64,000 nucleotides of DNA from a virus. Of the stretch, positions 1-64,000 are shown piece after piece (positions within the stretch are counted from its first letter, which is position 1; the number at the start of each line of letters is the position of its first letter). The stretch spans positions 28,981 to 92,980 of the IMG/VR virus record IMGVR_UViG_3300008113_000144. The stretch is one strand, 5' to 3'. Under the pieces are notes generated by a model, which did no database searches, was not told the DNA's origin, and was given only the letters and a program-made list of their open reading frames with translations. The position numbers and the translations under genes were made by a program.

Positions 1-2135
1 TTTGTGTCTAATGAATTTTTAAGTTTTTCGTATCTATTTTTTACCCAACGCTTGATTTTAGCCGATGCTTGAGCACCTTTTCCTACAGGATCTACAAAAA
101 TAGAAACATATCCTCTTGTATAAAATCTACCACCACTGATTCTTTTACAAGATTCAATTTTTCCATCAGTAGTTAAGATTGCTTCGTATTCGGCAAAATT
201 ACCTTTACCCAATTCATCAATAATTCTAATGATAGGTGGCGACGAATAGTATTGACCTGGATTATCTACTTTTATACTTGTAATTCTTCCTTCTGTTACA
301 ACAGCAGATAATTTTGCTCCTTCGCCAGATGTAATTCTAATTACAGGATCTTCTTGATAGTTGTCATCTGAAATTAAAGTTATTTCTCCAACTGTTTGTC
401 CAGACAAAGATGACAAAGCCTTATTTGGTTGCTCGTTAATTAAAACATAAGGAGCAGCTTCGTAACCATTGCCCTTGCTATCAATAGTAATTGTTTCAAT
501 CTTACCAAATTTTACAGAATCAAAATCTTTGTAACTAAAGATTGGAGTTCCATCAACTAAAATACCTACATCTCTATTTGTAGTTTGATATACTTCAGTT
601 GTTGTAGTTGGATTTTTTCTGATTAATTTTAGATGCTTTTGATCTGCTAACGGCTCAACAACTTCAGTTGTTAATAAATCAGTAACATTTGGGAAAGATG
701 AAGAGCAGATATAAAAATATTGGTCATCTTCATAAATTGCTGATACATCAGCATTTAAATCACCTACTTGACTGTTTACGCCAGGAACAAAAGAATTTAC
801 TTTATCAAAGTCTGTATTTAATAACCATCTTGTGGCATTTGATTCAACATCAAAAATTATTGGATGTCTAGATTCAAAACCAGAGCTTTCTGCTTGTACA
901 ATGTCTCCAGTTTCGGAATATGGCTTGCCATCTTTTGGTAATAGGTTATAAAGTACACCTAAAGTAACAAGAGTTACTCCCGATCCTTCAATAGTAGAAA
1001 AACTGTATACTGGCTGACCTTCTGTGTGTAATTGTTGGGCAGATCTTTCTGTGATAACAAATTGATTTAGGTTCTTTTCTGTGTATTCAAAAATTTCTGA
1101 GCCAATTTGTATTTTTCCTTGCTTTGGAAATCCTTGAGTTGAAAATACATCAATTCTTTTTCCTGGTCCATCAGAAGGAGAAATGTTAGTTCTTAAAGTT
1201 GTTTTACCAGCTACTCTAAAAGAACCATTTACTGTAGAAGGCTCTAAAACAAGCTCGTAAATATCTTCGTTTCCTGCTTTGCCAATGTAAGAAACATTGT
1301 CTACAACAGCAGAAGCAAAGGTAATAGACTTATCAAAATCATCTAAAGCTTGAGTAATTGTGTTGCCAACAAGTGAATTTACGTCACCAGAGATTACTTT
1401 TACTTTTAAAGCATACTTATTAATCCAATCTGAAGTTGATGCTTTTAAAGTAAAATCTTTTGGATTGTATACAGATACTTGCTCTGTAGGATCTTTAGAA
1501 ATGATAGAATTAAAAATAAATCTAATTGATCTATCAGTTCCTTTTGCTCTGTAGAAATCACCAATATTTTTAATTAGTGTTCTCTTGTCTACGTCATTCT
1601 TTAAATACTTTTCTGGAAACGCTCCGAGATATTCAGCTTCAAAGTTTTTAACAAAAGCGTATAAGAATAAATTACTAATGTTGAAAACTTCGTCTCCTGT
1701 GTAATGAGGAGCCGCTTGTGTAGTTACGAATTCGCTTGAAGTGTATAGATCTCCTAGAGTATTGTTGCCGCTAACACCTCTAGATACTTCTAAAAATTGT
1801 GTTTCTGTTCTTTCTTTGTAGAAACAGATCTCGTCACCAATTCTGATATAACCATTTTCTTCTGGGAAAGAAGAAGCATCTTCTACGCTAATTGTTGTTG
1901 CATTATTAGCAATAGATTGTGATAGCTTTGTATTTTGGTTTAATAAATTCTTTTCGTAAAAATTAATATCACGATACTTAGTGATATTCGATAAAATATC
2001 TAATGGCTGACCACGTAGTTCTAACTGCTCGTAGTATTTCTCTACAAACTTAGAAAAGTTTTCGTACTCGCTAGAAATGAACCCAGGTAATTGACTCTCG
2101 ATTAGGGTTGAGATTTTTCTTGTCTTAGCGGCCAT
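1..2135 (-). CDS. Large baseplate wedge protein (cyanophage gp7-like), 5' part; runs off window edge
   Basis: ATG at 2135 (MAAKTRKISTLIESQLPGFISSEYENFSKFVEKYYEQLE...), later IKNIGDFYRAKGT motif; directly follows gp6. Confidence 0.8.
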   Translation of the reverse strand, partial: MAAKTRKISTLIESQLPGFISSEYENFSKFVEKYYEQLELRGQPLDILSNITKYRDINFYEKNLLNQNTKLSQSIANNATTISVEDASSFPEENGYIRIGDEICFYKERTETQFLEVSRGVSGNNTLGDLYTSSEFVTTQAAPHYTGDEVFNISNLFLYAFVKNFEAEYLGAFPEKYLKNDVDKRTLIKNIGDFYRAKGTDRSIRFIFNSIISKDPTEQVSVYNPKDFTLKASTSDWINKYALKVKVISGDVNSLVGNTITQALDDFDKSITFASAVVDNVSYIGKAGNEDIYELVLEPSTVNGSFRVAGKTTLRTNISPSDGPGKRIDVFSTQGFPKQGKIQIGSEIFEYTEKNLNQFVITERSAQQLHTEGQPVYSFSTIEGSGVTLVTLGVLYNLLPKDGKPYSETGDIVQAESSGFESRHPIIFDVESNATRWLLNTDFDKVNSFVPGVNSQVGDLNADVSAIYEDDQYFYICSSSFPNVTDLLTTEVVEPLADQKHLKLIRKNPTTTTEVYQTTNRDVGILVDGTPIFSYKDFDSVKFGKIETITIDSKGNGYEAAPYVLINEQPNKALSSLSGQTVGEITLISDDNYQEDPVIRITSGEGAKLSAVVTEGRITSIKVDNPGQYYSSPPIIRIIDELGKGNFAEYEAILTTDGKIESCKRISGGRFYTRGYVSIFVDPVGKGAQASAKIKRWVKNRYEKLKNSLDT

Positions 2136-2139
2136 TTAA

Positions 2140-3948
2140 TTACTCGGGAAAAGCAGTGAACTTACTTTTTGCTATATCGATATCCAAATAGACATTACGA
2201 ATAGCATTTAAATCATTTGAAAATGGTTTTACACGTACTTCAATACGATTATCGTCGAAACTACCTTTAATAATAGTTAAATCGTATATCATTATCTCTC
2301 CTTTTTCATAATCAACATCACCTAAAGAATCATTTAAAATGATCTTATCACCAGTTAGAGAATCTAATCTATATAGGACAATTTTGCCAGCCCTATCCTC
2401 AAAATACACTGTAAAATTGGGGTAATCACTGGTTGTAAAACCAGTAGACATGACGACTGGACCATCACATGTAGAATCAAATTTATTTTGATAACAAAGC
2501 TCATAATAGAATTTTGAATTAAGTGATGGGAAGAAATCCTTTCTCATCAAAATCGAAGTTTGGTTTGAATTGATTGATCTATCAGCATCATCAATTACAG
2601 AAATAAATTTACTATATCTAAATTTACCATTGAATTTTTCTGTATCTGATTGAGCAATATACTCTTCCAAAGCAGAAATAATTTTACTACGAATTTCTTC
2701 TGGCTTTTGTGTAGTTTTTGATCTATCAAAATAAATTTTACTATTCATTTCAACATACAAAATTGATGGATCTAAAATTTCTGGGATAACAGATCCAACC
2801 ATGTAAGGCTTTAGTTTTCTAATAATTTCCTGTTTAGTCGTTGATGAAAGGAAAGCAGAATTTTTTGGCTTGATTACAATCTTAACCTTGCCATATTCAG
2901 GATTTCTTTCCTCTTCTCCACCATAAGTGATAATATCAGCAACAGCAGGATAAATGTTTCTGCCGCTAATAATAGCAGCATAGTCAGATGCCGTCACAGC
3001 ACGATCTTGAGTGCCGAAATATTTTGGAGCATTGAATTTGATGTTGGTGATAGATTCGATGCCTTCTCCTCCATCAGAAGGAGTGTTGGTGGAGTTTAGA
3101 ACAGTAACCTGTGTTGGATATACAGAATTTCCGTTAATATCTTCTAATACACCAGCAAACGTGAAAGTTCTTGCTCCATTAGTTAACGGACCATTTGTAA
3201 TCAAGTAAGAAATTTCAACAAATTCATTGCTTTCTAGCTTTCTGCCCAATATTCCATCACCAAAAAATATTTCATATCTTTCATCTTCAATTTCTTCGAT
3301 GTAAAATACTGTAGAATTTCTATTGACATTCAGAATGTTATCAGAATATTCGTATTCAGTAAATTGAGTGCTATTTTGATTTGGATATACTTTTACACGA
3401 ACGGTTGAAATATCAGCATTAGGGTTGTCAATAATAAAACGCTGAGATTTTAAAGCTGTGTTTACAATAAAGCTATTTGTTATAATACCACCTTCATACA
3501 CAGGAACATTTCTGAAAGCAGCAGTATTTGAATTAACAGCAGCTTCTTGTGCTTCTACTACAACATATTGATATAGATTCTCATCAAAAATTGTGTTGAA
3601 GCCAGTTCCTTTTCTTAAAAATATAGTATTTGGAGCAGTTCCTGTAAAAACTACGTCAAAATTTACATATGCTACTGGAGCAGTGATCGATTTTGGCTTA
3701 TAACCAATTTGCTTTGCTAATGATACTACATTGTCTCTTATCGTAGCGGAAGACAAGAACAGCTCATTAACCACCATATTGGTGTTAAATGCTGTATAAT
3801 AAGTATTATAAGCAAGTAAATCTACTAACGTACTAAGAGCAGAACCCTCAAAGTCGTAATCAGTGAAATCTGAATGGGATCTTAGATATTCGATTAATGA
3901 AATTCTAATCTGATCGAAATCTAGATTGTTTACTTGAGTATACGACAT
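2140..3948 (-). CDS. gp6: Baseplate wedge subunit gp6
   Basis: LDFDQI...FTDYDFEGS, FFGDG, QDRAVTASDY motifs typical of T4 gp6. Confidence 0.95.
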   Translation of the reverse strand: MSYTQVNNLDFDQIRISLIEYLRSHSDFTDYDFEGSALSTLVDLLAYNTYYTAFNTNMVVNELFLSSATIRDNVVSLAKQIGYKPKSITAPVAYVNFDVVFTGTAPNTIFLRKGTGFNTIFDENLYQYVVVEAQEAAVNSNTAAFRNVPVYEGGIITNSFIVNTALKSQRFIIDNPNADISTVRVKVYPNQNSTQFTEYEYSDNILNVNRNSTVFYIEEIEDERYEIFFGDGILGRKLESNEFVEISYLITNGPLTNGARTFTFAGVLEDINGNSVYPTQVTVLNSTNTPSDGGEGIESITNIKFNAPKYFGTQDRAVTASDYAAIISGRNIYPAVADIITYGGEEERNPEYGKVKIVIKPKNSAFLSSTTKQEIIRKLKPYMVGSVIPEILDPSILYVEMNSKIYFDRSKTTQKPEEIRSKIISALEEYIAQSDTEKFNGKFRYSKFISVIDDADRSINSNQTSILMRKDFFPSLNSKFYYELCYQNKFDSTCDGPVVMSTGFTTSDYPNFTVYFEDRAGKIVLYRLDSLTGDKIILNDSLGDVDYEKGEIMIYDLTIIKGSFDDNRIEVRVKPFSNDLNAIRNVYLDIDIAKSKFTAFPE

Positions 3949-4341
3949 TTATCGAGTTCTCTCTAAAAAGAATGTAACGGATTGTGGGAAGTCTTCTCTG
4001 CCAATAACTTCAAAAGTTAATTCAACTTCAAATCCATTAGAATCATAATTTGTAAATGTTTCTAATGAAACAATCGAAATTCTTGGTTCATAAGTTCTCA
4101 AAACATTTCTAATTTCATTTGTTATTTGAGCAGCTGTGGCAACATCCAATGGTTCAAATAACAATTTATTTAAAGATGACCCAACTTTAGGTTTGAACAA
4201 CCTTTCGCCTTTATTTGTTAATAGCAAACTAACAATAGCCTGCTTGATAGCAGCCTCACCCTTTACTGTAGTTAAGTCTCCAGTAATAGGGTGAGGTTTA
4301 AATGTTATATTCAGATCTTTAAAAGTCTGAAAATCGGGCAT
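3949..4341 (-). CDS. gp25: Baseplate wedge subunit gp25
   Basis: LLLTNKGERLFKP.VGS.L..LLFEP...YEPRI motif; adjacent to gp6. Confidence 0.93.
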   Translation of the reverse strand: MPDFQTFKDLNITFKPHPITGDLTTVKGEAAIKQAIVSLLLTNKGERLFKPKVGSSLNKLLFEPLDVATAAQITNEIRNVLRTYEPRISIVSLETFTNYDSNGFEVELTFEVIGREDFPQSVTFFLERTR

Positions 4342-4357
4342 AGGACTGTTTTTATAT

Positions 4358-4365
4358 TATTTATA
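4358..4365 (-). promoter_or_regulatory. T4-type late promoter TATAAATA
   Basis: Exact consensus 16 nt upstream of gp25 start. Confidence 0.85.
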
Positions 4366-4367
4366 TC

Positions 4368-4559
4368 TCACTCCTCAAACCTTTCAACATAATCATCGAA
4401 GCCGTTGGCACCGCCACAAGGTCTCGATAAACGATCTTCTGGTACTTTATAATTATTTTTTCTAACTTTTCTCAAGTGTTTTTCTGAAGCAAGGTCTGAG
4501 ATCAGAGTCATACCTGATTGAATAAACGCCTCACTTTTGTCTACGGGTGATAATGCCAT
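4368..4559 (-). CDS. Small hypothetical protein
   Basis: 63-aa ORF with GGAG SD upstream. Confidence 0.75.
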   Translation of the reverse strand: MALSPVDKSEAFIQSGMTLISDLASEKHLRKVRKNNYKVPEDRLSRPCGGANGFDDYVERFEE

Positions 4560-4603
4560 CTGTTTTCTCCTATAAGGTTTAAACAGAACTTTTAGAGGGG
4601 TTG

Positions 4604-5035
4604 CTATCCCTGTACAATCTTATTATACATCTCTTCCGTCCAAAATGAATAATAACGAGTTGTGTGGAGAGACTCTCTAGCTTTTAATAGTTTCTCTTTA
4701 TTTTGGCATAGTATCAAATTATATTTGCCATTATTTGTTTGTACGCCATTGATATAAGTGTGGTCATCTTTATGATCATCTAAAAAAATGTAATCGGGAT
4801 AAGCTTCGTTAAGCTGCCTACAACGCTCTAGAAGCTCATCGAGAGTATGAGAATCATCCAATACAAAAATAGCGACTTCAACCCCTTCTAGAGGCTGTAA
4901 GTCGCTAATCAGACGTTTTTCAATTTGATACTTAGCAAACATAGCGTAAGGGCAGGTGGCAAACCTGCCTAACTCACGCTTTGGTTTTGTAAGACTGAGA
5001 ATCCAGTCTTGAATGTCTTTAGTTACCTTGTCCAC
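4604..5035 (-). CDS. Hypothetical protein with CPYA motif
   Basis: Probable GTG start at 5035 overlapping the upstream small ORF; the longer start in the ORF track is unlikely. Confidence 0.65.
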   Translation of the reverse strand: MDKVTKDIQDWILSLTKPKRELGRFATCPYAMFAKYQIEKRLISDLQPLEGVEVAIFVLDDSHTLDELLERCRQLNEAYPDYIFLDDHKDDHTYINGVQTNNGKYNLILCQNKEKLLKARESLHTTRYYSFWTEEMYNKIVQG

Positions 5036-5162
5036 GATACTTTTTACGGGCATTGTTTCGACTAGTGCTAGCATACTTTGTATGCTTTCCATCTCCCTGA
5101 CGGGACTTCTTCGGTTTGGACTCAATTTGGTTAGCACCAGTAAACGAGGGACGCTTTGCCAT
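5019..5162 (-). CDS. Small basic protein (47 aa), not in ORF track
   Basis: MAKRPSFTGANQIESKPKKSRQGDGKHTKYASTSRNNARKKYRGQGN*. Confidence 0.7.
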   Translation of the reverse strand: MAKRPSFTGANQIESKPKKSRQGDGKHTKYASTSRNNARKKYRGQGN

Positions 5163-5199
5163 AGGATTAAAACTCAACTACCCCCCTAGTATACACCAT

Positions 5200-5529
5200 T
5201 TACTTCCTGGTGTCAACAAACACAGAGGTGGCACCAAACGCCGCCACCTGTCCCGAAGGACCAAACTGAGATGTTAATAAACTACCGATCACTGCCATTG
5301 GTTGCTTATCAACAAAAACTGTTGGTGAACCAGTTGATATACGATCTGTATGTACGTCAGGTGGTAGATGTTGATGAGGAAGCGTTTCGTTGCCTACATG
5401 GTGTACTTGCTTCCCATTGATGAATACCCCAGCAGAAGCTCCTGTAGGGGGCGGAGCATACCCCACAGGAGGCCATGGTCCATGTCCACTTGTCATGTCC
5501 TCAGGGGTGTATAGAGCAGGAATGTCCAT
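5200..5529 (-). CDS. PAAR-like spike tip protein (gp5.4-like)
   Basis: D.TSGHGPWPP, VFING, HQH, TGSPTVFV motifs. Confidence 0.85.
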   Translation of the reverse strand: MDIPALYTPEDMTSGHGPWPPVGYAPPPTGASAGVFINGKQVHHVGNETLPHQHLPPDVHTDRISTGSPTVFVDKQPMAVIGSLLTSQFGPSGQVAAFGATSVFVDTRK

Positions 5530-6257
5530 TACTCTTCTTCAAAATTATCTCCTTCAATATTTAGGATAGCATTTATTCTTCTACGCTTCAATAAAAACTT
5601 CAAACGCTCATTCGCTGCCTTTTGATTGTATTGTACAATCATATAAGCAGTTGAAGGATAGGTTCCTAATGTTGAAGTGATCACAACATCAAAATAAAAT
5701 CTCAATTTCTTGTTAATTTTCTTTAAATCGAAAGGTAAATTCGTTGGAAAGTTCTCTAAAGGCGCATAAAAGAATCCGTCACTCGTAAATCGGGTAACGG
5801 CATTTAAATATGACACTACAATCTCTCGATCATACCAATTTCTTTCAGTGAAATAACCTGAAATGGTACAGACGCCACCAGCCCCAGGCGTAGTGACCAC
5901 CAGAGGCTCCAGGAAGAGCCCAGGAGCCCAGAAAGGTGACACTTTAATCTTCAGGGGAGCATCTAGAGAACGGGTGGTTTCAGAGCCAGGTAGAGGGTCC
6001 TCAAGAACACATGATTTCAGAGTTATAGTCAGACTAGTAATAACCTCCAAGGGTGCTGTTGGGATAGCACTCACAGCTAATGTGAATGGCTGATAAGTGC
6101 TGATATAATTGGCATTAGGTCCGCCCTCCCCATCAGGTAACTTATTTGCTACTGGACGAAACTCCCAGGTAGCCGAAGGTATCGCTGGATTTGCTGTCGG
6201 TGGACCTGGGAGTGGTGCTGGTCCTACTGTGAGACCATCAACTAATAACGTTGCCAT
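5529..6257 (-). CDS. Hypothetical (probably structural) protein
   Basis: 242-aa ORF translationally coupled to PAAR gene. Confidence 0.7.
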   Translation of the reverse strand: MATLLVDGLTVGPAPLPGPPTANPAIPSATWEFRPVANKLPDGEGGPNANYISTYQPFTLAVSAIPTAPLEVITSLTITLKSCVLEDPLPGSETTRSLDAPLKIKVSPFWAPGLFLEPLVVTTPGAGGVCTISGYFTERNWYDREIVVSYLNAVTRFTSDGFFYAPLENFPTNLPFDLKKINKKLRFYFDVVITSTLGTYPSTAYMIVQYNQKAANERLKFLLKRRRINAILNIEGDNFEEE

Positions 6258-6441
6258 TTTCTAACTTTCTAAGTCTTTCATCGAGTTCATCCAGAAACTC
6301 AACAATATTTACATATTCTTCCCGTTGGGGAGGCTTGTACATCATTTTGAATGGGACTGGAAGCTGGTCGAGCTTAGCCTTGAGGTTCTGGACCAGTTTC
6401 ACCAAGGAATTCCATTCCTCTATTGTCACCTTGTTGTTCAT
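6238..6441 (-). CDS. Hypothetical protein
   Basis: 67-aa ORF overlapping neighbours; MYKPP motif. Confidence 0.65.
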   Translation of the reverse strand: MNNKVTIEEWNSLVKLVQNLKAKLDQLPVPFKMMYKPPQREEYVNIVEFLDELDERLRKLENGNVIS

Positions 6442-6622
6442 TCGTAACCTTCTCCTTTCTTACCATACTATCATAGATCGTCTCCACCGAGACTTCGGGT
6501 TTCATGCCAGCATAATACTGATTGGCAATTTCATCGATGTTGTTGGCGAATTCATTGAAGTTGTCAAACATCTTCTCTTGTAATACCCCATCGGGGGTTC
6601 TGAAAGTGATTCTGTGTTCCAT
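6374..6622 (-). CDS. Hypothetical protein
   Basis: Probable start MEHRITFRTPDG at 6622. Confidence 0.65.
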   Translation of the reverse strand: MEHRITFRTPDGVLQEKMFDNFNEFANNIDEIANQYYAGMKPEVSVETIYDSMVRKEKVTNEQQGDNRGMEFLGETGPEPQG

Positions 6623-6632
6623 AGCGACCTTT

Positions 6633-6965
6633 TTAGTTAAAAAATATCTTGAAAATTTTTTTGAAACTGTCGAAAATAAAATCCCAAATTCCATCCAGGA
6701 TTTTGTCTATAAAATCTGGGGAATGTGGTGTGTAACTGTATTTATTTGAATATTTTGTAGCGGAGCGCCGAGTTGATTTCGGTTTATTACTGGTACTGCC
6801 AGTTGACTCCCTGGTTCTTCGGCGTTCCCTTTTGTAATACTCTTTAAGGTTTTTACGTTTTTGGAGTTCTCTGGAGTAATTTGTTGCCTTTGATAAGTGT
6901 TGACCTTTTCTCATAATTTTTTTCTGGGCGGATTTTTTTATTTCTGTGAGAATCCTTTGAGACAT
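6633..6965 (-). CDS. Basic hypothetical protein
   Basis: 110-aa K/R-rich ORF. Confidence 0.5.
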   Translation of the reverse strand: MSQRILTEIKKSAQKKIMRKGQHLSKATNYSRELQKRKNLKEYYKRERRRTRESTGSTSNKPKSTRRSATKYSNKYSYTPHSPDFIDKILDGIWDFIFDSFKKIFKIFFN

Positions 6966-7290
6966 TTAGAGGGCTCTGGGAAACGTTTATAGCTTAGAAA
7001 GACGGTACTTTTTTGGCGACGCTCGGCGTTTATTATAATAAACGAACGATTACGATTAACTGTTAATTCTTTATACCTACACATACGATTAACTGCTATA
7101 AAGAATTAACAAACACTTAGGATTACAAAGTTATTATAATACACATGTAATCGTAAATGACTGTTTATTCTTATTACTGTGTAATTGTAATTATTGAATA
7201 ATAGTTATTATCATGTATTTTATGTTTTTTCTAATAATAATAGAATTACACATTTTCCACATTGTATAATAAACTGAAAAAAAGAGAAAA
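6966..7290. other. AT-rich non-coding region with palindrome, direct repeats and one TTTTCCACA box
   Basis: CGTTTATTATAATAAACG 7027-7044; TACGATTAACTG at 7051 and 7084; TTTTCCACA 7253-7261. Confidence 0.7.
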
Positions 7291-7291
7291 T

Positions 7292-7316
7292 AAAAAAAGG
7301 GGCAGATTCTGCCCCC
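7292..7316 (-). terminator. Rho-independent terminator closing the early region
   Basis: GGGGCAG-AAT-CTGCCCC stem followed by T7. Confidence 0.85.
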
Positions 7317-7337
7317 TGATAATTATAGAGAATTCGC

Positions 7338-7616
7338 TCAATCTTGGGCGTAAGGCAGTTGCTGAAGATCGCCGTTTTTCCGTGCCTTGGCTATCACTGA
7401 ACCGAGGGAGAATCCCAGGAGATCGGGTGATTTAATAATCTCGGCAAGGTGTACAGCAAAGCGAGATGTAGCATCGAAAGCGTATGCTTTCTCTGTGTTG
7501 CTCTGGTAGATGATTTCGACGCAATTCTCGTCGATCTCGATGTTATGAATTGCCGAGGATTCGTCAATAGTGAAAGTCCGAAAAATCGGGGCTTTGCTGA
7601 TAACGAAGGAAGGCAT
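7338..7616 (-). CDS. KTSC-like small protein
   Basis: SSAIHNIEI....VEIIYQS...AYAF pattern; similar to 11815-12039. Confidence 0.55.
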   Translation of the reverse strand: MPSFVISKAPIFRTFTIDESSAIHNIEIDENCVEIIYQSNTEKAYAFDATSRFAVHLAEIIKSPDLLGFSLGSVIAKARKNGDLQQLPYAQD

Positions 7617-7682
7617 GGGTTTGAGTAGAGAATGGGGTGGTGGGGGGGCGGTGTGCCCCCCGTTGCTCGCTATCCTAGCACA

Positions 7683-7979
7683 TCACAGGCGGCTGTTCCG
7701 ATCCTGTGCCCACATCGCCAGGCGCTGGGTGCTCGCCTTGCTGAACACCCGATCGTTCTGGGTGGTGCTGCCGTCAGCGTGGCGGACGACGTGGCGACCC
7801 GCTGCCTTGGCACACTGCTGGAGGGCACGGCGACCGAGGCGGTCGGTCTGGGCGAGGTTGAGCAGGAGGGCTGCTCGGTGCCCGCCGATCACCTGGGGGC
7901 GGTTGATCAGGATCTGAGCGACTCGCTCGGCGTCGCCCATGAAAGCAGCGAAGCGGGAGGAGGGGATGATCTTGAGCAT
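7683..7979 (-). CDS. Early hypothetical protein (SKAST-motif paralog 1, 98 aa)
   Basis: ATG 7979 downstream of TATAAT promoter; ends ...SKASTQRLAMWAQ. Confidence 0.7.
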   Translation of the reverse strand: MLKIIPSSRFAAFMGDAERVAQILINRPQVIGGHRAALLLNLAQTDRLGRRALQQCAKAAGRHVVRHADGSTTQNDRVFSKASTQRLAMWAQDRNSRL

Positions 7980-8079
7980 GGGTCTCGGGGGTGGTGGGGG
8001 GCGGTGGTGCCCCCCGATGTCGTAATTATAGCGGATCGGGGGTGGCTGTCGAGGGTCGGCAGCCAGTTCCCGAAGTGTC

Positions 8080-8244
8080 CTAGTGGCGGTCGGAGATGTT
8101 CCAGGTGGTGGTAGGAACGGGGGTGAGCTTACCAGCTCGGATCGCCTGCCGCTGCTCGTGCTCACGCTGGAGGGTCGCCATGTAGGCTGCCATCGCCATC
8201 TGGCAGGCGGGGTCGTTCTTGGCGAATTCGTTGGTGATGAACAT
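8080..8244 (-). CDS. Early hypothetical protein (54 aa)
   Basis: MFITNEFAKNDPACQMAMAAY...WNISDRH*; own TATAAT promoter at 8269-8274. Confidence 0.7.
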   Translation of the reverse strand: MFITNEFAKNDPACQMAMAAYMATLQREHEQRQAIRAGKLTPVPTTTWNISDRH

Positions 8245-8279
8245 GGGGTGTCGGTTGCTGACTCTGTAATTATAACGGG

Positions 8280-8456
8280 TCAGGGGAGCTGGCAGCTGCC
8301 AGGGAGGACACTGTTGTAAGTGTCACAGCGGCGCTCGGTGGCGGTGTTGACTGCCTGGACAGTATCGGCAGCGAACCCGATGGCTGCCCCACCCACGGTG
8401 GCGATGGGAGCGTAGAAGGCAGCACCGAGGGCGAGCAGGGCGATGGTCTTGAGCAT
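8280..8456 (-). CDS. Small membrane/secreted peptide (58 aa)
   Basis: MLKTIALLALGAAFYAPIATVGG...; own TATACT promoter at 8480-8485. Confidence 0.65.
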   Translation of the reverse strand: MLKTIALLALGAAFYAPIATVGGAAIGFAADTVQAVNTATERRCDTYNSVLPGSCQLP

Positions 8457-8523
8457 GGGTGGGGGTGTCGCTGGTGATCAGTATAGCATGGGGGAGGGCA
8501 CCGCTGTGGGTGCCCGTGGGTGC

Positions 8524-8778
8524 TCAGGGAGTAGGATCGAAACCGTCGAAGATTTCCTTTACAATGTCTTCGTGTGTTTGCTGGTTGAGTATACCAGAGA
8601 CGGCGATCTCTTCTGCCCATTCCCAATCCTCAGTGCCACCAGTGAGTACATCAAGGGGGAAGATGTGGGGGTGGATTGTGTTGAGAAGATCCTCGATCTT
8701 ACCCAGCTCAGTGTAGAGATCGGTGGGGATCTCCCATGCTTCGTCGATCTGAACCGTGTCGGTGAAAGCGTAGCTCAT
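8524..8778 (-). CDS. Acidic early hypothetical protein (84 aa)
   Basis: MSYAFTDTVQIDEAWEIP..., promoter 8803-8808. Confidence 0.7.
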   Translation of the reverse strand: MSYAFTDTVQIDEAWEIPTDLYTELGKIEDLLNTIHPHIFPLDVLTGGTEDWEWAEEIAVSGILNQQTHEDIVKEIFDGFDPTP

Positions 8779-8790
8779 GGGGTGTCTGTG

Positions 8791-9620
8791 GTTGACTTGA
8801 TCAGTATAGGGGGCAGGTGGGGGCATTGCTGCCCCCTGGTGGACAGTGCTCAGGCTGTCACAGCTTCACGAACTGTAACCTTCTGGATCTTACGGTTTGC
8901 CCTGGAAGCTTTGCCCCATTCGCTACCCTTAGGCTGTGTACCGTGTACCAGGAGAGCGAACGGACCATCCTCAAAACAGGAGCGATCCTTTACATCAACC
9001 TTGAAACCTGCTGCCTTAGCATGTGCTTCGGTCATGAACACTTTACTATAGCGAGGGAACACACCTTCGTCGATGAGATAATCGAACTTGCCACCATAGC
9101 TAGCGGTGAAGTAGAAATTATCGGGAAGGTTGAGACCAACAAACAGCGGCAGATTCTTGCTGTAGCAGTAGAACTTGATCGTAGGATTGTGGCGAGCAAC
9201 CAACAACCAAGCGAGCAAATACTCTGCTGTGAAGAAGTCACCAGACTCGTGGATTCTCACTTTAGTGATAGATTTAGTGAGATTCTTCTGGAGTTCTTTG
9301 TTGATGAGATCAGCACAGTTACCCTCTTTGAGAGCTTCACGGATCGCCTGAAGGTTACGCTGTCTTGCTTCGTATACTTTCGTATACTGTACTTCACTGC
9401 TAGCAGCAAAGCAGCGAAACTCAGTCTGAGGACCATCCCAAATCTTGCGTTTGCCGTTAGAATCAATCCGAACCATTGAGAGACACTGACTAGCACCAGG
9501 GCAGGTTGTACCTGCTGGCAGGTTGAAGATCAGGGTCTGTTTGTCGAGCTTGTCGTTGCCTTTGGAGAAGCTGAGCATGGCTCTGTCGTTGTTGACTTGA
9601 TCAGTATAGGGGGCAGGTGG
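8791..9620. repeat. 30-bp perfect direct repeat (8791-8820 and 9591-9620) flanking the GP88-like gene
   Basis: GTTGACTTGATCAGTATAGGGGGCAGGTGG twice, 800 bp apart. Confidence 0.95.
8850..9578 (-). CDS. GP88-family protein
   Basis: FNLPAG.TCPGA..C, CFAA, VRIHESGDFF, FYCYSK motifs. Confidence 0.75.
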   Translation of the reverse strand: MLSFSKGNDKLDKQTLIFNLPAGTTCPGASQCLSMVRIDSNGKRKIWDGPQTEFRCFAASSEVQYTKVYEARQRNLQAIREALKEGNCADLINKELQKNLTKSITKVRIHESGDFFTAEYLLAWLLVARHNPTIKFYCYSKNLPLFVGLNLPDNFYFTASYGGKFDYLIDEGVFPRYSKVFMTEAHAKAAGFKVDVKDRSCFEDGPFALLVHGTQPKGSEWGKASRANRKIQKVTVREAVTA

Positions 9621-9665
9621 TGCCCCCTGGTGGTGCTAGTGGACAGTGCCTGAAGTGGCACAGGG

Positions 9666-9860
9666 TCAGAAGTCTACAGCCCAGTCTGGGTCATTCTTTA
9701 CAGCAACCCAGAAAAAGTTCTTGCCATTGCTAGAGCGAAGAAACACACGGTTTTCTTTGATCTGCTCAACAATACACTCTGGGTTGCTGTTCATGAGGTT
9801 AGCGAATCTGTTCTTCGCTTTGTTAGACTTAGGAGTGACAAAAGCGAGGTCAAACATCAC
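9666..9860 (-). CDS. Early hypothetical protein
   Basis: 64 aa, VTPKSNKAKNRFANLM...FFWV...DPDW. Confidence 0.75.
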   Translation of the reverse strand: MMFDLAFVTPKSNKAKNRFANLMNSNPECIVEQIKENRVFLRSSNGKNFFWVAVKNDPDWAVDF

Positions 9861-10036
9861 AAAACGTAGATACCGTGGGTGTTAAACAGTGTGGGTTGAT
9901 TCTGTTGCCAACCCGTCATCATCTGCTGGAGTTGCTGTTCAGAATAGCGATTGAGGAAAGTATACTCAAACGTGGGTTGGCTATTCTGAACACGAAGCAT
10001 GTTCTGGATTGAGTTAATCAAACGTGAACGAAGCAT
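9857..10036 (-). CDS. Early hypothetical protein (59 aa)
   Basis: MLRSRLINSIQNM...; GTGA overlap with next gene; promoter 10059-10064. Confidence 0.65.
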   Translation of the reverse strand: MLRSRLINSIQNMLRVQNSQPTFEYTFLNRYSEQQLQQMMTGWQQNQPTLFNTHGIYVL

Positions 10037-10071
10037 TGTGTTTGTTTGAACTGATGTCAGTATGGCATCAC

Positions 10072-10383
10072 TCAGGCACGCTTGGGGGTGTTAGTGGACA
10101 GTTCAGAAAGTGTCACATCACATACCCAATAGTACAGCTTCTCTGTGCTAACACTAAGGAACAGCAGAAACTGTTTGGTATACTTTAGGAGGGTTTCTCG
10201 CCCACCATTGTTATACCAATCGCTGACACGGTTAGCAACCCAAACCGTGACGCCAACGATAACACCAGCGATCGTGGCGATGGTATAAAGAATCTGTTGG
10301 ATGGTCTCGTTGTTAGCAACCTCATCCATCAGTTCATTATACTTTTCGATGATGGGGTTGTTGAAAAGAATGGTGGCGTTCAT
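10072..10383 (-). CDS. Membrane protein
   Basis: Hydrophobic ILYTIATIAGVIVGVTVWV segment; start probably ATG 10383. Confidence 0.65.
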   Translation of the reverse strand: MNATILFNNPIIEKYNELMDEVANNETIQQILYTIATIAGVIVGVTVWVANRVSDWYNNGGRETLLKYTKQFLLFLSVSTEKLYYWVCDVTLSELSTNTPKRA

Positions 10384-10431
10384 TGTTGTAGAGAATTGAA
10401 CAGCAATGGTCGATCTCTCAACCACGAACAC

Positions 10432-10526
10432 ACCATAGCACCCCCAGCACCCCAGGTCAAGCGGTAGTGGACACTAGCCAAACTGGCACACACCCCCTTG
10501 ACAAACAATAAAATACCCCCTAGATT
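10432..10526. promoter_or_regulatory. Divergent sigma70 promoters sharing one palindromic box
   Basis: Minus: TTGACC(10460-10455)-17-TATGGT; plus: TTGACA(10498-10503)-17-TAGATT; box 10468-10489 between them. Confidence 0.65.
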
Positions 10527-10590
10527 ACATCTAGAGGGTTATATGTTAACAAATTACGATTTGTTTGACATATAATCTATATGTGTTAAC

Positions 10591-10719
10591 TTATTCTTGT
10601 GTAGTATAGTCTATATCTACTACTATACTATAGTCATCATACTCTAATTCTTTATTCTTTATATCTTCTTCTTTCATTTCTTGAATAATATATTCTTCAA
10701 ATGTTATTGTATTAGCCAT
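10591..10719 (-). CDS. Small acidic protein (42 aa)
   Basis: MANTITFEEYIIQEMKEEDIKNKELEYDDY... Confidence 0.45.
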   Translation of the reverse strand: MANTITFEEYIIQEMKEEDIKNKELEYDDYSIVVDIDYTTQE

Positions 10720-10755
10720 AAGAATAAAGATTAAAGTTTAATTATTATAGTTTAT

Positions 10756-10797
10756 AAAAAGTGAGAAATCCTATTTTTTAAGATTTCTCACTTTTTT
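10756..10797. terminator. Long inverted repeat, possible bidirectional terminator
   Basis: AAAAAGTGAGAAATC / GATTTCTCACTTTTT 15-bp arms with T runs on both strands. Confidence 0.6.
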
Positions 10798-10803
10798 AGA
10801 TTT

Positions 10804-10977
10804 TTAACTTTCTAGCAATTCAGGATAATGATCAGCCACCTCAGTCATCAATTCCTCTTCAGTGTAATCATTGAAGCATTGAACTAGCATGTCATAAGCA
10901 TACATTTCCAGCGTCTTCATGTCCATGTTCTCTAGGACTTGCTGGGCGTAGGCATCAATCAGTTCAGCTTTGTTCAT
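10804..10977 (-). CDS. Acidic early hypothetical protein
   Basis: MNKAELIDAYAQQVLENMDMKTL...YPELLES. Confidence 0.7.
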   Translation of the reverse strand: MNKAELIDAYAQQVLENMDMKTLEMYAYDMLVQCFNDYTEEELMTEVADHYPELLES

Positions 10978-10996
10978 GACAGTTGTGGTGGTGGAT

Positions 10997-11164
10997 TCAA
11001 ACATCATAGCACAGGTAGGATGCCATCTCATCCTCGTAAGAGTCAACCTCATCATCAGTCAACCAAGGCATGGTCAACACAAAATTGAAGTGGTCAACCA
11101 TCCAAGCATTGAGTGTCATGTGTTCATCATGACGGCTGATAATGTTGGTGTTGAAGTAATCCAT
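10997..11164 (-). CDS. Early hypothetical protein (55 aa)
   Basis: MDYFNTNIISRHDEH...; promoter TTGACA(11216-11211)-17-TATTCT. Confidence 0.65.
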   Translation of the reverse strand: MDYFNTNIISRHDEHMTLNAWMVDHFNFVLTMPWLTDDEVDSYEDEMASYLCYDV

Positions 11165-11234
11165 GTGGATTTCTCAGGAACAAATTAAGAATAACATGGG
11201 TGGGGGCTGGTGTCAAGCCCCCTGTGACACTTAA

Positions 11235-11414
11235 TCAGATGGCACTGGTGCCCTTGCTCACCCACAGGGCAAGCCTCATGGTGCTAGCCTTGCTCACCTG
11301 CTCCTTAGTACGACCAGCTGCCATGGCGGCAGTCCGAAGGGCAGGGCGACCAGTATCAGTCTGGCTGGCGGTCAGCACGTTACGGGCGGCTTGGAGCAGT
11401 TGCTGTTGGGTCAT
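11235..11414 (-). CDS. Early hypothetical protein (SKAST-motif paralog 2, 59 aa)
   Basis: MTQQQLLQAAR...SKASTMRLALWVSK; promoter -10 at 11461-11466. Confidence 0.7.
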   Translation of the reverse strand: MTQQQLLQAARNVLTASQTDTGRPALRTAAMAAGRTKEQVSKASTMRLALWVSKGTSAI

Positions 11415-11565
11415 GATCCTCAGGGATAGTGTTTGCTCGGGGTGTTCCCCCGATGAACATAGTATGGCACCCACCAGAGCCCCCTACAAGCCCCTCTGTG
11501 CCACTTCTGAAACTGTCTAGGTGTCACACCACCAGGCACATGATCCTGTACGTTTACAAGGTAAT

Positions 11566-11589
11566 AAAAAAGGGGGCTCAATGCCCCCC
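11566..11589 (-). terminator. Rho-independent terminator
   Basis: GGGGGC-ATTGA-GCCCCC followed by T6. Confidence 0.8.
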
Positions 11590-11596
11590 AATATTA

Positions 11597-11764
11597 CTAT
11601 TCCCAATCACCATACTCATCGTAGTCTTTGAATTTAGCTTGTCGTTTTTGACGAGTTGAATATCGTTTGGCATTCTGGACTTCGTATCCATAATCCTCAT
11701 ATTCGTCTTCAAAGATATCCACAGTGTTGAAAGACTCTGTGTACTTACGATTGTTTTTTGCCAT
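11597..11764 (-). CDS. Small charged protein (55 aa)
   Basis: MAKNNRKYTESF...DYDEYGDWE*; AAGGAG SD and CTAAATA late-like motif upstream. Confidence 0.65.
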   Translation of the reverse strand: MAKNNRKYTESFNTVDIFEDEYEDYGYEVQNAKRYSTRQKRQAKFKDYDEYGDWE

Positions 11765-11814
11765 TTTCTAACAGTTTTTGCTCCTTATTAGGGGTAATTG
11801 TTGTTATTTAGTGT

Positions 11815-12039
11815 TCAAACGGCGACAATTTGAAGGGTTTGATCCTCTTTGATCGCCCGATTGATGAATCGACCCACCGATTGGTTGGATTCAATCACTT
11901 TCTCCAGCGAATTTACGAAATTAGCGTCATTCGTGGTGTAGTTATAGGTTTTGTTGCTGCCCTTAAAGGTAATAGCAACGGCAGTGCCTTCCACGTTGAT
12001 GTCGCTAATGGCGGTCGAATCAAGATTTACAAAGTTCAT
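11815..12039 (-). CDS. KTSC-like small protein
   Basis: DSTAISDINVE...AITFKGS.KTYNY....SVGRFINR pattern. Confidence 0.6.
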   Translation of the reverse strand: MNFVNLDSTAISDINVEGTAVAITFKGSNKTYNYTTNDANFVNSLEKVIESNQSVGRFINRAIKEDQTLQIVAV

Positions 12040-12068
12040 GGTTTTACTGATAATGATTAAAATTTAAT

Positions 12069-12150
12069 TCTGAGATTTTTGAAAAATCTAGATTTCTCAT
12101 TTTTTGAGATTTCTAGATTTTTGAGATTTTTGGAAATCCCTCAAATCTCA
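12069..12150. repeat. Tandem/inverted AGATTT(T/C) repeat tract
   Basis: Multiple GAGATTT/TAGATTT copies plus inverted AAATCT copies. Confidence 0.75.
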
Positions 12151-12446
12151 TGTACACAGTATAGGGCATCCTGCCAGTCTTGTCAAGGGGTCTGTGCCAG
12201 TCCCTGAACTGTCCTCGGAAGGTCTCGGAGCCCCTTGGATAGTCTTAGAGGTAGACTCATGATTTTGTCAAGCCCCTGTGTGCCACTTTGAGATCTGGCA
12301 CATTTCGACTTGACTTTCGGGTGCTGGCAGGCTTAGACAACAACACCTCCGTACATTTCTATGCTTTCAGCAACATTTAACGAAACCTTTTGTCAGAGAA
12401 TCAAAACACTCAACTATGTTTTTTTAAACATTTATTAATATACCAG

Positions 12447-12480
12447 TTTTCCACAGCTTTTTCCACAACCCTGTGGAAAA
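12447..12480. promoter_or_regulatory. Cluster of three cyanobacterial-type DnaA boxes (TTTTCCACA)
   Basis: 12447-12455 (+), 12459-12467 (+), 12472-12480 (-), intergenic, next to an AT-rich tract. Confidence 0.65.
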
Positions 12481-12544
12481 CTCAAAGGTATCGTTGAGAA
12501 CATCCTAGTCATAGACTACATTCTCTCAATGCGGAACTTCTTCC

Positions 12545-12748
12545 TCATTTCCTAAAACTCCTATGGATTTTAGCAAAGTCTATTCGTTTAGCAATCATCA
12601 TATCCATATGATTTAATACATCACCTATCAGTTCAGTCATACCAGAGATAGCATAGAATACATGCTTTAGTATAGGGATGATTAACAATGGTGTACATGG
12701 AATGAAGATAAGAAAACAAATAATTCTTCCTTTCAATGTATACTTCAT
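12545..12748 (-). CDS. Hypothetical membrane protein
   Basis: Hydrophobic N-terminus; ATGA overlap. Confidence 0.6.
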   Translation of the reverse strand: MKYTLKGRIICFLIFIPCTPLLIIPILKHVFYAISGMTELIGDVLNHMDMMIAKRIDFAKIHRSFRK

Positions 12749-12996
12749 TTGTTTACCATACGAATAGCATCATCAATCATTTCATATGCTTGTTCATTAA
12801 GATAATCATATGATTCAATTTGATCTAAAACTTTAGTTACAGTATCAATAGGTAGATACTGTTCTTCAAATGTTTCTTGGTCGAAGATTGTTACATCATT
12901 CTGTGTGTAGATGAAGGCAGCCACAGGAGCATCTGGTCCTTGTTCTTTAATCAGTTGTTGGATGGACTCTTGGAGTTGTTGAAGAGTTCGTGCCAT
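12745..12996 (-). CDS. Early hypothetical protein
   Basis: LIKEQGPDAPVAAFIYT; TATACT promoter 13019-13024. Confidence 0.75.
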   Translation of the reverse strand: MARTLQQLQESIQQLIKEQGPDAPVAAFIYTQNDVTIFDQETFEEQYLPIDTVTKVLDQIESYDYLNEQAYEMIDDAIRMVNK

Positions 12997-13073
12997 GTGG
13001 GTTGTTTGAACTGTTGATAGTATAGTGGCTGCTTGGTGTGGTGTGGTGGTAGTGTGTGACAGTTATTAAAGTG

Positions 13074-13574
13074 TCATACCTTTTGAGTAGAAATCAAATT
13101 AATACCATCTACAATATGATTATACATGAACTTGGTTTGTTCTATGCTCAAATCAACAATACTAAACTCAACACTATTATTAGTTGTAGAGATATTATAC
13201 TGACAAGGCTTAGTAACAAAATTAGTAATTTTAACTGTTTGTTTTGGTTTAGATTGGATTGTTTTCTCTTTGGTGAAGATCATTGGGAAATGTTGGCGAT
13301 AATCATCAAAAATGTCCATATCCATATGAAGATCAAATTTCTTTTTAACCTTTTCAGATATGGATTCAATATGCTTATTGTTTCTGATATATGGAAAATG
13401 ATACCTACAGTATTTCGCCATTCCCCTCAGTGTATTAATTTGATCTAATGGTTTATTTTTAGTGGTTAATTCATCTAGTGTGTCAGTAATGACATTCATC
13501 CACTTAGTATTAAAATCAACAATAAATTGTGGATAATTATTTTCAATTTGTATTTGCCAGCGACAGTTGCTCAT
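13074..13574 (-). CDS. Hypothetical protein
   Basis: 166-aa ORF; stop lies in box 13056-13077. Confidence 0.65.
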   Translation of the reverse strand: MSNCRWQIQIENNYPQFIVDFNTKWMNVITDTLDELTTKNKPLDQINTLRGMAKYCRYHFPYIRNNKHIESISEKVKKKFDLHMDMDIFDDYRQHFPMIFTKEKTIQSKPKQTVKITNFVTKPCQYNISTTNNSVEFSIVDLSIEQTKFMYNHIVDGINLISTQKV

Positions 13575-13610
13575 GATTTTTCAGCCTCATAATTTTGTTT
13601 AAGTTTACTT

Positions 13611-14180
13611 TCATTCAGATGTACCTATGTTAATATCAAAGACCACAACCCATCGTGGTGTAGGAATAGGTGTAGTCCAATGGAGAATCTTTCCTGGGAA
13701 GATCATTACATCACCTTCCTTACATTGAGTAGAAGAGACAATACCATCAAACAAAGGATAAGTATTCGATGAATTGTTTGTTGGTAGGAATTTTGTTGGG
13801 TTAGGCTCTTCAAGATGTAAGAGATAGATCCCTGTGAAATCTGATTGATAATGCCGATGAGGATTACAGATTTCATGGGGATCATAATAATTCCACCAAA
13901 TCGTTTTTACATTAGATCTGACCAGTTTAACCTTATTCAGGTTAGAATCAAATTCTTTGAGCATCTGGTTAAATGGATCCCAGATAGCATCCCGTACAAA
14001 CTCTTCATGAAACAATTCAAAATTCACCAGACCACTCGTAGTAATGCCTGTACCATTGATTTCACCACGATGAGCACGTTCTTTATCCTTTTCCAGTTTA
14101 GGAAGAAGAATACGCTTGTGCTCTTCGTGGTTGGGTACAGTTTGGTAAAAGAAAAACTCTGGTGTGAATGTGTGAATCAT
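13611..14180 (-). CDS. Putative 2OG-Fe(II) oxygenase
   Basis: WWNYY...PHRH..SDFTGIY...EGDVMIFP...HWT...RWVVVFDI; HxH...H triad typical of cyanophage 2OG oxygenases. Confidence 0.8.
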   Translation of the reverse strand: MIHTFTPEFFFYQTVPNHEEHKRILLPKLEKDKERAHRGEINGTGITTSGLVNFELFHEEFVRDAIWDPFNQMLKEFDSNLNKVKLVRSNVKTIWWNYYDPHEICNPHRHYQSDFTGIYLLHLEEPNPTKFLPTNNSSNTYPLFDGIVSSTQCKEGDVMIFPGKILHWTTPIPTPRWVVVFDINIGTSE

Positions 14181-14905
14181 TGTCCTTTCTTTTGTTTGTA
14201 GTCTTGTTTCAGTTCATGCTCATTGTAGTACAAGAACACTTCATCAGGATACTGTCCAATCCATTCGATAAACTCATCGCCAATGGCAATAGCATTATCC
14301 ATTTGATTCTCTTCCATTAAATGTTGGAAGCGATCTTGCATATACAGTAGAATCTGGTCTGATTGCTCAGACACAGACTCATACTCTAGTTCTTGTTGTT
14401 TTTGTAAGTCGTGTTCGTTCATAGGTTCTCCACGGTGATACGATTTTGTAGATGATCGTAGGAGATGAATTTTTGATTGGATGGGAGAGCGTCAGCTAGT
14501 GCTCTGGCGAAGTCATTGGGGAATCGTCCATGATAACGCCAGAACAGTTCTGTTTCTCTTGTTGATAGGGATTCTTTGGGTACAGGTCTATAGGTTGTTT
14601 CTGATAATGGTATCAGTTGGATTAGTTCCTGTAAATGATCTGCTACAATATTCATTTGATGTACATGGGGTGAGGGGCGTAAACTTGAAGGAAATCAACA
14701 CATGCTTTGTAGAGTTGATACTGGTCAGGGTTTAGATCCAACCAATCAATCAGATCTTGTGATTCCCAATCAACTGTACCATCTTGATTCATGTCATACA
14801 TGACGGGAGTACCAGCATCATCAATGCTGATAGCATGTTGACCGACAACAAAGTACATGTCTTCGTGTTCCATTGTTTCAAAACCTCCAGGGTGTTCAGA
14901 TGAAT

Positions 14906-14934
14906 AGTGTAGCAGATCAGTTGGTGAGTGTCAA
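14906..14934 (-). promoter_or_regulatory. sigma70-type promoter without box
   Basis: TTGACA-17-TACACT. Confidence 0.7.
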
Positions 14935-16728
14935 GGCTTTGGGCAGACCCACCAGGATGAGGAATGTGAGTAGAATCACCACATCCCAACACTTGTTCCG
15001 CACCATGTACGGAATCGCCAAGCCATTGGCTACCATATAAATCCTGGCACCTGTTACAGTGTCATGGTACATGGTAATCCAATAGGCTGTGACGACAAGA
15101 ATACTTGAGATTATTCTTGCTTTGACATCAGGTTTCATACTCTTTGATGATGATATTCTGTTGTGATGGAAACATTTCCTGTCCCGCCATTACAAAATCA
15201 ACAAATTTCTCTACCACGTCTAGACAAGTATCATAAGATTTTGACAACATTGGTCCAGAATACCACAGTTGAAGCAGCAAATCATCTTTACAATCAATCC
15301 AAATACCAAATCGTTTGATTTGAGCGTAATACCAATGTGTATTTGGATTACCGAGAATAGATGGACGACGTTGGATTCTCAATTTCATGGTGTTGTTTCC
15401 GATGCTTGTGGGGGCTCAGGAGGGGCAGGAGGTGCTGCTGGCGTGGGTGGCAGCTGAGTTGGCGTTGGTGCCTGTTGTGGGGGCAGCTGGAGGGGTGTAG
15501 CGAGCTTTTGTTCCAGCTTCTCCTCCAGTTGAGTTAATTTCTGCTCAATAGCAGGTGGTTTCTCCTCTGGTTTGTAGTCTGGTTGTTGTTGTGCTAGTTT
15601 CCAGCCAGCAGCACCAGCACCAAAGATGCTAGCCAGTGCTGCTACAGTTGAAATGGTTGATTGAAACTTACTCATTTGTTGTCAATGATGGCTTTCAGTT
15701 CATAGATGGCGTTGCTCACAGTCGCCTCAAGATAACCATAACAATAGGGATAACCATGCTCATTTTGAATGGCAGGGTTCTTTGTCACTTTAAGAGCATC
15801 CTCAAGACCTTCCAGAATGCTTTCCAGGTGCCAGGTGGTAACTTTGGTGGTGCTCATGATGTGATGTGTGAACTGAGATCAGTCTACGCTGATCAGGTCT
15901 TCTAGCAAGTCTTCTGGGACAGTCTCGTAACTGTCCTCAAGATAAATGTCTTCGGCATTTCGTAGGATATTCTGCCGAACAGTGTAATCATCGTAGTAGT
16001 ATTCAGTTGTGTCAAAGTCAGAAAAGTAAGTCATGATTCGTGTGAATGATTACCGTTTACAAGTTCAAGTTCGTTTTGTTGATTGGGATAGACTAGCATA
16101 CAGACATCCCGCCTTGGATCATCAGGAAAGTGTCGGACACATACAGTTATATACGACTCACAAGCAAATCGTACATGACCATACATGCCTCTATAATACA
16201 CTTCTGTTCCTTCTGGCAGCATACTCGTACTCGGTGATTGGTTCGTGGTGGACACTGATTGATTCATAGTCAGGGTACATAACAGAAACAATGTATTGAG
16301 CCAAGTTATGATTAGCTGCCACTACATACACGTCAGCAGTAATTGAGCTTGGTGCTTCTTCGGGGGCATCTTGCCAAGGTAATTCTACCTCAACAAGATA
16401 TACATGCCCGTGTTTTAAACTGTTGTCGAAATCAACGATCAAATCAGACATCATACTCTTTATTCAATTCAGATGTGAGTTCAAAACGTAGTTCATCAAT
16501 CTCTTCACGAAGAAATTTTATTTCTTGTTGTAAATGAATGATTTCGCCTTGTTGGGTTTTGACAAGCTCAGCGTATTCTTTTACGAGAGCTTCTGCCTGT
16601 TCTAGACTGGTCATGTTACTTTTTAGAAGACAAATGGTATTTATTGTAGTCTAAACTACCGAGTTTTTGCTCTTGGAGTAGTGTATATTGCCCAACAACA
16701 AGAGCAATCATGGCAATAATGATTGGTT

Positions 16729-16938
16729 TCATCCCATACCTCGGGGGAATTGATGGTTACAATCAGGACACAGCCAGTAGGCAATACGATCTTCACCCAA
16801 TGGCTCAACACCAATCACACGAGAATAAAAATACGGAGCTGAATAGTTGTGTCGATACTCTTCGGGGATGGGTTTATCTACCCAGTTTGCCCCACATTCA
16901 GGACAGTTCCGCATGTGTGTGATGTCTTGGTAGTTCAT
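16729..16938 (-). CDS. Zinc-ribbon protein
   Basis: CPEC...WLCPDC. Confidence 0.7.
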   Translation of the reverse strand: MNYQDITHMRNCPECGANWVDKPIPEEYRHNYSAPYFYSRVIGVEPLGEDRIAYWLCPDCNHQFPRGMG

Positions 16939-17610
16939 TTACATAAACTCCGCCATGTAATAATCAACAGTCACCTCAAGTTCCGCAGCTTTCTCCTCAA
17001 TGGCAGCCATGAATGCGGAATCAATGTCCAGTTGATCGTGTTGCTGTTGTTCAGTCATGTTGGTCAAGTGCTTTCCAAGCATCAAATAGTTTAGCATAGA
17101 GTTCGTTTCCGTCAATCTTTGTGTGATTTTCAAGATGAACTTGGATGTGTTTGTTGAGATACTGGAGAGCCGAGATAAGATAGTTAAGCTCTCCAGAATT
17201 GAGACGTACAAAGTCTTCAGGCATCATAGCCAGCGTGACGGAGCATGGCTCGTCGGCAATCATAGGCTACCAGTTCGTTAGGATACACGCCGAGGCAGTG
17301 GCGAGATTCACGATCAATGATCTCCCACTTGCTCGTACCGATCCTAGCACGAACGATGAAGGGGTTGTCAATGCCCAGGGGATAGGGCTTCTTGGTGATG
17401 GTGGTGCTCATTGGATTTTACCCTCGCTAATGTCGTTAATGATGAAACGTAGTTTGTCGATAGTTTCTTGATCAACGTAGTTGTCGATCATCGAGTCTGT
17501 ATTGTAGCAGTCTACGAGCAATTTGGCAGCATCGTAGACGGCAGCAACAGCGTCGTCACGGGAGGTGAATTGAAAACTGCTCATGTCGAGGTTTTCTTTG
17601 GTACGAAGTT

Positions 17611-17668
17611 ATTATGGCACGACCACAGGTGCCTGTCAAGGGCAGTGTGCCAGTTTCAGGACAGTAAC
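17611..17668 (-). promoter_or_regulatory. Early promoter with upstream box
   Basis: Box 17647-17668, TTGACA-17-CATAAT. Confidence 0.8.
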
Positions 17669-19401
17669 AGGTGAGGTGCCGAATCGAACGCTGCTCGTGG
17701 TACACCTTTTACTTCTGCTGTGATGGCACTCTTAATTGTAGTTAAATTATTGTCATAATCAAAAATCTTATATCCTTTCTTACTAATTACTCCGTAAATA
17801 GTCAAGAACATTCTTTGTTTTAAGTAGGTTTGGAAACTCTTACCACCAATGAAAGCAAACCATGCTAACTGAGCATGAACATAGTGTGCCTCAATTCTAG
17901 CATCAGTTTCTTGTGAAGTTGCTGGTCTTGTAATTTGTATCTTATCTTTATCTTTCGCTGTTTTCTTATTTGGATTTGGTATCATGTCTTTCATAGTAAA
18001 ACTAGCATACCTATCCGAAATCTTAATAGATGGGCTTACTTGTTTTCTCACTAGATTAATAAGAGCAACTTGATATGCCGTAGCAGTATTAACTCTGCCA
18101 GTTTCTTCATCAAATGCTTTGAAGAAATCCATTAAGTTTTTGGATTGTTTAACTGTGGATAGAATCTTCTTAGTTAAAAGATCTTGTGTTGCTTTCCTAT
18201 GTAGATTCTTCAATTTTGTTGAAAAACTACGTGTATCAATTGAACCAGAGGTCTCCTTACCAGTTAAAACATAATTAAATGCTTTTGCCCTCATGTGTAC
18301 TAATTTTTGTATCACAGTTGAGTATTCTCTATACTGCTCGTAGAAATGTTCAAATGTAGACACACCACCGCCACCAGTCCAAGGTGGTCCTTGATGACCC
18401 TCAGCAACAAATCCATTCCATCCAGCACCATAACCTTGAGCAAGGAATATGATTTTATAATTCATATCGCTGAGTGGTTCTATATCTCTACCAAATACTT
18501 TTTGTGCTGCTACTCTATATCTAAATGTAACTGGCAGTTCCCATGTTAATACAGATGGCGATACTTTAAATTGACCATATTCAATCTTAATCAAATTTTC
18601 AATTAATGATTTTAATTGTCCTGGGTTAGCAGTATATGCTAAAGTCATGAACTTAGTATATGGGTCAATATAATCAGAAACTTCTTTTCTTACATTTTGT
18701 GTACCAATGATGTTAATATATTTCTTCTGTTCTACTGTTCCTGGTAATTTTAATGATACGGCAACCAATGATCTAGTATTTGACTTGGAAGCAAAATGAC
18801 GATTTAAAATAGTTCTATATGTGTGGCGATTCAAACAATAATTTGAAAGTATTGTAGCATCATCAGCATTAACAATATGTTGATTAATTTCAGATAATAT
18901 CTGCTGTTTTTTCTGTTTGTGTACAATGAATACATCAAAACTTGCTAACATATCAAGTCTAAATGTTAGCCCAAACACTTGTTTAATTTTATTCAATGCT
19001 TCATCTTTTACCGTGGTGGTAAATTTATCTGTTTGATCTAAAAACTCATATACTTCCCAATTTTGACCAACCACTTTTGAATTATACAGACTCAATGCCA
19101 CATCATATACTTTTTGTATTGTTGTGTGAGCAGTGATAGTATCTTTCTTTGGATTGTATTTTGATTTGAAATCATTTATTGTTCTTCTAAAAGGAAATCC
19201 ATTACCTAAATGATTTCTATATTTAATTAATCGTGGTCTTTCTACGCCAGACTCTTGTTGATCTTTTGCCGAAAGAAAGATGTCATAAAATGCTTGTTTA
19301 TGTTGTTCTGCTTCATTAGTATTATAAGGAATCACAGCAAAATGAGCAAATGCTAAACACTGAGCGAACTCTTTAGTATTTCCCGTGTTTCCTTTTGCCA
19401 T
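17656..19401 (-). CDS. 581-aa protein, possible PD-(D/E)xK-like nuclease
   Basis: N-terminal KEFAQC, SFDVFIV and LVAVSLK spacing resembles E...D...SxK nuclease variants; CTAAATA late motif at 19419-19425. Confidence 0.45.
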   Translation of the reverse strand: MAKGNTGNTKEFAQCLAFAHFAVIPYNTNEAEQHKQAFYDIFLSAKDQQESGVERPRLIKYRNHLGNGFPFRRTINDFKSKYNPKKDTITAHTTIQKVYDVALSLYNSKVVGQNWEVYEFLDQTDKFTTTVKDEALNKIKQVFGLTFRLDMLASFDVFIVHKQKKQQILSEINQHIVNADDATILSNYCLNRHTYRTILNRHFASKSNTRSLVAVSLKLPGTVEQKKYINIIGTQNVRKEVSDYIDPYTKFMTLAYTANPGQLKSLIENLIKIEYGQFKVSPSVLTWELPVTFRYRVAAQKVFGRDIEPLSDMNYKIIFLAQGYGAGWNGFVAEGHQGPPWTGGGGVSTFEHFYEQYREYSTVIQKLVHMRAKAFNYVLTGKETSGSIDTRSFSTKLKNLHRKATQDLLTKKILSTVKQSKNLMDFFKAFDEETGRVNTATAYQVALINLVRKQVSPSIKISDRYASFTMKDMIPNPNKKTAKDKDKIQITRPATSQETDARIEAHYVHAQLAWFAFIGGKSFQTYLKQRMFLTIYGVISKKGYKIFDYDNNLTTIKSAITAEVKGVPRAAFDSAPHLLLS

Positions 19402-19736
19402 GAGAATAGTTTTTTAACTATTTAGATTTACGTTTTGGTTTCTTCTGTTTTTCTCTATGTTTCTTCAACGCTTCGATGGCTTCCTCATCAGTCTTGTGAT
19501 CACTGAGTTGAAAGCCATTATATATCAAAACAAAACGGTCCCCCCAGGGGACCGTAGCATATCCATCTTTGGTTATCATTTTAGATGTTCTCTACAATAT
19601 ACAAATCTATTCCATTCTTCATCACTGAAATTATCACTGGCATAAGGAATGCCAACCACATAAGCACAAAACCGATTAATTTGTTCTGATTTATCCATGG
19701 GGGTAGCAGCAATCACAGATGCCATTAGAATTTCAA

Positions 19737-20144
19737 TCATTTGTTCATTTGGAGAGTAGGGACGGGCATTCCACCTTCGGTGGGCACATAGATGGTCACA
19801 TTACCATTCTTGCTACCATCTTCAAGACCAGTAATGTACAGGTATTGGAGATACTCACGGTTGTCCTTCAGGCTATCACCGATGATTTGGTTTGCCTTGG
19901 CAACACCAGTAGCACGGATGATCTCAGCATCAGCAAGTTGTTGTGCCGAATCTTTTTTTGCCTGTGCTTCCAGCACAGCCACCTGTCGGGTGTATTCTGC
20001 TTTCTGAAGCTCTGCTTTACCAGCAAGAGATTGCTGCCACACATTGTATTGTGGACCACCAATGAAGATGAGACCACCAAGCACAATCACACCACCAATA
20101 ACAAAAACAGCAACAGGGTCAATATATCCATTTTGTTGTTTCAT
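19737..20144 (-). CDS. Membrane-anchored stomatin/prohibitin-related protein
   Basis: TM segment then PQYNVWQQSLAGKAEL...AEIIRATGVAKANQIIGDSL...IYVPTE. Confidence 0.7.
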   Translation of the reverse strand: MKQQNGYIDPVAVFVIGGVIVLGGLIFIGGPQYNVWQQSLAGKAELQKAEYTRQVAVLEAQAKKDSAQQLADAEIIRATGVAKANQIIGDSLKDNREYLQYLYITGLEDGSKNGNVTIYVPTEGGMPVPTLQMNK

Positions 20145-20220
20145 TTTTTTACCTCTTTGTAAATTTTCATAGCAAGGTCCATTACACAATAGCCAAAGGC
20201 AAATCCTGCCATAATTTCAA

Positions 20221-20496
20221 TCATAGTGCTGCTACCTCTTCCATGATAATTTCTACATCCTGTTCATCACGATGACCAAGCACATCCTCAGTCACAGGAG
20301 TATCATAGCACAGCTCAAAGTCATCTTCATTACCTTTGATGACTGCTACTTCATACAGTCCCGAAGTATAACCATATGAACCAGGGAAGCGAACAACACT
20401 CACACCATAACCATTAGGAAAGAAGTGTTTTGCTTGTACCCCATCATCTTTGTAGTGAGGATGGGGTTGAAAGTCAAGATCAGTAAATTTCGTCAT
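20221..20496 (-). CDS. Conserved phage hypothetical protein
   Basis: FPNGYGVSVV...SYG...GLYEVAV...YDTPVT.DVLG. Confidence 0.75.
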   Translation of the reverse strand: MTKFTDLDFQPHPHYKDDGVQAKHFFPNGYGVSVVRFPGSYGYTSGLYEVAVIKGNEDDFELCYDTPVTEDVLGHRDEQDVEIIMEEVAAL

Positions 20497-20912
20497 CAGA
20501 AAGGAATTTCCTCCAGGGTGGGCACAGCAGACATTGTAGCACAGGCAGGATGCTCTTCAGTCACGGTGTCACCAGTGATAACATCAAGAATGTTCAGAAT
20601 CTCTTGACCGTTGGCACCCTTACGGAGCATGGAAATCAGAAGTTGCTTGCTCATGGTAATAAAATGATAAGGTTTACAGAATCACTCTTCAGGGAAGAGT
20701 TTCCAGATGTCAGGGCGAATGCCCAATTCCTCACAACGAACCTCATAGGCGATTCGCTGGAGGAGGCGAAGGTCCATGCCCTCGACCTCCTTGATTATAG
20801 CACGACGGATCTGGGCGTCTTGGGCAGTGTCAGTAACCATTGTGGTTCCGTTGTTGACTCACTCATTATAGGGGTGGAACCACCCCGTTGTGGGGTGGTC
20901 TTGTGTCAGTTG

Positions 20913-21377
20913 TCAGGCTGTCACAACCTCGGGCATCGGCAGCTCGTGGGTGTTGCCACTACCCCAGCCGATCCTGTAGGCTCGCCACTTGCCTTCGGTG
21001 GTGTACAGGTAAGCAAACTCCTCGCCAGTGTTGCCACTGGTGAACTCTTCAAAGTCACCGTGAGTGATCTCCAGTTCTTCGCCACGCTCAGTGTGGTAGA
21101 GGGGCTGGGGAGCACGAGTGGGAGAATACACCCAGTTGCCGTCCATGTCACGAGCGATGTCTCCATCCTCAGTACGAACCACAGACGTGATCCACAGATG
21201 GGTGGTCCGAAGCGAAGACATGCTACCGCCGTCGATCAGCTGACGGACAGCTTCACGATCTTGGTAGTGCTCAGCAAGAATACGACCGTTGTGCTCCAGG
21301 TAGCCATCATAGTGGCAGTAAACACTGATAATGCTGTTGTCAGGCAGTTGGTAGCCGATCCGAGAGCGAGTGCCCAT
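20913..21377 (-). CDS. Conserved phage hypothetical protein
   Basis: MGTRSRIG...SVYCHYDGY..HNG..L...EEFAYLY; start 21377 follows promoter. Confidence 0.8.
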   Translation of the reverse strand: MGTRSRIGYQLPDNSIISVYCHYDGYLEHNGRILAEHYQDREAVRQLIDGGSMSSLRTTHLWITSVVRTEDGDIARDMDGNWVYSPTRAPQPLYHTERGEELEITHGDFEEFTSGNTGEEFAYLYTTEGKWRAYRIGWGSGNTHELPMPEVVTA

Positions 21378-21402
21378 GTGGTCCTCCGTTGTTGACCCTC
21401 TT

Positions 21403-21460
21403 AATATAGGGCAAAAGAAAGGGGGCGTCAAGCCCCCTGTGCCACTCTGTCAGCTGTCAC
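21403..21460 (-). promoter_or_regulatory. Box + terminator hairpin with -35 in loop + -10
   Basis: Box 21439-21460; GGGGGC-TTGAC-GCCCCC-TTTCTTTT; TTGACG-17-TATATT. Confidence 0.85.
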
Positions 21461-21618
21461 ACACCATGTTCTCTCATGCTTCTCACAAGATATGCTGTAA
21501 ATTGTTCCATTTTTTCTGGCGATACTGATTGTGGACAATAATGAATAGCATTCCTTAGAGCAATCATTTCATTGTATTCTTCCTGGTTAAGCTCTTCTTT
21601 TTTGTTGGAATAGGTCAT
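21457..21618 (-). CDS. Small hypothetical protein (53 aa)
   Basis: MTYSNKKEELNQEEYNEMIALRNAI...; stop inside box. Confidence 0.6.
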   Translation of the reverse strand: MTYSNKKEELNQEEYNEMIALRNAIHYCPQSVSPEKMEQFTAYLVRSMREHGV

Positions 21619-21706
21619 GGTGTGTCAGCATTTCAACACATTATACTGGTATTTAACCATGAAACACCAGTTCTTAATGTTATGTTTATATTTGTGTGTA
21701 GTAATG

Positions 21707-21928
21707 TTACTGAGAGAATGGTCCCCAACTACCTTTATCACCACTCATACGTTGCTCAAGCTTATCAATCAACTCATCAATTTTCATGAGCTGATCAATA
21801 TCACCAATCATTGCTGAGATAGTTTTACACACAAGTGGGCGCTCTTGGCGAGCAGCATATGCTAAAGCATTACGAAGCGATGCTTCTGCTTCTTTCAGAC
21901 TAGATTCAACGGATTCGGACAGTGCCAT
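21707..21928 (-). CDS. Hypothetical protein
   Basis: MALSESVESSLKEAEASLRNALAYAARQERP. Confidence 0.75.
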   Translation of the reverse strand: MALSESVESSLKEAEASLRNALAYAARQERPLVCKTISAMIGDIDQLMKIDELIDKLEQRMSGDKGSWGPFSQ

Positions 21929-21929
21929 A

Positions 21930-22184
21930 TTAAAAAAACCAAATTTGAATAAGTTTAATAGCTTCCACAATAGCAAAGAATGCTCGGATTGTCAATATAT
22001 CCCACATCCTCATCTTTTGGAAATGAGGCCATGATAATACATTGCCAACCATACGACAATAGATACCAACTTCAACACTGGTAAAAAGAATGACAATGTA
22101 GCCAACAACAAACATCATGTTGCCAACTACTCTCATCCAACTGAGAATTGGATACTTGGGATCTATGAATTTATATTCTGTCAT
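21930..22184 (-). CDS. Membrane protein
   Basis: Multiple hydrophobic segments. Confidence 0.65.
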   Translation of the reverse strand: MTEYKFIDPKYPILSWMRVVGNMMFVVGYIVILFTSVEVGIYCRMVGNVLSWPHFQKMRMWDILTIRAFFAIVEAIKLIQIWFF

Positions 22185-22456
22185 GCCATAGTATCATAAT
22201 GTTTGATGAGAACATCAATTAATTCTTTAGTTTTTGATTTATCAAAAAGAACTTCAGCAAATGCTCCACAACCATACTTGGATCGTTTACCAAGAATATA
22301 CATGAAGGCATATTTGATTCTATTCAACAACCCAGTGTCTGAAAGGTGAATTTGAAACCAAATGCTATCATTCAACAAAGGATCTGAGTCATAAGAAATG
22401 ATCATTTGATGACTTACATCACCACACTGACAAACAAAAAGATCGTTACTTTCCAT
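22181..22456 (-). CDS. Hypothetical protein
   Basis: CQC...H motif; overlaps neighbours. Confidence 0.7.
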   Translation of the reverse strand: MESNDLFVCQCGDVSHQMIISYDSDPLLNDSIWFQIHLSDTGLLNRIKYAFMYILGKRSKYGCGAFAEVLFDKSKTKELIDVLIKHYDTMA

Positions 22457-22718
22457 GATTGTTGATAGTAGTTTGCCAGAATGTACTGGTCATTTGGGTA
22501 GATCCTGCCATACGAGCAACAACTTGACCATTAATCAATGCTACCAGGGTAGGAGTCGCTTCAACGCCACAATCTTTAGCAAATTGAGACCATTCGCCGT
22601 CAACTTTAGCAGGAGTAATGTTTACCACATTATCCCACCCGTCAACTTTCTTCAGTTGTGTTTCAGCATACAAACAAGGGCGGCATCCCTCTTGAACAAA
22701 TAAATGAATTTCTTTCAT
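22446..22718 (-). CDS. Thioredoxin/glutaredoxin-like protein
   Basis: GCRPC active site and ATPTLV cis-Pro motif. Confidence 0.85.
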   Translation of the reverse strand: MKEIHLFVQEGCRPCLYAETQLKKVDGWDNVVNITPAKVDGEWSQFAKDCGVEATPTLVALINGQVVARMAGSTQMTSTFWQTTINNHGK

Positions 22719-23053
22719 GATAGCATTTCTTTAATGGACATTGCTTGGAGTTCCTCATCAGTATATTGTGGATTCTCAGGATTTTCAAGACGAGAGAGTT
22801 TTGCTCTCACATCTTCAAGTTCTTTTCCCGCTTGAATAGAATACCCCCAAGCACGTTGAAATTTAATGTCGTGCTCATCAAGATAGCCCTTGACATAATC
22901 ACCAAGAACAAATAGCATAGATTCTGCTTTTTTGTACTCACGATTATCAAGTTCCTCTTGAACAAAACCAATCATTTCTTTGATATAACCCAGTTTTGAT
23001 GTGATCATATCAAGTTCATTCATTGAATTCCAGACATCATCGTAGCTGGTCAT
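22715..23053 (-). CDS. Hypothetical protein
   Basis: Follows TTGACA-17-TATAAT promoter (23080-23108). Confidence 0.7.
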   Translation of the reverse strand: MTSYDDVWNSMNELDMITSKLGYIKEMIGFVQEELDNREYKKAESMLFVLGDYVKGYLDEHDIKFQRAWGYSIQAGKELEDVRAKLSRLENPENPQYTDEELQAMSIKEMLS

Positions 23054-23231
23054 GGGGTCTCCGTTGGGACGATGGGTGTATTATAGGTCTGTTGCTCCAG
23101 CCTGTCAAGTCTGTTAAGGATCTCGTATATGGTATTATCAGTCTCAACCAGTTCGGTTTTGAGATAATTAACTTCATATTCAAGATCACGAATCTTATCA
23201 TTTAAAGACTCATATTCAAAACTATAATCAC

Positions 23232-23399
23232 TCATAAAATACCCACCTCTTTTAAATAACGACGATATGCTAAAAATCTACCCATTTTGGGTTGACCAGG
23301 GACATTCAGTTGATGACAAATTTCACAATAACACAACCAATCATACCATGGTGTGCTAGGATCTAATTCGTGATACTTTATTTCTGATTGCTTCGACAT
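23232..23399 (-). CDS. Small Cys-containing protein (55 aa)
   Basis: MSKQSEIKYHELDPSTPWYDWLCYCEICHQL...RYLKEVGIL*. Confidence 0.6.
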   Translation of the reverse strand: MSKQSEIKYHELDPSTPWYDWLCYCEICHQLNVPGQPKMGRFLAYRRYLKEVGIL

Positions 23400-24774
23400 A
23401 ATCTAAATGATGTATTGTGTCTGTTTTGTATTCTGGTTGTTTAAATGGCAGCACAGTTGATGAAGTATTCCAAGTGTGATCTTTGGCAGCTATTGTGTGC
23501 ATAAACATAATATAATCATCATGATCCATATAATAATCTCCAAGGAGATTTATAATATGTTCTTGGTAATCATATTTTATGTTTTTATGATCTATCCAAA
23601 AACGAGTATCATCTCGTTGACACGTTTTATATTGAGTTAAAATGAATGCTGCCCAAAATTTGTATCTACTTTCAATTCTATCATTAATAACTTGTCTCAA
23701 ACTATTTACAACATTTTTATCTGGAATATCTTTCCATTGTTGTAAAATAGGTTTTAAATGATTAATGACATCAATTGTTAATGTTAGACCAGGAGCATCT
23801 AGTGGTTCTAGAAATCCATTAGCCAAACCCAGAGTACAGTAATTTTCATGATATGTTTTTTTATTATATCGAGGATAAAAATTGACAAGCCTTGGTTCTA
23901 TATCTACACCAACGTCATTAATAAATTCTTGCCTAGCTCTATCTTCACTGATATAGTTGGAGCTGAATGTATATCCTGTACCAATTCTTGAATAAGTTGG
24001 CGTTATCCATCTCCATCCATACTTCATAGTTTTTGCTACTGTGTATGGATGAAATTGATTTCTTTTATCAGTATATTCTAGTGGATATACAAAAGCTTTA
24101 TTTGTTAACAATACATCAGACAAATCTACATATTCTTCATTCAGAATATCATTGTAACCAGTGGCAACAATATAGTAATCTGCTGTGATTACAGTACCTT
24201 TATCAGTAATAAGTCTTTCGATCTTATCATCTATTTTTTCTACTTTATCAATAGTTTCTGCTAGTGTAGAAACATGTTTATGTTTTTTACAGTGCTTAGA
24301 AATAAACTCAATATATTTGCCAGCATCAAAATGCCATGATTTTGGGTAAAAGAAATCTGATTTGAATACCTGATTATCTTTTATAGCATCGTTCAAGTTA
24401 CAAGCAATTAGATCATTTATAGAAACATCCTTTGGCTTGTTTGCCAAAAGCCTATAAAACATGGTCGTATGAATGCTCATAGCATTCGATGATCTATTAT
24501 TTTTAAAATTGTGAATAAAATTATTTTTAGACCAATTCTTATAATAGACACCATATTTTATAGCGGCATCTGATTCAGTGACAAAAATATCCTGATTTAT
24601 TCCAACTTCTTGGTGGAAATCATTTAACTTAATTGTATTAGATTCTCCAACACCAATACTAGGAATGTGTGGAGAACCTACAATTACAATTTCTTTAAAA
24701 AACTCTTTTTTCATCGCCATGGCAGCACAAGCCATCCAGCCTGCTGCCCCAGTTCCAACAATACAGAGTTTCAT
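23356..24774 (-). CDS. Flavin-dependent halogenase (tryptophan halogenase family)
   Basis: GTGAAG FAD motif, IGVGES, AIKYG lysine, WHFDA, GWRWITP, GFLEPL. Confidence 0.9.
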   Translation of the reverse strand: MKLCIVGTGAAGWMACAAMAMKKEFFKEIVIVGSPHIPSIGVGESNTIKLNDFHQEVGINQDIFVTESDAAIKYGVYYKNWSKNNFIHNFKNNRSSNAMSIHTTMFYRLLANKPKDVSINDLIACNLNDAIKDNQVFKSDFFYPKSWHFDAGKYIEFISKHCKKHKHVSTLAETIDKVEKIDDKIERLITDKGTVITADYYIVATGYNDILNEEYVDLSDVLLTNKAFVYPLEYTDKRNQFHPYTVAKTMKYGWRWITPTYSRIGTGYTFSSNYISEDRARQEFINDVGVDIEPRLVNFYPRYNKKTYHENYCTLGLANGFLEPLDAPGLTLTIDVINHLKPILQQWKDIPDKNVVNSLRQVINDRIESRYKFWAAFILTQYKTCQRDDTRFWIDHKNIKYDYQEHIINLLGDYYMDHDDYIMFMHTIAAKDHTWNTSSTVLPFKQPEYKTDTIHHLDYVEAIRNKVSRIRS

Positions 24775-26796
24775 AGTTTTCCACCAACAGTCCCTTCATG
24801 TGTTTTTGTTTCTGGAAATCCTTCTTGTAGACATTTAAGATACCAACGTGTAGCTGATACACATTGCTCTCTAGTCCCTGAAGTAATTACACATTTTCCA
24901 TCTTTTGTGTAAGAATCCCAAGTTCCGTACTTTTTTTGTTCCACACGAAATGTGTCGTCAATCCAGTCAACTTCAGCGATTTCAGGATGCTCATTCATTC
25001 AAATTCTCCTGTGTAGTTTTTGATTTTTCCTGAGCGATATACGCCCTCAATTCGGGTGTCTCTGTCCACTCCCAGATTGTGCCATCCTTCTGGGTATAAG
25101 ATTTCGGAATTGTTTGGAGTTTCATAAATTTCTACCTCAACTTTAATTTCTTTATCATTCCAGTGTCTCACCACCCCCGCCACAATGAAGACGTTGGTGA
25201 TGAGATATGTAGCAAAGATAATCGTTCTAACGATTGCTACTCGGTCTGCCACGTCGTCTTTTTTGTGTGCCTTCTCGCCCAGTGCTAGTGCCCACAGATG
25301 CCACAGTTTTTTCATTTGGTTCAAAGAATTGTTCAAGAGAAGAGAATAGTTCCTGTTTGGGTTTCCTGCCACGCTTCTTAGGAGTTTCTACAGGATCCTC
25401 CTTGTCCACAACAGGAAGTGGCACAGCAAGTTCTGGATCTTGATAATGGATGGTAGCATCCTTTGCCTTGATTTTGTAGCGAGTCAGATGCTTGTCGAGA
25501 TGATTCTGGCATTGAAACCAGCAGATTTTATGCTCCTTCCCGTCCTGATACTCCAGACGAATCGGAAACCCAGTGTGAGGGAACAGGTCTTGGTCTTGTT
25601 TCATAATGTTGTAGTTTGCCGTTGAGGAACGTGAGAGCACACTCTGGCCAGTCTTCCCACCGACCATCGTATTTCTGTGGATATACTACCACAGTTTTGG
25701 ACAACTGGCAAGCTTTGACCCTGCCGTGGTTGCCGTTGAGAATGTATTCTAATCCCAATAGGTTTTCATCAGAATCTACAATGTCAAAGATGTCTTCATC
25801 TTCAATGACCCACAACCTACCAGATGGATCTAGCCAATAAAAATCCAAAAATCCTCTGTATTTGTCATTAAATGTCTTGGATTGACATACAGCTTCAGTA
25901 AACTGTTCTCCTAGATCATAAGATGATCTAAACCAATCAAACATGCCCATGACATTAAGTTGTAGTAATGTTAAAGTTAAAACTATCTATGAATGTTTCC
26001 CATCCTTGATCAGTTGCTTTTTCATGCTCATAGACAAATTTATATCCACTTTCATTCATCAGTCCTACTTCAATCTCAGCTTTAATAAGTGTCCGAAGAA
26101 TTTCTATTTGTTCTTTAGTCATCCCAGTTTCCTCCTAATTTTATCAAGACAATCATTCCATCCTTCTACCAGTTCTTCAACACCAACAGATTGAGAACCT
26201 TCGGCAGATTGATAACTGGGCATCCATTTCCAAATCCTTTCAACAAGATCTTTAATACATGTGTCAGAATCTCCATCAACTCCAGTTGTGAAGATGTCAC
26301 TCCACCAATCTTCAATCACATCATATAGAGTAGGACCAAAGGTAAACTTGAGTGATCCTTGTGGATTGGCAGAGATGTCAGCAGCAAACATCTTCTCAAG
26401 CAATCGGAATGTTTCTGGATCATCTATACGAGTGAGTTGATCACCTTTATCATTTTCACGCCACCACTTCACCCAATCATCACTATGTCTATACTTCATA
26501 CGATAGTATTTGACGGTATTATAATCAACACAATACACGCTACCATCTTTGAGGAGATCCATTTTACGAATAGGTGTTTTCTCAATCTCTTCAAGTAGTG
26601 CTACTTTCTTTTCAAGAATTTTAAGTTGTGCTTTCAGGTCTTCAAGTTCAGTCATAGGAGTTTCGTATTGTACTGGTTCAGATAGAGGAGACATAGGACA
26701 CTTATTTGGATCAATACATGTACTGTTAATTGAGTTTGTTTTCAGATAGTTTGGAGCATAACACCATCCACAATCCCAGTATTTACAAACAGTCAT
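24771..26796 (-). other. Run of hypothetical ORFs
   Basis: 24771-24998, 24995-~25315, ~25227-25604, 25528-25950 (MGMFDW family), 26119-26796 (N-terminal CxxxxCxxC). Confidence 0.65.
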
Positions 26797-27866
26797 CGGT
26801 CTTTGTGCTTCAGAAGATACGAGTTAGCAATCGCCTTGAAAGTGAAATTACTCTCCCACGACTTGAATACTAGACCCTCACGCTTAGTTTGAGGATTCAG
26901 CGATGGACCTTCAGCATATTCTAGCAGATCATCAATGGTATCGTATGCTTGAGCAACACGAAGGTCTCCATCAATGATAGGCACATGCTCAATGTCAGCA
27001 CCCATTTCATCTAGCATTTCAAGAACAGTGTATCGTTCATCTGGTTTCAGATAGTATCCATGAGTGATACTATAGATGTCAAACAAATAGAAGCGTTGAC
27101 CTTTGAGTTTCTCAGGATTACCCTGAATACCTTCACCAATCAGTTCACCCTGAATAGCATACTCTTCACCATGTTTGATGCTAAGTTGAAGCAAAGCATC
27201 AACAATACCTTGCTCCCGTGCTGCTTTCCAGAAACTATTGCCCTCAGTTTCAATCAGATCAATATTACGAGAGCACACACCAATTTCACCATTCTTGACA
27301 TACACAGTCATACTGCTACCATCAAGTTTGGTAGTTACTTCATAGATCTCATCTTTGTGGGTCTCAAAGATTTCTTTACGAAGGTTCTGACAACGTTCTT
27401 GGTCAGTTTTAGGAATGAAGTGAGGAAAGTTACCCTTCATCGTACCTTGAAGTTGAGCAGGAATAGGTGGTTCCCACTTCTGAATACCAAGATATTCAGT
27501 AATATCTGTGCCGATAGTAAATCCTTCTTCACCAACAGTCCAGGGGCGATTTTCTGGACCCCAAGTGCTAAGAGGAAGCAGAAGTCCCTGTGAGATTTGC
27601 CCACGAAGTTTCACAGTTTTCAGACGTTCACCCTTCACACCATTATATTCACGGGGTTCTTGACCTTTACTCAGAAAGGGAGCAAGTTCGTGAGGCACCC
27701 AACTATCAATCTCAAGATAGATGGCAACATCACCAACTTGATATTCACCTTTCTTGACCACTACAGGCCAACCACCATTCACGATGGCACATTCAATAGC
27801 ATCAGCACCTTCAATCGGTTTGATGTAAGTGATTTCAGCGATACTAGCGAGTTTACGAATAGTCAT
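26793..27866 (-). CDS. RNA ligase, DRB0094 family
   Basis: RKLASI...ADAIE..., LRGQISQGL, PKTDQER, KLDGSS, QGELIG.GIQ.N, REGLV.K, FKAI.N.YL. Confidence 0.9.
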   Translation of the reverse strand: MTIRKLASIAEITYIKPIEGADAIECAIVNGGWPVVVKKGEYQVGDVAIYLEIDSWVPHELAPFLSKGQEPREYNGVKGERLKTVKLRGQISQGLLLPLSTWGPENRPWTVGEEGFTIGTDITEYLGIQKWEPPIPAQLQGTMKGNFPHFIPKTDQERCQNLRKEIFETHKDEIYEVTTKLDGSSMTVYVKNGEIGVCSRNIDLIETEGNSFWKAAREQGIVDALLQLSIKHGEEYAIQGELIGEGIQGNPEKLKGQRFYLFDIYSITHGYYLKPDERYTVLEMLDEMGADIEHVPIIDGDLRVAQAYDTIDDLLEYAEGPSLNPQTKREGLVFKSWESNFTFKAIANSYLLKHKDR

Positions 27867-28216
27867 TACAGGTCTTCTCCAGCAAGTTGTTCCCAAGCGT
27901 ATTGTTCACGCTCCCTCAATGATTCAATAGAACCTTTAGCAACCTCAGGCCATTCTTCTTTAGAGTTCTGCCACCAATCTTTGTAATCTTCTGGCATTAC
28001 AGAAGATAGTTCGTCATCATAACGTTGAAGACGATCAAGTTCTGATTTGATAATCAGCAAGTTGTCGTAGTTTTCTTTATTAATATCATATTCTTCTTCC
28101 ATCCAAGAAGGGTCACTATCTTCCTGATTCAATTCTTCACGAATCTCCCACGAAAGAGATTCCATGTCACCTGCTGTTTGTTGAAGGAAGTAATCAATCG
28201 TGTCAAATAAAGTCAT
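27866..28216 (-). CDS. Acidic hypothetical protein
   Basis: VMPEDYKDWWQNSKEEWPEVA motif. Confidence 0.65.
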   Translation of the reverse strand: MTLFDTIDYFLQQTAGDMESLSWEIREELNQEDSDPSWMEEEYDINKENYDNLLIIKSELDRLQRYDDELSSVMPEDYKDWWQNSKEEWPEVAKGSIESLREREQYAWEQLAGEDL

Positions 28217-28385
28217 GATCGTCAAAAGTAAAGTAATCAGTAATGGCAGACATTACAGCGTCATTGATTCGATCAATGATCACATGCTCTTCTGGATTCT
28301 CTACATGTTTGTGGGCAAGACGCCAACCACGTTGAACACCTTGCTCAATTGCCATTTCAAGAATAACATGGAACTTAGGTTTCAT
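28203..28385 (-). CDS. Hypothetical protein
   Basis: AIEQGVQRGWRLAHKHVENP. Confidence 0.7.
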   Translation of the reverse strand: MKPKFHVILEMAIEQGVQRGWRLAHKHVENPEEHVIIDRINDAVMSAITDYFTFDDHDFI

Positions 28386-28585
28386 TTAAAAGCACCACCA
28401 ATGATAGCAAAAATCAGAATAACAGCAACAATAGCAAGAAAAATTAGAGCACTAATCCACAAAGGAGACAGCACCCACACCCAAGGCCAAGTGATGTTAC
28501 CAGTGAGTTTCAGACCAATAAACAAAATGGTAAGCAAACCAGTGAAACCAATGCCACTGGAAGAGGAAGAAGAGTTGCTAGACAT
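28382..28585 (-). CDS. Small membrane protein
   Basis: SSSSGIGFTGLLTILFIGLKLTG.ITWPWVWVLSPLWI; start 28585 after promoter. Confidence 0.8.
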   Translation of the reverse strand: MSSNSSSSSSGIGFTGLLTILFIGLKLTGNITWPWVWVLSPLWISALIFLAIVAVILIFAIIGGAFK

Positions 28586-28607
28586 GTGTTTTATTTGAAC
28601 TGAAGTC

Positions 28608-28665
28608 AGTATAGACCATAAAAAAGGGGGCGTCAACCCCCCTGTGTCGGTTTCAGAACTGTCCT
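28608..28665 (-). promoter_or_regulatory. Box + terminator hairpin with -35 + -10
   Basis: Box 28644-28665; GGGGGG-TTGACG-CCCCC-T6; TTGACG-17-TATACT. Confidence 0.85.
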
Positions 28666-29123
28666 TTACCCTGCCCCACATCAAATACCCAGATGCCACG
28701 CTGAACCCACATGTTTACAACACGCTGGCGATCATCAAAGACACCCAGAATCATGTGAGTTTTGAGGATTTCATCAGCAATCTCGCCTTTGACGACGGCA
28801 TCATCACGATGATCTTTATACTTTCTCATATACAGACCATCCCATTTGAAACCAAAGGCAGTCAACCACTCTTCTGTTTGCTCACGATAGTCGTCTGATC
28901 GACCAGATACAAAGAACAAATCACAATCCATGGTTCCTTTGCTAGCATGTAGTGCTTTATACACATAATCTACTGCTAGATGAGGAACATCTTGTCCCAA
29001 TCCTTTGTTCCAAGCATCCCAATTACGGGGTTTAGTTGCTACGTATTGACGACGATGGCGAACATCACAGATGGTGCCATCGAGATCGAAAACGAAGCAC
29101 TTCTTTCGTACCACATTCGACAT
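28653..29123 (-). CDS. HAD-family polynucleotide 3'-phosphatase (PseT C-terminal domain)
   Basis: FDLDGT, VSGR, MR..KD.R.D.VVK, FDDR..VV.MW...G. Confidence 0.9.
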   Translation of the reverse strand: MSNVVRKKCFVFDLDGTICDVRHRRQYVATKPRNWDAWNKGLGQDVPHLAVDYVYKALHASKGTMDCDLFFVSGRSDDYREQTEEWLTAFGFKWDGLYMRKYKDHRDDAVVKGEIADEILKTHMILGVFDDRQRVVNMWVQRGIWVFDVGQGKGQF

Positions 29124-29574
29124 AATCAAATCCTTCTGCTACAGTTGGTTTTTCAAATTGATGATACATTCTTTTCAGAATGTCTTTAGGAATAAACTTA
29201 CCGTCACGATGATTGTTTCGTTCCAGTGCTTCCTCTAGAGTAATTTCAAAGTAAATTGCTCCTCTATGATAGTATGATGGCAGTTTATTCAGTTTTTTCT
29301 TTCGTGCTTTGGCACTAAGATTGGTCTGATCCCAGATAATATCTTTACCATTGTCGATGGCATATGGGATCAGTTTCTCCATCATCCATGTTGCTTCTTT
29401 GATATACTTATCGAACACTTCATTATACGTTTTGCCCTCTTTTTTGGCATAGTAATCAATGTAGTAGTCCGTCGAGAGAACCACAGAATTTTTCCAATAA
29501 TCCAGAGCAAGAAGTTTATCCACATAGGTAGATTTCCCGCTGGTGGGGATACCACAAAGCATTACACATTCCAT
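29065..29574 (-). CDS. Polynucleotide kinase-like P-loop protein
   Basis: GIPTSGKST Walker A, STD, WDQTNL, ERN..R. Confidence 0.85.
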   Translation of the reverse strand: MECVMLCGIPTSGKSTYVDKLLALDYWKNSVVLSTDYYIDYYAKKEGKTYNEVFDKYIKEATWMMEKLIPYAIDNGKDIIWDQTNLSAKARKKKLNKLPSYYHRGAIYFEITLEEALERNNHRDGKFIPKDILKRMYHQFEKPTVAEGFDYVECGTKEVLRFRSRWHHL

Positions 29575-30731
29575 TGAAGACCTCCGAAGAGCCAACGATT
29601 TTGGTCAATTTTAGTTTGAGTGGTGAGTGATTTGCTGATCATGTCAACGATAGTAGCACGGGATCCTTTGCCGCCTTTCATAGCATACATGATGGGGGCG
29701 TGGATTGGCAAGATTTTGGTCTGAACAAACTGGGTAGCGAAATCCTTTTTATCAGGATACATGGTGTTACCAGCATTATACATGTCTGCCATCTCACCAG
29801 CAAGGTCGTCCACTGCCATCCAGAAGGCGTTCTGGAACGCTTTGAGGCGATGGGCGTCGTCTGGTGTCAGCAACGGAATAACGTCGTCTACAGAGTCACT
29901 GAGGATGGTCTGGAGAACGTTTTTCTCTTGGTTGATCTGTTCTTTCGATTTGTGGCGAAGAACATATTCATCCGCTTTAACTTTGACCATGTGACCAGAA
30001 TCAAAGCGAAGAACAACACCTTCACCATCATCCCATTCACGAACTTGCTTTACAAACAACTCAATGTTTTGAACAGCAAGACCAGCAAGTGCTTTTACGA
30101 CAGGAATACCAGAATGTTCTGCCAGTTCAACCATATTATAATAGGGAAGATAAGTCCCACTGAAAGTATTACGGATACCAGTGAGAATCAGTTGATCTTC
30201 TGGATAATCTACAACGATACGATTTTTACGAGAACACCACTCAAAAATAGGAGTCAGTTTAGCATCAATACAACCACGAATGAAATCATAGTAATCTAAA
30301 TCATCAGCAATGAAATACTCAGCATTCATCGCTACCTCAGTAATACCTGCTTTGGTAGCAAGACGGAAACCTTCTTTGGTAGGGATCGGACGAATCATAG
30401 ACCCATCCAGTTTCTCCAGCACTACATGAGGTTCATATAGATTAATTTTATTGATTGCCGTTTCTTCACGCTCACCAGCATTGAAAAACTTGTGATACGG
30501 ACGGGAGATAAGATTGCCAGTGGCAGTATCAAAGATCAGACCACGACATTCACGACGAATTTTCATGTTGTAATGAGATCGCTCACGAATGAGAGAGAAA
30601 GTATCCTCAAATGCTACCATGTAGTTGATAACAGTATACCAATCCTTCTCCATGACCTTGAACTCAGGACGATCTTCGATGTGTGGAATCACATCGTCAA
30701 TATGTTTGATCTCAGGAAAATCGTAATTCAT
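29562..30731 (-). CDS. rnlA: RNA ligase 1 (T4 RnlA-like)
   Basis: ECRGLIF, RPYHKFFN, EKLDGS, FEW...NRIVVDY, EGVV, VKVK..EY. Confidence 0.9.
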   Translation of the reverse strand: MNYDFPEIKHIDDVIPHIEDRPEFKVMEKDWYTVINYMVAFEDTFSLIRERSHYNMKIRRECRGLIFDTATGNLISRPYHKFFNAGEREETAINKINLYEPHVVLEKLDGSMIRPIPTKEGFRLATKAGITEVAMNAEYFIADDLDYYDFIRGCIDAKLTPIFEWCSRKNRIVVDYPEDQLILTGIRNTFSGTYLPYYNMVELAEHSGIPVVKALAGLAVQNIELFVKQVREWDDGEGVVLRFDSGHMVKVKADEYVLRHKSKEQINQEKNVLQTILSDSVDDVIPLLTPDDAHRLKAFQNAFWMAVDDLAGEMADMYNAGNTMYPDKKDFATQFVQTKILPIHAPIMYAMKGGKGSRATIVDMISKSLTTQTKIDQNRWLFGGLQWNV

Positions 30732-30752
30732 GATTTTGTTTGAATTGTTGAT

Positions 30753-30781
30753 AGTATAAAACCCCTCAACACAATTGTCAA
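30753..30781 (-). promoter_or_regulatory. sigma70-type promoter of RNA-repair operon
   Basis: TTGACA-17-TATACT. Confidence 0.8.
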
Positions 30782-30798
30782 GGGGTCATTGATAAGTG

Positions 30799-31206
30799 TT
30801 ACGGATAGTGAGCAAGGATTTCAACAGTATATTTTATCTGTCCGCCAAACCCAGTAAATGTTGGGTCAACTTCTGCTTTAATTTCTGTTATAACTCCCTT
30901 TCCTCTTGCTACATCTTCCATAACTTTATGGAATTGCTGTTCGATATTTGTTTGATATGGGATAGCAACATTTCTGTGATATGTTCCTATCGTTGAACAT
31001 GTTATTCCATTAGAAACGAGAAGATTATTTGGATGAACATAATTACCAGTTAAAGTAATTCCTGTGTTTGTTAGTTGTGCTGTAGGAATTACAAACTGAT
31101 CTTGTTCTTCTTCAACTTTTTCGGTAGTTTCTTCTATTACTTCTTCTATAGATTCTGGTTTTTCGCCATAAACTTCTTCAAATTTATCAAGTAGTGGGTT
31201 GCTCAT
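30799..31206 (-). CDS. Hypothetical protein
   Basis: ORF with acidic N-terminus. Confidence 0.65.
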   Translation of the reverse strand: MSNPLLDKFEEVYGEKPESIEEVIEETTEKVEEEQDQFVIPTAQLTNTGITLTGNYVHPNNLLVSNGITCSTIGTYHRNVAIPYQTNIEQQFHKVMEDVARGKGVITEIKAEVDPTFTGFGGQIKYTVEILAHYP

Positions 31207-31546
31207 AATCATCGTCCCATGGTGCTTTATGACTTAATACTCTAGCAATACTTTCATTAAATTGTGGTGGTTCGTTAAGTTTTTCCACAAGATTATCAAA
31301 ATCTTCTTTCGATAATGTAATACGTTCTGGCGGATAAGATCCTTTCCCCCAGAACTCTTCAAACCTATGAACGTAATTCATATGATCCCAACCATGATTG
31401 AGATTCAACCAAAAATCAGCATATCGTTGGTGATCATCCATTCTCCAATAATCATGATTAATAAGACGATACCAATACCAGAAAATTGTATACTTAATCG
31501 GACTAAATCCGATTATCCACTTGTTTAGCCACACTGGAAAGTTCAT
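31187..31546 (-). CDS. Trp-rich protein with C-terminal DUF1778-like segment
   Basis: ITLSKEDFDNLVEKLNEPPQFNESIARVL. Confidence 0.55.
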   Translation of the reverse strand: MNFPVWLNKWIIGFSPIKYTIFWYWYRLINHDYWRMDDHQRYADFWLNLNHGWDHMNYVHRFEEFWGKGSYPPERITLSKEDFDNLVEKLNEPPQFNESIARVLSHKAPWDDDYEQPTT

Positions 31547-34500
31547 TGTCGATACCAGTTCAAATCACGTTGACGATAAGCAAGGAAATCAAATGAGAAT
31601 GTCAGTTTGTAGATAGTAATTGTAAATCCAAACAAACTTTCTCCTAAAATATTAACTAGAAGAATAGGTCTACATGGCCAATCATTCCAATCAAAGTTAA
31701 ATTGAAACAGATTGAATAAATTTGTACAAAATATGTTCAGATACCATTCATGACCAAAATCATAACAATAAAAGTAATCAAACAATTTCACGGCAAGTTC
31801 TCCAGTTCTTTGGATAATCTCATCATATCACCCTTGTCGATCACTGTCAAGTTGTCCAGTCTTGCTGCTGTCATGGTCTTGACATGTTCCATGGTTTTAC
31901 GAATAATAGCAGCGACCAGCTTTTGCTCTGTATCTGCCCAAGTGTTTCTTTCATTCCACACTTGTTCCATTAGTTTTTGTGCTCTTTCTGTCATTGGTCA
32001 CATAAGTCCATAGGTGGATAATAGGTTCTGGTATCTCCAGTTTCGGATGTCATCTTATCATTCATCTCAAACCATGTCAAGTTAAGCATATACCAGAACG
32101 TTGCCCAATATCCATCATACCATGTCAGACCATCACCTTCGTCAGCATAATGTGCCCACTCAACTGTATCAGTTGGCAGCGACATCCAATGCTTCCAATA
32201 ATCAAAAATGAGTGTAGTATGTTTGAGTGTTTCCATAATTAAGATAATGCCAAAAAAGTTTTCTCATTCTATCTTCATTTGGGTATCCATCAAGATGGTT
32301 CCACATATGATTTCTCCAAGAATATACACAATACTCAAAGAGATAGAGTGATGTCCAGATAGTCCATTTCTTCCAAGTATCTTTTGTCACTTGAGAACCT
32401 CATCAACATCAACAACACCATAACCATCAATACCAAGTTTAAACCTTACAAAATCAGTAAGGTCTGTAGCATCTTGTTCATAAACACAGTACCCACCATT
32501 ACTATCACTTTCAGTGTAGTTGGTGAAATAATCGTCAAATGCTACCATAATGGCAAGAGCACGAGACTGATCATGTTCTGTAATGGTCTTATGTGGATGT
32601 GCCACAATACGAGTGATACAATCAAACAACTCTTCACGGGTGTAAGAAAATGCTTTTGCTTCTTCGTTGAGTTTGTAAGTCATAGATCATACGGGTGTTG
32701 AGGGTCTCTGGTCCAAAGTTTAGTATATACTAGCCATTTTTCTTGTTTGCTGTCCATTTCAGCAGTCCAGTGGATACCATTCTCATCAATAGCATCAAGG
32801 TAATGAATACCTTTACGGTCATCAATTACACGGGTAACAGTTATAAACTTTACTTTTTCAACCATCCTTCCACTCCTCGTAGCGTGTTCGGATTCTACCA
32901 TCATTCACAAAAACATTCAAGTGCCCTGTGCTACCATTCTCAAAATAGAATGCCATCCACACATGATGCCCTTCATCCATCACCTCATAATGATATGCTT
33001 TGATGTTATCAAGCAGAAACTCATCAGGGTCGTAGAGTTCTTTATCCATGATTAAGAGAAGTTGTAGTGAACACGAGTGTGGAAATCTTTGTAGCAACTC
33101 TTATTAGAGAGCTTCATCATCACAGGAGGAATGTAGTATGAATATTCACTGAAGAAATCTTCTTTACTGAGGAATCTGAGACCATGAAGATGCCAAGTGC
33201 CAAACTGCTCATGGAATGCTCTCACAGCACGATATTCTTTGGTTGTACAAGAAACATACCTATTGGTAGATGTTTCAAAATCTTCAGGATGACCAGGATT
33301 CGCCTGTGTCATCATAATACACACGGTTTGACCTTCACCTGTGCCGAAGTATTCGGAAACCATATACACCCAATGCTCATCCACTGGGAATACATCACGT
33401 TGATACTTCTGCTCGTATTCTTTCATACAAGCATCGGCAACCAGTTGAAAGTTTTCTTTCTTCTTTGCTTGTAGTTCTTCAATCAGTTCTTCATGTTCAA
33501 TTTTACGAAGTTCTTTGAGAGCATCGGAATACTTATCAATACCAGCAATAGCAGTTCTCACAGCATCCATTCGTTCCTCCTTTTCAATATCAGCAAGTTC
33601 TTTTAGAGCATCGCTATTTTCAGCATACAGTTTTTCTACTGCTTCCCATGCTTTTTTGTTTGCTTCCTCTCGCTTTGCTGCTTCTTCAAGCATTTCTTCG
33701 TGTGTCATAAATCCATCGTATTGTGTGTTTAACCAAGGAGTATCATCTTTTTTTGAAGCCCAGCCTAAATTTGGCCATGTATCACGGTAGATTTCGTTGA
33801 GTTTCTCGTTGTCATAGATCATCATCTAACTCCACATCTTTTACAAGATCTTTAAGACGATCAAAGAAATCTTCATCAAGCGGAATCAGTTTTTCTTCGC
33901 CACGATCAATACGATCACACATTTCCATCAAATCTTCAAGGAAGAATTTAGGATAGCATTCATCTTCTCCAAGAGATACCCAAAACCATTCATAACATTC
34001 TGTAAAAGGATCGTCAGTGTGAAGTAAAGTATAATCTTTGAAATTATCTGTCATGAGATCACGCCAAATTCGGAATGCTCCATGAATACTTTGCCATCCA
34101 GTCATCCAACAGTGACCAATCCAATACTCCCACCAATTCATTGTGGTTTTCTTAGATGCTGTTCCTTTTACAGATTTTGAAAATGTCATAGAAGATCGGA
34201 AATAATCAAGTTAACTTCTTCGATAATCTCTTCTTTGAGTTTATCGTAATCAGATTTGGGTGCCTCGCTGGTTTCTTCTTTTTCTTTTGATTTGGCAGCG
34301 TATTCAAGTTGAACAATCGTTGCTTGGAGAGTGATAATTTTGCTCTCAAGATCTCGTAAATGCTGCTCCAGGGGAACACAAGAACCAGAGTTGGTGTTGA
34401 CAGTAATTTCCATGATAAAGATTAATAAGAGTCAGTTCTTGGCGAGTTCAATGTAGAGCTTTTCGTATTTCATTTCAAGAAGCTCTACCATGTCATAATC

Positions 34501-34785
34501 ATCATACTCCTCCAATTCATTCAAAAGTTCCTTGGTGGTTGCCAATGAATTAAGGAGTTTTATCACTTTTAAATGTGTCATTAGTCAGACGCTCTCCAAC
34601 TTCTTGCTAGTGGTGAGGACTGATACTCTTCAACTGCTTGGAGAATCATGTGAGCAGATTCTAAAGCATCTGCTTCATCCCAGCCATCATCTTGCTGCCC
34701 ACTAATATAATAAGCATACAGATGATCTTTAATCACGTCCATCAGTCGGTCATACTTGGTCATGAGATCGGTTTGAACTACAGTC

Positions 34786-34814
34786 AGTATAGGGGCTCAG
34801 GCGTCGTCTGTCAA
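34786..34814 (-). promoter_or_regulatory. sigma70-type promoter without box
   Basis: TTGACA-17-TATACT. Confidence 0.75.
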
Positions 34815-35496
34815 GCGGTCTGTGTTGATCTTAAGATCTTTTTCCAGTTGCCTGGTCATCCTCTCAACACGCCACTTGAGAGTCCAGCGTGGGATTGGGT
34901 TGATAGGGTGAAACCTGACAATCCACCATGCTCTCTTGAGTTGAACTCCAGCATAGCGAACCATCAGGTCAATGAATATAGCTACATTTTTATCTACTAC
35001 CATCATATAAGCAATGATAGCAAAAATAGCAAATATTAGGTAGTAGTAAGTCATGTTATCTATTATAGAAACGCCTATCGAATTTATCTTTCATCAAAGA
35101 TGATATATTTTCAAATCTTAACTGACACACATTTATCCATGATTGAATGTCTGAAAGATACTGATTAATGTCAGCAGAATTATCAATATACCATTGATTA
35201 GATTCTTGAATATCAAAATATGATATATTATTTTTCGTAAATATTAGATTTAGTTCTGAAGTATAGTATATTTTACGATAACGATAATCAATAAATTGGG
35301 TAAAGTTATCAATTAAAATACCTGTTTCTACTGCCAATCTCAACCCCGTTAAATGATTAACAATAGCAGTACAATTGGTCTCAACTATTTTATCATAACC
35401 AGTATAGTTATACCCATTAATAGCAGATTCTAAATCTCGGGAAAATCTTTCTAATTTTTGTAATCCTTCTATTAGGGTCATCGTGGTCTTTTTTTA

Positions 35497-35655
35497 TTAT
35501 TTATTTTGAGAACCAACCTTTTTCATTTCTATAGAACAATCATTACAAAAATAAGAAAATCCAGTTTTAAAGGACTTTACGATTTGATAATGATCTTTAT
35601 TCAGGGGTTTTTCTACCCCACACCGAGAACAATGCCTACTTGTTGTCGTAGTCAA
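35497..35655 (-). CDS. Small zinc-finger protein
   Basis: CSRCGVEKPL...YFCNDC; start uncertain (TTG). Confidence 0.55.
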   Translation of the reverse strand: MTTTTSRHCSRCGVEKPLNKDHYQIVKSFKTGFSYFCNDCSIEMKKVGSQNK

Positions 35656-35846
35656 GTTGTTCCCAGTCTCCCCGTTCTTTTTTACGGAGACTCTTAAGTT
35701 CTTTATAAAGTTTTTTAATTTCTTGATAAGCATCTTCAGGACTCATTTTGTCGGCAATTTCAAGACCAGCGATTAAACCTACTTTATCGCCAAAGCGAGC
35801 TAGTGCTCGTTCAAATTCTGTTAAGCTTTCGTACATAGGCAACCTG

Positions 35847-36686
35847 TCAGTTCATAAACGATTCTAGCACACTTTTGGGTTTTGGCTTTGGATGTTCTGG
35901 TTTCTTAACAATGATCAGCTCAGTCTTGTCATACCTCTTGGTTCCTGACATTTGATATGGAAATGTGAGATACCTAAATTCAGTCCACCCTTCATACAAG
36001 TTACGAACACTTTCGCTGTTGTCATAAGACATCACAAAGCCACCACGATGAGACTTTAGAATCCTAGCAAATTCTTCGTGATCAAATGTTTTGTGTAGCT
36101 CGCCATCCTTTCCATAATAATGACTCACAGTTTCGTAATATGGCGGATCAAGGTACATGAAATCATCTACATGCTTAGGAATAGTGTCGAAACAACTACC
36201 GTAGCTGAAGCTGAAGTTAGGATTGTAGAATTTCCTGAGCTTTTCAATGCCAACAAGACGAAACTCAGCACGAGAACGTACAGTAGAACAACCGATCTTG
36301 CCGCTGTAAGACCCTTTAATAGCAATATAAAATGCCCAAGCACGAGTAAACTTATCCTCGTGATCGAGCAGTGGCAAGAAAGATTTGTAGTGGTCACTAT
36401 CTTTTAATGGATAGTGCTTGGAAACCTCAGCAGCAATACGATCGCCGCCCTCGGTAGTCAGAATTTCCCAGAAATCAGCAAGAGAACGGAAAATATCGTA
36501 TGCTTGTACCTTGATTCCTTGGGACGCTAAAAGCATTTCTACAGAACCACCACCAAGGAAAGGAGAAACAACATAATCTACACCAGGATAAACATCCTTG
36601 ATGATGTCAATAATTTCATTCTTCATCCTGTTCTTGCCACCAGCGTAGCGATACAGGGAATGGTTGGTCACTTTAGATGGGGCCAT
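35847..36686 (-). CDS. DNA adenine methyltransferase (Dam/D12 class)
   Basis: RYAGGK, SPFLGGGSV, YLDPPY, MSYD motifs. Confidence 0.92.
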   Translation of the reverse strand: MAPSKVTNHSLYRYAGGKNRMKNEIIDIIKDVYPGVDYVVSPFLGGGSVEMLLASQGIKVQAYDIFRSLADFWEILTTEGGDRIAAEVSKHYPLKDSDHYKSFLPLLDHEDKFTRAWAFYIAIKGSYSGKIGCSTVRSRAEFRLVGIEKLRKFYNPNFSFSYGSCFDTIPKHVDDFMYLDPPYYETVSHYYGKDGELHKTFDHEEFARILKSHRGGFVMSYDNSESVRNLYEGWTEFRYLTFPYQMSGTKRYDKTELIIVKKPEHPKPKPKSVLESFMN

Positions 36687-37654
36687 GAATAGTTGTTCCG
36701 AACGATACTGTTGTAAAACTTTTCCCTATTATAACCTGGATTGATGTGGTTTGACAACTCAATGATCTCCATGTTAAACAGGGCGTAGTCCTCACGCTGG
36801 ATTTGACCGTTGAGGTAGTTGCTCCTAAACAGTCTAGCACACTGGTAGATGTCCCGTGCTAGGTCAGGATCACCGAACAAGTGCTCGGCAGCAATCGTGT
36901 TGAGGATGTCCACATAGTTGCCCTGGGTGCCGCCAGCCCGCTTGATACCAGAAGTCTTGAGGATACGAAACTCACTCAGCGAAGACATACCAATGTTACG
37001 CCACACATACTTGTCGTATTTGGTGGTGGTACGAGTGAGCCAATACTGACACAGTTCATGCTCGCTCATCGAAAGAATCTCAGCTTTCATCTTATGATTA
37101 CGCTTCACAGCGTCCTTCATAGATTTATACCAGATGTTGTATTCCATTTCGCCCATTTCATAGCGACGCTCACAGCGTTCTATAAAGTTCTTAGCAGACT
37201 GCTTTTTGTTTTCGTTAATGTTAGCGAGAACAAGCACAATATTCTCTGGACGATCCCCAGCAGTAGGATCAATATGCTCTACCTGGAAATCTAGAATGTG
37301 GTACGGACCATCGCCACTGTAGGCACAGCAACGGTCCTGATTCAAATACATCTGTGTGATCATGATGCCCCTGGCTTCTGTAGGATTAGCACCAGGAGCA
37401 CCGATAGTATCGGTAGCGGGATCGTAGTATCCAGCCAGAAGTTGCTGTCCAGACTTACGAATATCTGTCTGCTCTTCTTTAGTGAAGGTGGCATATGCTT
37501 GAGCAGCAGACTCCCAAGAAAAATCATTGATCTTTGCTTGAGCAATAATAGCTTCAGCATGACCAGTAATAAGATCTTTACGAGCGATCACACCTTCAAG
37601 TTGTTTGAAGGTGAGTAGCTGATCCTTGTAATCAATTGAACGTTTGAGAGTCAT
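36668..37654 (-). CDS. HNH-domain protein, putative endonuclease
   Basis: CAYSG...QVEHIDP...ENIVLV..NINENK. Confidence 0.7.
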   Translation of the reverse strand: MTLKRSIDYKDQLLTFKQLEGVIARKDLITGHAEAIIAQAKINDFSWESAAQAYATFTKEEQTDIRKSGQQLLAGYYDPATDTIGAPGANPTEARGIMITQMYLNQDRCCAYSGDGPYHILDFQVEHIDPTAGDRPENIVLVLANINENKKQSAKNFIERCERRYEMGEMEYNIWYKSMKDAVKRNHKMKAEILSMSEHELCQYWLTRTTTKYDKYVWRNIGMSSLSEFRILKTSGIKRAGGTQGNYVDILNTIAAEHLFGDPDLARDIYQCARLFRSNYLNGQIQREDYALFNMEIIELSNHINPGYNREKFYNSIVRNNYSWPHLK

Positions 37655-38877
37655 CGTACATCAATGGCGGGTTGACCTTTAACAAAAATGGTGTCTACGA
37701 CTTCTTCCAGACGACGCTGGGTTTTCTTGCCGTAGTTCTTGAAGACAGGCACAGTCACGAAACCAGTGGACTTTCGGTACATGGCGAAGTTTCCTGCCTC
37801 AATCTTACCACAGGCAACGTCACGGGCGTCATCCTTGTTAAGACGGATAACACGACCGATGGTTTGTGCCATTTCCACAATTGGCAGGTTACGAAGCAGA
37901 ATGGTATGAGTCAGACCGTGAACGTTGATGCCTTCAGACAAAATGCTGTAGTGGAAGATGATGAACTTACGCTCAGGATCTTGACCCCAAGCGTTGAAGG
38001 TGTCGAAGAATGTCTCACGATCGACTTTAGTTTGATTCACATAAGCACCGAACTTGCTGGTAATATGGAGAACATCAAAACCACGCTCAGCGAGCTGTGT
38101 CAGGACTTTGGTGCTAGACAGCATCTGCCACAATACTTTGCTGCTAGGAGCAGCCACAAGCACCTTCTGGGCGTTCCTAGCGTCCAGTCCGTCGATCATG
38201 TCGATGAGGGTGCTAGCGTCGTTGTCAGCAGCACTGAGACCCTTCTGGCGTTCATAATCTACTTCATGAACTTGAATAGTTGGAGGAAGAATATTGCCTT
38301 GCTCAACAAGCTCAGGAGCAGAAATGTTAGAGATAATCTGACCAAACACAATCTTGTTGTTCATGCCAGTGCCAAGCGAAGAACGACGATGCTTGGGGGT
38401 AGCAGTGAAGTAATAGTAATTGGTAGCATTACACTCAGCAACGGAACTGAAGAAATCAGTACGAGTAGCGTTGTGTGCTTCGTCGTAATAAGCCACATCA
38501 ATATTGATTTCAGACTCGTTCACACGACGAAGAGAGTTGTACGTCGTAAAGATCAGCTTATGATTATCTACAATCTCATCCCAAGCAGCAATCACATCAG
38601 GCTTGGTAGTGCTCTTGTGGTGGCTTTCGCCACTGTGAACATGAAGAACGTTAGCAAAATCAATGTGCTCAAGAAACTCACTGGACAGTTGCTCTGCCAG
38701 GAGAATACGTGGAGCACACACAACAATGGTCAATGGTCTGCTAGATTCGTTCATCCGACGAATAGCATCAAAAATCATGATGAGAGTCTTGCCAGCTCCA
38801 GTCGGAGCGATGATCTGCCCAAACTGGTGCTTTTTGAGAGCGGCAAGACTCTGCTCTTGTTGGGGGCGGAGTTTCAT
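37651..38877 (-). CDS. Superfamily II DExH helicase (ResIII-like)
   Basis: LRPQQ, PTGAGKT, DEAH, TATP, SEGINV, QTIGRVIR. Confidence 0.9.
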   Translation of the reverse strand: MKLRPQQEQSLAALKKHQFGQIIAPTGAGKTLIMIFDAIRRMNESSRPLTIVVCAPRILLAEQLSSEFLEHIDFANVLHVHSGESHHKSTTKPDVIAAWDEIVDNHKLIFTTYNSLRRVNESEINIDVAYYDEAHNATRTDFFSSVAECNATNYYYFTATPKHRRSSLGTGMNNKIVFGQIISNISAPELVEQGNILPPTIQVHEVDYERQKGLSAADNDASTLIDMIDGLDARNAQKVLVAAPSSKVLWQMLSSTKVLTQLAERGFDVLHITSKFGAYVNQTKVDRETFFDTFNAWGQDPERKFIIFHYSILSEGINVHGLTHTILLRNLPIVEMAQTIGRVIRLNKDDARDVACGKIEAGNFAMYRKSTGFVTVPVFKNYGKKTQRRLEEVVDTIFVKGQPAIDVR

Positions 38878-38899
38878 GGCAAATCAGGTCAATAAAGAT

Positions 38900-38956
38900 A
38901 GTATGTCACAAAAAAAGGGGCTCGTCAAGCCCCTGTGCCACTTACTGAACTGGCGG
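38900..38956 (-). promoter_or_regulatory. Box + terminator/-35 hairpin + -10 at the late/early boundary
   Basis: Box 38935-38956; GGGGCT-TGACG-AGCCCC-T7; TTGACG-17-CATACT. Confidence 0.85.
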
Positions 38957-39322
38957 CGGTATCCTGTTTGAAAAAGAACTCAAATTATCATTTGAATAAG
39001 CAAGATTACCTTCAGAAAATACCACAACCTGTACGAAATAATCTGGATCTCCGTCTCTATTCATCGGAAAGTTTTCGATAGCAAAATCGTATGCTGTTTG
39101 CTCATCAGGAAACTCAACAAAAGTAAATTCATTATAAAGTAGTTTATCAAAAAGTTCTGGTGATTCTGGTTGAAGATTTTGATAATAGACCGAATAAATT
39201 TGATTTGCTTTTTCAGCATCATCTACATTATCTGGTCCGATGGTTCTAAGAATCATCATGGTCTTTTGTTGTGATTCTGTATAATATTCAATCCATCCCA
39301 AAAAATCTCTAACTACCATCAT
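38942..39322 (-). CDS. Hypothetical protein
   Basis: 126 aa, ATGA-coupled to upstream gene. Confidence 0.75.
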   Translation of the reverse strand: MMVVRDFLGWIEYYTESQQKTMMILRTIGPDNVDDAEKANQIYSVYYQNLQPESPELFDKLLYNEFTFVEFPDEQTAYDFAIENFPMNRDGDPDYFVQVVVFSEGNLAYSNDNLSSFSNRIPPPVQ

Positions 39323-40260
39323 TCTGCCTCCTGAATTTTAACTTTTTTAAACTCTTCCATATCTTTAATTAAATTATACTTCGTAACAAGGTTAGACATT
39401 GTTGGACTGAGTTTAAATCCTTGTTTTTCGTATTCACGTACCAAGTCACCAAATTTAATATACTGATCCATAAGTTCTTGAGATTTTTTAGGATCTAAGA
39501 AATCTGGGTTGGATACAAATTGATCATCTGTTTCCAAATACTTTACTTCAAATTCTGGATACTTTCCATAATATTGATCTGGTCTGATTGGCCACTTCAT
39601 TTCTTCTAGCCAAATAAGATAATCTAGAGAATCTTCAAAATCTGATGGTAACTTGTTTAGTTCACGAATTTTAGATCTCCACATCACCCACATTTCACGC
39701 TCATTTTCAAATACTTCTGGAGCGTCTGGCAAAATTCTCCAGTCAGTATCTCTCAATAATTTTTCGATAAAATCAATATTTTCTTTATTAAATTGTGTTA
39801 GATAATATGATTTCTTTGATAGTTCAAGATAGTCTTTTAAATTACTATAATTTTTAACTTCAGTATCAACAACGATGGCGGCATTTAAAACATTATACAA
39901 TTCTTTTGCTTGTTCTACGGTCAAAAAATCCGAAGTATATTGAATCCACTTTGTACTTTTAGTGGAAAAATCATACTTCATTTTTTCTTTTTCAAGAATA
40001 TATTCACCACTTTCGTAAATGGCAAATAATATAATTCTATCATTATCATTAGACCATTCGTTAGGAATGTTTGCTAAAATATTTTGATTGATAGCATCAC
40101 TAATTACTACAGTATTATATACATACTGACCATCATCATCTTTTGTTCTCAAAAGAATCAATCGATTTTTAGCATCATATTCTAAGATTGTTTTTTTCTC
40201 GTCTGGAGAAGGCAATCTTTCAAATACAAAGTCGTCAGGATTGAATTTTAATTTTCCCAT
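39319..40260 (-). CDS. Tail-fibre assembly chaperone-like protein
   Basis: LLRDTDWRILPDAP...W..WRSKIREL...WP motif; CTAAATA at 40278-40284; follows fibre genes. Confidence 0.7.
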   Translation of the reverse strand: MGKLKFNPDDFVFERLPSPDEKKTILEYDAKNRLILLRTKDDDGQYVYNTVVISDAINQNILANIPNEWSNDNDRIILFAIYESGEYILEKEKMKYDFSTKSTKWIQYTSDFLTVEQAKELYNVLNAAIVVDTEVKNYSNLKDYLELSKKSYYLTQFNKENIDFIEKLLRDTDWRILPDAPEVFENEREMWVMWRSKIRELNKLPSDFEDSLDYLIWLEEMKWPIRPDQYYGKYPEFEVKYLETDDQFVSNPDFLDPKKSQELMDQYIKFGDLVREYEKQGFKLSPTMSNLVTKYNLIKDMEEFKKVKIQEAE

Positions 40261-40285
40261 TGCTGTAGTTTTTTTAGTATTTAGT

Positions 40286-43200
40286 TTAATATGCCTTAAT
40301 CATCCACCTTACTTTTGTGTATGGCGTCACTAAAGGAACTAGATCATTTGGAGAAAATGCTGGAGTAGGAATTAACTGTTTACCAAATCCTAAAGTAAAG
40401 GTTCCAGGGAATACTTCAAGACCAACCTGACCAGCTGTAAACGTAACAGCTACAGAAGAATCTGATGGAGCACCACCAAACGATGTTCCGCCGCCAGTGC
40501 TATTGCCATAAGAGAATACATTAGTAATATCAGTAATGGCAGAAAGAGACAAGTAGTGTGAGTGGGATAATTTTTCTGTTGGACTAAATTTAGTGACGCT
40601 AACAAATCTTCTAGGAATTGTAACAGCACCAATCCATCTCAAATTATCACCAGATGTAGTGTCAGCTGGTAGAGCATTTTGATCTACATAATTGTAAATT
40701 TCTGAGAATTGAGCTGAGTTTGGCTGATTAATTGTAATAGAGTTCCAAATTCTAGCATTTTTAGGACTACCACAACTTACGGTAAAGATAAAGTTAAATA
40801 AACATTCGACCGTGCTGCTAGATGGTCCTGGATCAGTATTTGGATTTAAGAAGTTTCCTCTATAAGTGCTTTCAGCACAATTTCCATATTCTCCAATTTC
40901 TCTACCCCAAACAGTTCCGTATGTAGCGATTGGATTTGTTGTTCTAATAGTATTTGCTGAGTCATCACTATTAGATGGATCTCCAATTAATTGATATGAT
41001 GATCCAGTATGGTATCCCCACAAGTTAATTGACGCCGATCCTTCTAATGGGGGGAAAGCATCAGTTCCTGATTTTTGACCAATATCAACAGCACCTGGAG
41101 CACCACCTTGGCTTCCCCAAGAAACACGACCTTTAAAACTTCCAGCATCTGCTTGACCAGTTACAAGATCATGTGTATGGAATGGAGCACTGAACAGTTT
41201 TGTTTCTTTTAATGAAACATTTCCTGATACTTGTCCACTGGTTAAAAATTCAACAGTATCACTAACTTCACTATATCCTGTAGTTGTAATTTGAGCAATG
41301 GCGAAGAATTGGCTATCTTGTGCTGGCTGTCCTGTTGCTGGAGTTTCTACTTGCTCAAGCTCATCAATACCTGGATCAGCAATGGTATCAATATACCACA
41401 TGCCGCCAAATGATCCTGGTTTAAATGCCGAACCATTTCCTTTTTGCTTGGCTGGTCCATACTCAGGAGTAACAATAGGAGAAGCTGGAGATTGGTTATC
41501 TACGTTACCAACTCCCAAGAGTTTCCTGTTTCTCATATCAGGAACTCTAAATTCGCCGCTAAGATTAGCTCCAAAAGTATTTCCAATTACTTCATATAAT
41601 AATGGATAATCATTTGGAGAAATAAATCTACCATCACAGTAAATCCAGCTTGGAAATCTAGAATTTGCTTTACCATTTAACTTATCATCAGAAATACCCC
41701 ATCCATCCTCCTGAGTATTATCTCTAAAAACAGGCATGATAGAACCAACAGGCATACCATCAAATTTAGTATTAAACTTAATTTGGTCAGTTCCTAATAC
41801 TTTAATAACAAATGGACTACTATAATATTGTCCGAAAATTGGCTCTGGTTCTGGTCCTGGAGTAGTTACAGAGAAGGTAGTGTTATATGATCCAACATAT
41901 ACATTTGTCGATAATGTAAAAGCATCAATCTCACTAGATTTTAATCTAACTTGAACAGTATTTCCATTAGCTACTGTGCCAGGATTTGTAGCTGTTAATA
42001 ATTGGAAGCTACCTCCATTAATACTAATTAAACCACCACCTGTAGAGAAAATGCTAACAGATTGCCCTAATCCACTAATAGTAATAACTTCAGAATCAGT
42101 AAATACGCCTGGACCAGTGGCTAAAATAGGAGTAAACAAGAACGGTGATGGAGAAGTTCCAAGTTGACCTTTGTTTGTAACAGTCCAAGTAGTGCTATAT
42201 GTTCCAACAGTTACAACAAATTGTTTTGCTTCTCCAGTAAGACTACTAGTAGTATATGTTAACTGAATACTATCTAAATTATTTACTGTAAATGTTGTAG
42301 TATTGCCAACTGGTGCTATTGGATTAGAAGTATCAGCATTAATAATTACAGATGCTCCACCCGTCACAGTAGCAGTAATAGCTGTGTCAATACCTTGAAT
42401 AGTTCTTGTATTACTGAAGACAGTAGTGTTTAATTCTTGATTAGATAAATCAGTAAAAACAAATCCAATTGGTGTCGTGTCTTTTTGTTTTTCTGTTCTA
42501 ACTTCCCACTGAACTGCCGATCCAGTACCAACAATAACATCGGTAAATAATGATGTCAAATAATCAGGAGAAGATAATAATCTAACTTTAAATCCTTGAC
42601 CGTTAGAAATTTGTCTTGGAGAATTTTGATAGGCATCACAAACTCCACCAGTACAAATAGCAATTTGGGCAGAGTTTGAAGCGGTTATACTTACGGTGGT
42701 GTTAATTCCAGAGACCGTAATAATATCACTTTCGACTAAAGTATTAATTGGTTGATCTATTTTATTTGGAATAACAAATGGAGCTGGTGTATTGTCAGGT
42801 GGTTCACCAGTATTAACATTAAAGAATGATGTTACATTACCAATAGTAACATTTGCTCGATATGTAGTGAAGAAATCATTTCCAGTTGTAAATCTTACTT
42901 GTACATAACCTTCGTTGAAAATTGTAGCCGATTGGCCCCACGCTCCACAAGTGTTTGAATCATTTGGATTACAAGTTCTTACCTGAGCATTATTTCCAGA
43001 TAATGTAGACACAACTCCACCAGTAATACCAAAAATCTGAACTTTATCTGAAGTGTATTGAGTAGCAGGCAAAGCATTATCTACTTCAGGGAAGAAAAAT
43101 GGTTCTGGAGTAATATCTTGTGGAGCATAATTTAACATCACATAACCAAATTCTTGTGGACCAGCACCAAAACTTAAGTTAGTGGTTTCAGTGATAGTTA

Positions 43201-45671
43201 CATATGCCGAATTATAATAAGCACCGCCAGTAGTACCACCCAAAGCGTCAAGGTCTGTAGTTTGAATCACAGCTCCAGATTCATCTACTTTATTTGCTGG
43301 GATTGTACCTCCAGCACCCCAGCCGCCACCTCCACCGCCGCCACCGCCGCCGATAGTAGTGTTGTCTTGACCATCAGAACCAGCAAAGTTTAAACCACTT
43401 AAATTAGTTCTTAATGTTGCTTGTCCAGTATAATTTCCATTTTGTGTTGATGTAGGAACTGTAGTGTCATTACCAGCACCAGCTCCACCGCCGCCACCAC
43501 CAGCAAGAACTAATAATGTTCCATCGCCTAAAGTAATAGCAGAAGCGCCACCGCCACCGCCGCCTCCTCCAGATCTATCTGAAGGTCCAGCATTTCCGCC
43601 ATCACCACCGATGGCATATCCCCAACCGCCGTCGCCACCAGCAGCACCATTTAAAAAGCTTACCCCAAATCGTCCAGCGTCACCTGGAAATAGTTAAACT
43701 ACTTGGGGCATCATCCCCACCATTTCCGCCGCCACCGCCATAAAGAACAAAACTTAATTGTTCTACATAAGATGGAAGATTATATTCAATAAATTCTGTA
43801 GCACCAGATCCACTCGTGCTATAATAGATATTATCTTCAATTTTAGTTACAATTTTCCACGTATCTGTGTAAGTTCCAACTTTATAAACAGCATTAACTA
43901 ATGCTCCCTGAGCAGCAGATGCTGTTGCTCTAACATAGATTACTTCAGCACTAGCTGGTACAGTAACAGTTTTAGCAAATGTAATATTATCTACACTAAC
44001 TTGTACGTTTGCTCCCGCTGTTGATTGAGCATCTACAGCTTGTGCTGTTGTGGAAACATCAAGACCTTCAATAGGAACAGCAACAACATAAGTTTGTCCA
44101 GGTAAAGCAGTGTAATTATCTCTTGCTCTAAATGGATATGGCGTGCTTCTAGAAAGTCTAGTTTTAATTGTAATTGTATCTGTTTTATCTGTGAAAGTTG
44201 GTGTAGTAGGACCAGCGGTTGGGTTTCCATTTGGACCACCAGAAGGAGGACCAGCTAATCTAATTGAACTTGTCTTTGTTGTATTAAAATTGGGAGAAGA
44301 GGTAATTCTTAAATTTACCTGATCTCCATTTTGAACATACAGTTGCTGTACCCAATTTCCTGTATTGTTTTTCCTAATTTCAGCATCACCACTTGTTACA
44401 CTACAAAGAACTTGTACTGTTTGGTTTGCTGTATTTGTAGTTAATATAGGTAAAATTCCAGAAATATAAGAAGGGCTAATTGGTGCTGCTGCTTCAGCAT
44501 ATGTGCCACTTCCATATTCTGTTCCTAATCCAGATACACTAAAGTTAGCATAGTAAACTCTATCTGGATCAGCATTATTAAATGTATTTGTAGAGCTGAC
44601 AGTTACATTATCTGGAGTTCCTGTTAATAACTGAATATTATCATCTGAAGGAGTAAAGATAGGAGATAAAGAAACAGTGTTTGGATACCTATCTACTTCT
44701 GTCCAAATATACCAACTATCTGTTCTAGTTCCAGTAGATTGAACAACTTGGAAAGTTCCTGAACCGTATGTTCCAGCATCATTATTTTCATAACCACCAG
44801 CAAGAGTATCTTGATCGTTTGAAAATATTGTTACTGATCCAGATGTTTTTGTTGTGTAGGTAGAACCTATAGCAATTCTTGTGTATAAAGTATTGTTTAA
44901 AACTAATCCTGTTACAGATTGAGACCAGTTAACGTTATCTTTAGAAATTTGAACGTTTCCAGTAGATGTTGCTCTAAGAACAGCATCTGTATCAATACCA
45001 GTAATTGGTATATTTTGTGTTTTATATCCACCAAAGTCATTAGCTGATACATCAACAAAATCAGTAAATTGCCAAGAATCTACAAGTTGATCTTGTGCTC
45101 TAGTATTAATAGTCCAAGTATCTGATACCACAGCACTTGGTTGCCCTACATTAGTGCCCCATGTTTCATCTGATAAGGTAAGAGTTACACTGGTTCTTGT
45201 AGTATACCAATTTTCGGTAGTAAGTCTAAGTCTAATTTTATCTCCTTGTCTTACTGTTCCGCTAGTAATCCAGGGTCCGATAGATCCCCCACGATCAATT
45301 CTAAAAGCAGCAGCAGCATTTTGACCAGTAGTAGAACCTTTTGGACCAGTAGTAGAAACAGAAATAGAAGCAGGAATTTCAATTTCAATACCATTAACTA
45401 ATATTTCATTAGAATAGTATGTTGTTGATTTTTCAAATGTAGTGGTTACAGTTCCTCCACTAGCAGTTAAAAATCCTTGTTGATCGTTGAAAGAAAAAGT
45501 ATCTGGGCGAGAATCTGGAATTCTAGTTCCAAAAATAATGCCATCGGGATCATTGCCAGTACCAATCCTGACATTAACTGTTACTTTTGTATTCCATGTT
45601 GATGGAGTTGGGTATCTTATTTCTACCTGATCTCCAAGACCAACATATACTGGCGTACTACTAAATGGCAT
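40286..45671 (-). pseudogene. Large tail fibre protein with Gly-rich and tail-collar domains, split by a frameshift near 43695
   Basis: Frame A 45671-43680; frame B open 43693-40286 with no start codon for its first ~140 codons, continuing the Gly-rich domain; collar motif GSIMP...WIYCDG...YPLLY.VIG..FG...FRVPD. Confidence 0.75.
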
Positions 45672-45699
45672 TTATTTTATGACAATTTCCGCTATTTCT

Positions 45700-45707
45700 T
45701 ATTTATA
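45700..45707 (-). promoter_or_regulatory. T4 late promoter TATAAATA
   Basis: Exact consensus upstream of 45671 start. Confidence 0.85.
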
Positions 45708-45708
45708 T

Positions 45709-45885
45709 TCACTCTAGAGGTCTTACGTCTTGCCAAGGACCACCATTAATTCTAACTTGAATTGGTTGAGTAGCTTTTATTTCTGCTTTTTCGTCTTCAT
45801 CAATATGATCAACCGAAACAATTTGTGATTGATAATATTTTTGTTTTGGTGACATATTAGGAGCGTCTAAAAATTTTCTTTTCAT
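45709..45885 (-). CDS. 58-aa protein equal to the C-terminal module of upstream paralogs
   Basis: MKRKFLDAPNMSPKQKYYQSQIVSVDHIDEDEKAEIKATQPIQVRINGGPWQDVRPLE*; TATAAATA at 45906-45913. Confidence 0.75.
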   Translation of the reverse strand: MKRKFLDAPNMSPKQKYYQSQIVSVDHIDEDEKAEIKATQPIQVRINGGPWQDVRPLE

Positions 45886-45908
45886 ATCATCAAATCAATT
45901 TTTTGTAT

Positions 45909-47099
45909 TTATATGCTCCTAACGTCTCTCCAGCTCCCAAAGCTAGATGCCCCAGAAGATTTTATTCTAACCTGAGCATTGGAATTATTTGTTCTAATTT
46001 CTACAGGAATTTCAATATCATCTACAGACAATGTATTTGAAGAAATATATTGTTGTGCTGGATCATCTGGTGGAGTTACAATTGTATCAATATCTGGATA
46101 AGGAACTCTATCATCCTCATTTGGTAAATTAAAAGTTTCATTTACATCAGGTGCTCTTGTAGTTAAACTAAACGTTCTTGTTAACGGTCCAACTGTAGCA
46201 GAAAATGAAGCTGTATTAGTTAATCCAGATGGGTCTGTATTGAATGCTGGCGATGTTGCTCTAACCCAAAATTGATTACCATTAACAACTGATATAGAAC
46301 CAGAAGACCAACTAGAACCATTTGTAGATACCTGTACTCCCGCTCCACCAAATGCTGTAATTGGTTGATCAATTCCACTAATTACTCCAACATATATTTG
46401 GGTTAATGCGTTTGGTTCTAACCCAGATACACTATTGATACTAAAATTATTTGGTGTGCCATCATTAAATACAGAAACAGTAACTGATTCTGATACACAA
46501 TTAGAACCATTACAAGCTTGTATTGTATATGTTCTTTGAGCAGGAGAATTAGAACCAGCTACTGATTGCAATCCTGTATTTTCTGATCTTGTGCCGCCTG
46601 CTGCTACCCCAGCACCATTAATAGTAACACTAGTAGCATTAGAAGATGACCACGTTAAATTAAATACATTTGTTCCCGTCATTGTTTGAGGGGAAGCTGA
46701 AATATCACCCGATACTGTAATAGTAGAATCTATTTGAGAAATGCTATCAAGTCTAAACGTAGCGTTGGTGTCATCACCATCATCATCGACAAATGTAATT
46801 GATTTATTATTAACTGCTTTAAAATCATTTTGAATATCAAAAGAAATATCATAATTACCTGGAGTAAATATTCTATCTCTAGTAACACTACCATTTTCAC
46901 CAGGGCTAGAAAAAGTCATACCATTCAAACTAATGGTAGTAACAGCATCTCCAGCTACATTAGGATTATCTCCCCATTCTAATGTAAATTGTATTCTGGC
47001 ACTACCAGTTCCTGTTACAACCAACCTAGCTTGTTTATTTCCAGTTTTATCAAAATTGGCATTAATAGTTGAAGGTATTGTAAACGTTTGTGTTGCCAT
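45909..47099 (-). CDS. Tail-associated structural protein, paralog 3
   Basis: Beta-rich; shared C-terminal region ending QVRIK..FGSWRDVRSI. Confidence 0.75.
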   Translation of the reverse strand: MATQTFTIPSTINANFDKTGNKQARLVVTGTGSARIQFTLEWGDNPNVAGDAVTTISLNGMTFSSPGENGSVTRDRIFTPGNYDISFDIQNDFKAVNNKSITFVDDDGDDTNATFRLDSISQIDSTITVSGDISASPQTMTGTNVFNLTWSSSNATSVTINGAGVAAGGTRSENTGLQSVAGSNSPAQRTYTIQACNGSNCVSESVTVSVFNDGTPNNFSINSVSGLEPNALTQIYVGVISGIDQPITAFGGAGVQVSTNGSSWSSGSISVVNGNQFWVRATSPAFNTDPSGLTNTASFSATVGPLTRTFSLTTRAPDVNETFNLPNEDDRVPYPDIDTIVTPPDDPAQQYISSNTLSVDDIEIPVEIRTNNSNAQVRIKSSGASSFGSWRDVRSI

Positions 47100-47102
47100 T
47101 GG

Positions 47103-48407
47103 TTATGTACTCCTTACATTTTGCCAAGAACCAAATGTTGTAGAACCAGATTCTTTAATTCTGACTTGAACGTTTGGATTACTAGTTTTAACCTCAACAT
47201 CAATTTCTACATCATCAATAGTTACAGGATCTGATATTATATATTGATCAGGTGATCCAGGAAGCGTGTCAATATCTGGATAAGGTAATGTGTCGTCTTT
47301 ATTAGAAAGATTAAACGTTTCGCTTACATCAGGTGCTCTAGTAGTTACAGTAAATGATCTTCTAGTTGGTCCCACATCAACATAATATGAAGTAGAATTA
47401 GTCAAACCAGAAGGATCTTGATTGAACGGTAAAGAAAATACTCTTATATAAAATTGCTGATTATTTGTTATTGTAATTGTATTAGAATAGGAATTTCCGT
47501 TATTCGATACTTGAACTCCAGGACCACCAGTAACAGTGGTAATCATATCAATTCCTTGTATATTTGGAGAAAGAATTACAACTGCCGAGTTTGGCTCTAC
47601 GTTATTTTGATCTGGTATTGTAAAATTATTAGGAGTATTATCATTATACACAGAAACTGTAGTTTGTGAAGTAACAGTTCCAGCACTATTAGTTGCTGTT
47701 AATGTATATGTTTTTGTAGCTGGCGAATTAGAGCCTTCTATAGATTGGAGACCTGTACTAATTGTACCAGTAGATCCAGATATTGATGATAAATCTCCAA
47801 TTCCTTGATTGATACTTAGAGTCTCTGCTCCAAAAGTAGACCAAGATAATTGAGTAGTATTGGAGGGAACACCTAAAGCTCCACTGGTTTGAGGATTTGG
47901 ACTAGCAGAAAAATTAAAAATTTCTGGTGGATCAAGTAAAGTAAAAGTTAAATTACATTGATAAAAACACCCGACATGATACAAATTATCTCTTGTTGTA
48001 AATGTAAGTTGAAATGAATTATTACTATCTTTTGCTAAAAAATATGGTCCAGGTACTAAAATTGTTTGTGATACTGGTCCTCCTACAGCACAACCTTGTC
48101 CCCCACCAGGAGAAGTTGCCGTGATAATATTAGTTCCATTAAATCGTAAAGTCATGTTTTCAAAGCCAGGATCTTGTGATTCTCCAAGACCAGTTAATGA
48201 AACACTCATATTAAATCTAGCTTGAGCAGTTAATGTAGCTAAAGCAGTTCCTGATTGAACATTTCCATTGGGTCCACCACAATTAGCAGAATCTTGAACA
48301 TCAAATCGTATTGTATTTCCACTATTAGAAATATTCCATCCATATGGAGCACTAACCCCAGCTTGTGATACCGACCAATTAACACTTACTACAGGGGGTA
48401 AAGGCAT
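47103..48407 (-). CDS. Tail-associated structural protein, paralog 2
   Basis: Shared C-terminal region ending FGSWQNVRST. Confidence 0.75.
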   Translation of the reverse strand: MPLPPVVSVNWSVSQAGVSAPYGWNISNSGNTIRFDVQDSANCGGPNGNVQSGTALATLTAQARFNMSVSLTGLGESQDPGFENMTLRFNGTNIITATSPGGGQGCAVGGPVSQTILVPGPYFLAKDSNNSFQLTFTTRDNLYHVGCFYQCNLTFTLLDPPEIFNFSASPNPQTSGALGVPSNTTQLSWSTFGAETLSINQGIGDLSSISGSTGTISTGLQSIEGSNSPATKTYTLTATNSAGTVTSQTTVSVYNDNTPNNFTIPDQNNVEPNSAVVILSPNIQGIDMITTVTGGPGVQVSNNGNSYSNTITITNNQQFYIRVFSLPFNQDPSGLTNSTSYYVDVGPTRRSFTVTTRAPDVSETFNLSNKDDTLPYPDIDTLPGSPDQYIISDPVTIDDVEIDVEVKTSNPNVQVRIKESGSTTFGSWQNVRST

Positions 48408-49958
48408 TTATATACTCCTAACATCTTGCCAAGATCCAAAAGCAGTAGATCCAGCTGGTTTGATTCTAACTTGAGCATTAGAGTTATTTGTTTGTACTTC
48501 AACATCAATTTCAACATCATCTACAGTCAATGGAGCGGTAGTAATATATTGATCAGGTGATCCAGCTATAGTATCAATATCTGGATAAGGCACTTTATCA
48601 TCATAATTTGAAATATTAAATGTTTCATTTACATCAGGTGCTCTTGTTGTTAATGTAAAAAATCTTCTTACTGTACCAATATCAACATAAAATTGAGAAG
48701 AATTAGTTAATCCAGATGGGTCTGTATTGAAAGCTGGAGAAACTGCTCTAACCCAAACATTACCATTAGGAGATATTAACGTGGTGCTAGACCAACTTGA
48801 ATTATTATTAGATACTTGTACGCCAGGACCACCATTTACTGAAGTAACCATATCTATGCCTTGAATGGTGCCAACAGAAATAGTAGTTAATGTATTTGGT
48901 TCTAAATTAGTTTGATTGGGAACAGTATAACTTGTTGGTGTATTGTCATTAGAAACTTCTACTGTTACTGATTGAGTTACACAAGTAGATCCAGCACAAG
49001 CTGTTAAAGTATAAGTTTTAGTTGCTGGAGAATTAGACCCCACTACTGATTGTAATCCCGTATTAACAGTGGTCGATCCATTGCTACTAACAGCTCCAAT
49101 TCCTTGATCAATAGTAACTGAAGTAGCGTCAACTGTAGACCAACTAAGCGTTACATTTGTATCAGGTATTCCATCGTTGCCACTATTTTGTGGATTTGGA
49201 GAATAAGAAAAATTAGTAATTTGTGGTGTTACTAATTGGTAATCAATTTGAATAAATGGAGTTCCAGAATTTAAAGAATCGCCACTAATATATTGTAAAA
49301 CAGATGAATTATATCCACTAGAACCACCAGCACCACCGCCGCCACCTCTATTTTGGTCGATACCATCAAATCCACCACCACCACCTGGGCAGCCGCCACC
49401 TCCACCGCCGCCACCACCGCCGTCATAACCAGCACTGGTTCCATTTCCTCCATTACTTAATCCCCCAACTGATGTTGCCCATCCACCAGCGCCTTGACCA
49501 GGAAAAGCATTTGTATCCCAAGAACCTCCGCCTCCTCCGCCTCCGCCTCCAGAGACAAGGATAGGTGTTCCTGAATTATTTAATATACCAGTAGCGCCTC
49601 CGCCTCCGCCTCCGCCACCAGAATATCCAGTGCCATCTCTACCAGCAGCGTTGCCTCCAGTACCACCAGAAGCTAAACCACTACCGCCACCAGCACCACC
49701 ACCATATCCTCTAGCATTATTAGCTCCATTGCTGCCAATAGCACCAATAACGACGGTGATATTTCTATTTACAAAATTAGTAATATATCTAAAAACACCT
49801 CTTCTTCCTCCAGCGCCAGGACCACCAGAAGCGCCACCATCAACGCCACCATCACCACCTCTAGCACCAGCAATAGTAATAGTTACAGCATCAGCATTAC
49901 TTGGAATGCTAACAGCAGAAGTATTAGTATAAGTATTACTTACGTTAGTTCTAGCCAT
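48408..49958 (-). CDS. Tail-associated structural protein with Gly-rich domain, paralog 1
   Basis: Poly-Gly N-domain; shared C-terminus FGSWQDVRSI. Confidence 0.75.
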   Translation of the reverse strand: MARTNVSNTYTNTSAVSIPSNADAVTITIAGARGGDGGVDGGASGGPGAGGRRGVFRYITNFVNRNITVVIGAIGSNGANNARGYGGGAGGGSGLASGGTGGNAAGRDGTGYSGGGGGGGGATGILNNSGTPILVSGGGGGGGGGSWDTNAFPGQGAGGWATSVGGLSNGGNGTSAGYDGGGGGGGGGGCPGGGGGFDGIDQNRGGGGGAGGSSGYNSSVLQYISGDSLNSGTPFIQIDYQLVTPQITNFSYSPNPQNSGNDGIPDTNVTLSWSTVDATSVTIDQGIGAVSSNGSTTVNTGLQSVVGSNSPATKTYTLTACAGSTCVTQSVTVEVSNDNTPTSYTVPNQTNLEPNTLTTISVGTIQGIDMVTSVNGGPGVQVSNNNSSWSSTTLISPNGNVWVRAVSPAFNTDPSGLTNSSQFYVDIGTVRRFFTLTTRAPDVNETFNISNYDDKVPYPDIDTIAGSPDQYITTAPLTVDDVEIDVEVQTNNSNAQVRIKPAGSTAFGSWQDVRSI

Positions 49959-49964
49959 TTGTTA

Positions 49965-50749
49965 TCAAATTTTGATAATAAATTCTACCATCATATAAGG
50001 CGAAATAGCAGTATCAAGTTTTTTAACATTTTCTGTTGTAATAATAACTTCACTCTCTAAGCCATCTGCTGCTATTTGAGTGTTAAAGAATTGATAAGAA
50101 AAAGTTGTATTATCTTTTAATTCTGCTGATGCTGGTAATTGTATTCCGTGAGTGTGATCTACAGTAAATCCAGCTCCATCTGGAGGTTCAATTGTTACAA
50201 GAACGTTTGATCCTTCTGTTTGAGCGTCATTGCCCCCTTTTCCACCACCACTAAATTGAATAAAAGAAGAATCAGTCCAATTTCCTAGGTAAGTAAATAC
50301 ACCAACATCAGAATCATGACCGTGAGCCTGGAAATTCCACCATATCTAATTGTAACAGAATCTCCAACCAGAGATTGTACAATAGTTTCAGCACCAACTT
50401 TTAATGTTGTTTGATCTTGATCTAGAGTAGTATTTAAATATTGTCCAGATGAATTAGCACACCTAATATATTTTGATCCTAAATCTGGTAATTGAAATTG
50501 ACTGTCAGTTAAAACATCAGGATCTTTAGCAAATTTACAATTTTTGCCAGTTCCTAATACTGCTGCCAATTCTGGATAAACATCCGCCGAAAGAATGCTA
50601 CCATCACATCTTAAATATCCTGCTGGCAAAAATTGTCTCCATTCTGCTTGATCTGGTATGTTTACGTCTGGCAATTTAATCATAAAAGGCATGATTAATC
50701 CAGTAATTCCGCCAAATTTTGCTTTTTCTCTAGTGTAATACTTAGCCAT
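49965..50749 (-). pseudogene. Tail-collar-domain fibre protein split by a frameshift near 50336
   Basis: PAGYLRCDG...YPELA..LG...FQLPDL in frame A; -1 frame continues NFQAHGH...DHTH...SPYMMVEFIIKI*. Confidence 0.8.
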
Positions 50750-50750
50750 A

Positions 50751-52361
50751 TTAGTATGCTCTAATTAAATTTGTTACTGATAAAGATGGCGAAGTTAAAG
50801 TAAAAGCTATTTGTAAAGCTTCTGGAACATTATCAGGAATAACATTTGGCTGACAATCAACGGAAATAAAATCTTTGATATTTAAATTTCCTGGATCATA
50901 TGTAACTAAAAATTCTCCTTCATGATCATGTGGCTCAATAACATCATTAACAGTAGCATCACTTTTACTTGTTACAGTGAAACTAACAGCAGCATTATTG
51001 TAAAGAGTTTTTTTGAAATTATCTGCTAAATCGCTTCCGCTACCGCCAGAGTCATAGTTTGGCTGTTTAATTGGAGAAACATCATCAGAAAAAGGAAGAA
51101 TACTATTGACGTTTAATCTTCCCGTGCTTCTGATATTTATCAAGTCTGCTGTTTCTGTTTCTCCTGATGATTTTGTTCTCAACTTTTTAGCTGATGTAAA
51201 CCAAGGTTTTCCTACACCATGAGAAGCAGAACTTGTTTGAATTGGTGTATGAGTTCTTGCTGGTTTTGATCCACCAATAACCGCCAAAGCATATCTACCA
51301 TATCCTTGAGTAAATGGACTATTAGTTGATCCTACAGTGGCGTCATTACTATTTTCTCCAGTTTGATCCCCCCAATAATTAGCAATACCAGTGCTTTCTA
51401 AAGGACCATCTGGATCACAATTATTATTGAAACAGAAGTCATTAGGACATCCATTGTTTTGTCTATAAGTTTGTGATAAGAAGATCTGTGGATTGTCCCA
51501 AACACCGACACCAGTTCCAGGTTGAGTGTCAGAATCATTTTTATTAATTGTTTCGTATGTTCCTGGGTGAACGTGTTGAGGCATATGATTTCTGCCTAAC
51601 TTACGAGGAACAACGTAAACAGATCTTACATCAAAACCACCAATAAAAGTTTGACCTTCAACTGTTCCTTGGAAGTATGAATTACCTATAGCATCAACTG
51701 TAATAGTAGCATCTCCACCTCCCCCAATAAGAGAACCGCTAATTGTTAAAGTATCTCCTTGTTCGTACCCTTCTCCTTTATCTTTAATCGCTACAGAATA
51801 TGCTCCATCACTTCCAACAATTACATTAAACAATGCTCCTTCTCCAGTTCCACCAGTAGCAGAAATATTTTTAAAGATTTGAGTGGAACCGCTAGCAGTT
51901 CCAGATCCAGTTGCTGTATAAGAAGCAATAAATCCATCTGGATCTGGAGTATAAGTAAAATTAATATCAGTTGTGGCAAAGAATGATGTTGGTGGTCCCA
52001 AGTCTCCATCATCTCCCATAAATTCAGTAACTATATTAGCAGCAGCAGTATCATCAATAGAAGAGGGAGCGATACTAGCACTGGCATTAAAATGCTCTGG
52101 TCCAATATCAGCAAGGGTTTTCTGATTGACAATTGGCAATCTAAAAGTGCCTTCATACTCTGGAAATGAGCCCCCAAATCCAGTACCACCGTAACTATCT
52201 TTTAAAATTCTAGCTAATAAAGGATATTCATCAGCTCTCAATTCAGCTCCGTTACACAATAACCATCCTTTTGGTATTCTTGTTAATTGCCCAGTCCAAG
52301 GCATTACCGAGCCTATCGGCAATGCCTTTTGTGTTCTTACAGCGTTGTAATTTCTTGGCAT
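50751..52361 (-). CDS. Tail-collar-domain short tail fibre-like protein
   Basis: PIGSVMPW...IPKGWLLCNG...YPLL...FRLP; HxH motifs; ends LIRAY. Confidence 0.85.
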   Translation of the reverse strand: MPRNYNAVRTQKALPIGSVMPWTGQLTRIPKGWLLCNGAELRADEYPLLARILKDSYGGTGFGGSFPEYEGTFRLPIVNQKTLADIGPEHFNASASIAPSSIDDTAAANIVTEFMGDDGDLGPPTSFFATTDINFTYTPDPDGFIASYTATGSGTASGSTQIFKNISATGGTGEGALFNVIVGSDGAYSVAIKDKGEGYEQGDTLTISGSLIGGGGDATITVDAIGNSYFQGTVEGQTFIGGFDVRSVYVVPRKLGRNHMPQHVHPGTYETINKNDSDTQPGTGVGVWDNPQIFLSQTYRQNNGCPNDFCFNNNCDPDGPLESTGIANYWGDQTGENSNDATVGSTNSPFTQGYGRYALAVIGGSKPARTHTPIQTSSASHGVGKPWFTSAKKLRTKSSGETETADLINIRSTGRLNVNSILPFSDDVSPIKQPNYDSGGSGSDLADNFKKTLYNNAAVSFTVTSKSDATVNDVIEPHDHEGEFLVTYDPGNLNIKDFISVDCQPNVIPDNVPEALQIAFTLTSPSLSVTNLIRAY

Positions 52362-52362
52362 C

Positions 52363-55300
52363 TTAGATTTCCATTAACCACCAACCTTGTTGTGATGGAG
52401 GAGCACCAGTAGTAGTTCCATCATAATTTAAAGCTCCAATATAAACTAATCCAAGTCCAGCATTTGGAGATTGTACTACTAGTTCACCACCATTATATGT
52501 AGAACCGATAGCAGGTCCTTGTCCAGAATTTGTGCTATCACCTTGTACACGAACACCAGTAGGTGCTCTAAATCTCAAGGAGATATTGTAAGTTAGGTTT
52601 CCGCCAACATCAACTACTCTAATAATATCACCTGTTGTTGGACTTTGTGGAAGTTTAATAATTGTATCAGCACTAGGAGCAACAAAGTAATTTACATTAG
52701 ATGTTGCTTCAATAACATCTTCGCCACCACTTACATATACCCACTTTCTAGCACCAGATGGAGTAAAGAATCCAGTAACTCCAGCAAAATCCATTGATCC
52801 ATCATTGCTGATTTCAAATAGTTTTTGCTCTAAAGTACCACCATCTCCATCGCTAACAATCTTATTAACTGTTAAATCACCACCATTAATCTTAACATCT
52901 CCAGAGAAAGTGCTGAGACCAGTTCCTTCAACAGATAGAGTTCCAGAAATTGTTAGGTTTCCAGTGCTATTCTGTAGGAATAGTTTCTGACCATATACAA
53001 GTCCTCCGTCTCCATCATCAACAGGGTTGTTGTCGGTGATTAGTAAATTACCACCTCTTAGTGTAGTGTTGGATGTAGCTCCATCAACTGTAAATCTATC
53101 ACAGTTGGCTCCACCAATTCCAAGATCACCAAAAATACATGTATCACCAGTAGCACTATCAACAGCAAATCTTTGGCTAGTTCCGTTAGTAATAACTAAA
53201 CGTTCTTGATTTGTGGTTGTTGACCCAATTAAAGTAAACGTCTTGTTTACATTTAAAGTTCCAAGGATGTCTGTGTTGCCAGTGGTAGAATCTACAACAA
53301 ATACTTCAGTTGATGGATTACCGCCATCATTAATAACAAATTTCTGATTTGTTGTTTGGTTAATAGAATTTACATTCGCTAATTCTCCATCACTAAATCT
53401 TAAAATATCACCAGAAATTACGGATCCACTGAATACCCCAGTTTGAATTGTTTGAGTAGTTCCAGAACCTGGATTGTTTAATCCATTTACTTCATTAATG
53501 TAGCTAACATTTTCAGCTAACGTGTACTTAACAAGAACAGCATTATCTGGGTGATCTGTTCTTAGGTAACGATAAGTTCCAGTAGATGATCCTACATTTG
53601 GACCAGGAACCAGTTGTTGATCACCAGTGAGAGCATTTCTTGCTCTCTTGACTTTAATTCTTAGTGGTAGATCAGAAATATCATTTAAGTTAGTTAACTC
53701 AATAACTTGTACAAGTTCACTGTACTGTTCGCCAACTGGAGAAGCTGTAGTATTCTGACCTGTTACTTGAACAGAACGATCAATAAGAACATAATCACCA
53801 ATACCAAATTGATTGAAGCTTTCTTCACCAATAGGTAAGAAGTATTCTTCTGGATTAGCTGGGTTAACCTGATACTCACTTCCACCCCATAGTGATAGAC
53901 CTTGAGTATCAATGGTTCTTTCAATTTCAACTTTCTTGAAGATATCGATATTTAAATTATCAATATTTCCTCGATCATGTAATGTAGTTGGAGTTCCGAA
54001 TGAACCTCTTCTTACTGTAAAGGCACCAGCATTTAGACCACCAATTAGAGTAATATCACCTTTAACTTCAGCAGCGTTTTCAACAACGAGAGTGTTGTTA
54101 ATGGTTGTAAAACCACCAGCACCACCAATCTCCAATCTGGTAACAGAAGTAGCAAAATCTAGAGTTGATACGTTTCTACTGAACATTTCAAGCTCTCTAG
54201 AATTCGTTTGGAATTCTGAGAATCCAGTACCAGGAGGATTGTAAGTACCAATAGAAAGATTACCATCAATTTCAGTATATCTGTTTTTGATGTTGAATAA
54301 GCTTTCTACGTTACTCAATTTACCATAAGCACCACCCATTCTAATAATGCTGGTGTTAGTGCTGGTTTCAGATACAGTACCAATATCAATTAATGAATTT
54401 GTAGAACCACTATGAATCCAAAGTTCTGTAGTTGGAGCAAATCTACCAACGTTTACTACTTGAGTATTAGAAACATTACCAATATTGATTGTCTGATCTT
54501 CATTTGTAATGTTACCAATGTTTAGTTCTTCAGCTACACTGAAAGCATTAACACTAGTAGCAATTGTATCAAGAAGATTGAAAGCAGTGCTAGTAGTGGT
54601 TAGCGATCCACCATTAACTGCTAAATTAGATTCTAGCTTTAAGTCATTCGTAATTCTAGCATTACCTTTGACTACAAAGTTTCTATCTAATTCAGATAAA
54701 GTAGTGTTAATACCAATTCTACCGCCAGCATTTGAAGCGGTTCCTACAGTTGTTGAGGCAACACGTAAAACAACTTCATTTTCTGGAGTATTTACTCGTG
54801 GATCAAAGCCAACAATGAAAGCATGATCAACTTTATTAAATGTTCTATTTGCTAGAAGTGGATTATCAATAAAGTTATTTGGAGTTGTGCTTAGAGTTCT
54901 GCCACTAATAAAAGCATTACCAACTACGTCTAAGTTTGCTCTAGGATCAACTGCTTCGGATACAAATCCTTCTAGTTGATCTCCATCACTACCATGCTTT
55001 GCTCTAGAAAGAGTGTTAATTCCTAGCTTAAAGTCACCGTAATTGTTGGTGTTTGTTCTGATTGTTTCAGCACCGAGAACACCAAATTCTTTCCATGAAT
55101 TTCTAGAAATTTCAATCTTCCAATCGGAAGGAATGATAGTTGGATCTTCTACGCTAGTAGAAATAATGAATGGGGAAGTTACTTGGAACTTGTTAGTAGT
55201 AACTGTTCCAACAGTTCTTAAACCATTTAGATTAGCAAATCTTCCAGTAAATCCAGTAATTTTTAGTTTAGAACCTTGTACAAGACCAATATCAGAATTA

Positions 55301-58300
55301 GTTACTCCAACTTTTAAAGTAAATTCAACAACGTTTGAACCTAGAGCAGTTACAGTAAATACACTCTCGGTTACTTCATCATAGAAATTGCTGAAAATCC
55401 AACCAAGAGATCCAGTTTTATCTACTTGATTTCCTTTCAATAAAATATCGCCAGGAATTGGATCAACAGAACCAAACTTAACATTCAAGCCAAGAGTGCC
55501 TAGCTCTTGATTTGGTGTATAGTTTGATGGAACATTACCATTAGTTTGGTCTACATGAGTTCTGATGCTGTAGTTTTGACCACTTAAAGCAGTATTTCCT
55601 CTTGGGTTTAACGTAAAGATAGCAGAATAAATGTTATTCTTGCTCAATACAATATTTCCTTCAGAAGGAATATCACTGAGAGCGAAGGTAGCACTATCTA
55701 GCGTTACATCTTCTCCAGCGGCAGAATTTAAGTTAGAAACTACAGTTAGAGCGAATGGCTCCTGTGGTTCTACATTGATTGTAACTGGATTATTGAAGTT
55801 GGCATCGCCATCTACAGTAATATCTCTTTCAAATACTACAGGTAGTTCAAAAGTAGTTACTAGACCACCGAGATCTCCCTCTTCATCATCAGAAGAAACT
55901 AGCTCAGCTTTTTCAAGGAATGTTTCCTCACCAGTAATAGCATTGATCTTTCTGTTACCAATATAAAGATCACCATTAGAGTTTAGACCAGTGTAGAATA
56001 CAATACCGCCATCTTCACGCTTAGACTGAGCATAGAAGTCTTGGATGTCCGAAAGAACAACTTCCTGACGTAGTGGGAAACCAGTAGAGTAGTTACCAGG
56101 ACCGAAGCCTAAGTATTCAAACGTGTGGTTTCCAGAACGAGCGATAGATGGTCTACGAAGCTCTACATATAGTCTATTTTCAGTTGGATATGGAGAATCG
56201 CCAGAAATAGGAATTAATCTATCTTCAGAACCAGAAGTAGCATTTCCAGGCTGAGCAGTAATAGCGTTTGAAACATAATCATATCTTTCTAATGCTGGGT
56301 TGTTAACAAGATCAATAACAACTTCTTTTGTTTCGCTATTCTTTGAATCGTTTGTTGTTACAAGACCATGTACAAAGTTATCAGCAGCACAAATTGTAGC
56401 AGGAACATCAGTGATTGATGTATCTCTAGTTCCATCTGGTCTTACTTGGAACCAGAGTGGATCATTCTTATAATCTAATGGATATAGCTGAGAAATTGGC
56501 TGACTAAACTTAAAGTTTCTAAAGTTTGTGCCAACACCAGGACCAGTTGGGTATGGAGAAATATTACCCTTGATACAGGTTAGATAGTAAATACCAGCTT
56601 GCTGGTTAGGAATACGACGCTGAATTTCATCAATGTCAAAGATGTAGAATGAATCTTCAATTTCGCCAGCATCTTCAACAGAAATAATTCTGTACTGAGT
56701 GCTATCATCGTCTTCGATGATATCGCCAGGAGTCATTGTAAGGACATTAGCATCCTTAATGCTGTATAGGTAATCTTTTCTATCCGACTTACTTAGGGCA
56801 TTGTCTGGGCTTCCAACACTGTTTTCTTTTGCTTGTAATGTAGCAAAGATTACAACAGCATTTCCGTTTCCATCAACTACTGGCTCACCATCATTATCTA
56901 ATACAGGTTGAGTAAACACTGTGTCAACAAGTGAATTGTACTCGATTCTCTTGTTGTCGTCAATATTTTTGATGATTAAGTAATGCTCATCAGTTCCATC
57001 TACTGTGAAGTAACCTTGTAAGTAACCAGCTCCAGCAGAGAAACCAGACCAAGTAATTCTATTGTTAGATACACTGCTTAGTGTATTAAATCTAAACGCT
57101 CCTCCCTGAGGAGCATCAATTTTGACAGTAGTAAATTTCTCGTTTCTTAGCTGATCATTAGTAATACCATAATCAAATACAGTTAACTCAATATAATTTG
57201 AACCTTCTACTTCTACTTGTCTAGCAGATTGAATGCTGAACGATACCTTACTCTGTGTCTTATCACTATCAATTACCTTAACTTGATTGATATTGTAAGG
57301 ATCATAAGCAAAATTAATATCTAATTGATCTTTTGGAAGACCTAGTTGCTGAGCGATTGTGCCACCAGTTGGTTGCTGTACTTGAATTTCAAAGTAAGCA
57401 AGATCAGGAGATCCAGAAGCAACAGGAGCAAGAACAATTTTTTGAGGAAGAAGTCTTCTAGTTTCGTCAGTTCTTGCTTTGAGAACAAATCCATTGAGAG
57501 GATCACGAACACTCTGAGCATATTCAGGAATTACATAACGTAGACGATAAATTCTATCTTGAGCTGTTCTACCGTCCTTAAGTCTCTTGTAGAATGTATT
57601 CTTACTTCTAGCGTCTTTTAATGTATCGCCTAGTTCTTGTATTCTGCTAATGATATTAAATTCGTTGCTGATCTCATTTTTAGTATTAATATACCACTGA
57701 CCAGTTGTTGTATCATCATTTACCAAGGAAGCGTCAAATTTTACAGGGCTTTCTCTCTTATCTGAGAATACATAGAAGTTTTTACCAAATCCAGGAGTAA
57801 AGATAATTCTAGGAGTACCAGAAATAGCTTCTGCTGGAGTATAGAATAAAGCAAAAGTCTTAGGAGTTACAAATCTAGCATAGTAATAGGTGTTGATGTC
57901 AATTGGCTCAGTGATGCCACCATTTGTAATCTGTGGTAATTCAGACTCACTTGGATCACCAAATGTTCTGAAGAACACCTTATGTACAGTATCAGCAGAA
58001 GCAGGTACGTCAAAGATGTGTGGTACATCAGTCTGAATTACATCAGTTTGACCAGAAATAAAATTACATAGGTATTGATGTAGATCATAAGTATCATCAA
58101 GAACATACTGCTGTAGTTCGATCTCTACTTCGGGATCAACAGAATCTGTTTCTGACGAATAGATGTAGATACCAGCGGCAGCATTTTCTTTTGTCCTAGC
58201 AAGCATGATCTTAGTAGATTCATCAGGACCAAAAGTATTTGGATACTTTGCTTCATCCGAATAATCTTCTGGTGAAGTAGCTCTACCAGGAGCAATTACA

Positions 58301-61300
58301 TAGTAAATTGTGTTTGTCTCAAATCCTCTAGGAAGTCTGATAACTCTCTTATCTGGATTTGTTCCCTCTCTTGCTTTTGGTACAAGACGAACTGGAGTGC
58401 CAGTTTCAAATTTATGTGGGTTAGAAGTTCCACCACCAGTATTAACTGTGAATAGAGTAGCTCTAGAAGCAAGATTAGCAGTATCTAAAACTGGTTCTAC
58501 TCTGGTTACATTATTAAATTCTGGTTCAACTCTATTGATTCCCGTTAAATCTCCAGGATCAGCATCTGTTCCAATTGCTTGAGTTAAAATGCCTGTAAAG
58601 GTAGTAATAGAACTAGCAACATCAGCACAATCATTTGCTGGATCATATACTCCAGGCTGCCCAGAAATATCACCAATGACAGTATTATCAATTACTTGAG
58701 ATAGATTGTGATCACCTTCAATAGTAATCACTTGATTTCTCATTGCCTGAATGGCAAGATCTCTTACTTGAACATATACTTCAATAGCTTCAGATCTTTC
58801 TCCAGATAGAATGTTTGGCTGAAGTACATATTCTCTAGAGAAATCATATACATTATTATTACCACCATACTTAACATTATAAGCAATGGCATCAACATAA
58901 AGTCTTACATCATCAATAAATTCTGGGTAGAAACTAGACAAGCTAAATCCAGAATTATTAGCCAACATTCTGTCAATTGCTTCTTGTACAATCAACTCTT
59001 TGTTTGAAATAATTAAGTTAGAAGCATCAATTTCCTTACCTCCCAATGGAGTTAAGCCTTGGTTAAGGATTAAGAAAATATTTACAAAGTATTCTTGAAT
59101 AGCGTTAGCAACGTTAGAACATTCAGGATAACCATTTCCTTCAGTTGGTCCCCAGGTACTTACATCTTGAACTAAAGTATCATCCTTAATTGCTGGTGTT
59201 GCTGCCCAAGTTCCTTGTAGGTTTGAATCGCTATCTAAAGTATTTGAAGTCTTTGGTAATTCAAAATAAAGATAAGCAGAAGAAGAATTTAGGTTAGCAG
59301 GAACACTTAGACCTTGATCTAACTTACTTCCAAGATTACCTAATTCAATTCTAGTAGCATCAATAATTCTCTTAACATATACATTATTTGGAATTACTGA
59401 ACTTACCTGAACTGGGGTAGCACCAGGATTTAATTTGCCATTTGTAAAATTAGTGGTATTGTACTCATATTGAGTGACCTTCATACCAACAAGAATACCA
59501 CTAGTATCTCCAATATCTACAATAGAAGATCCTTGAGTGGTGATACAATTTCTGATGAGATAATCATAATTTCTCATCGCTGCTATACAAAGGTTCTTAA
59601 CGTAATCTAACGCTTCGATAGTTTCGTTAAGTTCATTTGGAATATAAGCTAGCTGTCCGCCAATATAATAACCTTCGGCAGCTTGAATAGTATTGATATT
59701 TCCACCAAGTCTCAAGTCTTGTACAACAGCATCTACAAAATAACCGATATCTCTTTCACACTTAGAAATATTGATTGTTGTTTTAGTAGAAAGTTCTGGA
59801 TACTTTTGAAGGATGTATCCATAAGCTTCTTGCTGAATAAATGTCTTATTAGTTTCAATAATATTAGAAGCATCTTGTGCTCTATTATCAATTAAAATAC
59901 CATCAGGATTTAAAGTTTCTAAAGATGTAGTATATCTCTTAAATCCATTAGGAGTAACTGTGGAGAAATAATTCTCTGTTGTTCCTGAAGGAGACTTTAA
60001 TTTTAAGTAAATTTTCTCGTCTGTTTTAGCACCAAGTCTATAGCCACTGATTGATGTCGATGGTCTATCAAAAGGACTATAAGCATCATCGCTACCATAA
60101 TATAGTTTAGTTTGGTTAGAAACATCTTTCGATGGCTGTAAAGCAATCGAGTAGTATTTTAGATCTATTTCATTAAAGGCGCTATCATCAATTTCTTTAA
60201 CTGGAATAATATCAGTAATGTAACCGCCCTTGTCTTGGTTAAAAGCAAAGCCTTTGAAACCAATAGCATGTAGTGAAGTATTACCAAAGTTAGAGTTAGA
60301 GTTGGTGATCGACATGTCACCACCAGACTCCATCAAGAAGTGATCAAAGAAGCCTACAGCGAATACCGAAACACACTGAATGAAGGCGTCATCAGAAGCA
60401 CGGATGTGGAAGTTTCTCCAATCATCCTTCCAATAAGCATCGCCCTTGGTGTGATAAGGAATAGTAGCAAAAGCATCAGTCAGTGATGCCTGGTTCCAAG
60501 TGTTAGAGAATTCATCATAACGGATAAATGCTCTGTCGTCTCTCTGTAGAGATACGCCCGTATACTGGGCAACAACCATTGACTTGAATCCAGTTGCCTT
60601 AGATCCGTCTGCCCACATGCCACAGAGACCCCAGGTGGATCTGATCGAGCAGTTGAAGACGTATGGAGAAGCAGATTCTACAGAGTCGATTTCAGCCTGT
60701 GATCTAGCACTTAGATTTAGAGATGGAGTGGTAGAATTGCTATAACCAGTTTCGTTAATATCAAGACCTAAAATTGCTGGTGTTGTAGTAACTTCGTACT
60801 CAAATACTCTAGGATCTTCTTGGTCTACAGCGGTTACTTTAAAAGTACCGTTTAGAAGATCATTTAGACCATTATCTACAATAGCAACATACTGATTTAC
60901 GAAATATCCGTGAGCAATTTTAGTAGTCGCTACAATAGTAGTTCTTGAAGGGTTAGAAGATTGCTTTAAACGAAGATTTACAATGCTTCTAGTATCAGAA
61001 AGTGGACCAACAATTCTGTTTTCTTGGGGAAGAGCCTCTAGATCGCCGTCATCAATAGTTGGCTGGAATAGAGCAAAAGCAGTAGCAACTTTATCATAAT
61101 ACAAACCAAGATCGTCTGTATCAGCATAAGTCATGATACAGATTTTATGGTGAGAATACTCAGGTACAGCTAATTGAGTATTGTTACCTTTTTGGAAATA
61201 AACTTTACCAACTCTATCGTTGCTATCATAAAGCGGAGAATTTTCAGAAAGATCACCATCTTTAATGGTAAACTGCCATAGATAGCAACCACCAGTTAGG

Positions 61301-62877
61301 TTGAAGATCGAGGTTCTCTCCTGAGTGCCGTCAGCAGGGTCTGGAACATAGAGAGGTCTTACAATAGTTCTACGAAGGTCATAACCAATAAGTGAACAAC
61401 CTCTAGGAACAATAGCACCACCAGAAGCAGCATTAAACTTGTAAAGAACGTTATCTGGGTTGCTGAGATCAAGAATGGAATTATCTTCCCATTCTTCTAA
61501 AGCTCTATTGTAGTTAAATACTGGAATATCGCCAGTAATTTGAATGTCCGAAAGACTGAGAATATTGCCTTCAGAAATAACAGTGGTGATAATGCTAACA
61601 AGTGTATCAATTGATGCCTGTACATCAATACAAGTAGCAGCATTTCCTGATGGAAGATTTGGAACAATAGGACCACCAGAATTGTAAGTTGCTGGTCCAG
61701 AAAGGATATTTAAATCTTTTGAATAAAGCTGATTGGTTACAGCTTTCTTCATCATGTCACGAGCAGCATTGAAAGCAAATACTGATTGTGCTTCTTCACC
61801 TAGAAGACCGTTTGAAATTGGAAGACCTTCTTTCGTGAAATATGCCTTAGCAGCAGCAACAATATTAGCATTTCCGCCATTGGCTAAGTCAGCAGCAACA
61901 GCGTCAACAACATAACCGATATCACGCTTACACTTAGACTCTCCAGTACCGATAGTAGCAACTGTTTCGGCAGGAAGATTCTCAAGATTGCCAGTATTAA
62001 TAATACTAGTTACAAGAGTAGTTAAAGTATCAATTGTTGTTCTAATATCAGCACAAGAATTTGGACTTGTGTTAGATCCAGTAATTGGATCTTCTGTAAG
62101 AGTTAAATCTTTGTAAGTTAGCTGATTGGTTACAGCCGATTTCATTAAATCTCTTGCTTTGTTGAAAGCAGTAATTGACTCAGCTTCTTCTCCTTGAAGA
62201 CCGTTATCAATCCAAGCAGTTCCAGAATTATTGAAATAATTTTGAAGGAATTTACGGGTGTATCTGTTTCCTCCACCTAAAAGAACATCTAAAGATACAG
62301 CGTCAATAAAGAATCCAATGTCACGCTGACACTTAACAGAATCAGGATTTACAAAAGTTGGGTGAGTAATGGCAATTTGAGCAAAAGCGCCAGTAATAAT
62401 TTCCTGACGATTTTTTTGAATTAAACGATAAGAATCAAATCCTCTGTTTAACTCACTTTGAGTTGGATCTCCAGGTACTACCCAATCTGTGCCCCAAGCA
62501 GCTTCGTCGTATTGGATAGCAATTTCACCAAAAGCTCTATCAATAATTTCTTGTCTATTAGCAAGAATTAAATTTTTGGCGTCAAAGTATCTTTGCTTTT
62601 CGCCTCTATCAATTTCAACAAGTCCAGGTCTGTTATCAATAAAGTGATCACCAGGCATCAGCATGATGCTAAACTGGTCAAATCTATCGTTATCTTGTCC
62701 AGGTAGATAAGAATAACGGGCTACTTCAATAAAGGCTCTTTGAATTGTTTTAAAAGGACGTAGAGGTGAATTACCTCTGTTGTCTAATTCATCAGTAGCA
62801 TTAAAATCATCTGGAGAAACATAAAGATATTTACCAGTTTTGCTTGAATACAGATTATCAAGTCTTGTAAGAGCCAT
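52363..62877 (-). CDS. Giant virion structural/long tail fibre protein (3504 aa)
   Basis: LYVSPDDFNATD...GNSPLRPFKTIQRA N-terminus, repeated KCxRDIG..VDAV..D...GGN helical units, C-terminal GWWLMEI. Confidence 0.85.
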   Translation of the reverse strand: MALTRLDNLYSSKTGKYLYVSPDDFNATDELDNRGNSPLRPFKTIQRAFIEVARYSYLPGQDNDRFDQFSIMLMPGDHFIDNRPGLVEIDRGEKQRYFDAKNLILANRQEIIDRAFGEIAIQYDEAAWGTDWVVPGDPTQSELNRGFDSYRLIQKNRQEIITGAFAQIAITHPTFVNPDSVKCQRDIGFFIDAVSLDVLLGGGNRYTRKFLQNYFNNSGTAWIDNGLQGEEAESITAFNKARDLMKSAVTNQLTYKDLTLTEDPITGSNTSPNSCADIRTTIDTLTTLVTSIINTGNLENLPAETVATIGTGESKCKRDIGYVVDAVAADLANGGNANIVAAAKAYFTKEGLPISNGLLGEEAQSVFAFNAARDMMKKAVTNQLYSKDLNILSGPATYNSGGPIVPNLPSGNAATCIDVQASIDTLVSIITTVISEGNILSLSDIQITGDIPVFNYNRALEEWEDNSILDLSNPDNVLYKFNAASGGAIVPRGCSLIGYDLRRTIVRPLYVPDPADGTQERTSIFNLTGGCYLWQFTIKDGDLSENSPLYDSNDRVGKVYFQKGNNTQLAVPEYSHHKICIMTYADTDDLGLYYDKVATAFALFQPTIDDGDLEALPQENRIVGPLSDTRSIVNLRLKQSSNPSRTTIVATTKIAHGYFVNQYVAIVDNGLNDLLNGTFKVTAVDQEDPRVFEYEVTTTPAILGLDINETGYSNSTTPSLNLSARSQAEIDSVESASPYVFNCSIRSTWGLCGMWADGSKATGFKSMVVAQYTGVSLQRDDRAFIRYDEFSNTWNQASLTDAFATIPYHTKGDAYWKDDWRNFHIRASDDAFIQCVSVFAVGFFDHFLMESGGDMSITNSNSNFGNTSLHAIGFKGFAFNQDKGGYITDIIPVKEIDDSAFNEIDLKYYSIALQPSKDVSNQTKLYYGSDDAYSPFDRPSTSISGYRLGAKTDEKIYLKLKSPSGTTENYFSTVTPNGFKRYTTSLETLNPDGILIDNRAQDASNIIETNKTFIQQEAYGYILQKYPELSTKTTINISKCERDIGYFVDAVVQDLRLGGNINTIQAAEGYYIGGQLAYIPNELNETIEALDYVKNLCIAAMRNYDYLIRNCITTQGSSIVDIGDTSGILVGMKVTQYEYNTTNFTNGKLNPGATPVQVSSVIPNNVYVKRIIDATRIELGNLGSKLDQGLSVPANLNSSSAYLYFELPKTSNTLDSDSNLQGTWAATPAIKDDTLVQDVSTWGPTEGNGYPECSNVANAIQEYFVNIFLILNQGLTPLGGKEIDASNLIISNKELIVQEAIDRMLANNSGFSLSSFYPEFIDDVRLYVDAIAYNVKYGGNNNVYDFSREYVLQPNILSGERSEAIEVYVQVRDLAIQAMRNQVITIEGDHNLSQVIDNTVIGDISGQPGVYDPANDCADVASSITTFTGILTQAIGTDADPGDLTGINRVEPEFNNVTRVEPVLDTANLASRATLFTVNTGGGTSNPHKFETGTPVRLVPKAREGTNPDKRVIRLPRGFETNTIYYVIAPGRATSPEDYSDEAKYPNTFGPDESTKIMLARTKENAAAGIYIYSSETDSVDPEVEIELQQYVLDDTYDLHQYLCNFISGQTDVIQTDVPHIFDVPASADTVHKVFFRTFGDPSESELPQITNGGITEPIDINTYYYARFVTPKTFALFYTPAEAISGTPRIIFTPGFGKNFYVFSDKRESPVKFDASLVNDDTTTGQWYINTKNEISNEFNIISRIQELGDTLKDARSKNTFYKRLKDGRTAQDRIYRLRYVIPEYAQSVRDPLNGFVLKARTDETRRLLPQKIVLAPVASGSPDLAYFEIQVQQPTGGTIAQQLGLPKDQLDINFAYDPYNINQVKVIDSDKTQSKVSFSIQSARQVEVEGSNYIELTVFDYGITNDQLRNEKFTTVKIDAPQGGAFRFNTLSSVSNNRITWSGFSAGAGYLQGYFTVDGTDEHYLIIKNIDDNKRIEYNSLVDTVFTQPVLDNDGEPVVDGNGNAVVIFATLQAKENSVGSPDNALSKSDRKDYLYSIKDANVLTMTPGDIIEDDDSTQYRIISVEDAGEIEDSFYIFDIDEIQRRIPNQQAGIYYLTCIKGNISPYPTGPGVGTNFRNFKFSQPISQLYPLDYKNDPLWFQVRPDGTRDTSITDVPATICAADNFVHGLVTTNDSKNSETKEVVIDLVNNPALERYDYVSNAITAQPGNATSGSEDRLIPISGDSPYPTENRLYVELRRPSIARSGNHTFEYLGFGPGNYSTGFPLRQEVVLSDIQDFYAQSKREDGGIVFYTGLNSNGDLYIGNRKINAITGEETFLEKAELVSSDDEEGDLGGLVTTFELPVVFERDITVDGDANFNNPVTINVEPQEPFALTVVSNLNSAAGEDVTLDSATFALSDIPSEGNIVLSKNNIYSAIFTLNPRGNTALSGQNYSIRTHVDQTNGNVPSNYTPNQELGTLGLNVKFGSVDPIPGDILLKGNQVDKTGSLGWIFSNFYDEVTESVFTVTALGSNVVEFTLKVGVTNSDIGLVQGSKLKITGFTGRFANLNGLRTVGTVTTNKFQVTSPFIISTSVEDPTIIPSDWKIEISRNSWKEFGVLGAETIRTNTNNYGDFKLGINTLSRAKHGSDGDQLEGFVSEAVDPRANLDVVGNAFISGRTLSTTPNNFIDNPLLANRTFNKVDHAFIVGFDPRVNTPENEVVLRVASTTVGTASNAGGRIGINTTLSELDRNFVVKGNARITNDLKLESNLAVNGGSLTTTSTAFNLLDTIATSVNAFSVAEELNIGNITNEDQTINIGNVSNTQVVNVGRFAPTTELWIHSGSTNSLIDIGTVSETSTNTSIIRMGGAYGKLSNVESLFNIKNRYTEIDGNLSIGTYNPPGTGFSEFQTNSRELEMFSRNVSTLDFATSVTRLEIGGAGGFTTINNTLVVENAAEVKGDITLIGGLNAGAFTVRRGSFGTPTTLHDRGNIDNLNIDIFKKVEIERTIDTQGLSLWGGSEYQVNPANPEEYFLPIGEESFNQFGIGDYVLIDRSVQVTGQNTTASPVGEQYSELVQVIELTNLNDISDLPLRIKVKRARNALTGDQQLVPGPNVGSSTGTYRYLRTDHPDNAVLVKYTLAENVSYINEVNGLNNPGSGTTQTIQTGVFSGSVISGDILRFSDGELANVNSINQTTNQKFVINDGGNPSTEVFVVDSTTGNTDILGTLNVNKTFTLIGSTTTNQERLVITNGTSQRFAVDSATGDTCIFGDLGIGGANCDRFTVDGATSNTTLRGGNLLITDNNPVDDGDGGLVYGQKLFLQNSTGNLTISGTLSVEGTGLSTFSGDVKINGGDLTVNKIVSDGDGGTLEQKLFEISNDGSMDFAGVTGFFTPSGARKWVYVSGGEDVIEATSNVNYFVAPSADTIIKLPQSPTTGDIIRVVDVGGNLTYNISLRFRAPTGVRVQGDSTNSGQGPAIGSTYNGGELVVQSPNAGLGLVYIGALNYDGTTTGAPPSQQGWWLMEI

Positions 62878-62918
62878 AATTACTCAGACCTACTAGTTGT
62901 GTGCTTTCTTCTTCAAAG

Positions 62919-62926
62919 TATTTATA
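62919..62926 (-). promoter_or_regulatory. T4 late promoter TATAAATA
   Basis: Exact consensus upstream of giant gene. Confidence 0.85.
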
Positions 62927-62930
62927 CAAT

Positions 62931-62955
62931 AAAACCTCCCCCGAAGGAGAGGTTT
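62931..62955 (-). terminator. Terminator of the tRNA transcript
   Basis: AAACCTCTCC-TTCG-GGGGAGGTTTT, UUCG-capped hairpin. Confidence 0.8.
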
Positions 62956-62996
62956 CAAAGCACACGGAAGGGGTTTTGGTTCGGCAGTATCGCCTA

Positions 62997-63078
62997 TGGG
63001 CAGGGAGGGATTTGAACCCCCGTAGGCTGAGCCAGCGGATTTACAGTCCGCCTCCATTAACCACTCGGACACCTACCC
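62997..63078 (-). tRNA. tRNA-Tyr(GTA)
   Basis: Cloverleaf, GCGGA-CTGTAAA-TCCGC anticodon arm, long variable arm. Confidence 0.95.
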
Positions 63079-63081
63079 TAA

Positions 63082-63153
63082 CTGGAGTGGCAGGGATCGA
63101 ACCTGCGACCAATCGGTTAACAGCCGACCGCTCTACCGCTGAGCTACACTCCA
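63082..63153 (-). tRNA. tRNA-Asn(GTT)
   Basis: Cloverleaf, GTCGG-CTGTTAA-CCGAT. Confidence 0.95.
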
Positions 63154-63159
63154 ATAAAA

Positions 63160-63324
63160 TCAGTGTTGTTCCAAAAGAAACTCCACTGTATTAGCAATGT
63201 CATTCATCGCTATTCGTAAATCTGGTTGTTGACCAGATTCTTGGCGAACCACAGGACGATAATCATCTGTAAGAGTCCATCGCCATTGGTTCATTTCTGT
63301 ACAATACCAAAGATTAATTTTCAT
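63160..63324 (-). CDS. Small hypothetical protein (54 aa)
   Basis: MKINLWYCTEMNQWRWTLTDD...QESGQQPDLR.AMNDIANTVE. Confidence 0.75.
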   Translation of the reverse strand: MKINLWYCTEMNQWRWTLTDDYRPVVRQESGQQPDLRIAMNDIANTVEFLLEQH

Positions 63325-63468
63325 TTAAAAAACTTCTTTAGATTTAAGTTTTACCCAATTGAGTAAATTCATATATTGAAATTTATCGTCCGTTTCCTCC
63401 TTAGTTTGGATTAGGGTTTCTAGAGCTTCAATCACCATTTCGTGATCTTTCTTCGATAGAAGAGTCAT
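63325..63468 (-). CDS. Small hypothetical protein (47 aa)
   Basis: MTLLSKKDHEMVIEALE...NLLNWVKL. Confidence 0.65.
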   Translation of the reverse strand: MTLLSKKDHEMVIEALETLIQTKEETDDKFQYMNLLNWVKLKSKEVF

Positions 63469-63562
63469 ATTTTTACCCTCGACTTTTTTGACGATTTTTT
63501 GGCGGGAAATTTTTTCCCGATTTCATGGATTTAGTTTTTCAATTTCGGATTTCTAAATCCGA

Positions 63563-63644
63563 TGTCGGTAAGAGGACTTGAACCTCCACGAATTACTTCA
63601 CTGGAACCTAAACCCAGCGCGTCTACCAATTCCGCCACACCGAC
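63563..63644 (-). tRNA. tRNA-Leu(TAG)
   Basis: Cloverleaf, GGCGGAATTGGTAGACGC D arm, CTGGG-TTTAGGT-TCCAG anticodon arm, variable arm. Confidence 0.92.
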
Positions 63645-63735
63645 TTATGGGGCGAGGATGTCCACCTACGATAATCTACGATGTGGCTGAGGGGATCCTT
63701 CATTTAATACAACGTTCCTTGTTGTACCCTTTGTT

Positions 63736-63807
63736 ACCTCTGTCTAGGAATCGAACCTAGTTTCCATGTGTGTTGTCCACCTGTCCTTACCAATAGACTA
63801 CCAGAGG
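63736..63807 (-). ncRNA. tRNA-like RNA with degenerate anticodon arm
   Basis: Acceptor CCTCTG/CAGAGG, D arm, T arm CTAGG-TTCGATT-CCTAG intact; anticodon stem poorly paired. Confidence 0.7.
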
Positions 63808-63809
63808 GT

Positions 63810-63885
63810 TGGGAGCGAGAGGTGGGAATTGAACCCACTACCTGAGGCTTATGAGACCTCCGTGCAACCGTTACACTTCTCCGCA
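63810..63885 (-). tRNA. tRNA-Met(CAT), atypical
   Basis: GAGGT-CTCATAA-GCCTC; 1:72 mismatch and one-base bulge in acceptor stem; encoded CCA. Confidence 0.8.
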
Positions 63886-63891
63886 ATGATG

Positions 63892-64000
63892 AGAGGGGTA
63901 GCTCAAAAATGCTAATTTAAAATCAGCGGGTAAGCATCCCTCCCCAATTCCAGTTATTGCTACGTCATTCTCTACCTAACTGGCAACCTTCAAGATGACG
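63892..64000 (-). ncRNA. Structured RNA element (pseudoknot plus nested hairpin), truncated by window edge
   Basis: Interleaved complementary pairs CGTCAT/ATGACG and CCAGTTA/TAACTGG. Confidence 0.5.

Follow-up and report, generated by a model that had tools for sequence, protein, structure and literature searches.

A palindromic box of T4-like cyanophage promoters is shared with host Yfr2 genes and probably serves a borrowed host regulator

Repeated promoter cassettes of T4-type phages are known as PeSLs (promoter-early stem-loops) (Comeau 2014, PMC4122927; also Arbiol 2010). NtcA-type promoters, with the site GTA-N8-TAC, are found in cyanobacteria and in cyanophages (Sullivan 2010, PMC3037559). 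The yfr2 promoters of marine picocyanobacteria carry another element, CGRE1 (21-22 nt, flanked by GTTG or GTTA), which was published with the layout AACTGTCAC-(A)T-GTGACAGTT, its halves being 1-2 nt apart (PMC6191309). PMM1637, a regulator of the GntR/PlmA type, was found to bind CGRE1 by pull-down and EMSA (Lambrecht 2018, PMC6191309); binding was demonstrated for the MED4 yfr2 and yfr4 promoters only, and the regulator was identified in one strain only (PMC6191309).

The window analysed here is a stretch of 64,000 nucleotides from a 92,980-bp viral contig (IMG/VR record IMGVR_UViG_3300008113_000144), and positions are given relative to the window. A preliminary description of this DNA had listed 16 copies of GTGMCAS-N8-STGKCAC, with an 8-nt core of set length and variable sequence. 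Its example sequences and coordinates were correct and the box is indeed repeated, but the count became 17, and only two boxes (10 and 15) matched the pattern exactly (0.00 expected). When up to two mismatches were allowed, 14 matches were obtained versus 1.20 +/- 1.02 in shuffled sequences (shuffle maximum 4), which confirmed the enrichment over random frequency. A weight matrix was trained on these two-mismatch sites and run on the full 92,980-bp contig, and boxes 1, 12 and 16 were added in this way. The contig carries 17 promoter-linked boxes (Table 1), with ~0.4 to 1.2 expected by chance. All lie at positions 8060-38956 and the matrix found none elsewhere in the contig, so that the structural part is free of boxes, as had been observed. 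Two weaker matrix matches (25403 and 37866) are without a downstream promoter and look like chance occurrences.

The box is best written as GTGMCAGTT-N4-AACTGKCAC, a 22-bp imperfect palindrome; the tally of 34 phage half-sites was G T G M C A S T T. The constant core length described earlier stood, but the core is not free in sequence, since its first two bases are TT and its last two are AA. With a symmetric half-site matrix, the 9-4-9 spacing gave 18 matches in this contig versus 0.4 in shuffles, and gaps of 2, 3, 5 and 6 nt gave 0-1 matches.

Table 1. Promoter-linked boxes of the window, with the hexamers of the associated promoters.
Box	Position	Strand	-10	-35	Remarks
1	8060..8081	-	TATAAT 8025-8030	TCGACA	AGGACAC-N8-CTGGCTG; weight-matrix find
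2	8305..8326	-	TATAAT 8269-8274	none	start codon 8244
3	8840..8861	-	TATACT 8803-8808	none	stop codon of the GP88-family gene upstream (8850-9578) falls within the core
4	9640..9661	-	TATACT 9603-9608	none	drives the GP88-family gene, start 9578
5	10095..10116	-	CATACT 10059-10064	none	
6	10468..10489	-	TATGGT 10432-10437	TTGACC	
7	11224..11245	-	TATTCT 11188-11193	TTGACA	-35 within GC hairpin
8	11498..11519	-	CATACT 11461-11466	TTGTAG (weak)	
9	12194..12215	-	TATACT 12158-12163	TTGACA	
10	12280..12301	-	weak	TTGACA	exact pattern match; tandem with box 9
11	13056..13077	-	TATACT 13019-13024	none	
12	15916..15937	-	TAGACT 15881-15886		new, weight-matrix find
13	17647..17668	-	CATAAT 17611-17616	TTGACA	degenerate distal arm; core holds the stop codon of a 581-aa ORF
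14	20903..20924	-	TATAAT 20865-20870	none	
15	21439..21460	-	TATATT 21403-21408	TTGACG	exact pattern match
15, hairpin	21420-21438	-			terminator-like; loop holds the -35; T run
16	28644..28665	-	TATACT 28608-28613	TTGACG	new, weight-matrix find; GC hairpin with -35 in loop, T run
17	38935..38956	-	CATACT 38900-38905	TTGACG	GC hairpin with -35, T run; drives SF2 (UvsW-like) helicase gene, start 38877

Each box is followed by a minus-strand -10 hexamer at 29-33 nt (17/17, mode 30): 30 nt in nine cases, 31 in four, 29 in two, and 32 and 33 in one each. Two of the hexamers were assigned by eye; this shifts two of the distance values and leaves the 29-33 range unchanged. The fixed spacing reported previously was retained, its range (29-32 nt for fifteen boxes) being extended to the whole set. 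If the -10 hexamer is set as -12 to -7, the box spans ~-64 to -43 and its centre is near -53.5. A proper -35 is missing from seven of the 17 promoters: the six already described as such (boxes 2-5, 11 and 14) and that of box 8, which has a weak one only. A -35 matching at least 5/6 positions is present in 9-10 others, and the distance between box and -10 is constant irrespective of the -35. Counted as ten of the 17, the box promoters with a good -35 may need no activator. Downstream of box 9, ~110 nt of AAATCTC-type repeats are followed by an ORF start at 12039.

Like PeSLs, these are repeated composite units in a hyperplastic small-gene region, likely at module borders, in which a sigma70-type promoter is joined to a stem-loop or terminator and to a short leader that runs up to the start codon. 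PeSLs open with an AT-rich tract and lack a two-armed operator, whereas a palindromic box takes that place here; the PeSL stem-loop precedes the promoter, whereas the stem-loop here, if any, encloses the -35; and in seven units both a stem-loop terminator and a -35 are missing. The PeSL layout (AT-rich tract, stem-loop upstream of the promoter) was rejected, a stem-loop being present in only 3-5 of the 17 units and around the -35. With NtcA-type promoters the boxes have in common the apparent reuse of a host-regulator site in cyanomyovirus promoters and, when written as 7-8-7, the N8 spacer between the arms. NtcA sites are centred near -41.5. An NtcA site was also rejected: GTGMCA and TGKCAC stand where GTA and TAC would be expected, and the centre is at ~-53.5.

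The same box was found in other cyanophages. A loose pattern was counted against a control in Syn9 (19 vs 2), S-PM2 (18 vs 1), S-H9-2 (19 vs 1), P-SSM2 (19 vs 3) and S-CAM3 (15 vs 6), and Sf-FR1 carries four copies clustered at 51-57 kb. Enrichment of the 9-4-9 spacing only was obtained independently in Syn9 (12 vs 1.4) and S-PM2 (19 vs 0.6); the Prochlorococcus phage P-SSM2 uses the 7-8-7 form. In both Syn9 (at 43-53 kb) and S-PM2, the boxes lie in the small-gene region, the -10 is mostly 29-32 nt off and the start codon is ~20-25 nt beyond. Among 81 perfect boxes in 80 IMG/VR contigs, the best -10 was at 29-31 nt in 64. On these sequence comparisons, the promoter class is shared by the T4-like cyanophages (Kyanoviridae), and this contig is a further instance, not a new kind of element. 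The novelty of the box, left for checking in the preliminary description, is accordingly lost to Syn9, S-PM2, P-SSM2, S-H9-2 and many IMG/VR contigs, and the window taken alone adds one more instance of a family-wide class. An early-gene 'novel regulatory element' of T4-like cyanophages was reportedly described in Syn9 by Doron et al. in 2016 (ISME J). The box is probably this element: Syn9 itself carries it, 29-32 nt before the -10. The present phage differs as a freshwater relative in which a larger share of the box promoters keep a good -35.

In cyanobacterial genomes, the box is located 30-32 nt before the -10 of genes for the small RNA Yfr2 (Rfam Cyano-1, RF01701). A perfect box is present at 11 cyanobacterial loci; in five of them a Cyano-1/Yfr2 RNA follows at 42-43 nt, and the distance from the box to a TATTCT or TATTTT -10 is 31-32 nt. 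In 16 Yfr2 promoters (L020, L027, L036, L050, L082, L133, L135-L137, L144, L147-L149 and L151; weakly L124 and L126), 37-43 nt separate the end of a 9-4-9 box from the RF01701 model start. Yfr2 promoters with this box, at the -10 distance seen in the phage, belong to genomes of Synechococcus size and to Nostocales. We know of no report of Nostocales as hosts of these phages. Four cyanobacterial genomes of 2.3-2.6 Mb have GTGCCGC-N8-GTGTCAT at -61 to -40 of Yfr2, without a -35. Genomes of Prochlorococcus size have a perfect half-site GTGACAGTT at -57 to -63 of Yfr2, and the opposite, CGRE1-type order of half-sites was also seen in them.

The phage half-site (GTGACAGTT / AACTGTCAC) is the 9-bp half-site of CGRE1, a characterised host regulator site bound by PMM1637 (PMC6191309), which again speaks against novelty. 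CGRE1 resembles the phage box in its kind of location as well, preceding a promoter that has no -35, but its halves stand in reverse order and are 1-2 nt apart, versus 4 nt in the phage box. For this everted form, this contig and S-PM2 showed no enrichment and Syn9 only a slight one. As judged from half-site order, the phage box is not CGRE1 as defined but the form present at the Yfr2 promoters of other cyanobacteria, and the binding of PMM1637 was therefore shown for a differently arranged site only. No paper linking CGRE1 to cyanophages was found in a literature search, the CGRE1 papers found being concerned with Yfr2. A GntR domain was looked for in this contig and in five complete cyanomyovirus genomes, and none was found; each of the host-like genomes encodes a protein of 328-367 aa with a GntR winged helix. 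Genome-wide, the box was not enriched in the host-like genomes, which suggests a small host regulon. The factor had been proposed to be either phage-packaged or of host origin. The host is now favoured, because the identical box occurs at the identical distance at Yfr2 genes, including those of Nostocales, and because the phages have no GntR domain.

We consider it likely that these phage promoters are early ones and mimic a PlmA-dependent host promoter, with the box as the upstream operator of the Kyanoviridae promoter class. Since the same site precedes cyanobacterial Yfr2 genes at the same distance, the phage probably turns on its first genes through a borrowed host regulator, for which PlmA is the best candidate. 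The two 9-bp half-sites (GTGMCAGTT, 9-4-9) would be bound by a dimeric transcription factor of the host that is present before the phage DNA arrives, and this factor would help the host RNA polymerase with its primary sigma factor to start at the -10, the -35 being optional. The phage promoters would be copies of the promoter of the host Yfr2 (Cyano-1) small-RNA gene, which makes PlmA, the cyanobacteria-specific GntR-family regulator homologous to PMM1637, the most likely binder. By the same copying, the first wave of phage transcription may depend on host PlmA across the Kyanoviridae, this freshwater member included, a generalization to which we give even chances.

T4-like cyanophages are without the proteins by which T4 reprogrammes early and middle transcription, and to our knowledge the factor behind their early promoters has not yet been named. 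With a box that is the host Yfr2-promoter site and phages devoid of a GntR protein, PlmA becomes a readily testable candidate. If PlmA is the factor, the phage take-over of globally important picocyanobacteria, here freshwater ones, would be gated by a nutrient- and light-responsive host regulator, and the onset of infection would be wired to the nitrogen, carbon and light signalling of the host (PII-PipX-PlmA axis). A single factor, universally conserved and restricted to cyanobacteria, would also account for the ability of broad-host-range cyanophages to follow one early programme in different hosts.

Other readings of the box were weighed. Because it is an inverted repeat placed at the 3' ends of the genes before it, with a possible stem of 5-7 bp in some copies, it could be an RNA or DNA hairpin that stabilises the upstream transcript at its 3' end, terminates it or serves as a processing site. 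This is very improbable: compensatory changes are absent (positions 4/19 and positions 7/16 are complementary in 7/17 boxes each), several copies, e.g. 9640, pair at only 3/7 positions, the box is fixed in position to the downstream -10 and not to the upstream stop, and the terminator role is already filled by separate GC hairpins with T runs. Since the arms show no covariation and no spacing other than 9-4-9 is enriched, the box behaves as the site of a dimeric protein, not as a hairpin. The dimeric factor proposed at the outset is thus supported at the sequence level by half-sites that vary independently, strict spacing and a -10 distance that is fixed with or without a -35. Such a protein might be encoded by the phage, either as an early activator delivered with the virion or as a product of the early or middle phase that turns early promoters off, Yfr2 being a secondary target or a coincidence. 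Cyanomyoviruses are without T4 Alt, Mod, MotA and AsiA (PMC2984593) and so need another transcription switch; most small ORFs of this contig have no Pfam match; and because the contig is only ~48% of a genome, the remainder could encode a binder with a different fold. We nevertheless regard a phage binder as unlikely. The box and its -10 distance recur at Yfr2 in Nostocales and other cyanobacteria not known as hosts, which argues that the site exists independently of the phage. The five complete relatives are, moreover, without a GntR domain, and the same half-site is the target of a host protein that has been characterised (PMC6191309).

The box might instead serve mainly for recombination or as a junction between modules, within a PeSL-like mobile promoter-terminator cassette, and be kept by repeated copying and not by binding; this seems slightly less probable again than a phage binder. 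In ten of the 17 cases the upstream ORF has its stop codon in or at the box, some cassettes are near-identical over ~60 nt (e.g. 8840 and 9640), 3-5 cassettes have a terminator-like hairpin around the -35, and PeSLs mediate such module shuffling in other T4-type phages (PMC4122927). Copying leaves unexplained, however, why arms and spacing are conserved while core and flanks have diverged, why the -10 is at a fixed ~30 nt in 64/81 boxes of unrelated viral contigs, and why the host Yfr2 promoters have the same site. The mimicry of a PlmA-dependent promoter is compatible with a junction role as a second function: since the box contains the ends of upstream genes, the unit of box and promoter likely also marks junctions between small-gene modules. 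Four of ~14 metagenome contig joints ended at most 50 nt from a box, a weak indication in the same direction obtained with short flanks and a 90% identity threshold.

The preliminary description had claimed a two-armed box of the form GTGMCAS-N8-STGKCAC at a kept distance from minus-strand -10 hexamers, and this observation was confirmed. The pattern as written gave 2 exact matches (0.00 expected), and 14 matches when up to two mismatches were allowed (1.2 in shuffles). Scanning the whole 92,980-bp contig with a weight matrix added the boxes 8060, 15916 and 28644 (named by their start in the window) and brought the promoter-linked boxes to 17, all inside window positions 8060-38956. Weaker matches at 25403 and 37866 were treated as chance; neither is followed by a promoter.

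Along the direction of transcription, a unit opens with the 22-bp box, from which a -10 hexamer (TATACT, TATAAT, CATACT and the like) is separated by 29-33 nt, most often by 30 nt (9 of 17 units); the start codon lies 20-26 nt beyond the hexamer. In about half of the units, words resembling AGT(T)CAAC stand at the head of the leader, 6-8 nt past the -10. A -35 (at least 5 of 6 positions matched, 16-18 nt spacing) was also present in 9-10 of the 17 units, and an independent scan ranked these highest among the region's sigma70-like sites; the -35 is missing from seven units. At boxes 21439, 28644 and 38935, a GC hairpin with a T run behind it, a terminator-like structure, carries the -35 in its loop. 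Ten of the 17 boxes contain or adjoin the stop codon of the upstream ORF, which accounts for the frequent TGA in the core formerly taken as free.

Half-sites from all boxes were pooled (n = 34) and read G T G M C A S T T, with G3, C5 and A6 almost invariant. Since T8 and T9 are conserved as well, the element is really 9-4-9 (GTGMCAGTT-N4-AACTGKCAC) and not 7-8-7. A symmetric half-site matrix gave 18 matches in this contig at a 4-nt gap versus 0.4 in shuffles, and gaps of 2, 3, 5 and 6 nt were at chance level. A palindrome of this kind could also be read as a hairpin; this reading was rejected because the arms do not covary, their variable positions being mismatched (positions 4 and 19 are complementary in just 7 of 17 boxes). 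Half-sites that vary independently, a strictly kept spacing and a constant distance to the -10 thus argue for an operator bound by a dimeric protein rather than for an RNA or DNA stem. NtcA and CRP-type sites were rejected on arm sequence and spacing.

The same layout was found in other cyanophages. Matches to a loose pattern exceeded those to its reversed control in Syn9 (19 versus 2), S-PM2 (18 versus 1), S-H9-2 (19 versus 1), P-SSM2 (19 versus 3) and S-CAM3 (15 versus 6). Run on Syn9, the window-trained matrix detected 12 boxes, versus 1.4 in shuffles, and on S-PM2 19 versus 0.6, with enrichment at the 4-nt gap only; in nearly all, a -10 follows at 29-32 nt and a start codon ~20-25 nt after that. 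Synechococcus phage Sf-FR1 carries four boxes clustered in its small-gene region and arranged as in the window. At least 120 IMG/VR stretches contain a perfect box; for 81 such boxes the best -10-like hexamer was searched 10-54 nt away, and 64 of them had it at 29-31 nt. A novel regulatory element was reportedly described by Doron et al. 2016 (ISME J 10:1437) for the early promoters of Syn9, and the box is probably the same element. Judged by sequence and layout, the window's box adds one more case to a promoter class common to T4-like cyanophages.

One genome per prokaryote species (596 Gb) was then scanned for the perfect box, and 105 stretches were obtained versus ~70 by a rough chance estimate; 12 of 80 among the matches listed were cyanobacterial. 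Only this cyanobacterial subset is informative, many of the others coming from one Allosphingosinicella MAG. This sphingomonad MAG (DASYKV01; L014, L037, L049, L053 and other loci) holds numerous copies of the perfect 22-bp box, often paired with a neighbour just 1 nt away. These copies look like an unrelated dispersed repeat that fits the pattern.

The box is a host site as well: the Cyano-1/Yfr2 sRNA (RF01701, located with Infernal) begins 42-43 nt past it in 5 of 11 cyanobacterial perfect-box loci. There, the box is followed by 31-32 nt, by TATTCT or TATTTT, and then by the conserved GTGAGGAG of the RNA. RF01701 was located in 151 genomes of the class and 40 upstream regions were fetched. 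Four genomes of 2.3-2.6 Mb have GTGCCGC-N8-GTGTCAT at -61 to -40 of Yfr2, followed by a -10 without a -35, and in several larger genomes 9-4-9 boxes of equal quality are found at -59 to -63. Genomes of 1.6-1.9 Mb, the size of Prochlorococcus, have a perfect GTGACAGTT at -57 to -63 of Yfr2. In these, the two half-sites are in opposite order, the partner standing upstream (AACTGTCAC, 1-2 nt, GTGACAGTT), and the promoter-proximal position keeps just an AAC remnant. At one Yfr2 promoter (L122, G091:C1:103449-103633), a 9-4-9 box (GTGACGGCT-N4-AACTGACAC) is followed after 4 nt by such an everted pair, which ends ~15 nt before the start of the RNA model. With both forms in a row, the same half-site serves both arrangements within one promoter. 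The loose box was not enriched in five host-like genomes (79-104 matches versus 108-125 for the reversed control), so a large host regulon is not readable from pattern counts; this lack of genome-wide enrichment is consistent with a small host regulon.

The sequence of CGRE1, the site of the PlmA-type GntR regulator PMM1637, was reconstructed from the wording of PMC6191309 and from the Yfr2 upstream regions fetched here. The published element is 21-22 nt long, with GTTG or GTTA flanks separated by 13-14 nt (PMC6191309), and the everted form of Prochlorococcus-sized genomes fits this description. PMM1637 was pulled down by the MED4 yfr2 and yfr4 promoters and shifted them, and its homologues occur in all cyanobacteria and in cyanobacteria only (PMC6191309). 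Binding by PMM1637 was demonstrated for the everted Prochlorococcus form only, whereas the phage box is 9-4-9; P-SSM2, a Prochlorococcus phage, uses the 9-4-9 form. Every host-like genome tested encodes a 328-367 aa protein whose sole recognisable part is an N-terminal GntR domain, and no solved structures were found for this protein beyond that domain. A GntR winged-helix domain was found in no frame of five complete cyanomyovirus genomes and this contig (~48% complete). Moreover, the site is also present in Nostocales, which are not known hosts of these phages, so that a site specified purely by the phage is unlikely. The most economical reading of these comparisons is that a conserved host protein binds the box, PlmA being the best candidate.

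The dimeric factor proposed earlier, either host-encoded or packaged by the phage, is therefore supported as far as sequence comparison reaches, and the host protein is favoured over the packaged phage factor. With binding by a host protein, the phage would put copies of a host activator-dependent promoter before its first genes, and the conserved protein (PlmA as the best candidate) would recruit RNA polymerase upon DNA entry. With the -10 set at -12 to -7, the box lies at about -64 to -43 and its proximal edge adjoins the -35 position. A protein bound there would be able to contact sigma region 4 or the alpha C-terminal domain. The good -35 of 9-10 of the 17 box promoters is a caveat on this activator-dependent reading. 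The units also resemble the PeSL cassettes of T4-type phages in being repeated composites of promoter and terminator at the borders of small-gene modules, and some neighbouring units are near copies. They differ in that box units begin with a two-armed operator, PeSLs with an AT-rich tract, and most box units have no upstream stem-loop. A role at module junctions is plausible besides the main function but cannot replace it.

The promoter class is common to T4-like cyanophages. To it are added here a test of spacing specificity, a distance profile across IMG/VR, the perfect phage-type box at Nostocales Yfr2 promoters, the reconstructed relation of this box to the published CGRE1, the absence of the GntR domain from the phages and the freshwater origin of this phage.

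The window derives from a T4-like cyanomyovirus whose closest record is Sf-FR1 (73% amino-acid identity in the SF2 helicase); the IMG/VR record is a linear fragment of 92,980 bp. Genes at 6-40 kb of the window are on the minus strand and for the most part small. DNA nearly identical to window 8000-14000 was found in lake metatranscriptome libraries and, in several studies, in metagenomes from lakes, rivers and other fresh waters; its presence in lakes and rivers indicates a freshwater phage, within a group known mostly from marine isolates. Window 6000-11600 is a GC-rich island (44-53% GC versus ~35-40% elsewhere) which contains most of the box promoters lacking a -35. An RNA-repair gene set spans window 26793-30731, with box 28644 between its members, and the three genes at 35847-38877 overlap end to end.

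Coordinates of features (window positions, except the last row, which refers to phage Syn9)
Feature	Position	Family, E value	Remark
GP88-family gene	8850-9578	PF17338, 3.6e-41	inside GC-rich island
Tryptophan-halogenase-family flavoprotein, 472 aa	23356-24774	PF04820, 2.6e-73	amid small genes
Rnl2-type RNA ligase with OB domain	26793-27896		RNA-repair gene set
Polynucleotide kinase phosphatase domain	28653-29129		RNA-repair gene set
T4 Rnl1-type ligase	29562-30731		RNA-repair gene set
D12-class adenine methyltransferase	35847-36686		behind box 38935
328-aa ORF	36668-37654	no Pfam match	behind box 38935
SF2 helicase	37651-38877		behind box 38935
Cluster of five tRNA genes	62997-63884		minus strand
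Syn9 boxes	43114, 44775, 47205, 48559, 49079, 52997, 127493

Contigs of three metatranscriptome runs from one lake study cover the small-gene region and, showing neither starts nor levels, give a weak hint that it is transcribed. Their cover is slight or absent on 17,664-19,599 and 12,340-12,823, where a DNA run continues. Metagenome contigs of related populations (window 7500-22000) skip whole small-gene modules, e.g. 12343 to 13613 and 14549 to 15987. Several skips end less than 50 nt upstream of a box, as judged from short flanks at an identity setting of 90%. Cassette-wise gain and loss of small-gene modules is hinted at.

A plus-strand TTGACT and a weak -10 lie at mirror distance from box 12280, which might serve a divergent promoter. 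In the ~250-nt gap upstream of this box, three copies of TTTTCCACA (two direct, one inverted; window 12418-12480) lie beside an AT-rich tract. Behind the tandem box promoters 12280 and 12194 come ~110 nt free of ORFs (window 12040-12160), and then a 74-aa ORF starting at 12039. The ORF-free stretch is composed of AAATCTC/GAGATTT-type repeats with periods of 9, 17 and 25 and could be a structured leader or a small RNA. A like repeat follows the homologous box promoter of Sf-FR1 (locus L001, ~29105-29190).

Follow-up and report, generated by a model that had tools for sequence, protein, structure and literature searches.

The genes that stop inside a repeated 24-bp box in this T4-like phage probably do so through genome compaction: the stops overlap a host-type operator, one half-site of which is overprinted on the C-terminus of the preceding gene, and an occasional crossover at the box is a side effect. 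The window, that is, the whole stretch of 64,000 nt that was analysed, is part of a contig of 92,980 bp, and the T4-like kinship of the phage is supported by sequence evidence. In the first-pass annotation compaction had been named only as an alternative to the joining of modules by recombination at the box; judged by the ends of orthologues and by break counts, it is the better explanation. An ordinary mechanism, in which the same bases of a compact genome serve as operator half-site and protein C-terminus, thus takes the place of an integron-like system in a lytic cyanophage, an idea that is attractive but lacks support.

The box and the gene ends within it

The box is a 24-bp dyad with the consensus TGTG[AC]CA[GC]TT-N4-AA[CG]TG[GT]CACA, and a dyad scan of the contig gave 17 copies, 16 of them scoring 16–18 out of 18 and one scoring 15. 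All are located between 8059 and 38957 of the window, among small ORFs, and no further site scoring at least 16 is present in the rest of the 92,980-bp contig. The genes are carried by the minus strand, along which box positions 1–24 are numbered. The boxes, each given with its plus-strand start first, an associated hairpin and two controls are as follows:

8059 to 8082, minus strand: box; upstream ORF 8080-8244 ends in TAG at box positions 1-3; the promoter has the -10 TATAAT 28 nt past the box and the -35 TCGACA
8304 to 8327, minus strand: box, read through by ORF 8280-8456, which ends right ahead of the -10; no -35 match
8839 to 8862, minus strand: box; GP88-like gene 8850-9578 ends in ...VTA*, TGA at box positions 11-13
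9639 to 9662, minus strand: box; upstream ORF 9666-9860 stops 3 nt short of it
10094 to 10117, minus strand: box, read through by ORF 10072-10431
10467 to 10490, minus strand: box; -35 TTGACC; no clear gene end upstream
11223 to 11246, minus strand: box; ORF 11235-11474 ends in TGA at positions 10-12, then a GC hairpin with TTGACA in its loop
11497 to 11520, minus strand: the weaker box, score 15; no clear upstream end
12193 to 12216, minus strand: box, the second of two tandem copies where no gene is encoded, then TTGACA-17-TATACT
12279 to 12302, minus strand: box; no clear promoter follows, and the nearest upstream stop is 243 nt off
13055 to 13078, minus strand: box; ORF 13074-13574 ends in TGA at box positions 3-5
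15915 to 15938, minus strand: box; the first gene behind its promoter is 15672-15857
17646 to 17669, minus strand: box; the 581-aa gene 17656-19401 ends in TGA at positions 12-14; promoter TTGACA-17-CATAAT
20902 to 20925, minus strand: box; gene 20913-21377 ends in ...VTA*, TGA at box positions 11-13
21438 to 21461, minus strand: box; ORF 21457-21618 ends in TGA at positions 3-5, within the half-site TGTGACA
21438 to 21420, minus strand: terminator-like hairpin from the consensus scan; its loop holds TTGACG, and a T run and the -10 TATATT come next
28643 to 28666, minus strand: box; gene 28653-29129 ends in ...GQF*, TGA at box positions 12-14
38934 to 38957, minus strand: box; ORF 38942-39322 ends in TAA at box positions 14-16
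30752 to 30799, minus strand: control, promoter/hairpin unit without a box; the stop of ORF 30799-31212 abuts the TTGACA-bearing hairpin
34785 to 34824, minus strand: control, promoter with a remnant box only; the stop codon of ORF 34797-35054 falls in the interval from -35 to -10

The nine in-box stops listed in the first-pass annotation (8080, 8850, 11235, 13074, 17656, 20913, 21457, 28653, and 38942) are real, but they concern 9 of 17 boxes and not 9 of 16; similarly, the stop at 9666 is indeed a near miss, at a distance of 3 nt instead of 5 nt. Both ORFs described as reading through a box (8280-8456 and 10072-10431) do so. The VTA* ending common to the products of 8850-9578 and 20913-21377 was correctly traced to the box, because GTGACAGCCTGA, present exactly twice, stands at both 8850 and 20913.

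The same pattern was found in a family set of 167 non-redundant oriented boxes from 74 or more IMG/VR loci, each examined for the closest ORF upstream with a length of 60 codons or more. Of 163 such ORFs, 48 have their stop codon within the box, always at position 0, 1, 3, 10, 11, 12, 14, or 18, and 42 read on into the hairpin or promoter. Among the ORFs that reach a box, 48 of 90 (53%) stop in it, compared with 23% for random-frame closure (binomial p 4e-10). In the independently annotated isolate S-CRM01 the CDSs g160, g185, and g187 also end within boxes.

The stops had been thought to be borrowed from the box by incoming genes. Boxes without an ORF end contain 42 sense and 51 antisense stop triplets, and this lack of a sense-strand excess means that the box does not supply stops intrinsically. 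Moreover, the condition on orthologues that the first-pass annotation had set as a refutation of its proposal holds: for three box-terminated genes, orthologues with a shifted box or none keep their last residue, which means that their stops are not borrowed. In the 28653 family the end has the form ...G-x-G-x-F* with or without a box, and the box-less orthologues, terminating in ...GDF*, end at the same residue; in the GP88-like family the last residue is unchanged whether the box covers the stop, lies 12–15 nt downstream, or is absent; and the end of the 20913 family is unchanged in the loci L092 and L097, both devoid of the promoter. Judged from these orthologous sequences, the in-box stops are the genes' own.

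Promoters, hairpins and the host counterpart

A -10-like hexamer is present 28–31 nt past 16 of the 17 boxes, whereas the -35 hexamer is variable, with a match of at least 5/6 after nine boxes and of at most 3/6 after seven (by consensus only). A consensus scan also gives promoters at 17639, 12186, 8052, 21431, and 11216. In several copies the box is followed by a GC hairpin with the -35 in its loop, and a stem-loop is clear at the boxes 21438, 28643, 38934, 11223, and 8839. Perfect hairpins follow the box at 41 of 167 sites of the family set, and a T run at about 12; T runs accompany only about 10% of hairpins, so a terminator function is not general. By consensus and position the units can be considered promoters, some of them terminator-like, of the putative "early" type. 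One box of S-CRM01 is annotated as a Rho-independent terminator, probably wrongly.

The hairpin is related to the position of the stop, as a perfect one follows the box in 21 of 48 in-box-stop cases but in only 8 of 42 read-through cases (p 0.014). ORFs ending just ahead of the box have it in 2 of 20 cases, so the hairpin constraint accounts for only part of the enrichment. It could be proposed that the in-box stop is itself functional, e.g., that a ribosome parked about 11 nt from the hairpin tunes termination or read-through towards the following gene, or clears the operator. Such a role would agree with the excess over random-frame closure, with the association of in-box stops with a stable hairpin right after the box, and with the 10–12 nt that stops in the spacer leave to the hairpin foot. 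We nevertheless regard it as very unlikely, as the stops are scattered over six permitted positions instead of one, a quarter of ORFs read through while others end well upstream, and box-less orthologues end at the same residue.

The matrix built from the 167 sites is a perfect 10-4-10 dyad, and its variable positions 1/24, 3/22, 5/20, and 8/17 change independently, with pairing as expected under independence. A dyad whose arms do not covary indicates a predicted protein-binding site rather than a folded hairpin. The exact box is present in many cyanobacterial genomes, and at 7 of 13 cyanobacterial loci with it the box ends 38–40 nt before a Cyano-1 (RF01701) sRNA gene, in genomes of Nostocales, Microcystaceae, and Synechococcales. 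The spacing from box to RNA start is the same in phage and cyanobacteria, and the occurrence of one dyad at one distance upstream of Cyano-1/Yfr2-type sRNA genes points to a putative host-type promoter operator. The phage copies differ from those of the host in being fused to strong -35/-10 hexamers and hairpins and in overlapping coding sequence.

A conserved element was reportedly described by Doron and colleagues in 2016, in work on Syn9, upstream of host-like early promoters in T4-like cyanomyoviruses; by that description it resembles the box in its location. In Prochlorococcus MED4, PMM1637 (PlmA, a GntR-type regulator) binds a palindromic element located ahead of yfr2 (Lambrecht et al. 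2018, PMC6191309). This element of the Yfr2/Cyano-1 promoters, CGRE1, is likewise a palindrome of about 22–24 bp that keeps a constant distance from the transcription start downstream of it; by its published description, CGRE1 of the marine picocyanobacteria has GTTG...CAAC flanks, and its half-site arrangement may differ from that of the box. By analogy we infer that PlmA/PMM1637 might bind the phage box. The direct link to host Cyano-1/Yfr2 promoters thus names a testable candidate host regulator for phage early genes, and the 167-site operator matrix covers freshwater and marine cyanomyoviruses, including the isolate S-CRM01.

Under the compaction explanation, the box would be a double-stranded DNA operator for a dimeric regulator, sitting between about -65 and -42 of promoters of the host type (sigma-70-like), behind which lie small accessory or early-type genes of a T4-like cyanomyovirus, and it would copy the element sited equally far upstream of the cyanobacterial Cyano-1/Yfr2 small-RNA genes. 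Together with a GC hairpin, often containing the -35 and sometimes followed by a T run, a -10 and a short conserved leader, it would form a terminator/promoter cassette of the PeSL kind. In a genome without bases to spare, the upstream reading frame would extend as far as possible and tend to end just before the hairpin, which would bring gene stops into the box. The degenerate box positions (1–3, 5, and the spacer 10–14) have room for a stop codon and the two or three codons preceding it, so that a half-site of the operator would be overprinted on the C-terminus of the gene itself, and unrelated proteins would consequently converge on endings such as VTA*/VTV*. Now and then, as a side effect, the homologous recombination of the phage itself would use the cassettes as linkers of short homology. 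Compaction is apparent elsewhere too, since at the two control promoters without a full box stops abut the hairpin (30799) or fall between the -35 and the -10 (34797).

Recombinase domains and site geometry

Inverted arms around an asymmetric 8-bp core had been likened to tyrosine-recombinase sites and the arrangement as a whole to integron cassettes. The inverted arms are present, but the geometry is 10-4-10 and not 7-8-7, and all 17 spacers (central hexamers) of the contig boxes differ from each other. Exchange at lox, FRT, or att-type sites requires identical overlap regions; unlike the lox/FRT/att/dif core sites, the box has a variable 4-nt centre and no identical overlap of 6–8 bp. Neither Phage_integrase (PF00589) nor Resolvase (PF00239) domains were matched in G000, G001 (98% complete), G004, and the complete isolate genome of S-CRM01, four phage genomes that all carry boxes, whereas the positive-control domains scored in 14/14 and 12/14 genomes.

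The reading in which a site-specific (tyrosine) recombinase uses the box as its core site, and cassettes were captured there in an integron-like region, is therefore highly improbable. Inverted arms around a variable centre, repeated units in one orientation, and stops together with some homology breaks inside the site could be read in its favour, and imperfect inverted repeats at gene ends in one orientation are indeed shared with the attC/attI arrays of integrons. However, attC sites are recognised as folded strands, and the box arms show no structural covariation; furthermore, integrase domains are lacking in the four genomes, the units have no common promoter but each its own -10 at a fixed distance, with or without a -35, and the same site precedes host sRNA genes. 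An integron-like system was rejected as a candidate on four grounds: the stops are the genes' own, boxes without a gene end have no excess of sense-strand stop triplets, breaks are not in excess at box borders, and no recombinase was found in the four genomes, while the arms do not covary and the spacers all differ.

Synteny breaks and crossovers at the boxes

Boxes are not the preferred breakpoints they had been proposed to be. Against four relatives, synteny is broken in 8 of 36 comparisons at box borders and in 68 of 182 at box-less borders; counted by border, the broken ones amount to 5 of 15 with a box and 38 of 66 without. The densest stretch, with five consecutive boxes at 8247-10861, is collinear in G001 and G002, and it is at borders without a box that most indels are found (14917-15138, about 16650, 20495, and 23232, together with the halogenase gene 23376-24774). 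The boxes are neither a dedicated site-specific system nor preferred seams of gene gain and loss.

Part of the module-joining proposal nevertheless stands, as the box is one element of a conserved regulatory linker that separates genes, and homology ends inside the box at 3 of the 17 sites (13055, 20902, and 38934), although breaks are not enriched. At 13055, G001, G005, and a population variant lack ORF 13074-13574, and their homology stops at 13064, in the box spacer. At 20902, G002 and G005 carry a 40%-identical allele between flanks of 78–79% nucleotide identity; the sequences become homologous again within the box, and the two alleles share the TGA but differ in their distal half-sites, each of them valid. 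At 38934, the gene upstream of the box is another one in G004 and terminates in TGA at box positions 1–3. With these three true breaks, the box may have some role as a crossover point, and they fit occasional homologous exchange of the PeSL type.

PeSL cassettes and their recombination have been described in T4-type phages (Arbiol et al. 2010, PMC2839356; Comeau et al. 2014, PMC4122927), with recombination experimentally documented in RB49/phi1 (PMC2839356), and PeSLs are few in the marine cyanophage S-PM2 (Puxty et al. 2015, PMC4503421). The box units resemble the PeSLs of RB49/phi1, PST/T4, and nt-1/KVP40 in combining a predicted sigma-70-like promoter and a short leader, at some boxes with a stem-loop, between small non-essential genes, in clustering in a hyperplastic region of a T4-like genome, in that some replacements or indels between relatives end inside the unit, and in the presence of the phage's own homologous recombination genes, a RecA/UvsX-type gene being found in G001, G004, and S-CRM01. 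They differ in the additional 24-bp dyad operator upstream, in the -35, often located in the hairpin loop or missing, in the rarity of T runs, and in an association with synteny breaks that is not above that of ordinary gene borders. This is a first quantitative test, in which PeSL-like cyanophage units are not enriched for synteny breaks.

A stronger version, in which the cassettes, box included, are preferred homologous crossover points between non-allelic copies (PeSL-mediated shuffling, mini-circles), is unlikely, and so is its corollary that a gene travels with its own distal half-box, the box centre being the cassette boundary and hence the place of the stops. Besides the three in-box breaks and the RB49/phi1 precedent, it can draw on L092 and L097, in which the gene ends in the relic of half a box and the next gene begins right after the TGA, and on all-against-all comparison, in which 21 left homology ends fall at box positions -30 to +9 compared with about one per 10-nt bin elsewhere. 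This pile-up is, however, expected anyway, given the similarity among cassettes and the gene border at that place; the unit-to-unit joints in metagenome contigs (8274>8780, 11185>12188, and 8797>11471) have only 21–30 nt on one side and may be repeat artefacts; and the break rates, the collinear five-box stretch, the box-less indels, and the orthologues that keep the same stop without a box all speak against it. Quite unlikely, too, is that accessory genes move as recombinase-free cassettes bounded at the centre of a host-derived operator, UvsX-type crossovers rebuilding the promoter at each junction, and equally so that the distal half-site travels as the gene's last codons and stop; if true, gene shuffling would be tied to the hijacking of a host stress regulator (the PlmA/Yfr2 circuit). 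At 15915, finally, G005 lacks the gene 15672-15857, and the junction falls within the promoter, after the -35 and before the -10, rather than in the box.

The phage and its promoter units

The window covers the 3' 64 kb of a viral contig of 92,980 bp and derives from a freshwater T4-like cyanomyovirus. Near-identical DNA is present in assembled contigs from 20 freshwater, lake and river metagenome runs of 11 studies, and the window shares features with its close uncultured relatives and with the isolated cyanophage S-CRM01 (Kyanoviridae), a phage cultured on Synechococcus LC16. In a megablast search with window 17-25 kb only two short pieces were common with isolated phages, S-SZBM1 and S-CREM1. 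Among the larger genes, according to Pfam, are those for two RNA ligases, a Dam-type methylase, an SF2 helicase and a tryptophan halogenase; a 581-aa protein and three other large ORFs had no Pfam match. Between 7 and 40 kb nearly every gene is small and lies on the minus strand.

A scan of the whole contig for the 24-nt dyad that precedes small-gene promoters (the box, named here by its + strand start) found 16 strong sites and one weaker one, all within window 8059-38957. Each belongs to a unit, or cassette, in which the end of the upstream gene is followed on the minus strand by the box, often by a GC hairpin with TTGAC in its loop, then by a -10 hexamer 28-31 nt past the box, a short conserved leader and the ATG. 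The consensus of 167 non-redundant sites from at least 74 IMG/VR loci, TGTG[AC]CA[GC]TT-N4-AA[CG]TG[GT]CACA, is a 10-4-10 dyad, and replaces the 7-8-7 geometry, with arms around an 8-bp core, of the first-pass annotation. At every variable position the two arms change independently; a folded RNA or DNA hairpin was therefore rejected, and the box is best read as two half-sites bound by protein in double-stranded DNA. By the same covariation test doubt falls on the label of S-CRM01 HQ615693 125862-125891 (6863-6892 in compared locus L104), which is deposited as a Rho-independent terminator and is a dyad box (core 125868-125885).

The distance from the box to the -10 is fixed. Nine box promoters carry TTGAC within the hairpin loop, and in seven of the 17 (8304, 8839, 9639, 10094, 11497, 13055 and 20902) a good -10 stands at this distance and the -35 is missing (3/6 or less), which points to an activator-type site; these seven may depend wholly on the box-binding factor. 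The leaders between the -10 and the ATG fall into two classes, neither with an obvious Shine-Dalgarno sequence.

Leaders between the -10 hexamer and the ATG (window positions, minus-strand genes)
8776-8802, minus strand, class 1 leader, ...GTCAAC[AC]AC...
9576-9602, minus strand, class 1 leader
20838-20865, minus strand, class 1 leader
21375-21400, minus strand, class 1 leader
10034-10060, minus strand, class 2 leader, ...CAGTTCAAAC...
12994-13020, minus strand, class 2 leader
28583-28610, minus strand, class 2 leader
34761-34790, minus strand, class 2 leader

Stop codons inside boxes

The observation that upstream genes stop inside boxes was confirmed: nine ORFs end within a box, one ends 3 nt ahead of it and two read through, and the two VTA* endings are accounted for by GTGACAGCCTGA, which occurs exactly twice. 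The pattern extends to the whole phage family, where in-box stops exceed chance. At 48 of 163 boxes the stop of the closest upstream ORF (60 codons or longer) falls inside the box, and only at positions 0, 1, 3, 10, 11, 12, 14 and 18, which are those the consensus permits; among ORFs reaching a box 53% end in it, against a closure of 23% expected for a random frame (p 4e-10). In the human-curated annotation of S-CRM01 the CDSs g160, g185 and g187 stop inside boxes, and another two stop at most 4 nt short of one.

The first-pass annotation had these stops borrowed from the box. They are not: in three families the last residue of orthologues stays unchanged where the box has moved or is absent, the very outcome that the first-pass annotation had named as its refutation. 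Members of the 28653 family, with the ending ...G-x-G-[QDN]-F*, keep their last residue in phages whose box overlaps the gene and in nine box-less loci alike, the next gene in the latter beginning at TGATG or TAATG; copies that bear a box are set apart chiefly by a GAT to CAG change, producing GGACAGTT. In the GP88-like family (8850-9578) the last residue is unchanged with the box over the stop, 12-15 nt downstream (loci L113 and L128) or absent (L112). Of 12 loci of the 20913 family, 10 have the terminal TGA in the middle of the box, and the end residue is the same in L092 and L097, which are without the proximal half-site and promoter. The idea that a sense-strand TGA belongs to the box itself, hinted at by S-CRM01 spacers such as GTTGAAAGAC, was also rejected: the 57 boxes where no ORF ends hold 42 sense versus 51 antisense stop triplets, so the box has no built-in stop. 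Stops arise at permissive box positions where genes happen to end, and the half-site is overprinted on the last codons of the gene.

Compaction, named in the first-pass annotation as the alternative, is general in this genome. Stops crowd other elements in the same way: that of ORF 30799 abuts the hairpin at a box-less unit, and that of ORF 34797 falls between the -35 and -10 of another. A quarter of the ORFs near boxes continue into the hairpin or promoter. A stable hairpin directly past the box accompanies 21 of 48 in-box stops versus 8 of 42 read-through ORFs (p 0.014), which fits a reading frame that would have to close ahead of the hairpin, although this could explain the in-box stops only in part. 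T runs after the hairpins are rare. The pattern is real and general in the phage family and the mechanism behind it ordinary: regulatory and coding sequence overlap within cassettes of a compact genome resembling the promoter-early stem-loop (PeSL) cassettes of T4-type phages.

Boxes, gene borders and recombination

The proposal that boxes are module junctions was compared with gene order in four relatives (G001, G002, G005 and G004; 73-91% nucleotide identity) by scoring each border between 85 window genes for protein-level adjacency. Breaks are not enriched at boxes and the trend is opposite, with 8 of 36 comparisons broken at box borders (5 of 15 borders) versus 68 of 182 at box-less ones (38 of 66 borders). 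Across five successive boxes (window 8247-10861) G001 and G002 stay collinear with the window, and many indels map to ordinary gene borders: ORF 14917-15138, the 1.7-kb insertion close to 16650, those at 20495 and 23232, and the halogenase gene 23376-24774. Overall, then, the proposal did not hold, although a junction does lie in three boxes. At 20902 the G002/G005 allele, 40% identical, shares the TGA at which it ends and has a distal half-site of its own; at 13055 ORF 13074-13574 is absent from G001, G005 and one metagenome contig, homology stopping at box position 15; at 38934 the upstream gene is different in G004. The apparent replacement of ORF 8080-8244 in G001 is a diverged orthologue with the last eight codons in common and no cassette swap.

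When 142 segments of 1.2 kb, each centred on a box, were compared with one another by BLAST, homology ends clustered both at the edge of the box and at the leader/ATG, a pattern that cannot locate a crossover because all cassettes look alike and the gene border falls there. Cassette-to-cassette joints in metagenome contigs have one side of only 21-30 nt, as expected from repeats, and were counted neither for nor against. The robust joints, 12343>13613 (255-nt side) and 8571>8693, are not box-to-box.

Site-specific recombination, for which the boxes had been likened to integron or tyrosine-recombinase sites, is considered refuted. No tyrosine or serine recombinase domain was found in the whole contig of the window, the 98%-complete G001, G004 or the complete S-CRM01, in searches where positive controls scored. 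Exchange of the lox/FRT/att type needs identical overlap regions, and the 4-nt variable centre of the box is different in all 17 copies; unlike integron cassettes, every phage unit carries a promoter. G001, G004 and S-CRM01 each have a RecA/UvsX-type gene. The junctions at 20902, 13055 and 38934 agree with the published PeSL model, where a phage's own recombination uses the short homologies that conserved promoter/terminator units provide (PMC2839356, PMC4122927); in RB49 such joints are seen at a low rate of about 1e-5.

Several variable stretches were recorded alongside. Window 12344-12544, non-coding between box 12279 and ORF 12545-12748, is part of segment 12344-13612, which is unalignable in G001, G002 and G005 and in whose place the well-supported metagenome contig X3 (sides of 255 nt) has 126 different nucleotides; the segment is thus a variable insert and not a conserved lineage feature. 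The tryptophan-halogenase-family gene (about 23356-24774; Pfam E 2.6e-73) is shared with G001 at 93% aa identity, whereas G002 and G005 cleanly lack it at this location; the 1.7-kb insertion of G002 near 16650 holds a halogenase copy of 26% identity. Window 19507-20173 (ORF 19737-20189) has a contig depth 10-30x that of adjoining DNA in four of four metagenomes and matches part of S-SZBM1 at 86% identity, close to an annotated membrane protease subunit gene; many co-occurring phages appear to share it. If the contig ends of G004 (IMGVR_UViG_3300047557_001530) adjoin, as they should in a genome that is circularly permuted, about 3 kb of G004 would correspond to about 17 kb of the window (9.6-26.8 kb), and relatives would then differ very greatly in accessory-region size.

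Host counterparts of the box

When the exact box consensus was searched in 185,579 prokaryote genomes, matches abounded in cyanobacteria and also, against expectation, in Acidobacteriota. Seven of 13 cyanobacterial loci have a Cyano-1 (RF01701, Yfr2-type) sRNA gene 38-40 nt past the end of the box, with a box-to--10 spacing equal to that in the phage, and, like the seven phage promoters, the host Cyano-1 promoters have no recognisable -35 and a good -10 at a fixed distance. The upstream operator of the phage cassette thus probably copies a host sRNA promoter element. Lambrecht et al. 2018 (PMC6191309) showed for Prochlorococcus that the GntR-type regulator PMM1637, which is homologous to PlmA, binds a palindrome lying upstream of yfr2. 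We infer that this regulator would bind the phage box too. The exact 24-nt consensus is very common in the Acidobacteriota Terracidiphilus, Pyrinomonadaceae and Bryobacterales (loci L151-L230), which suggests that a regulator of that phylum, unrelated or related, may use the same operator.
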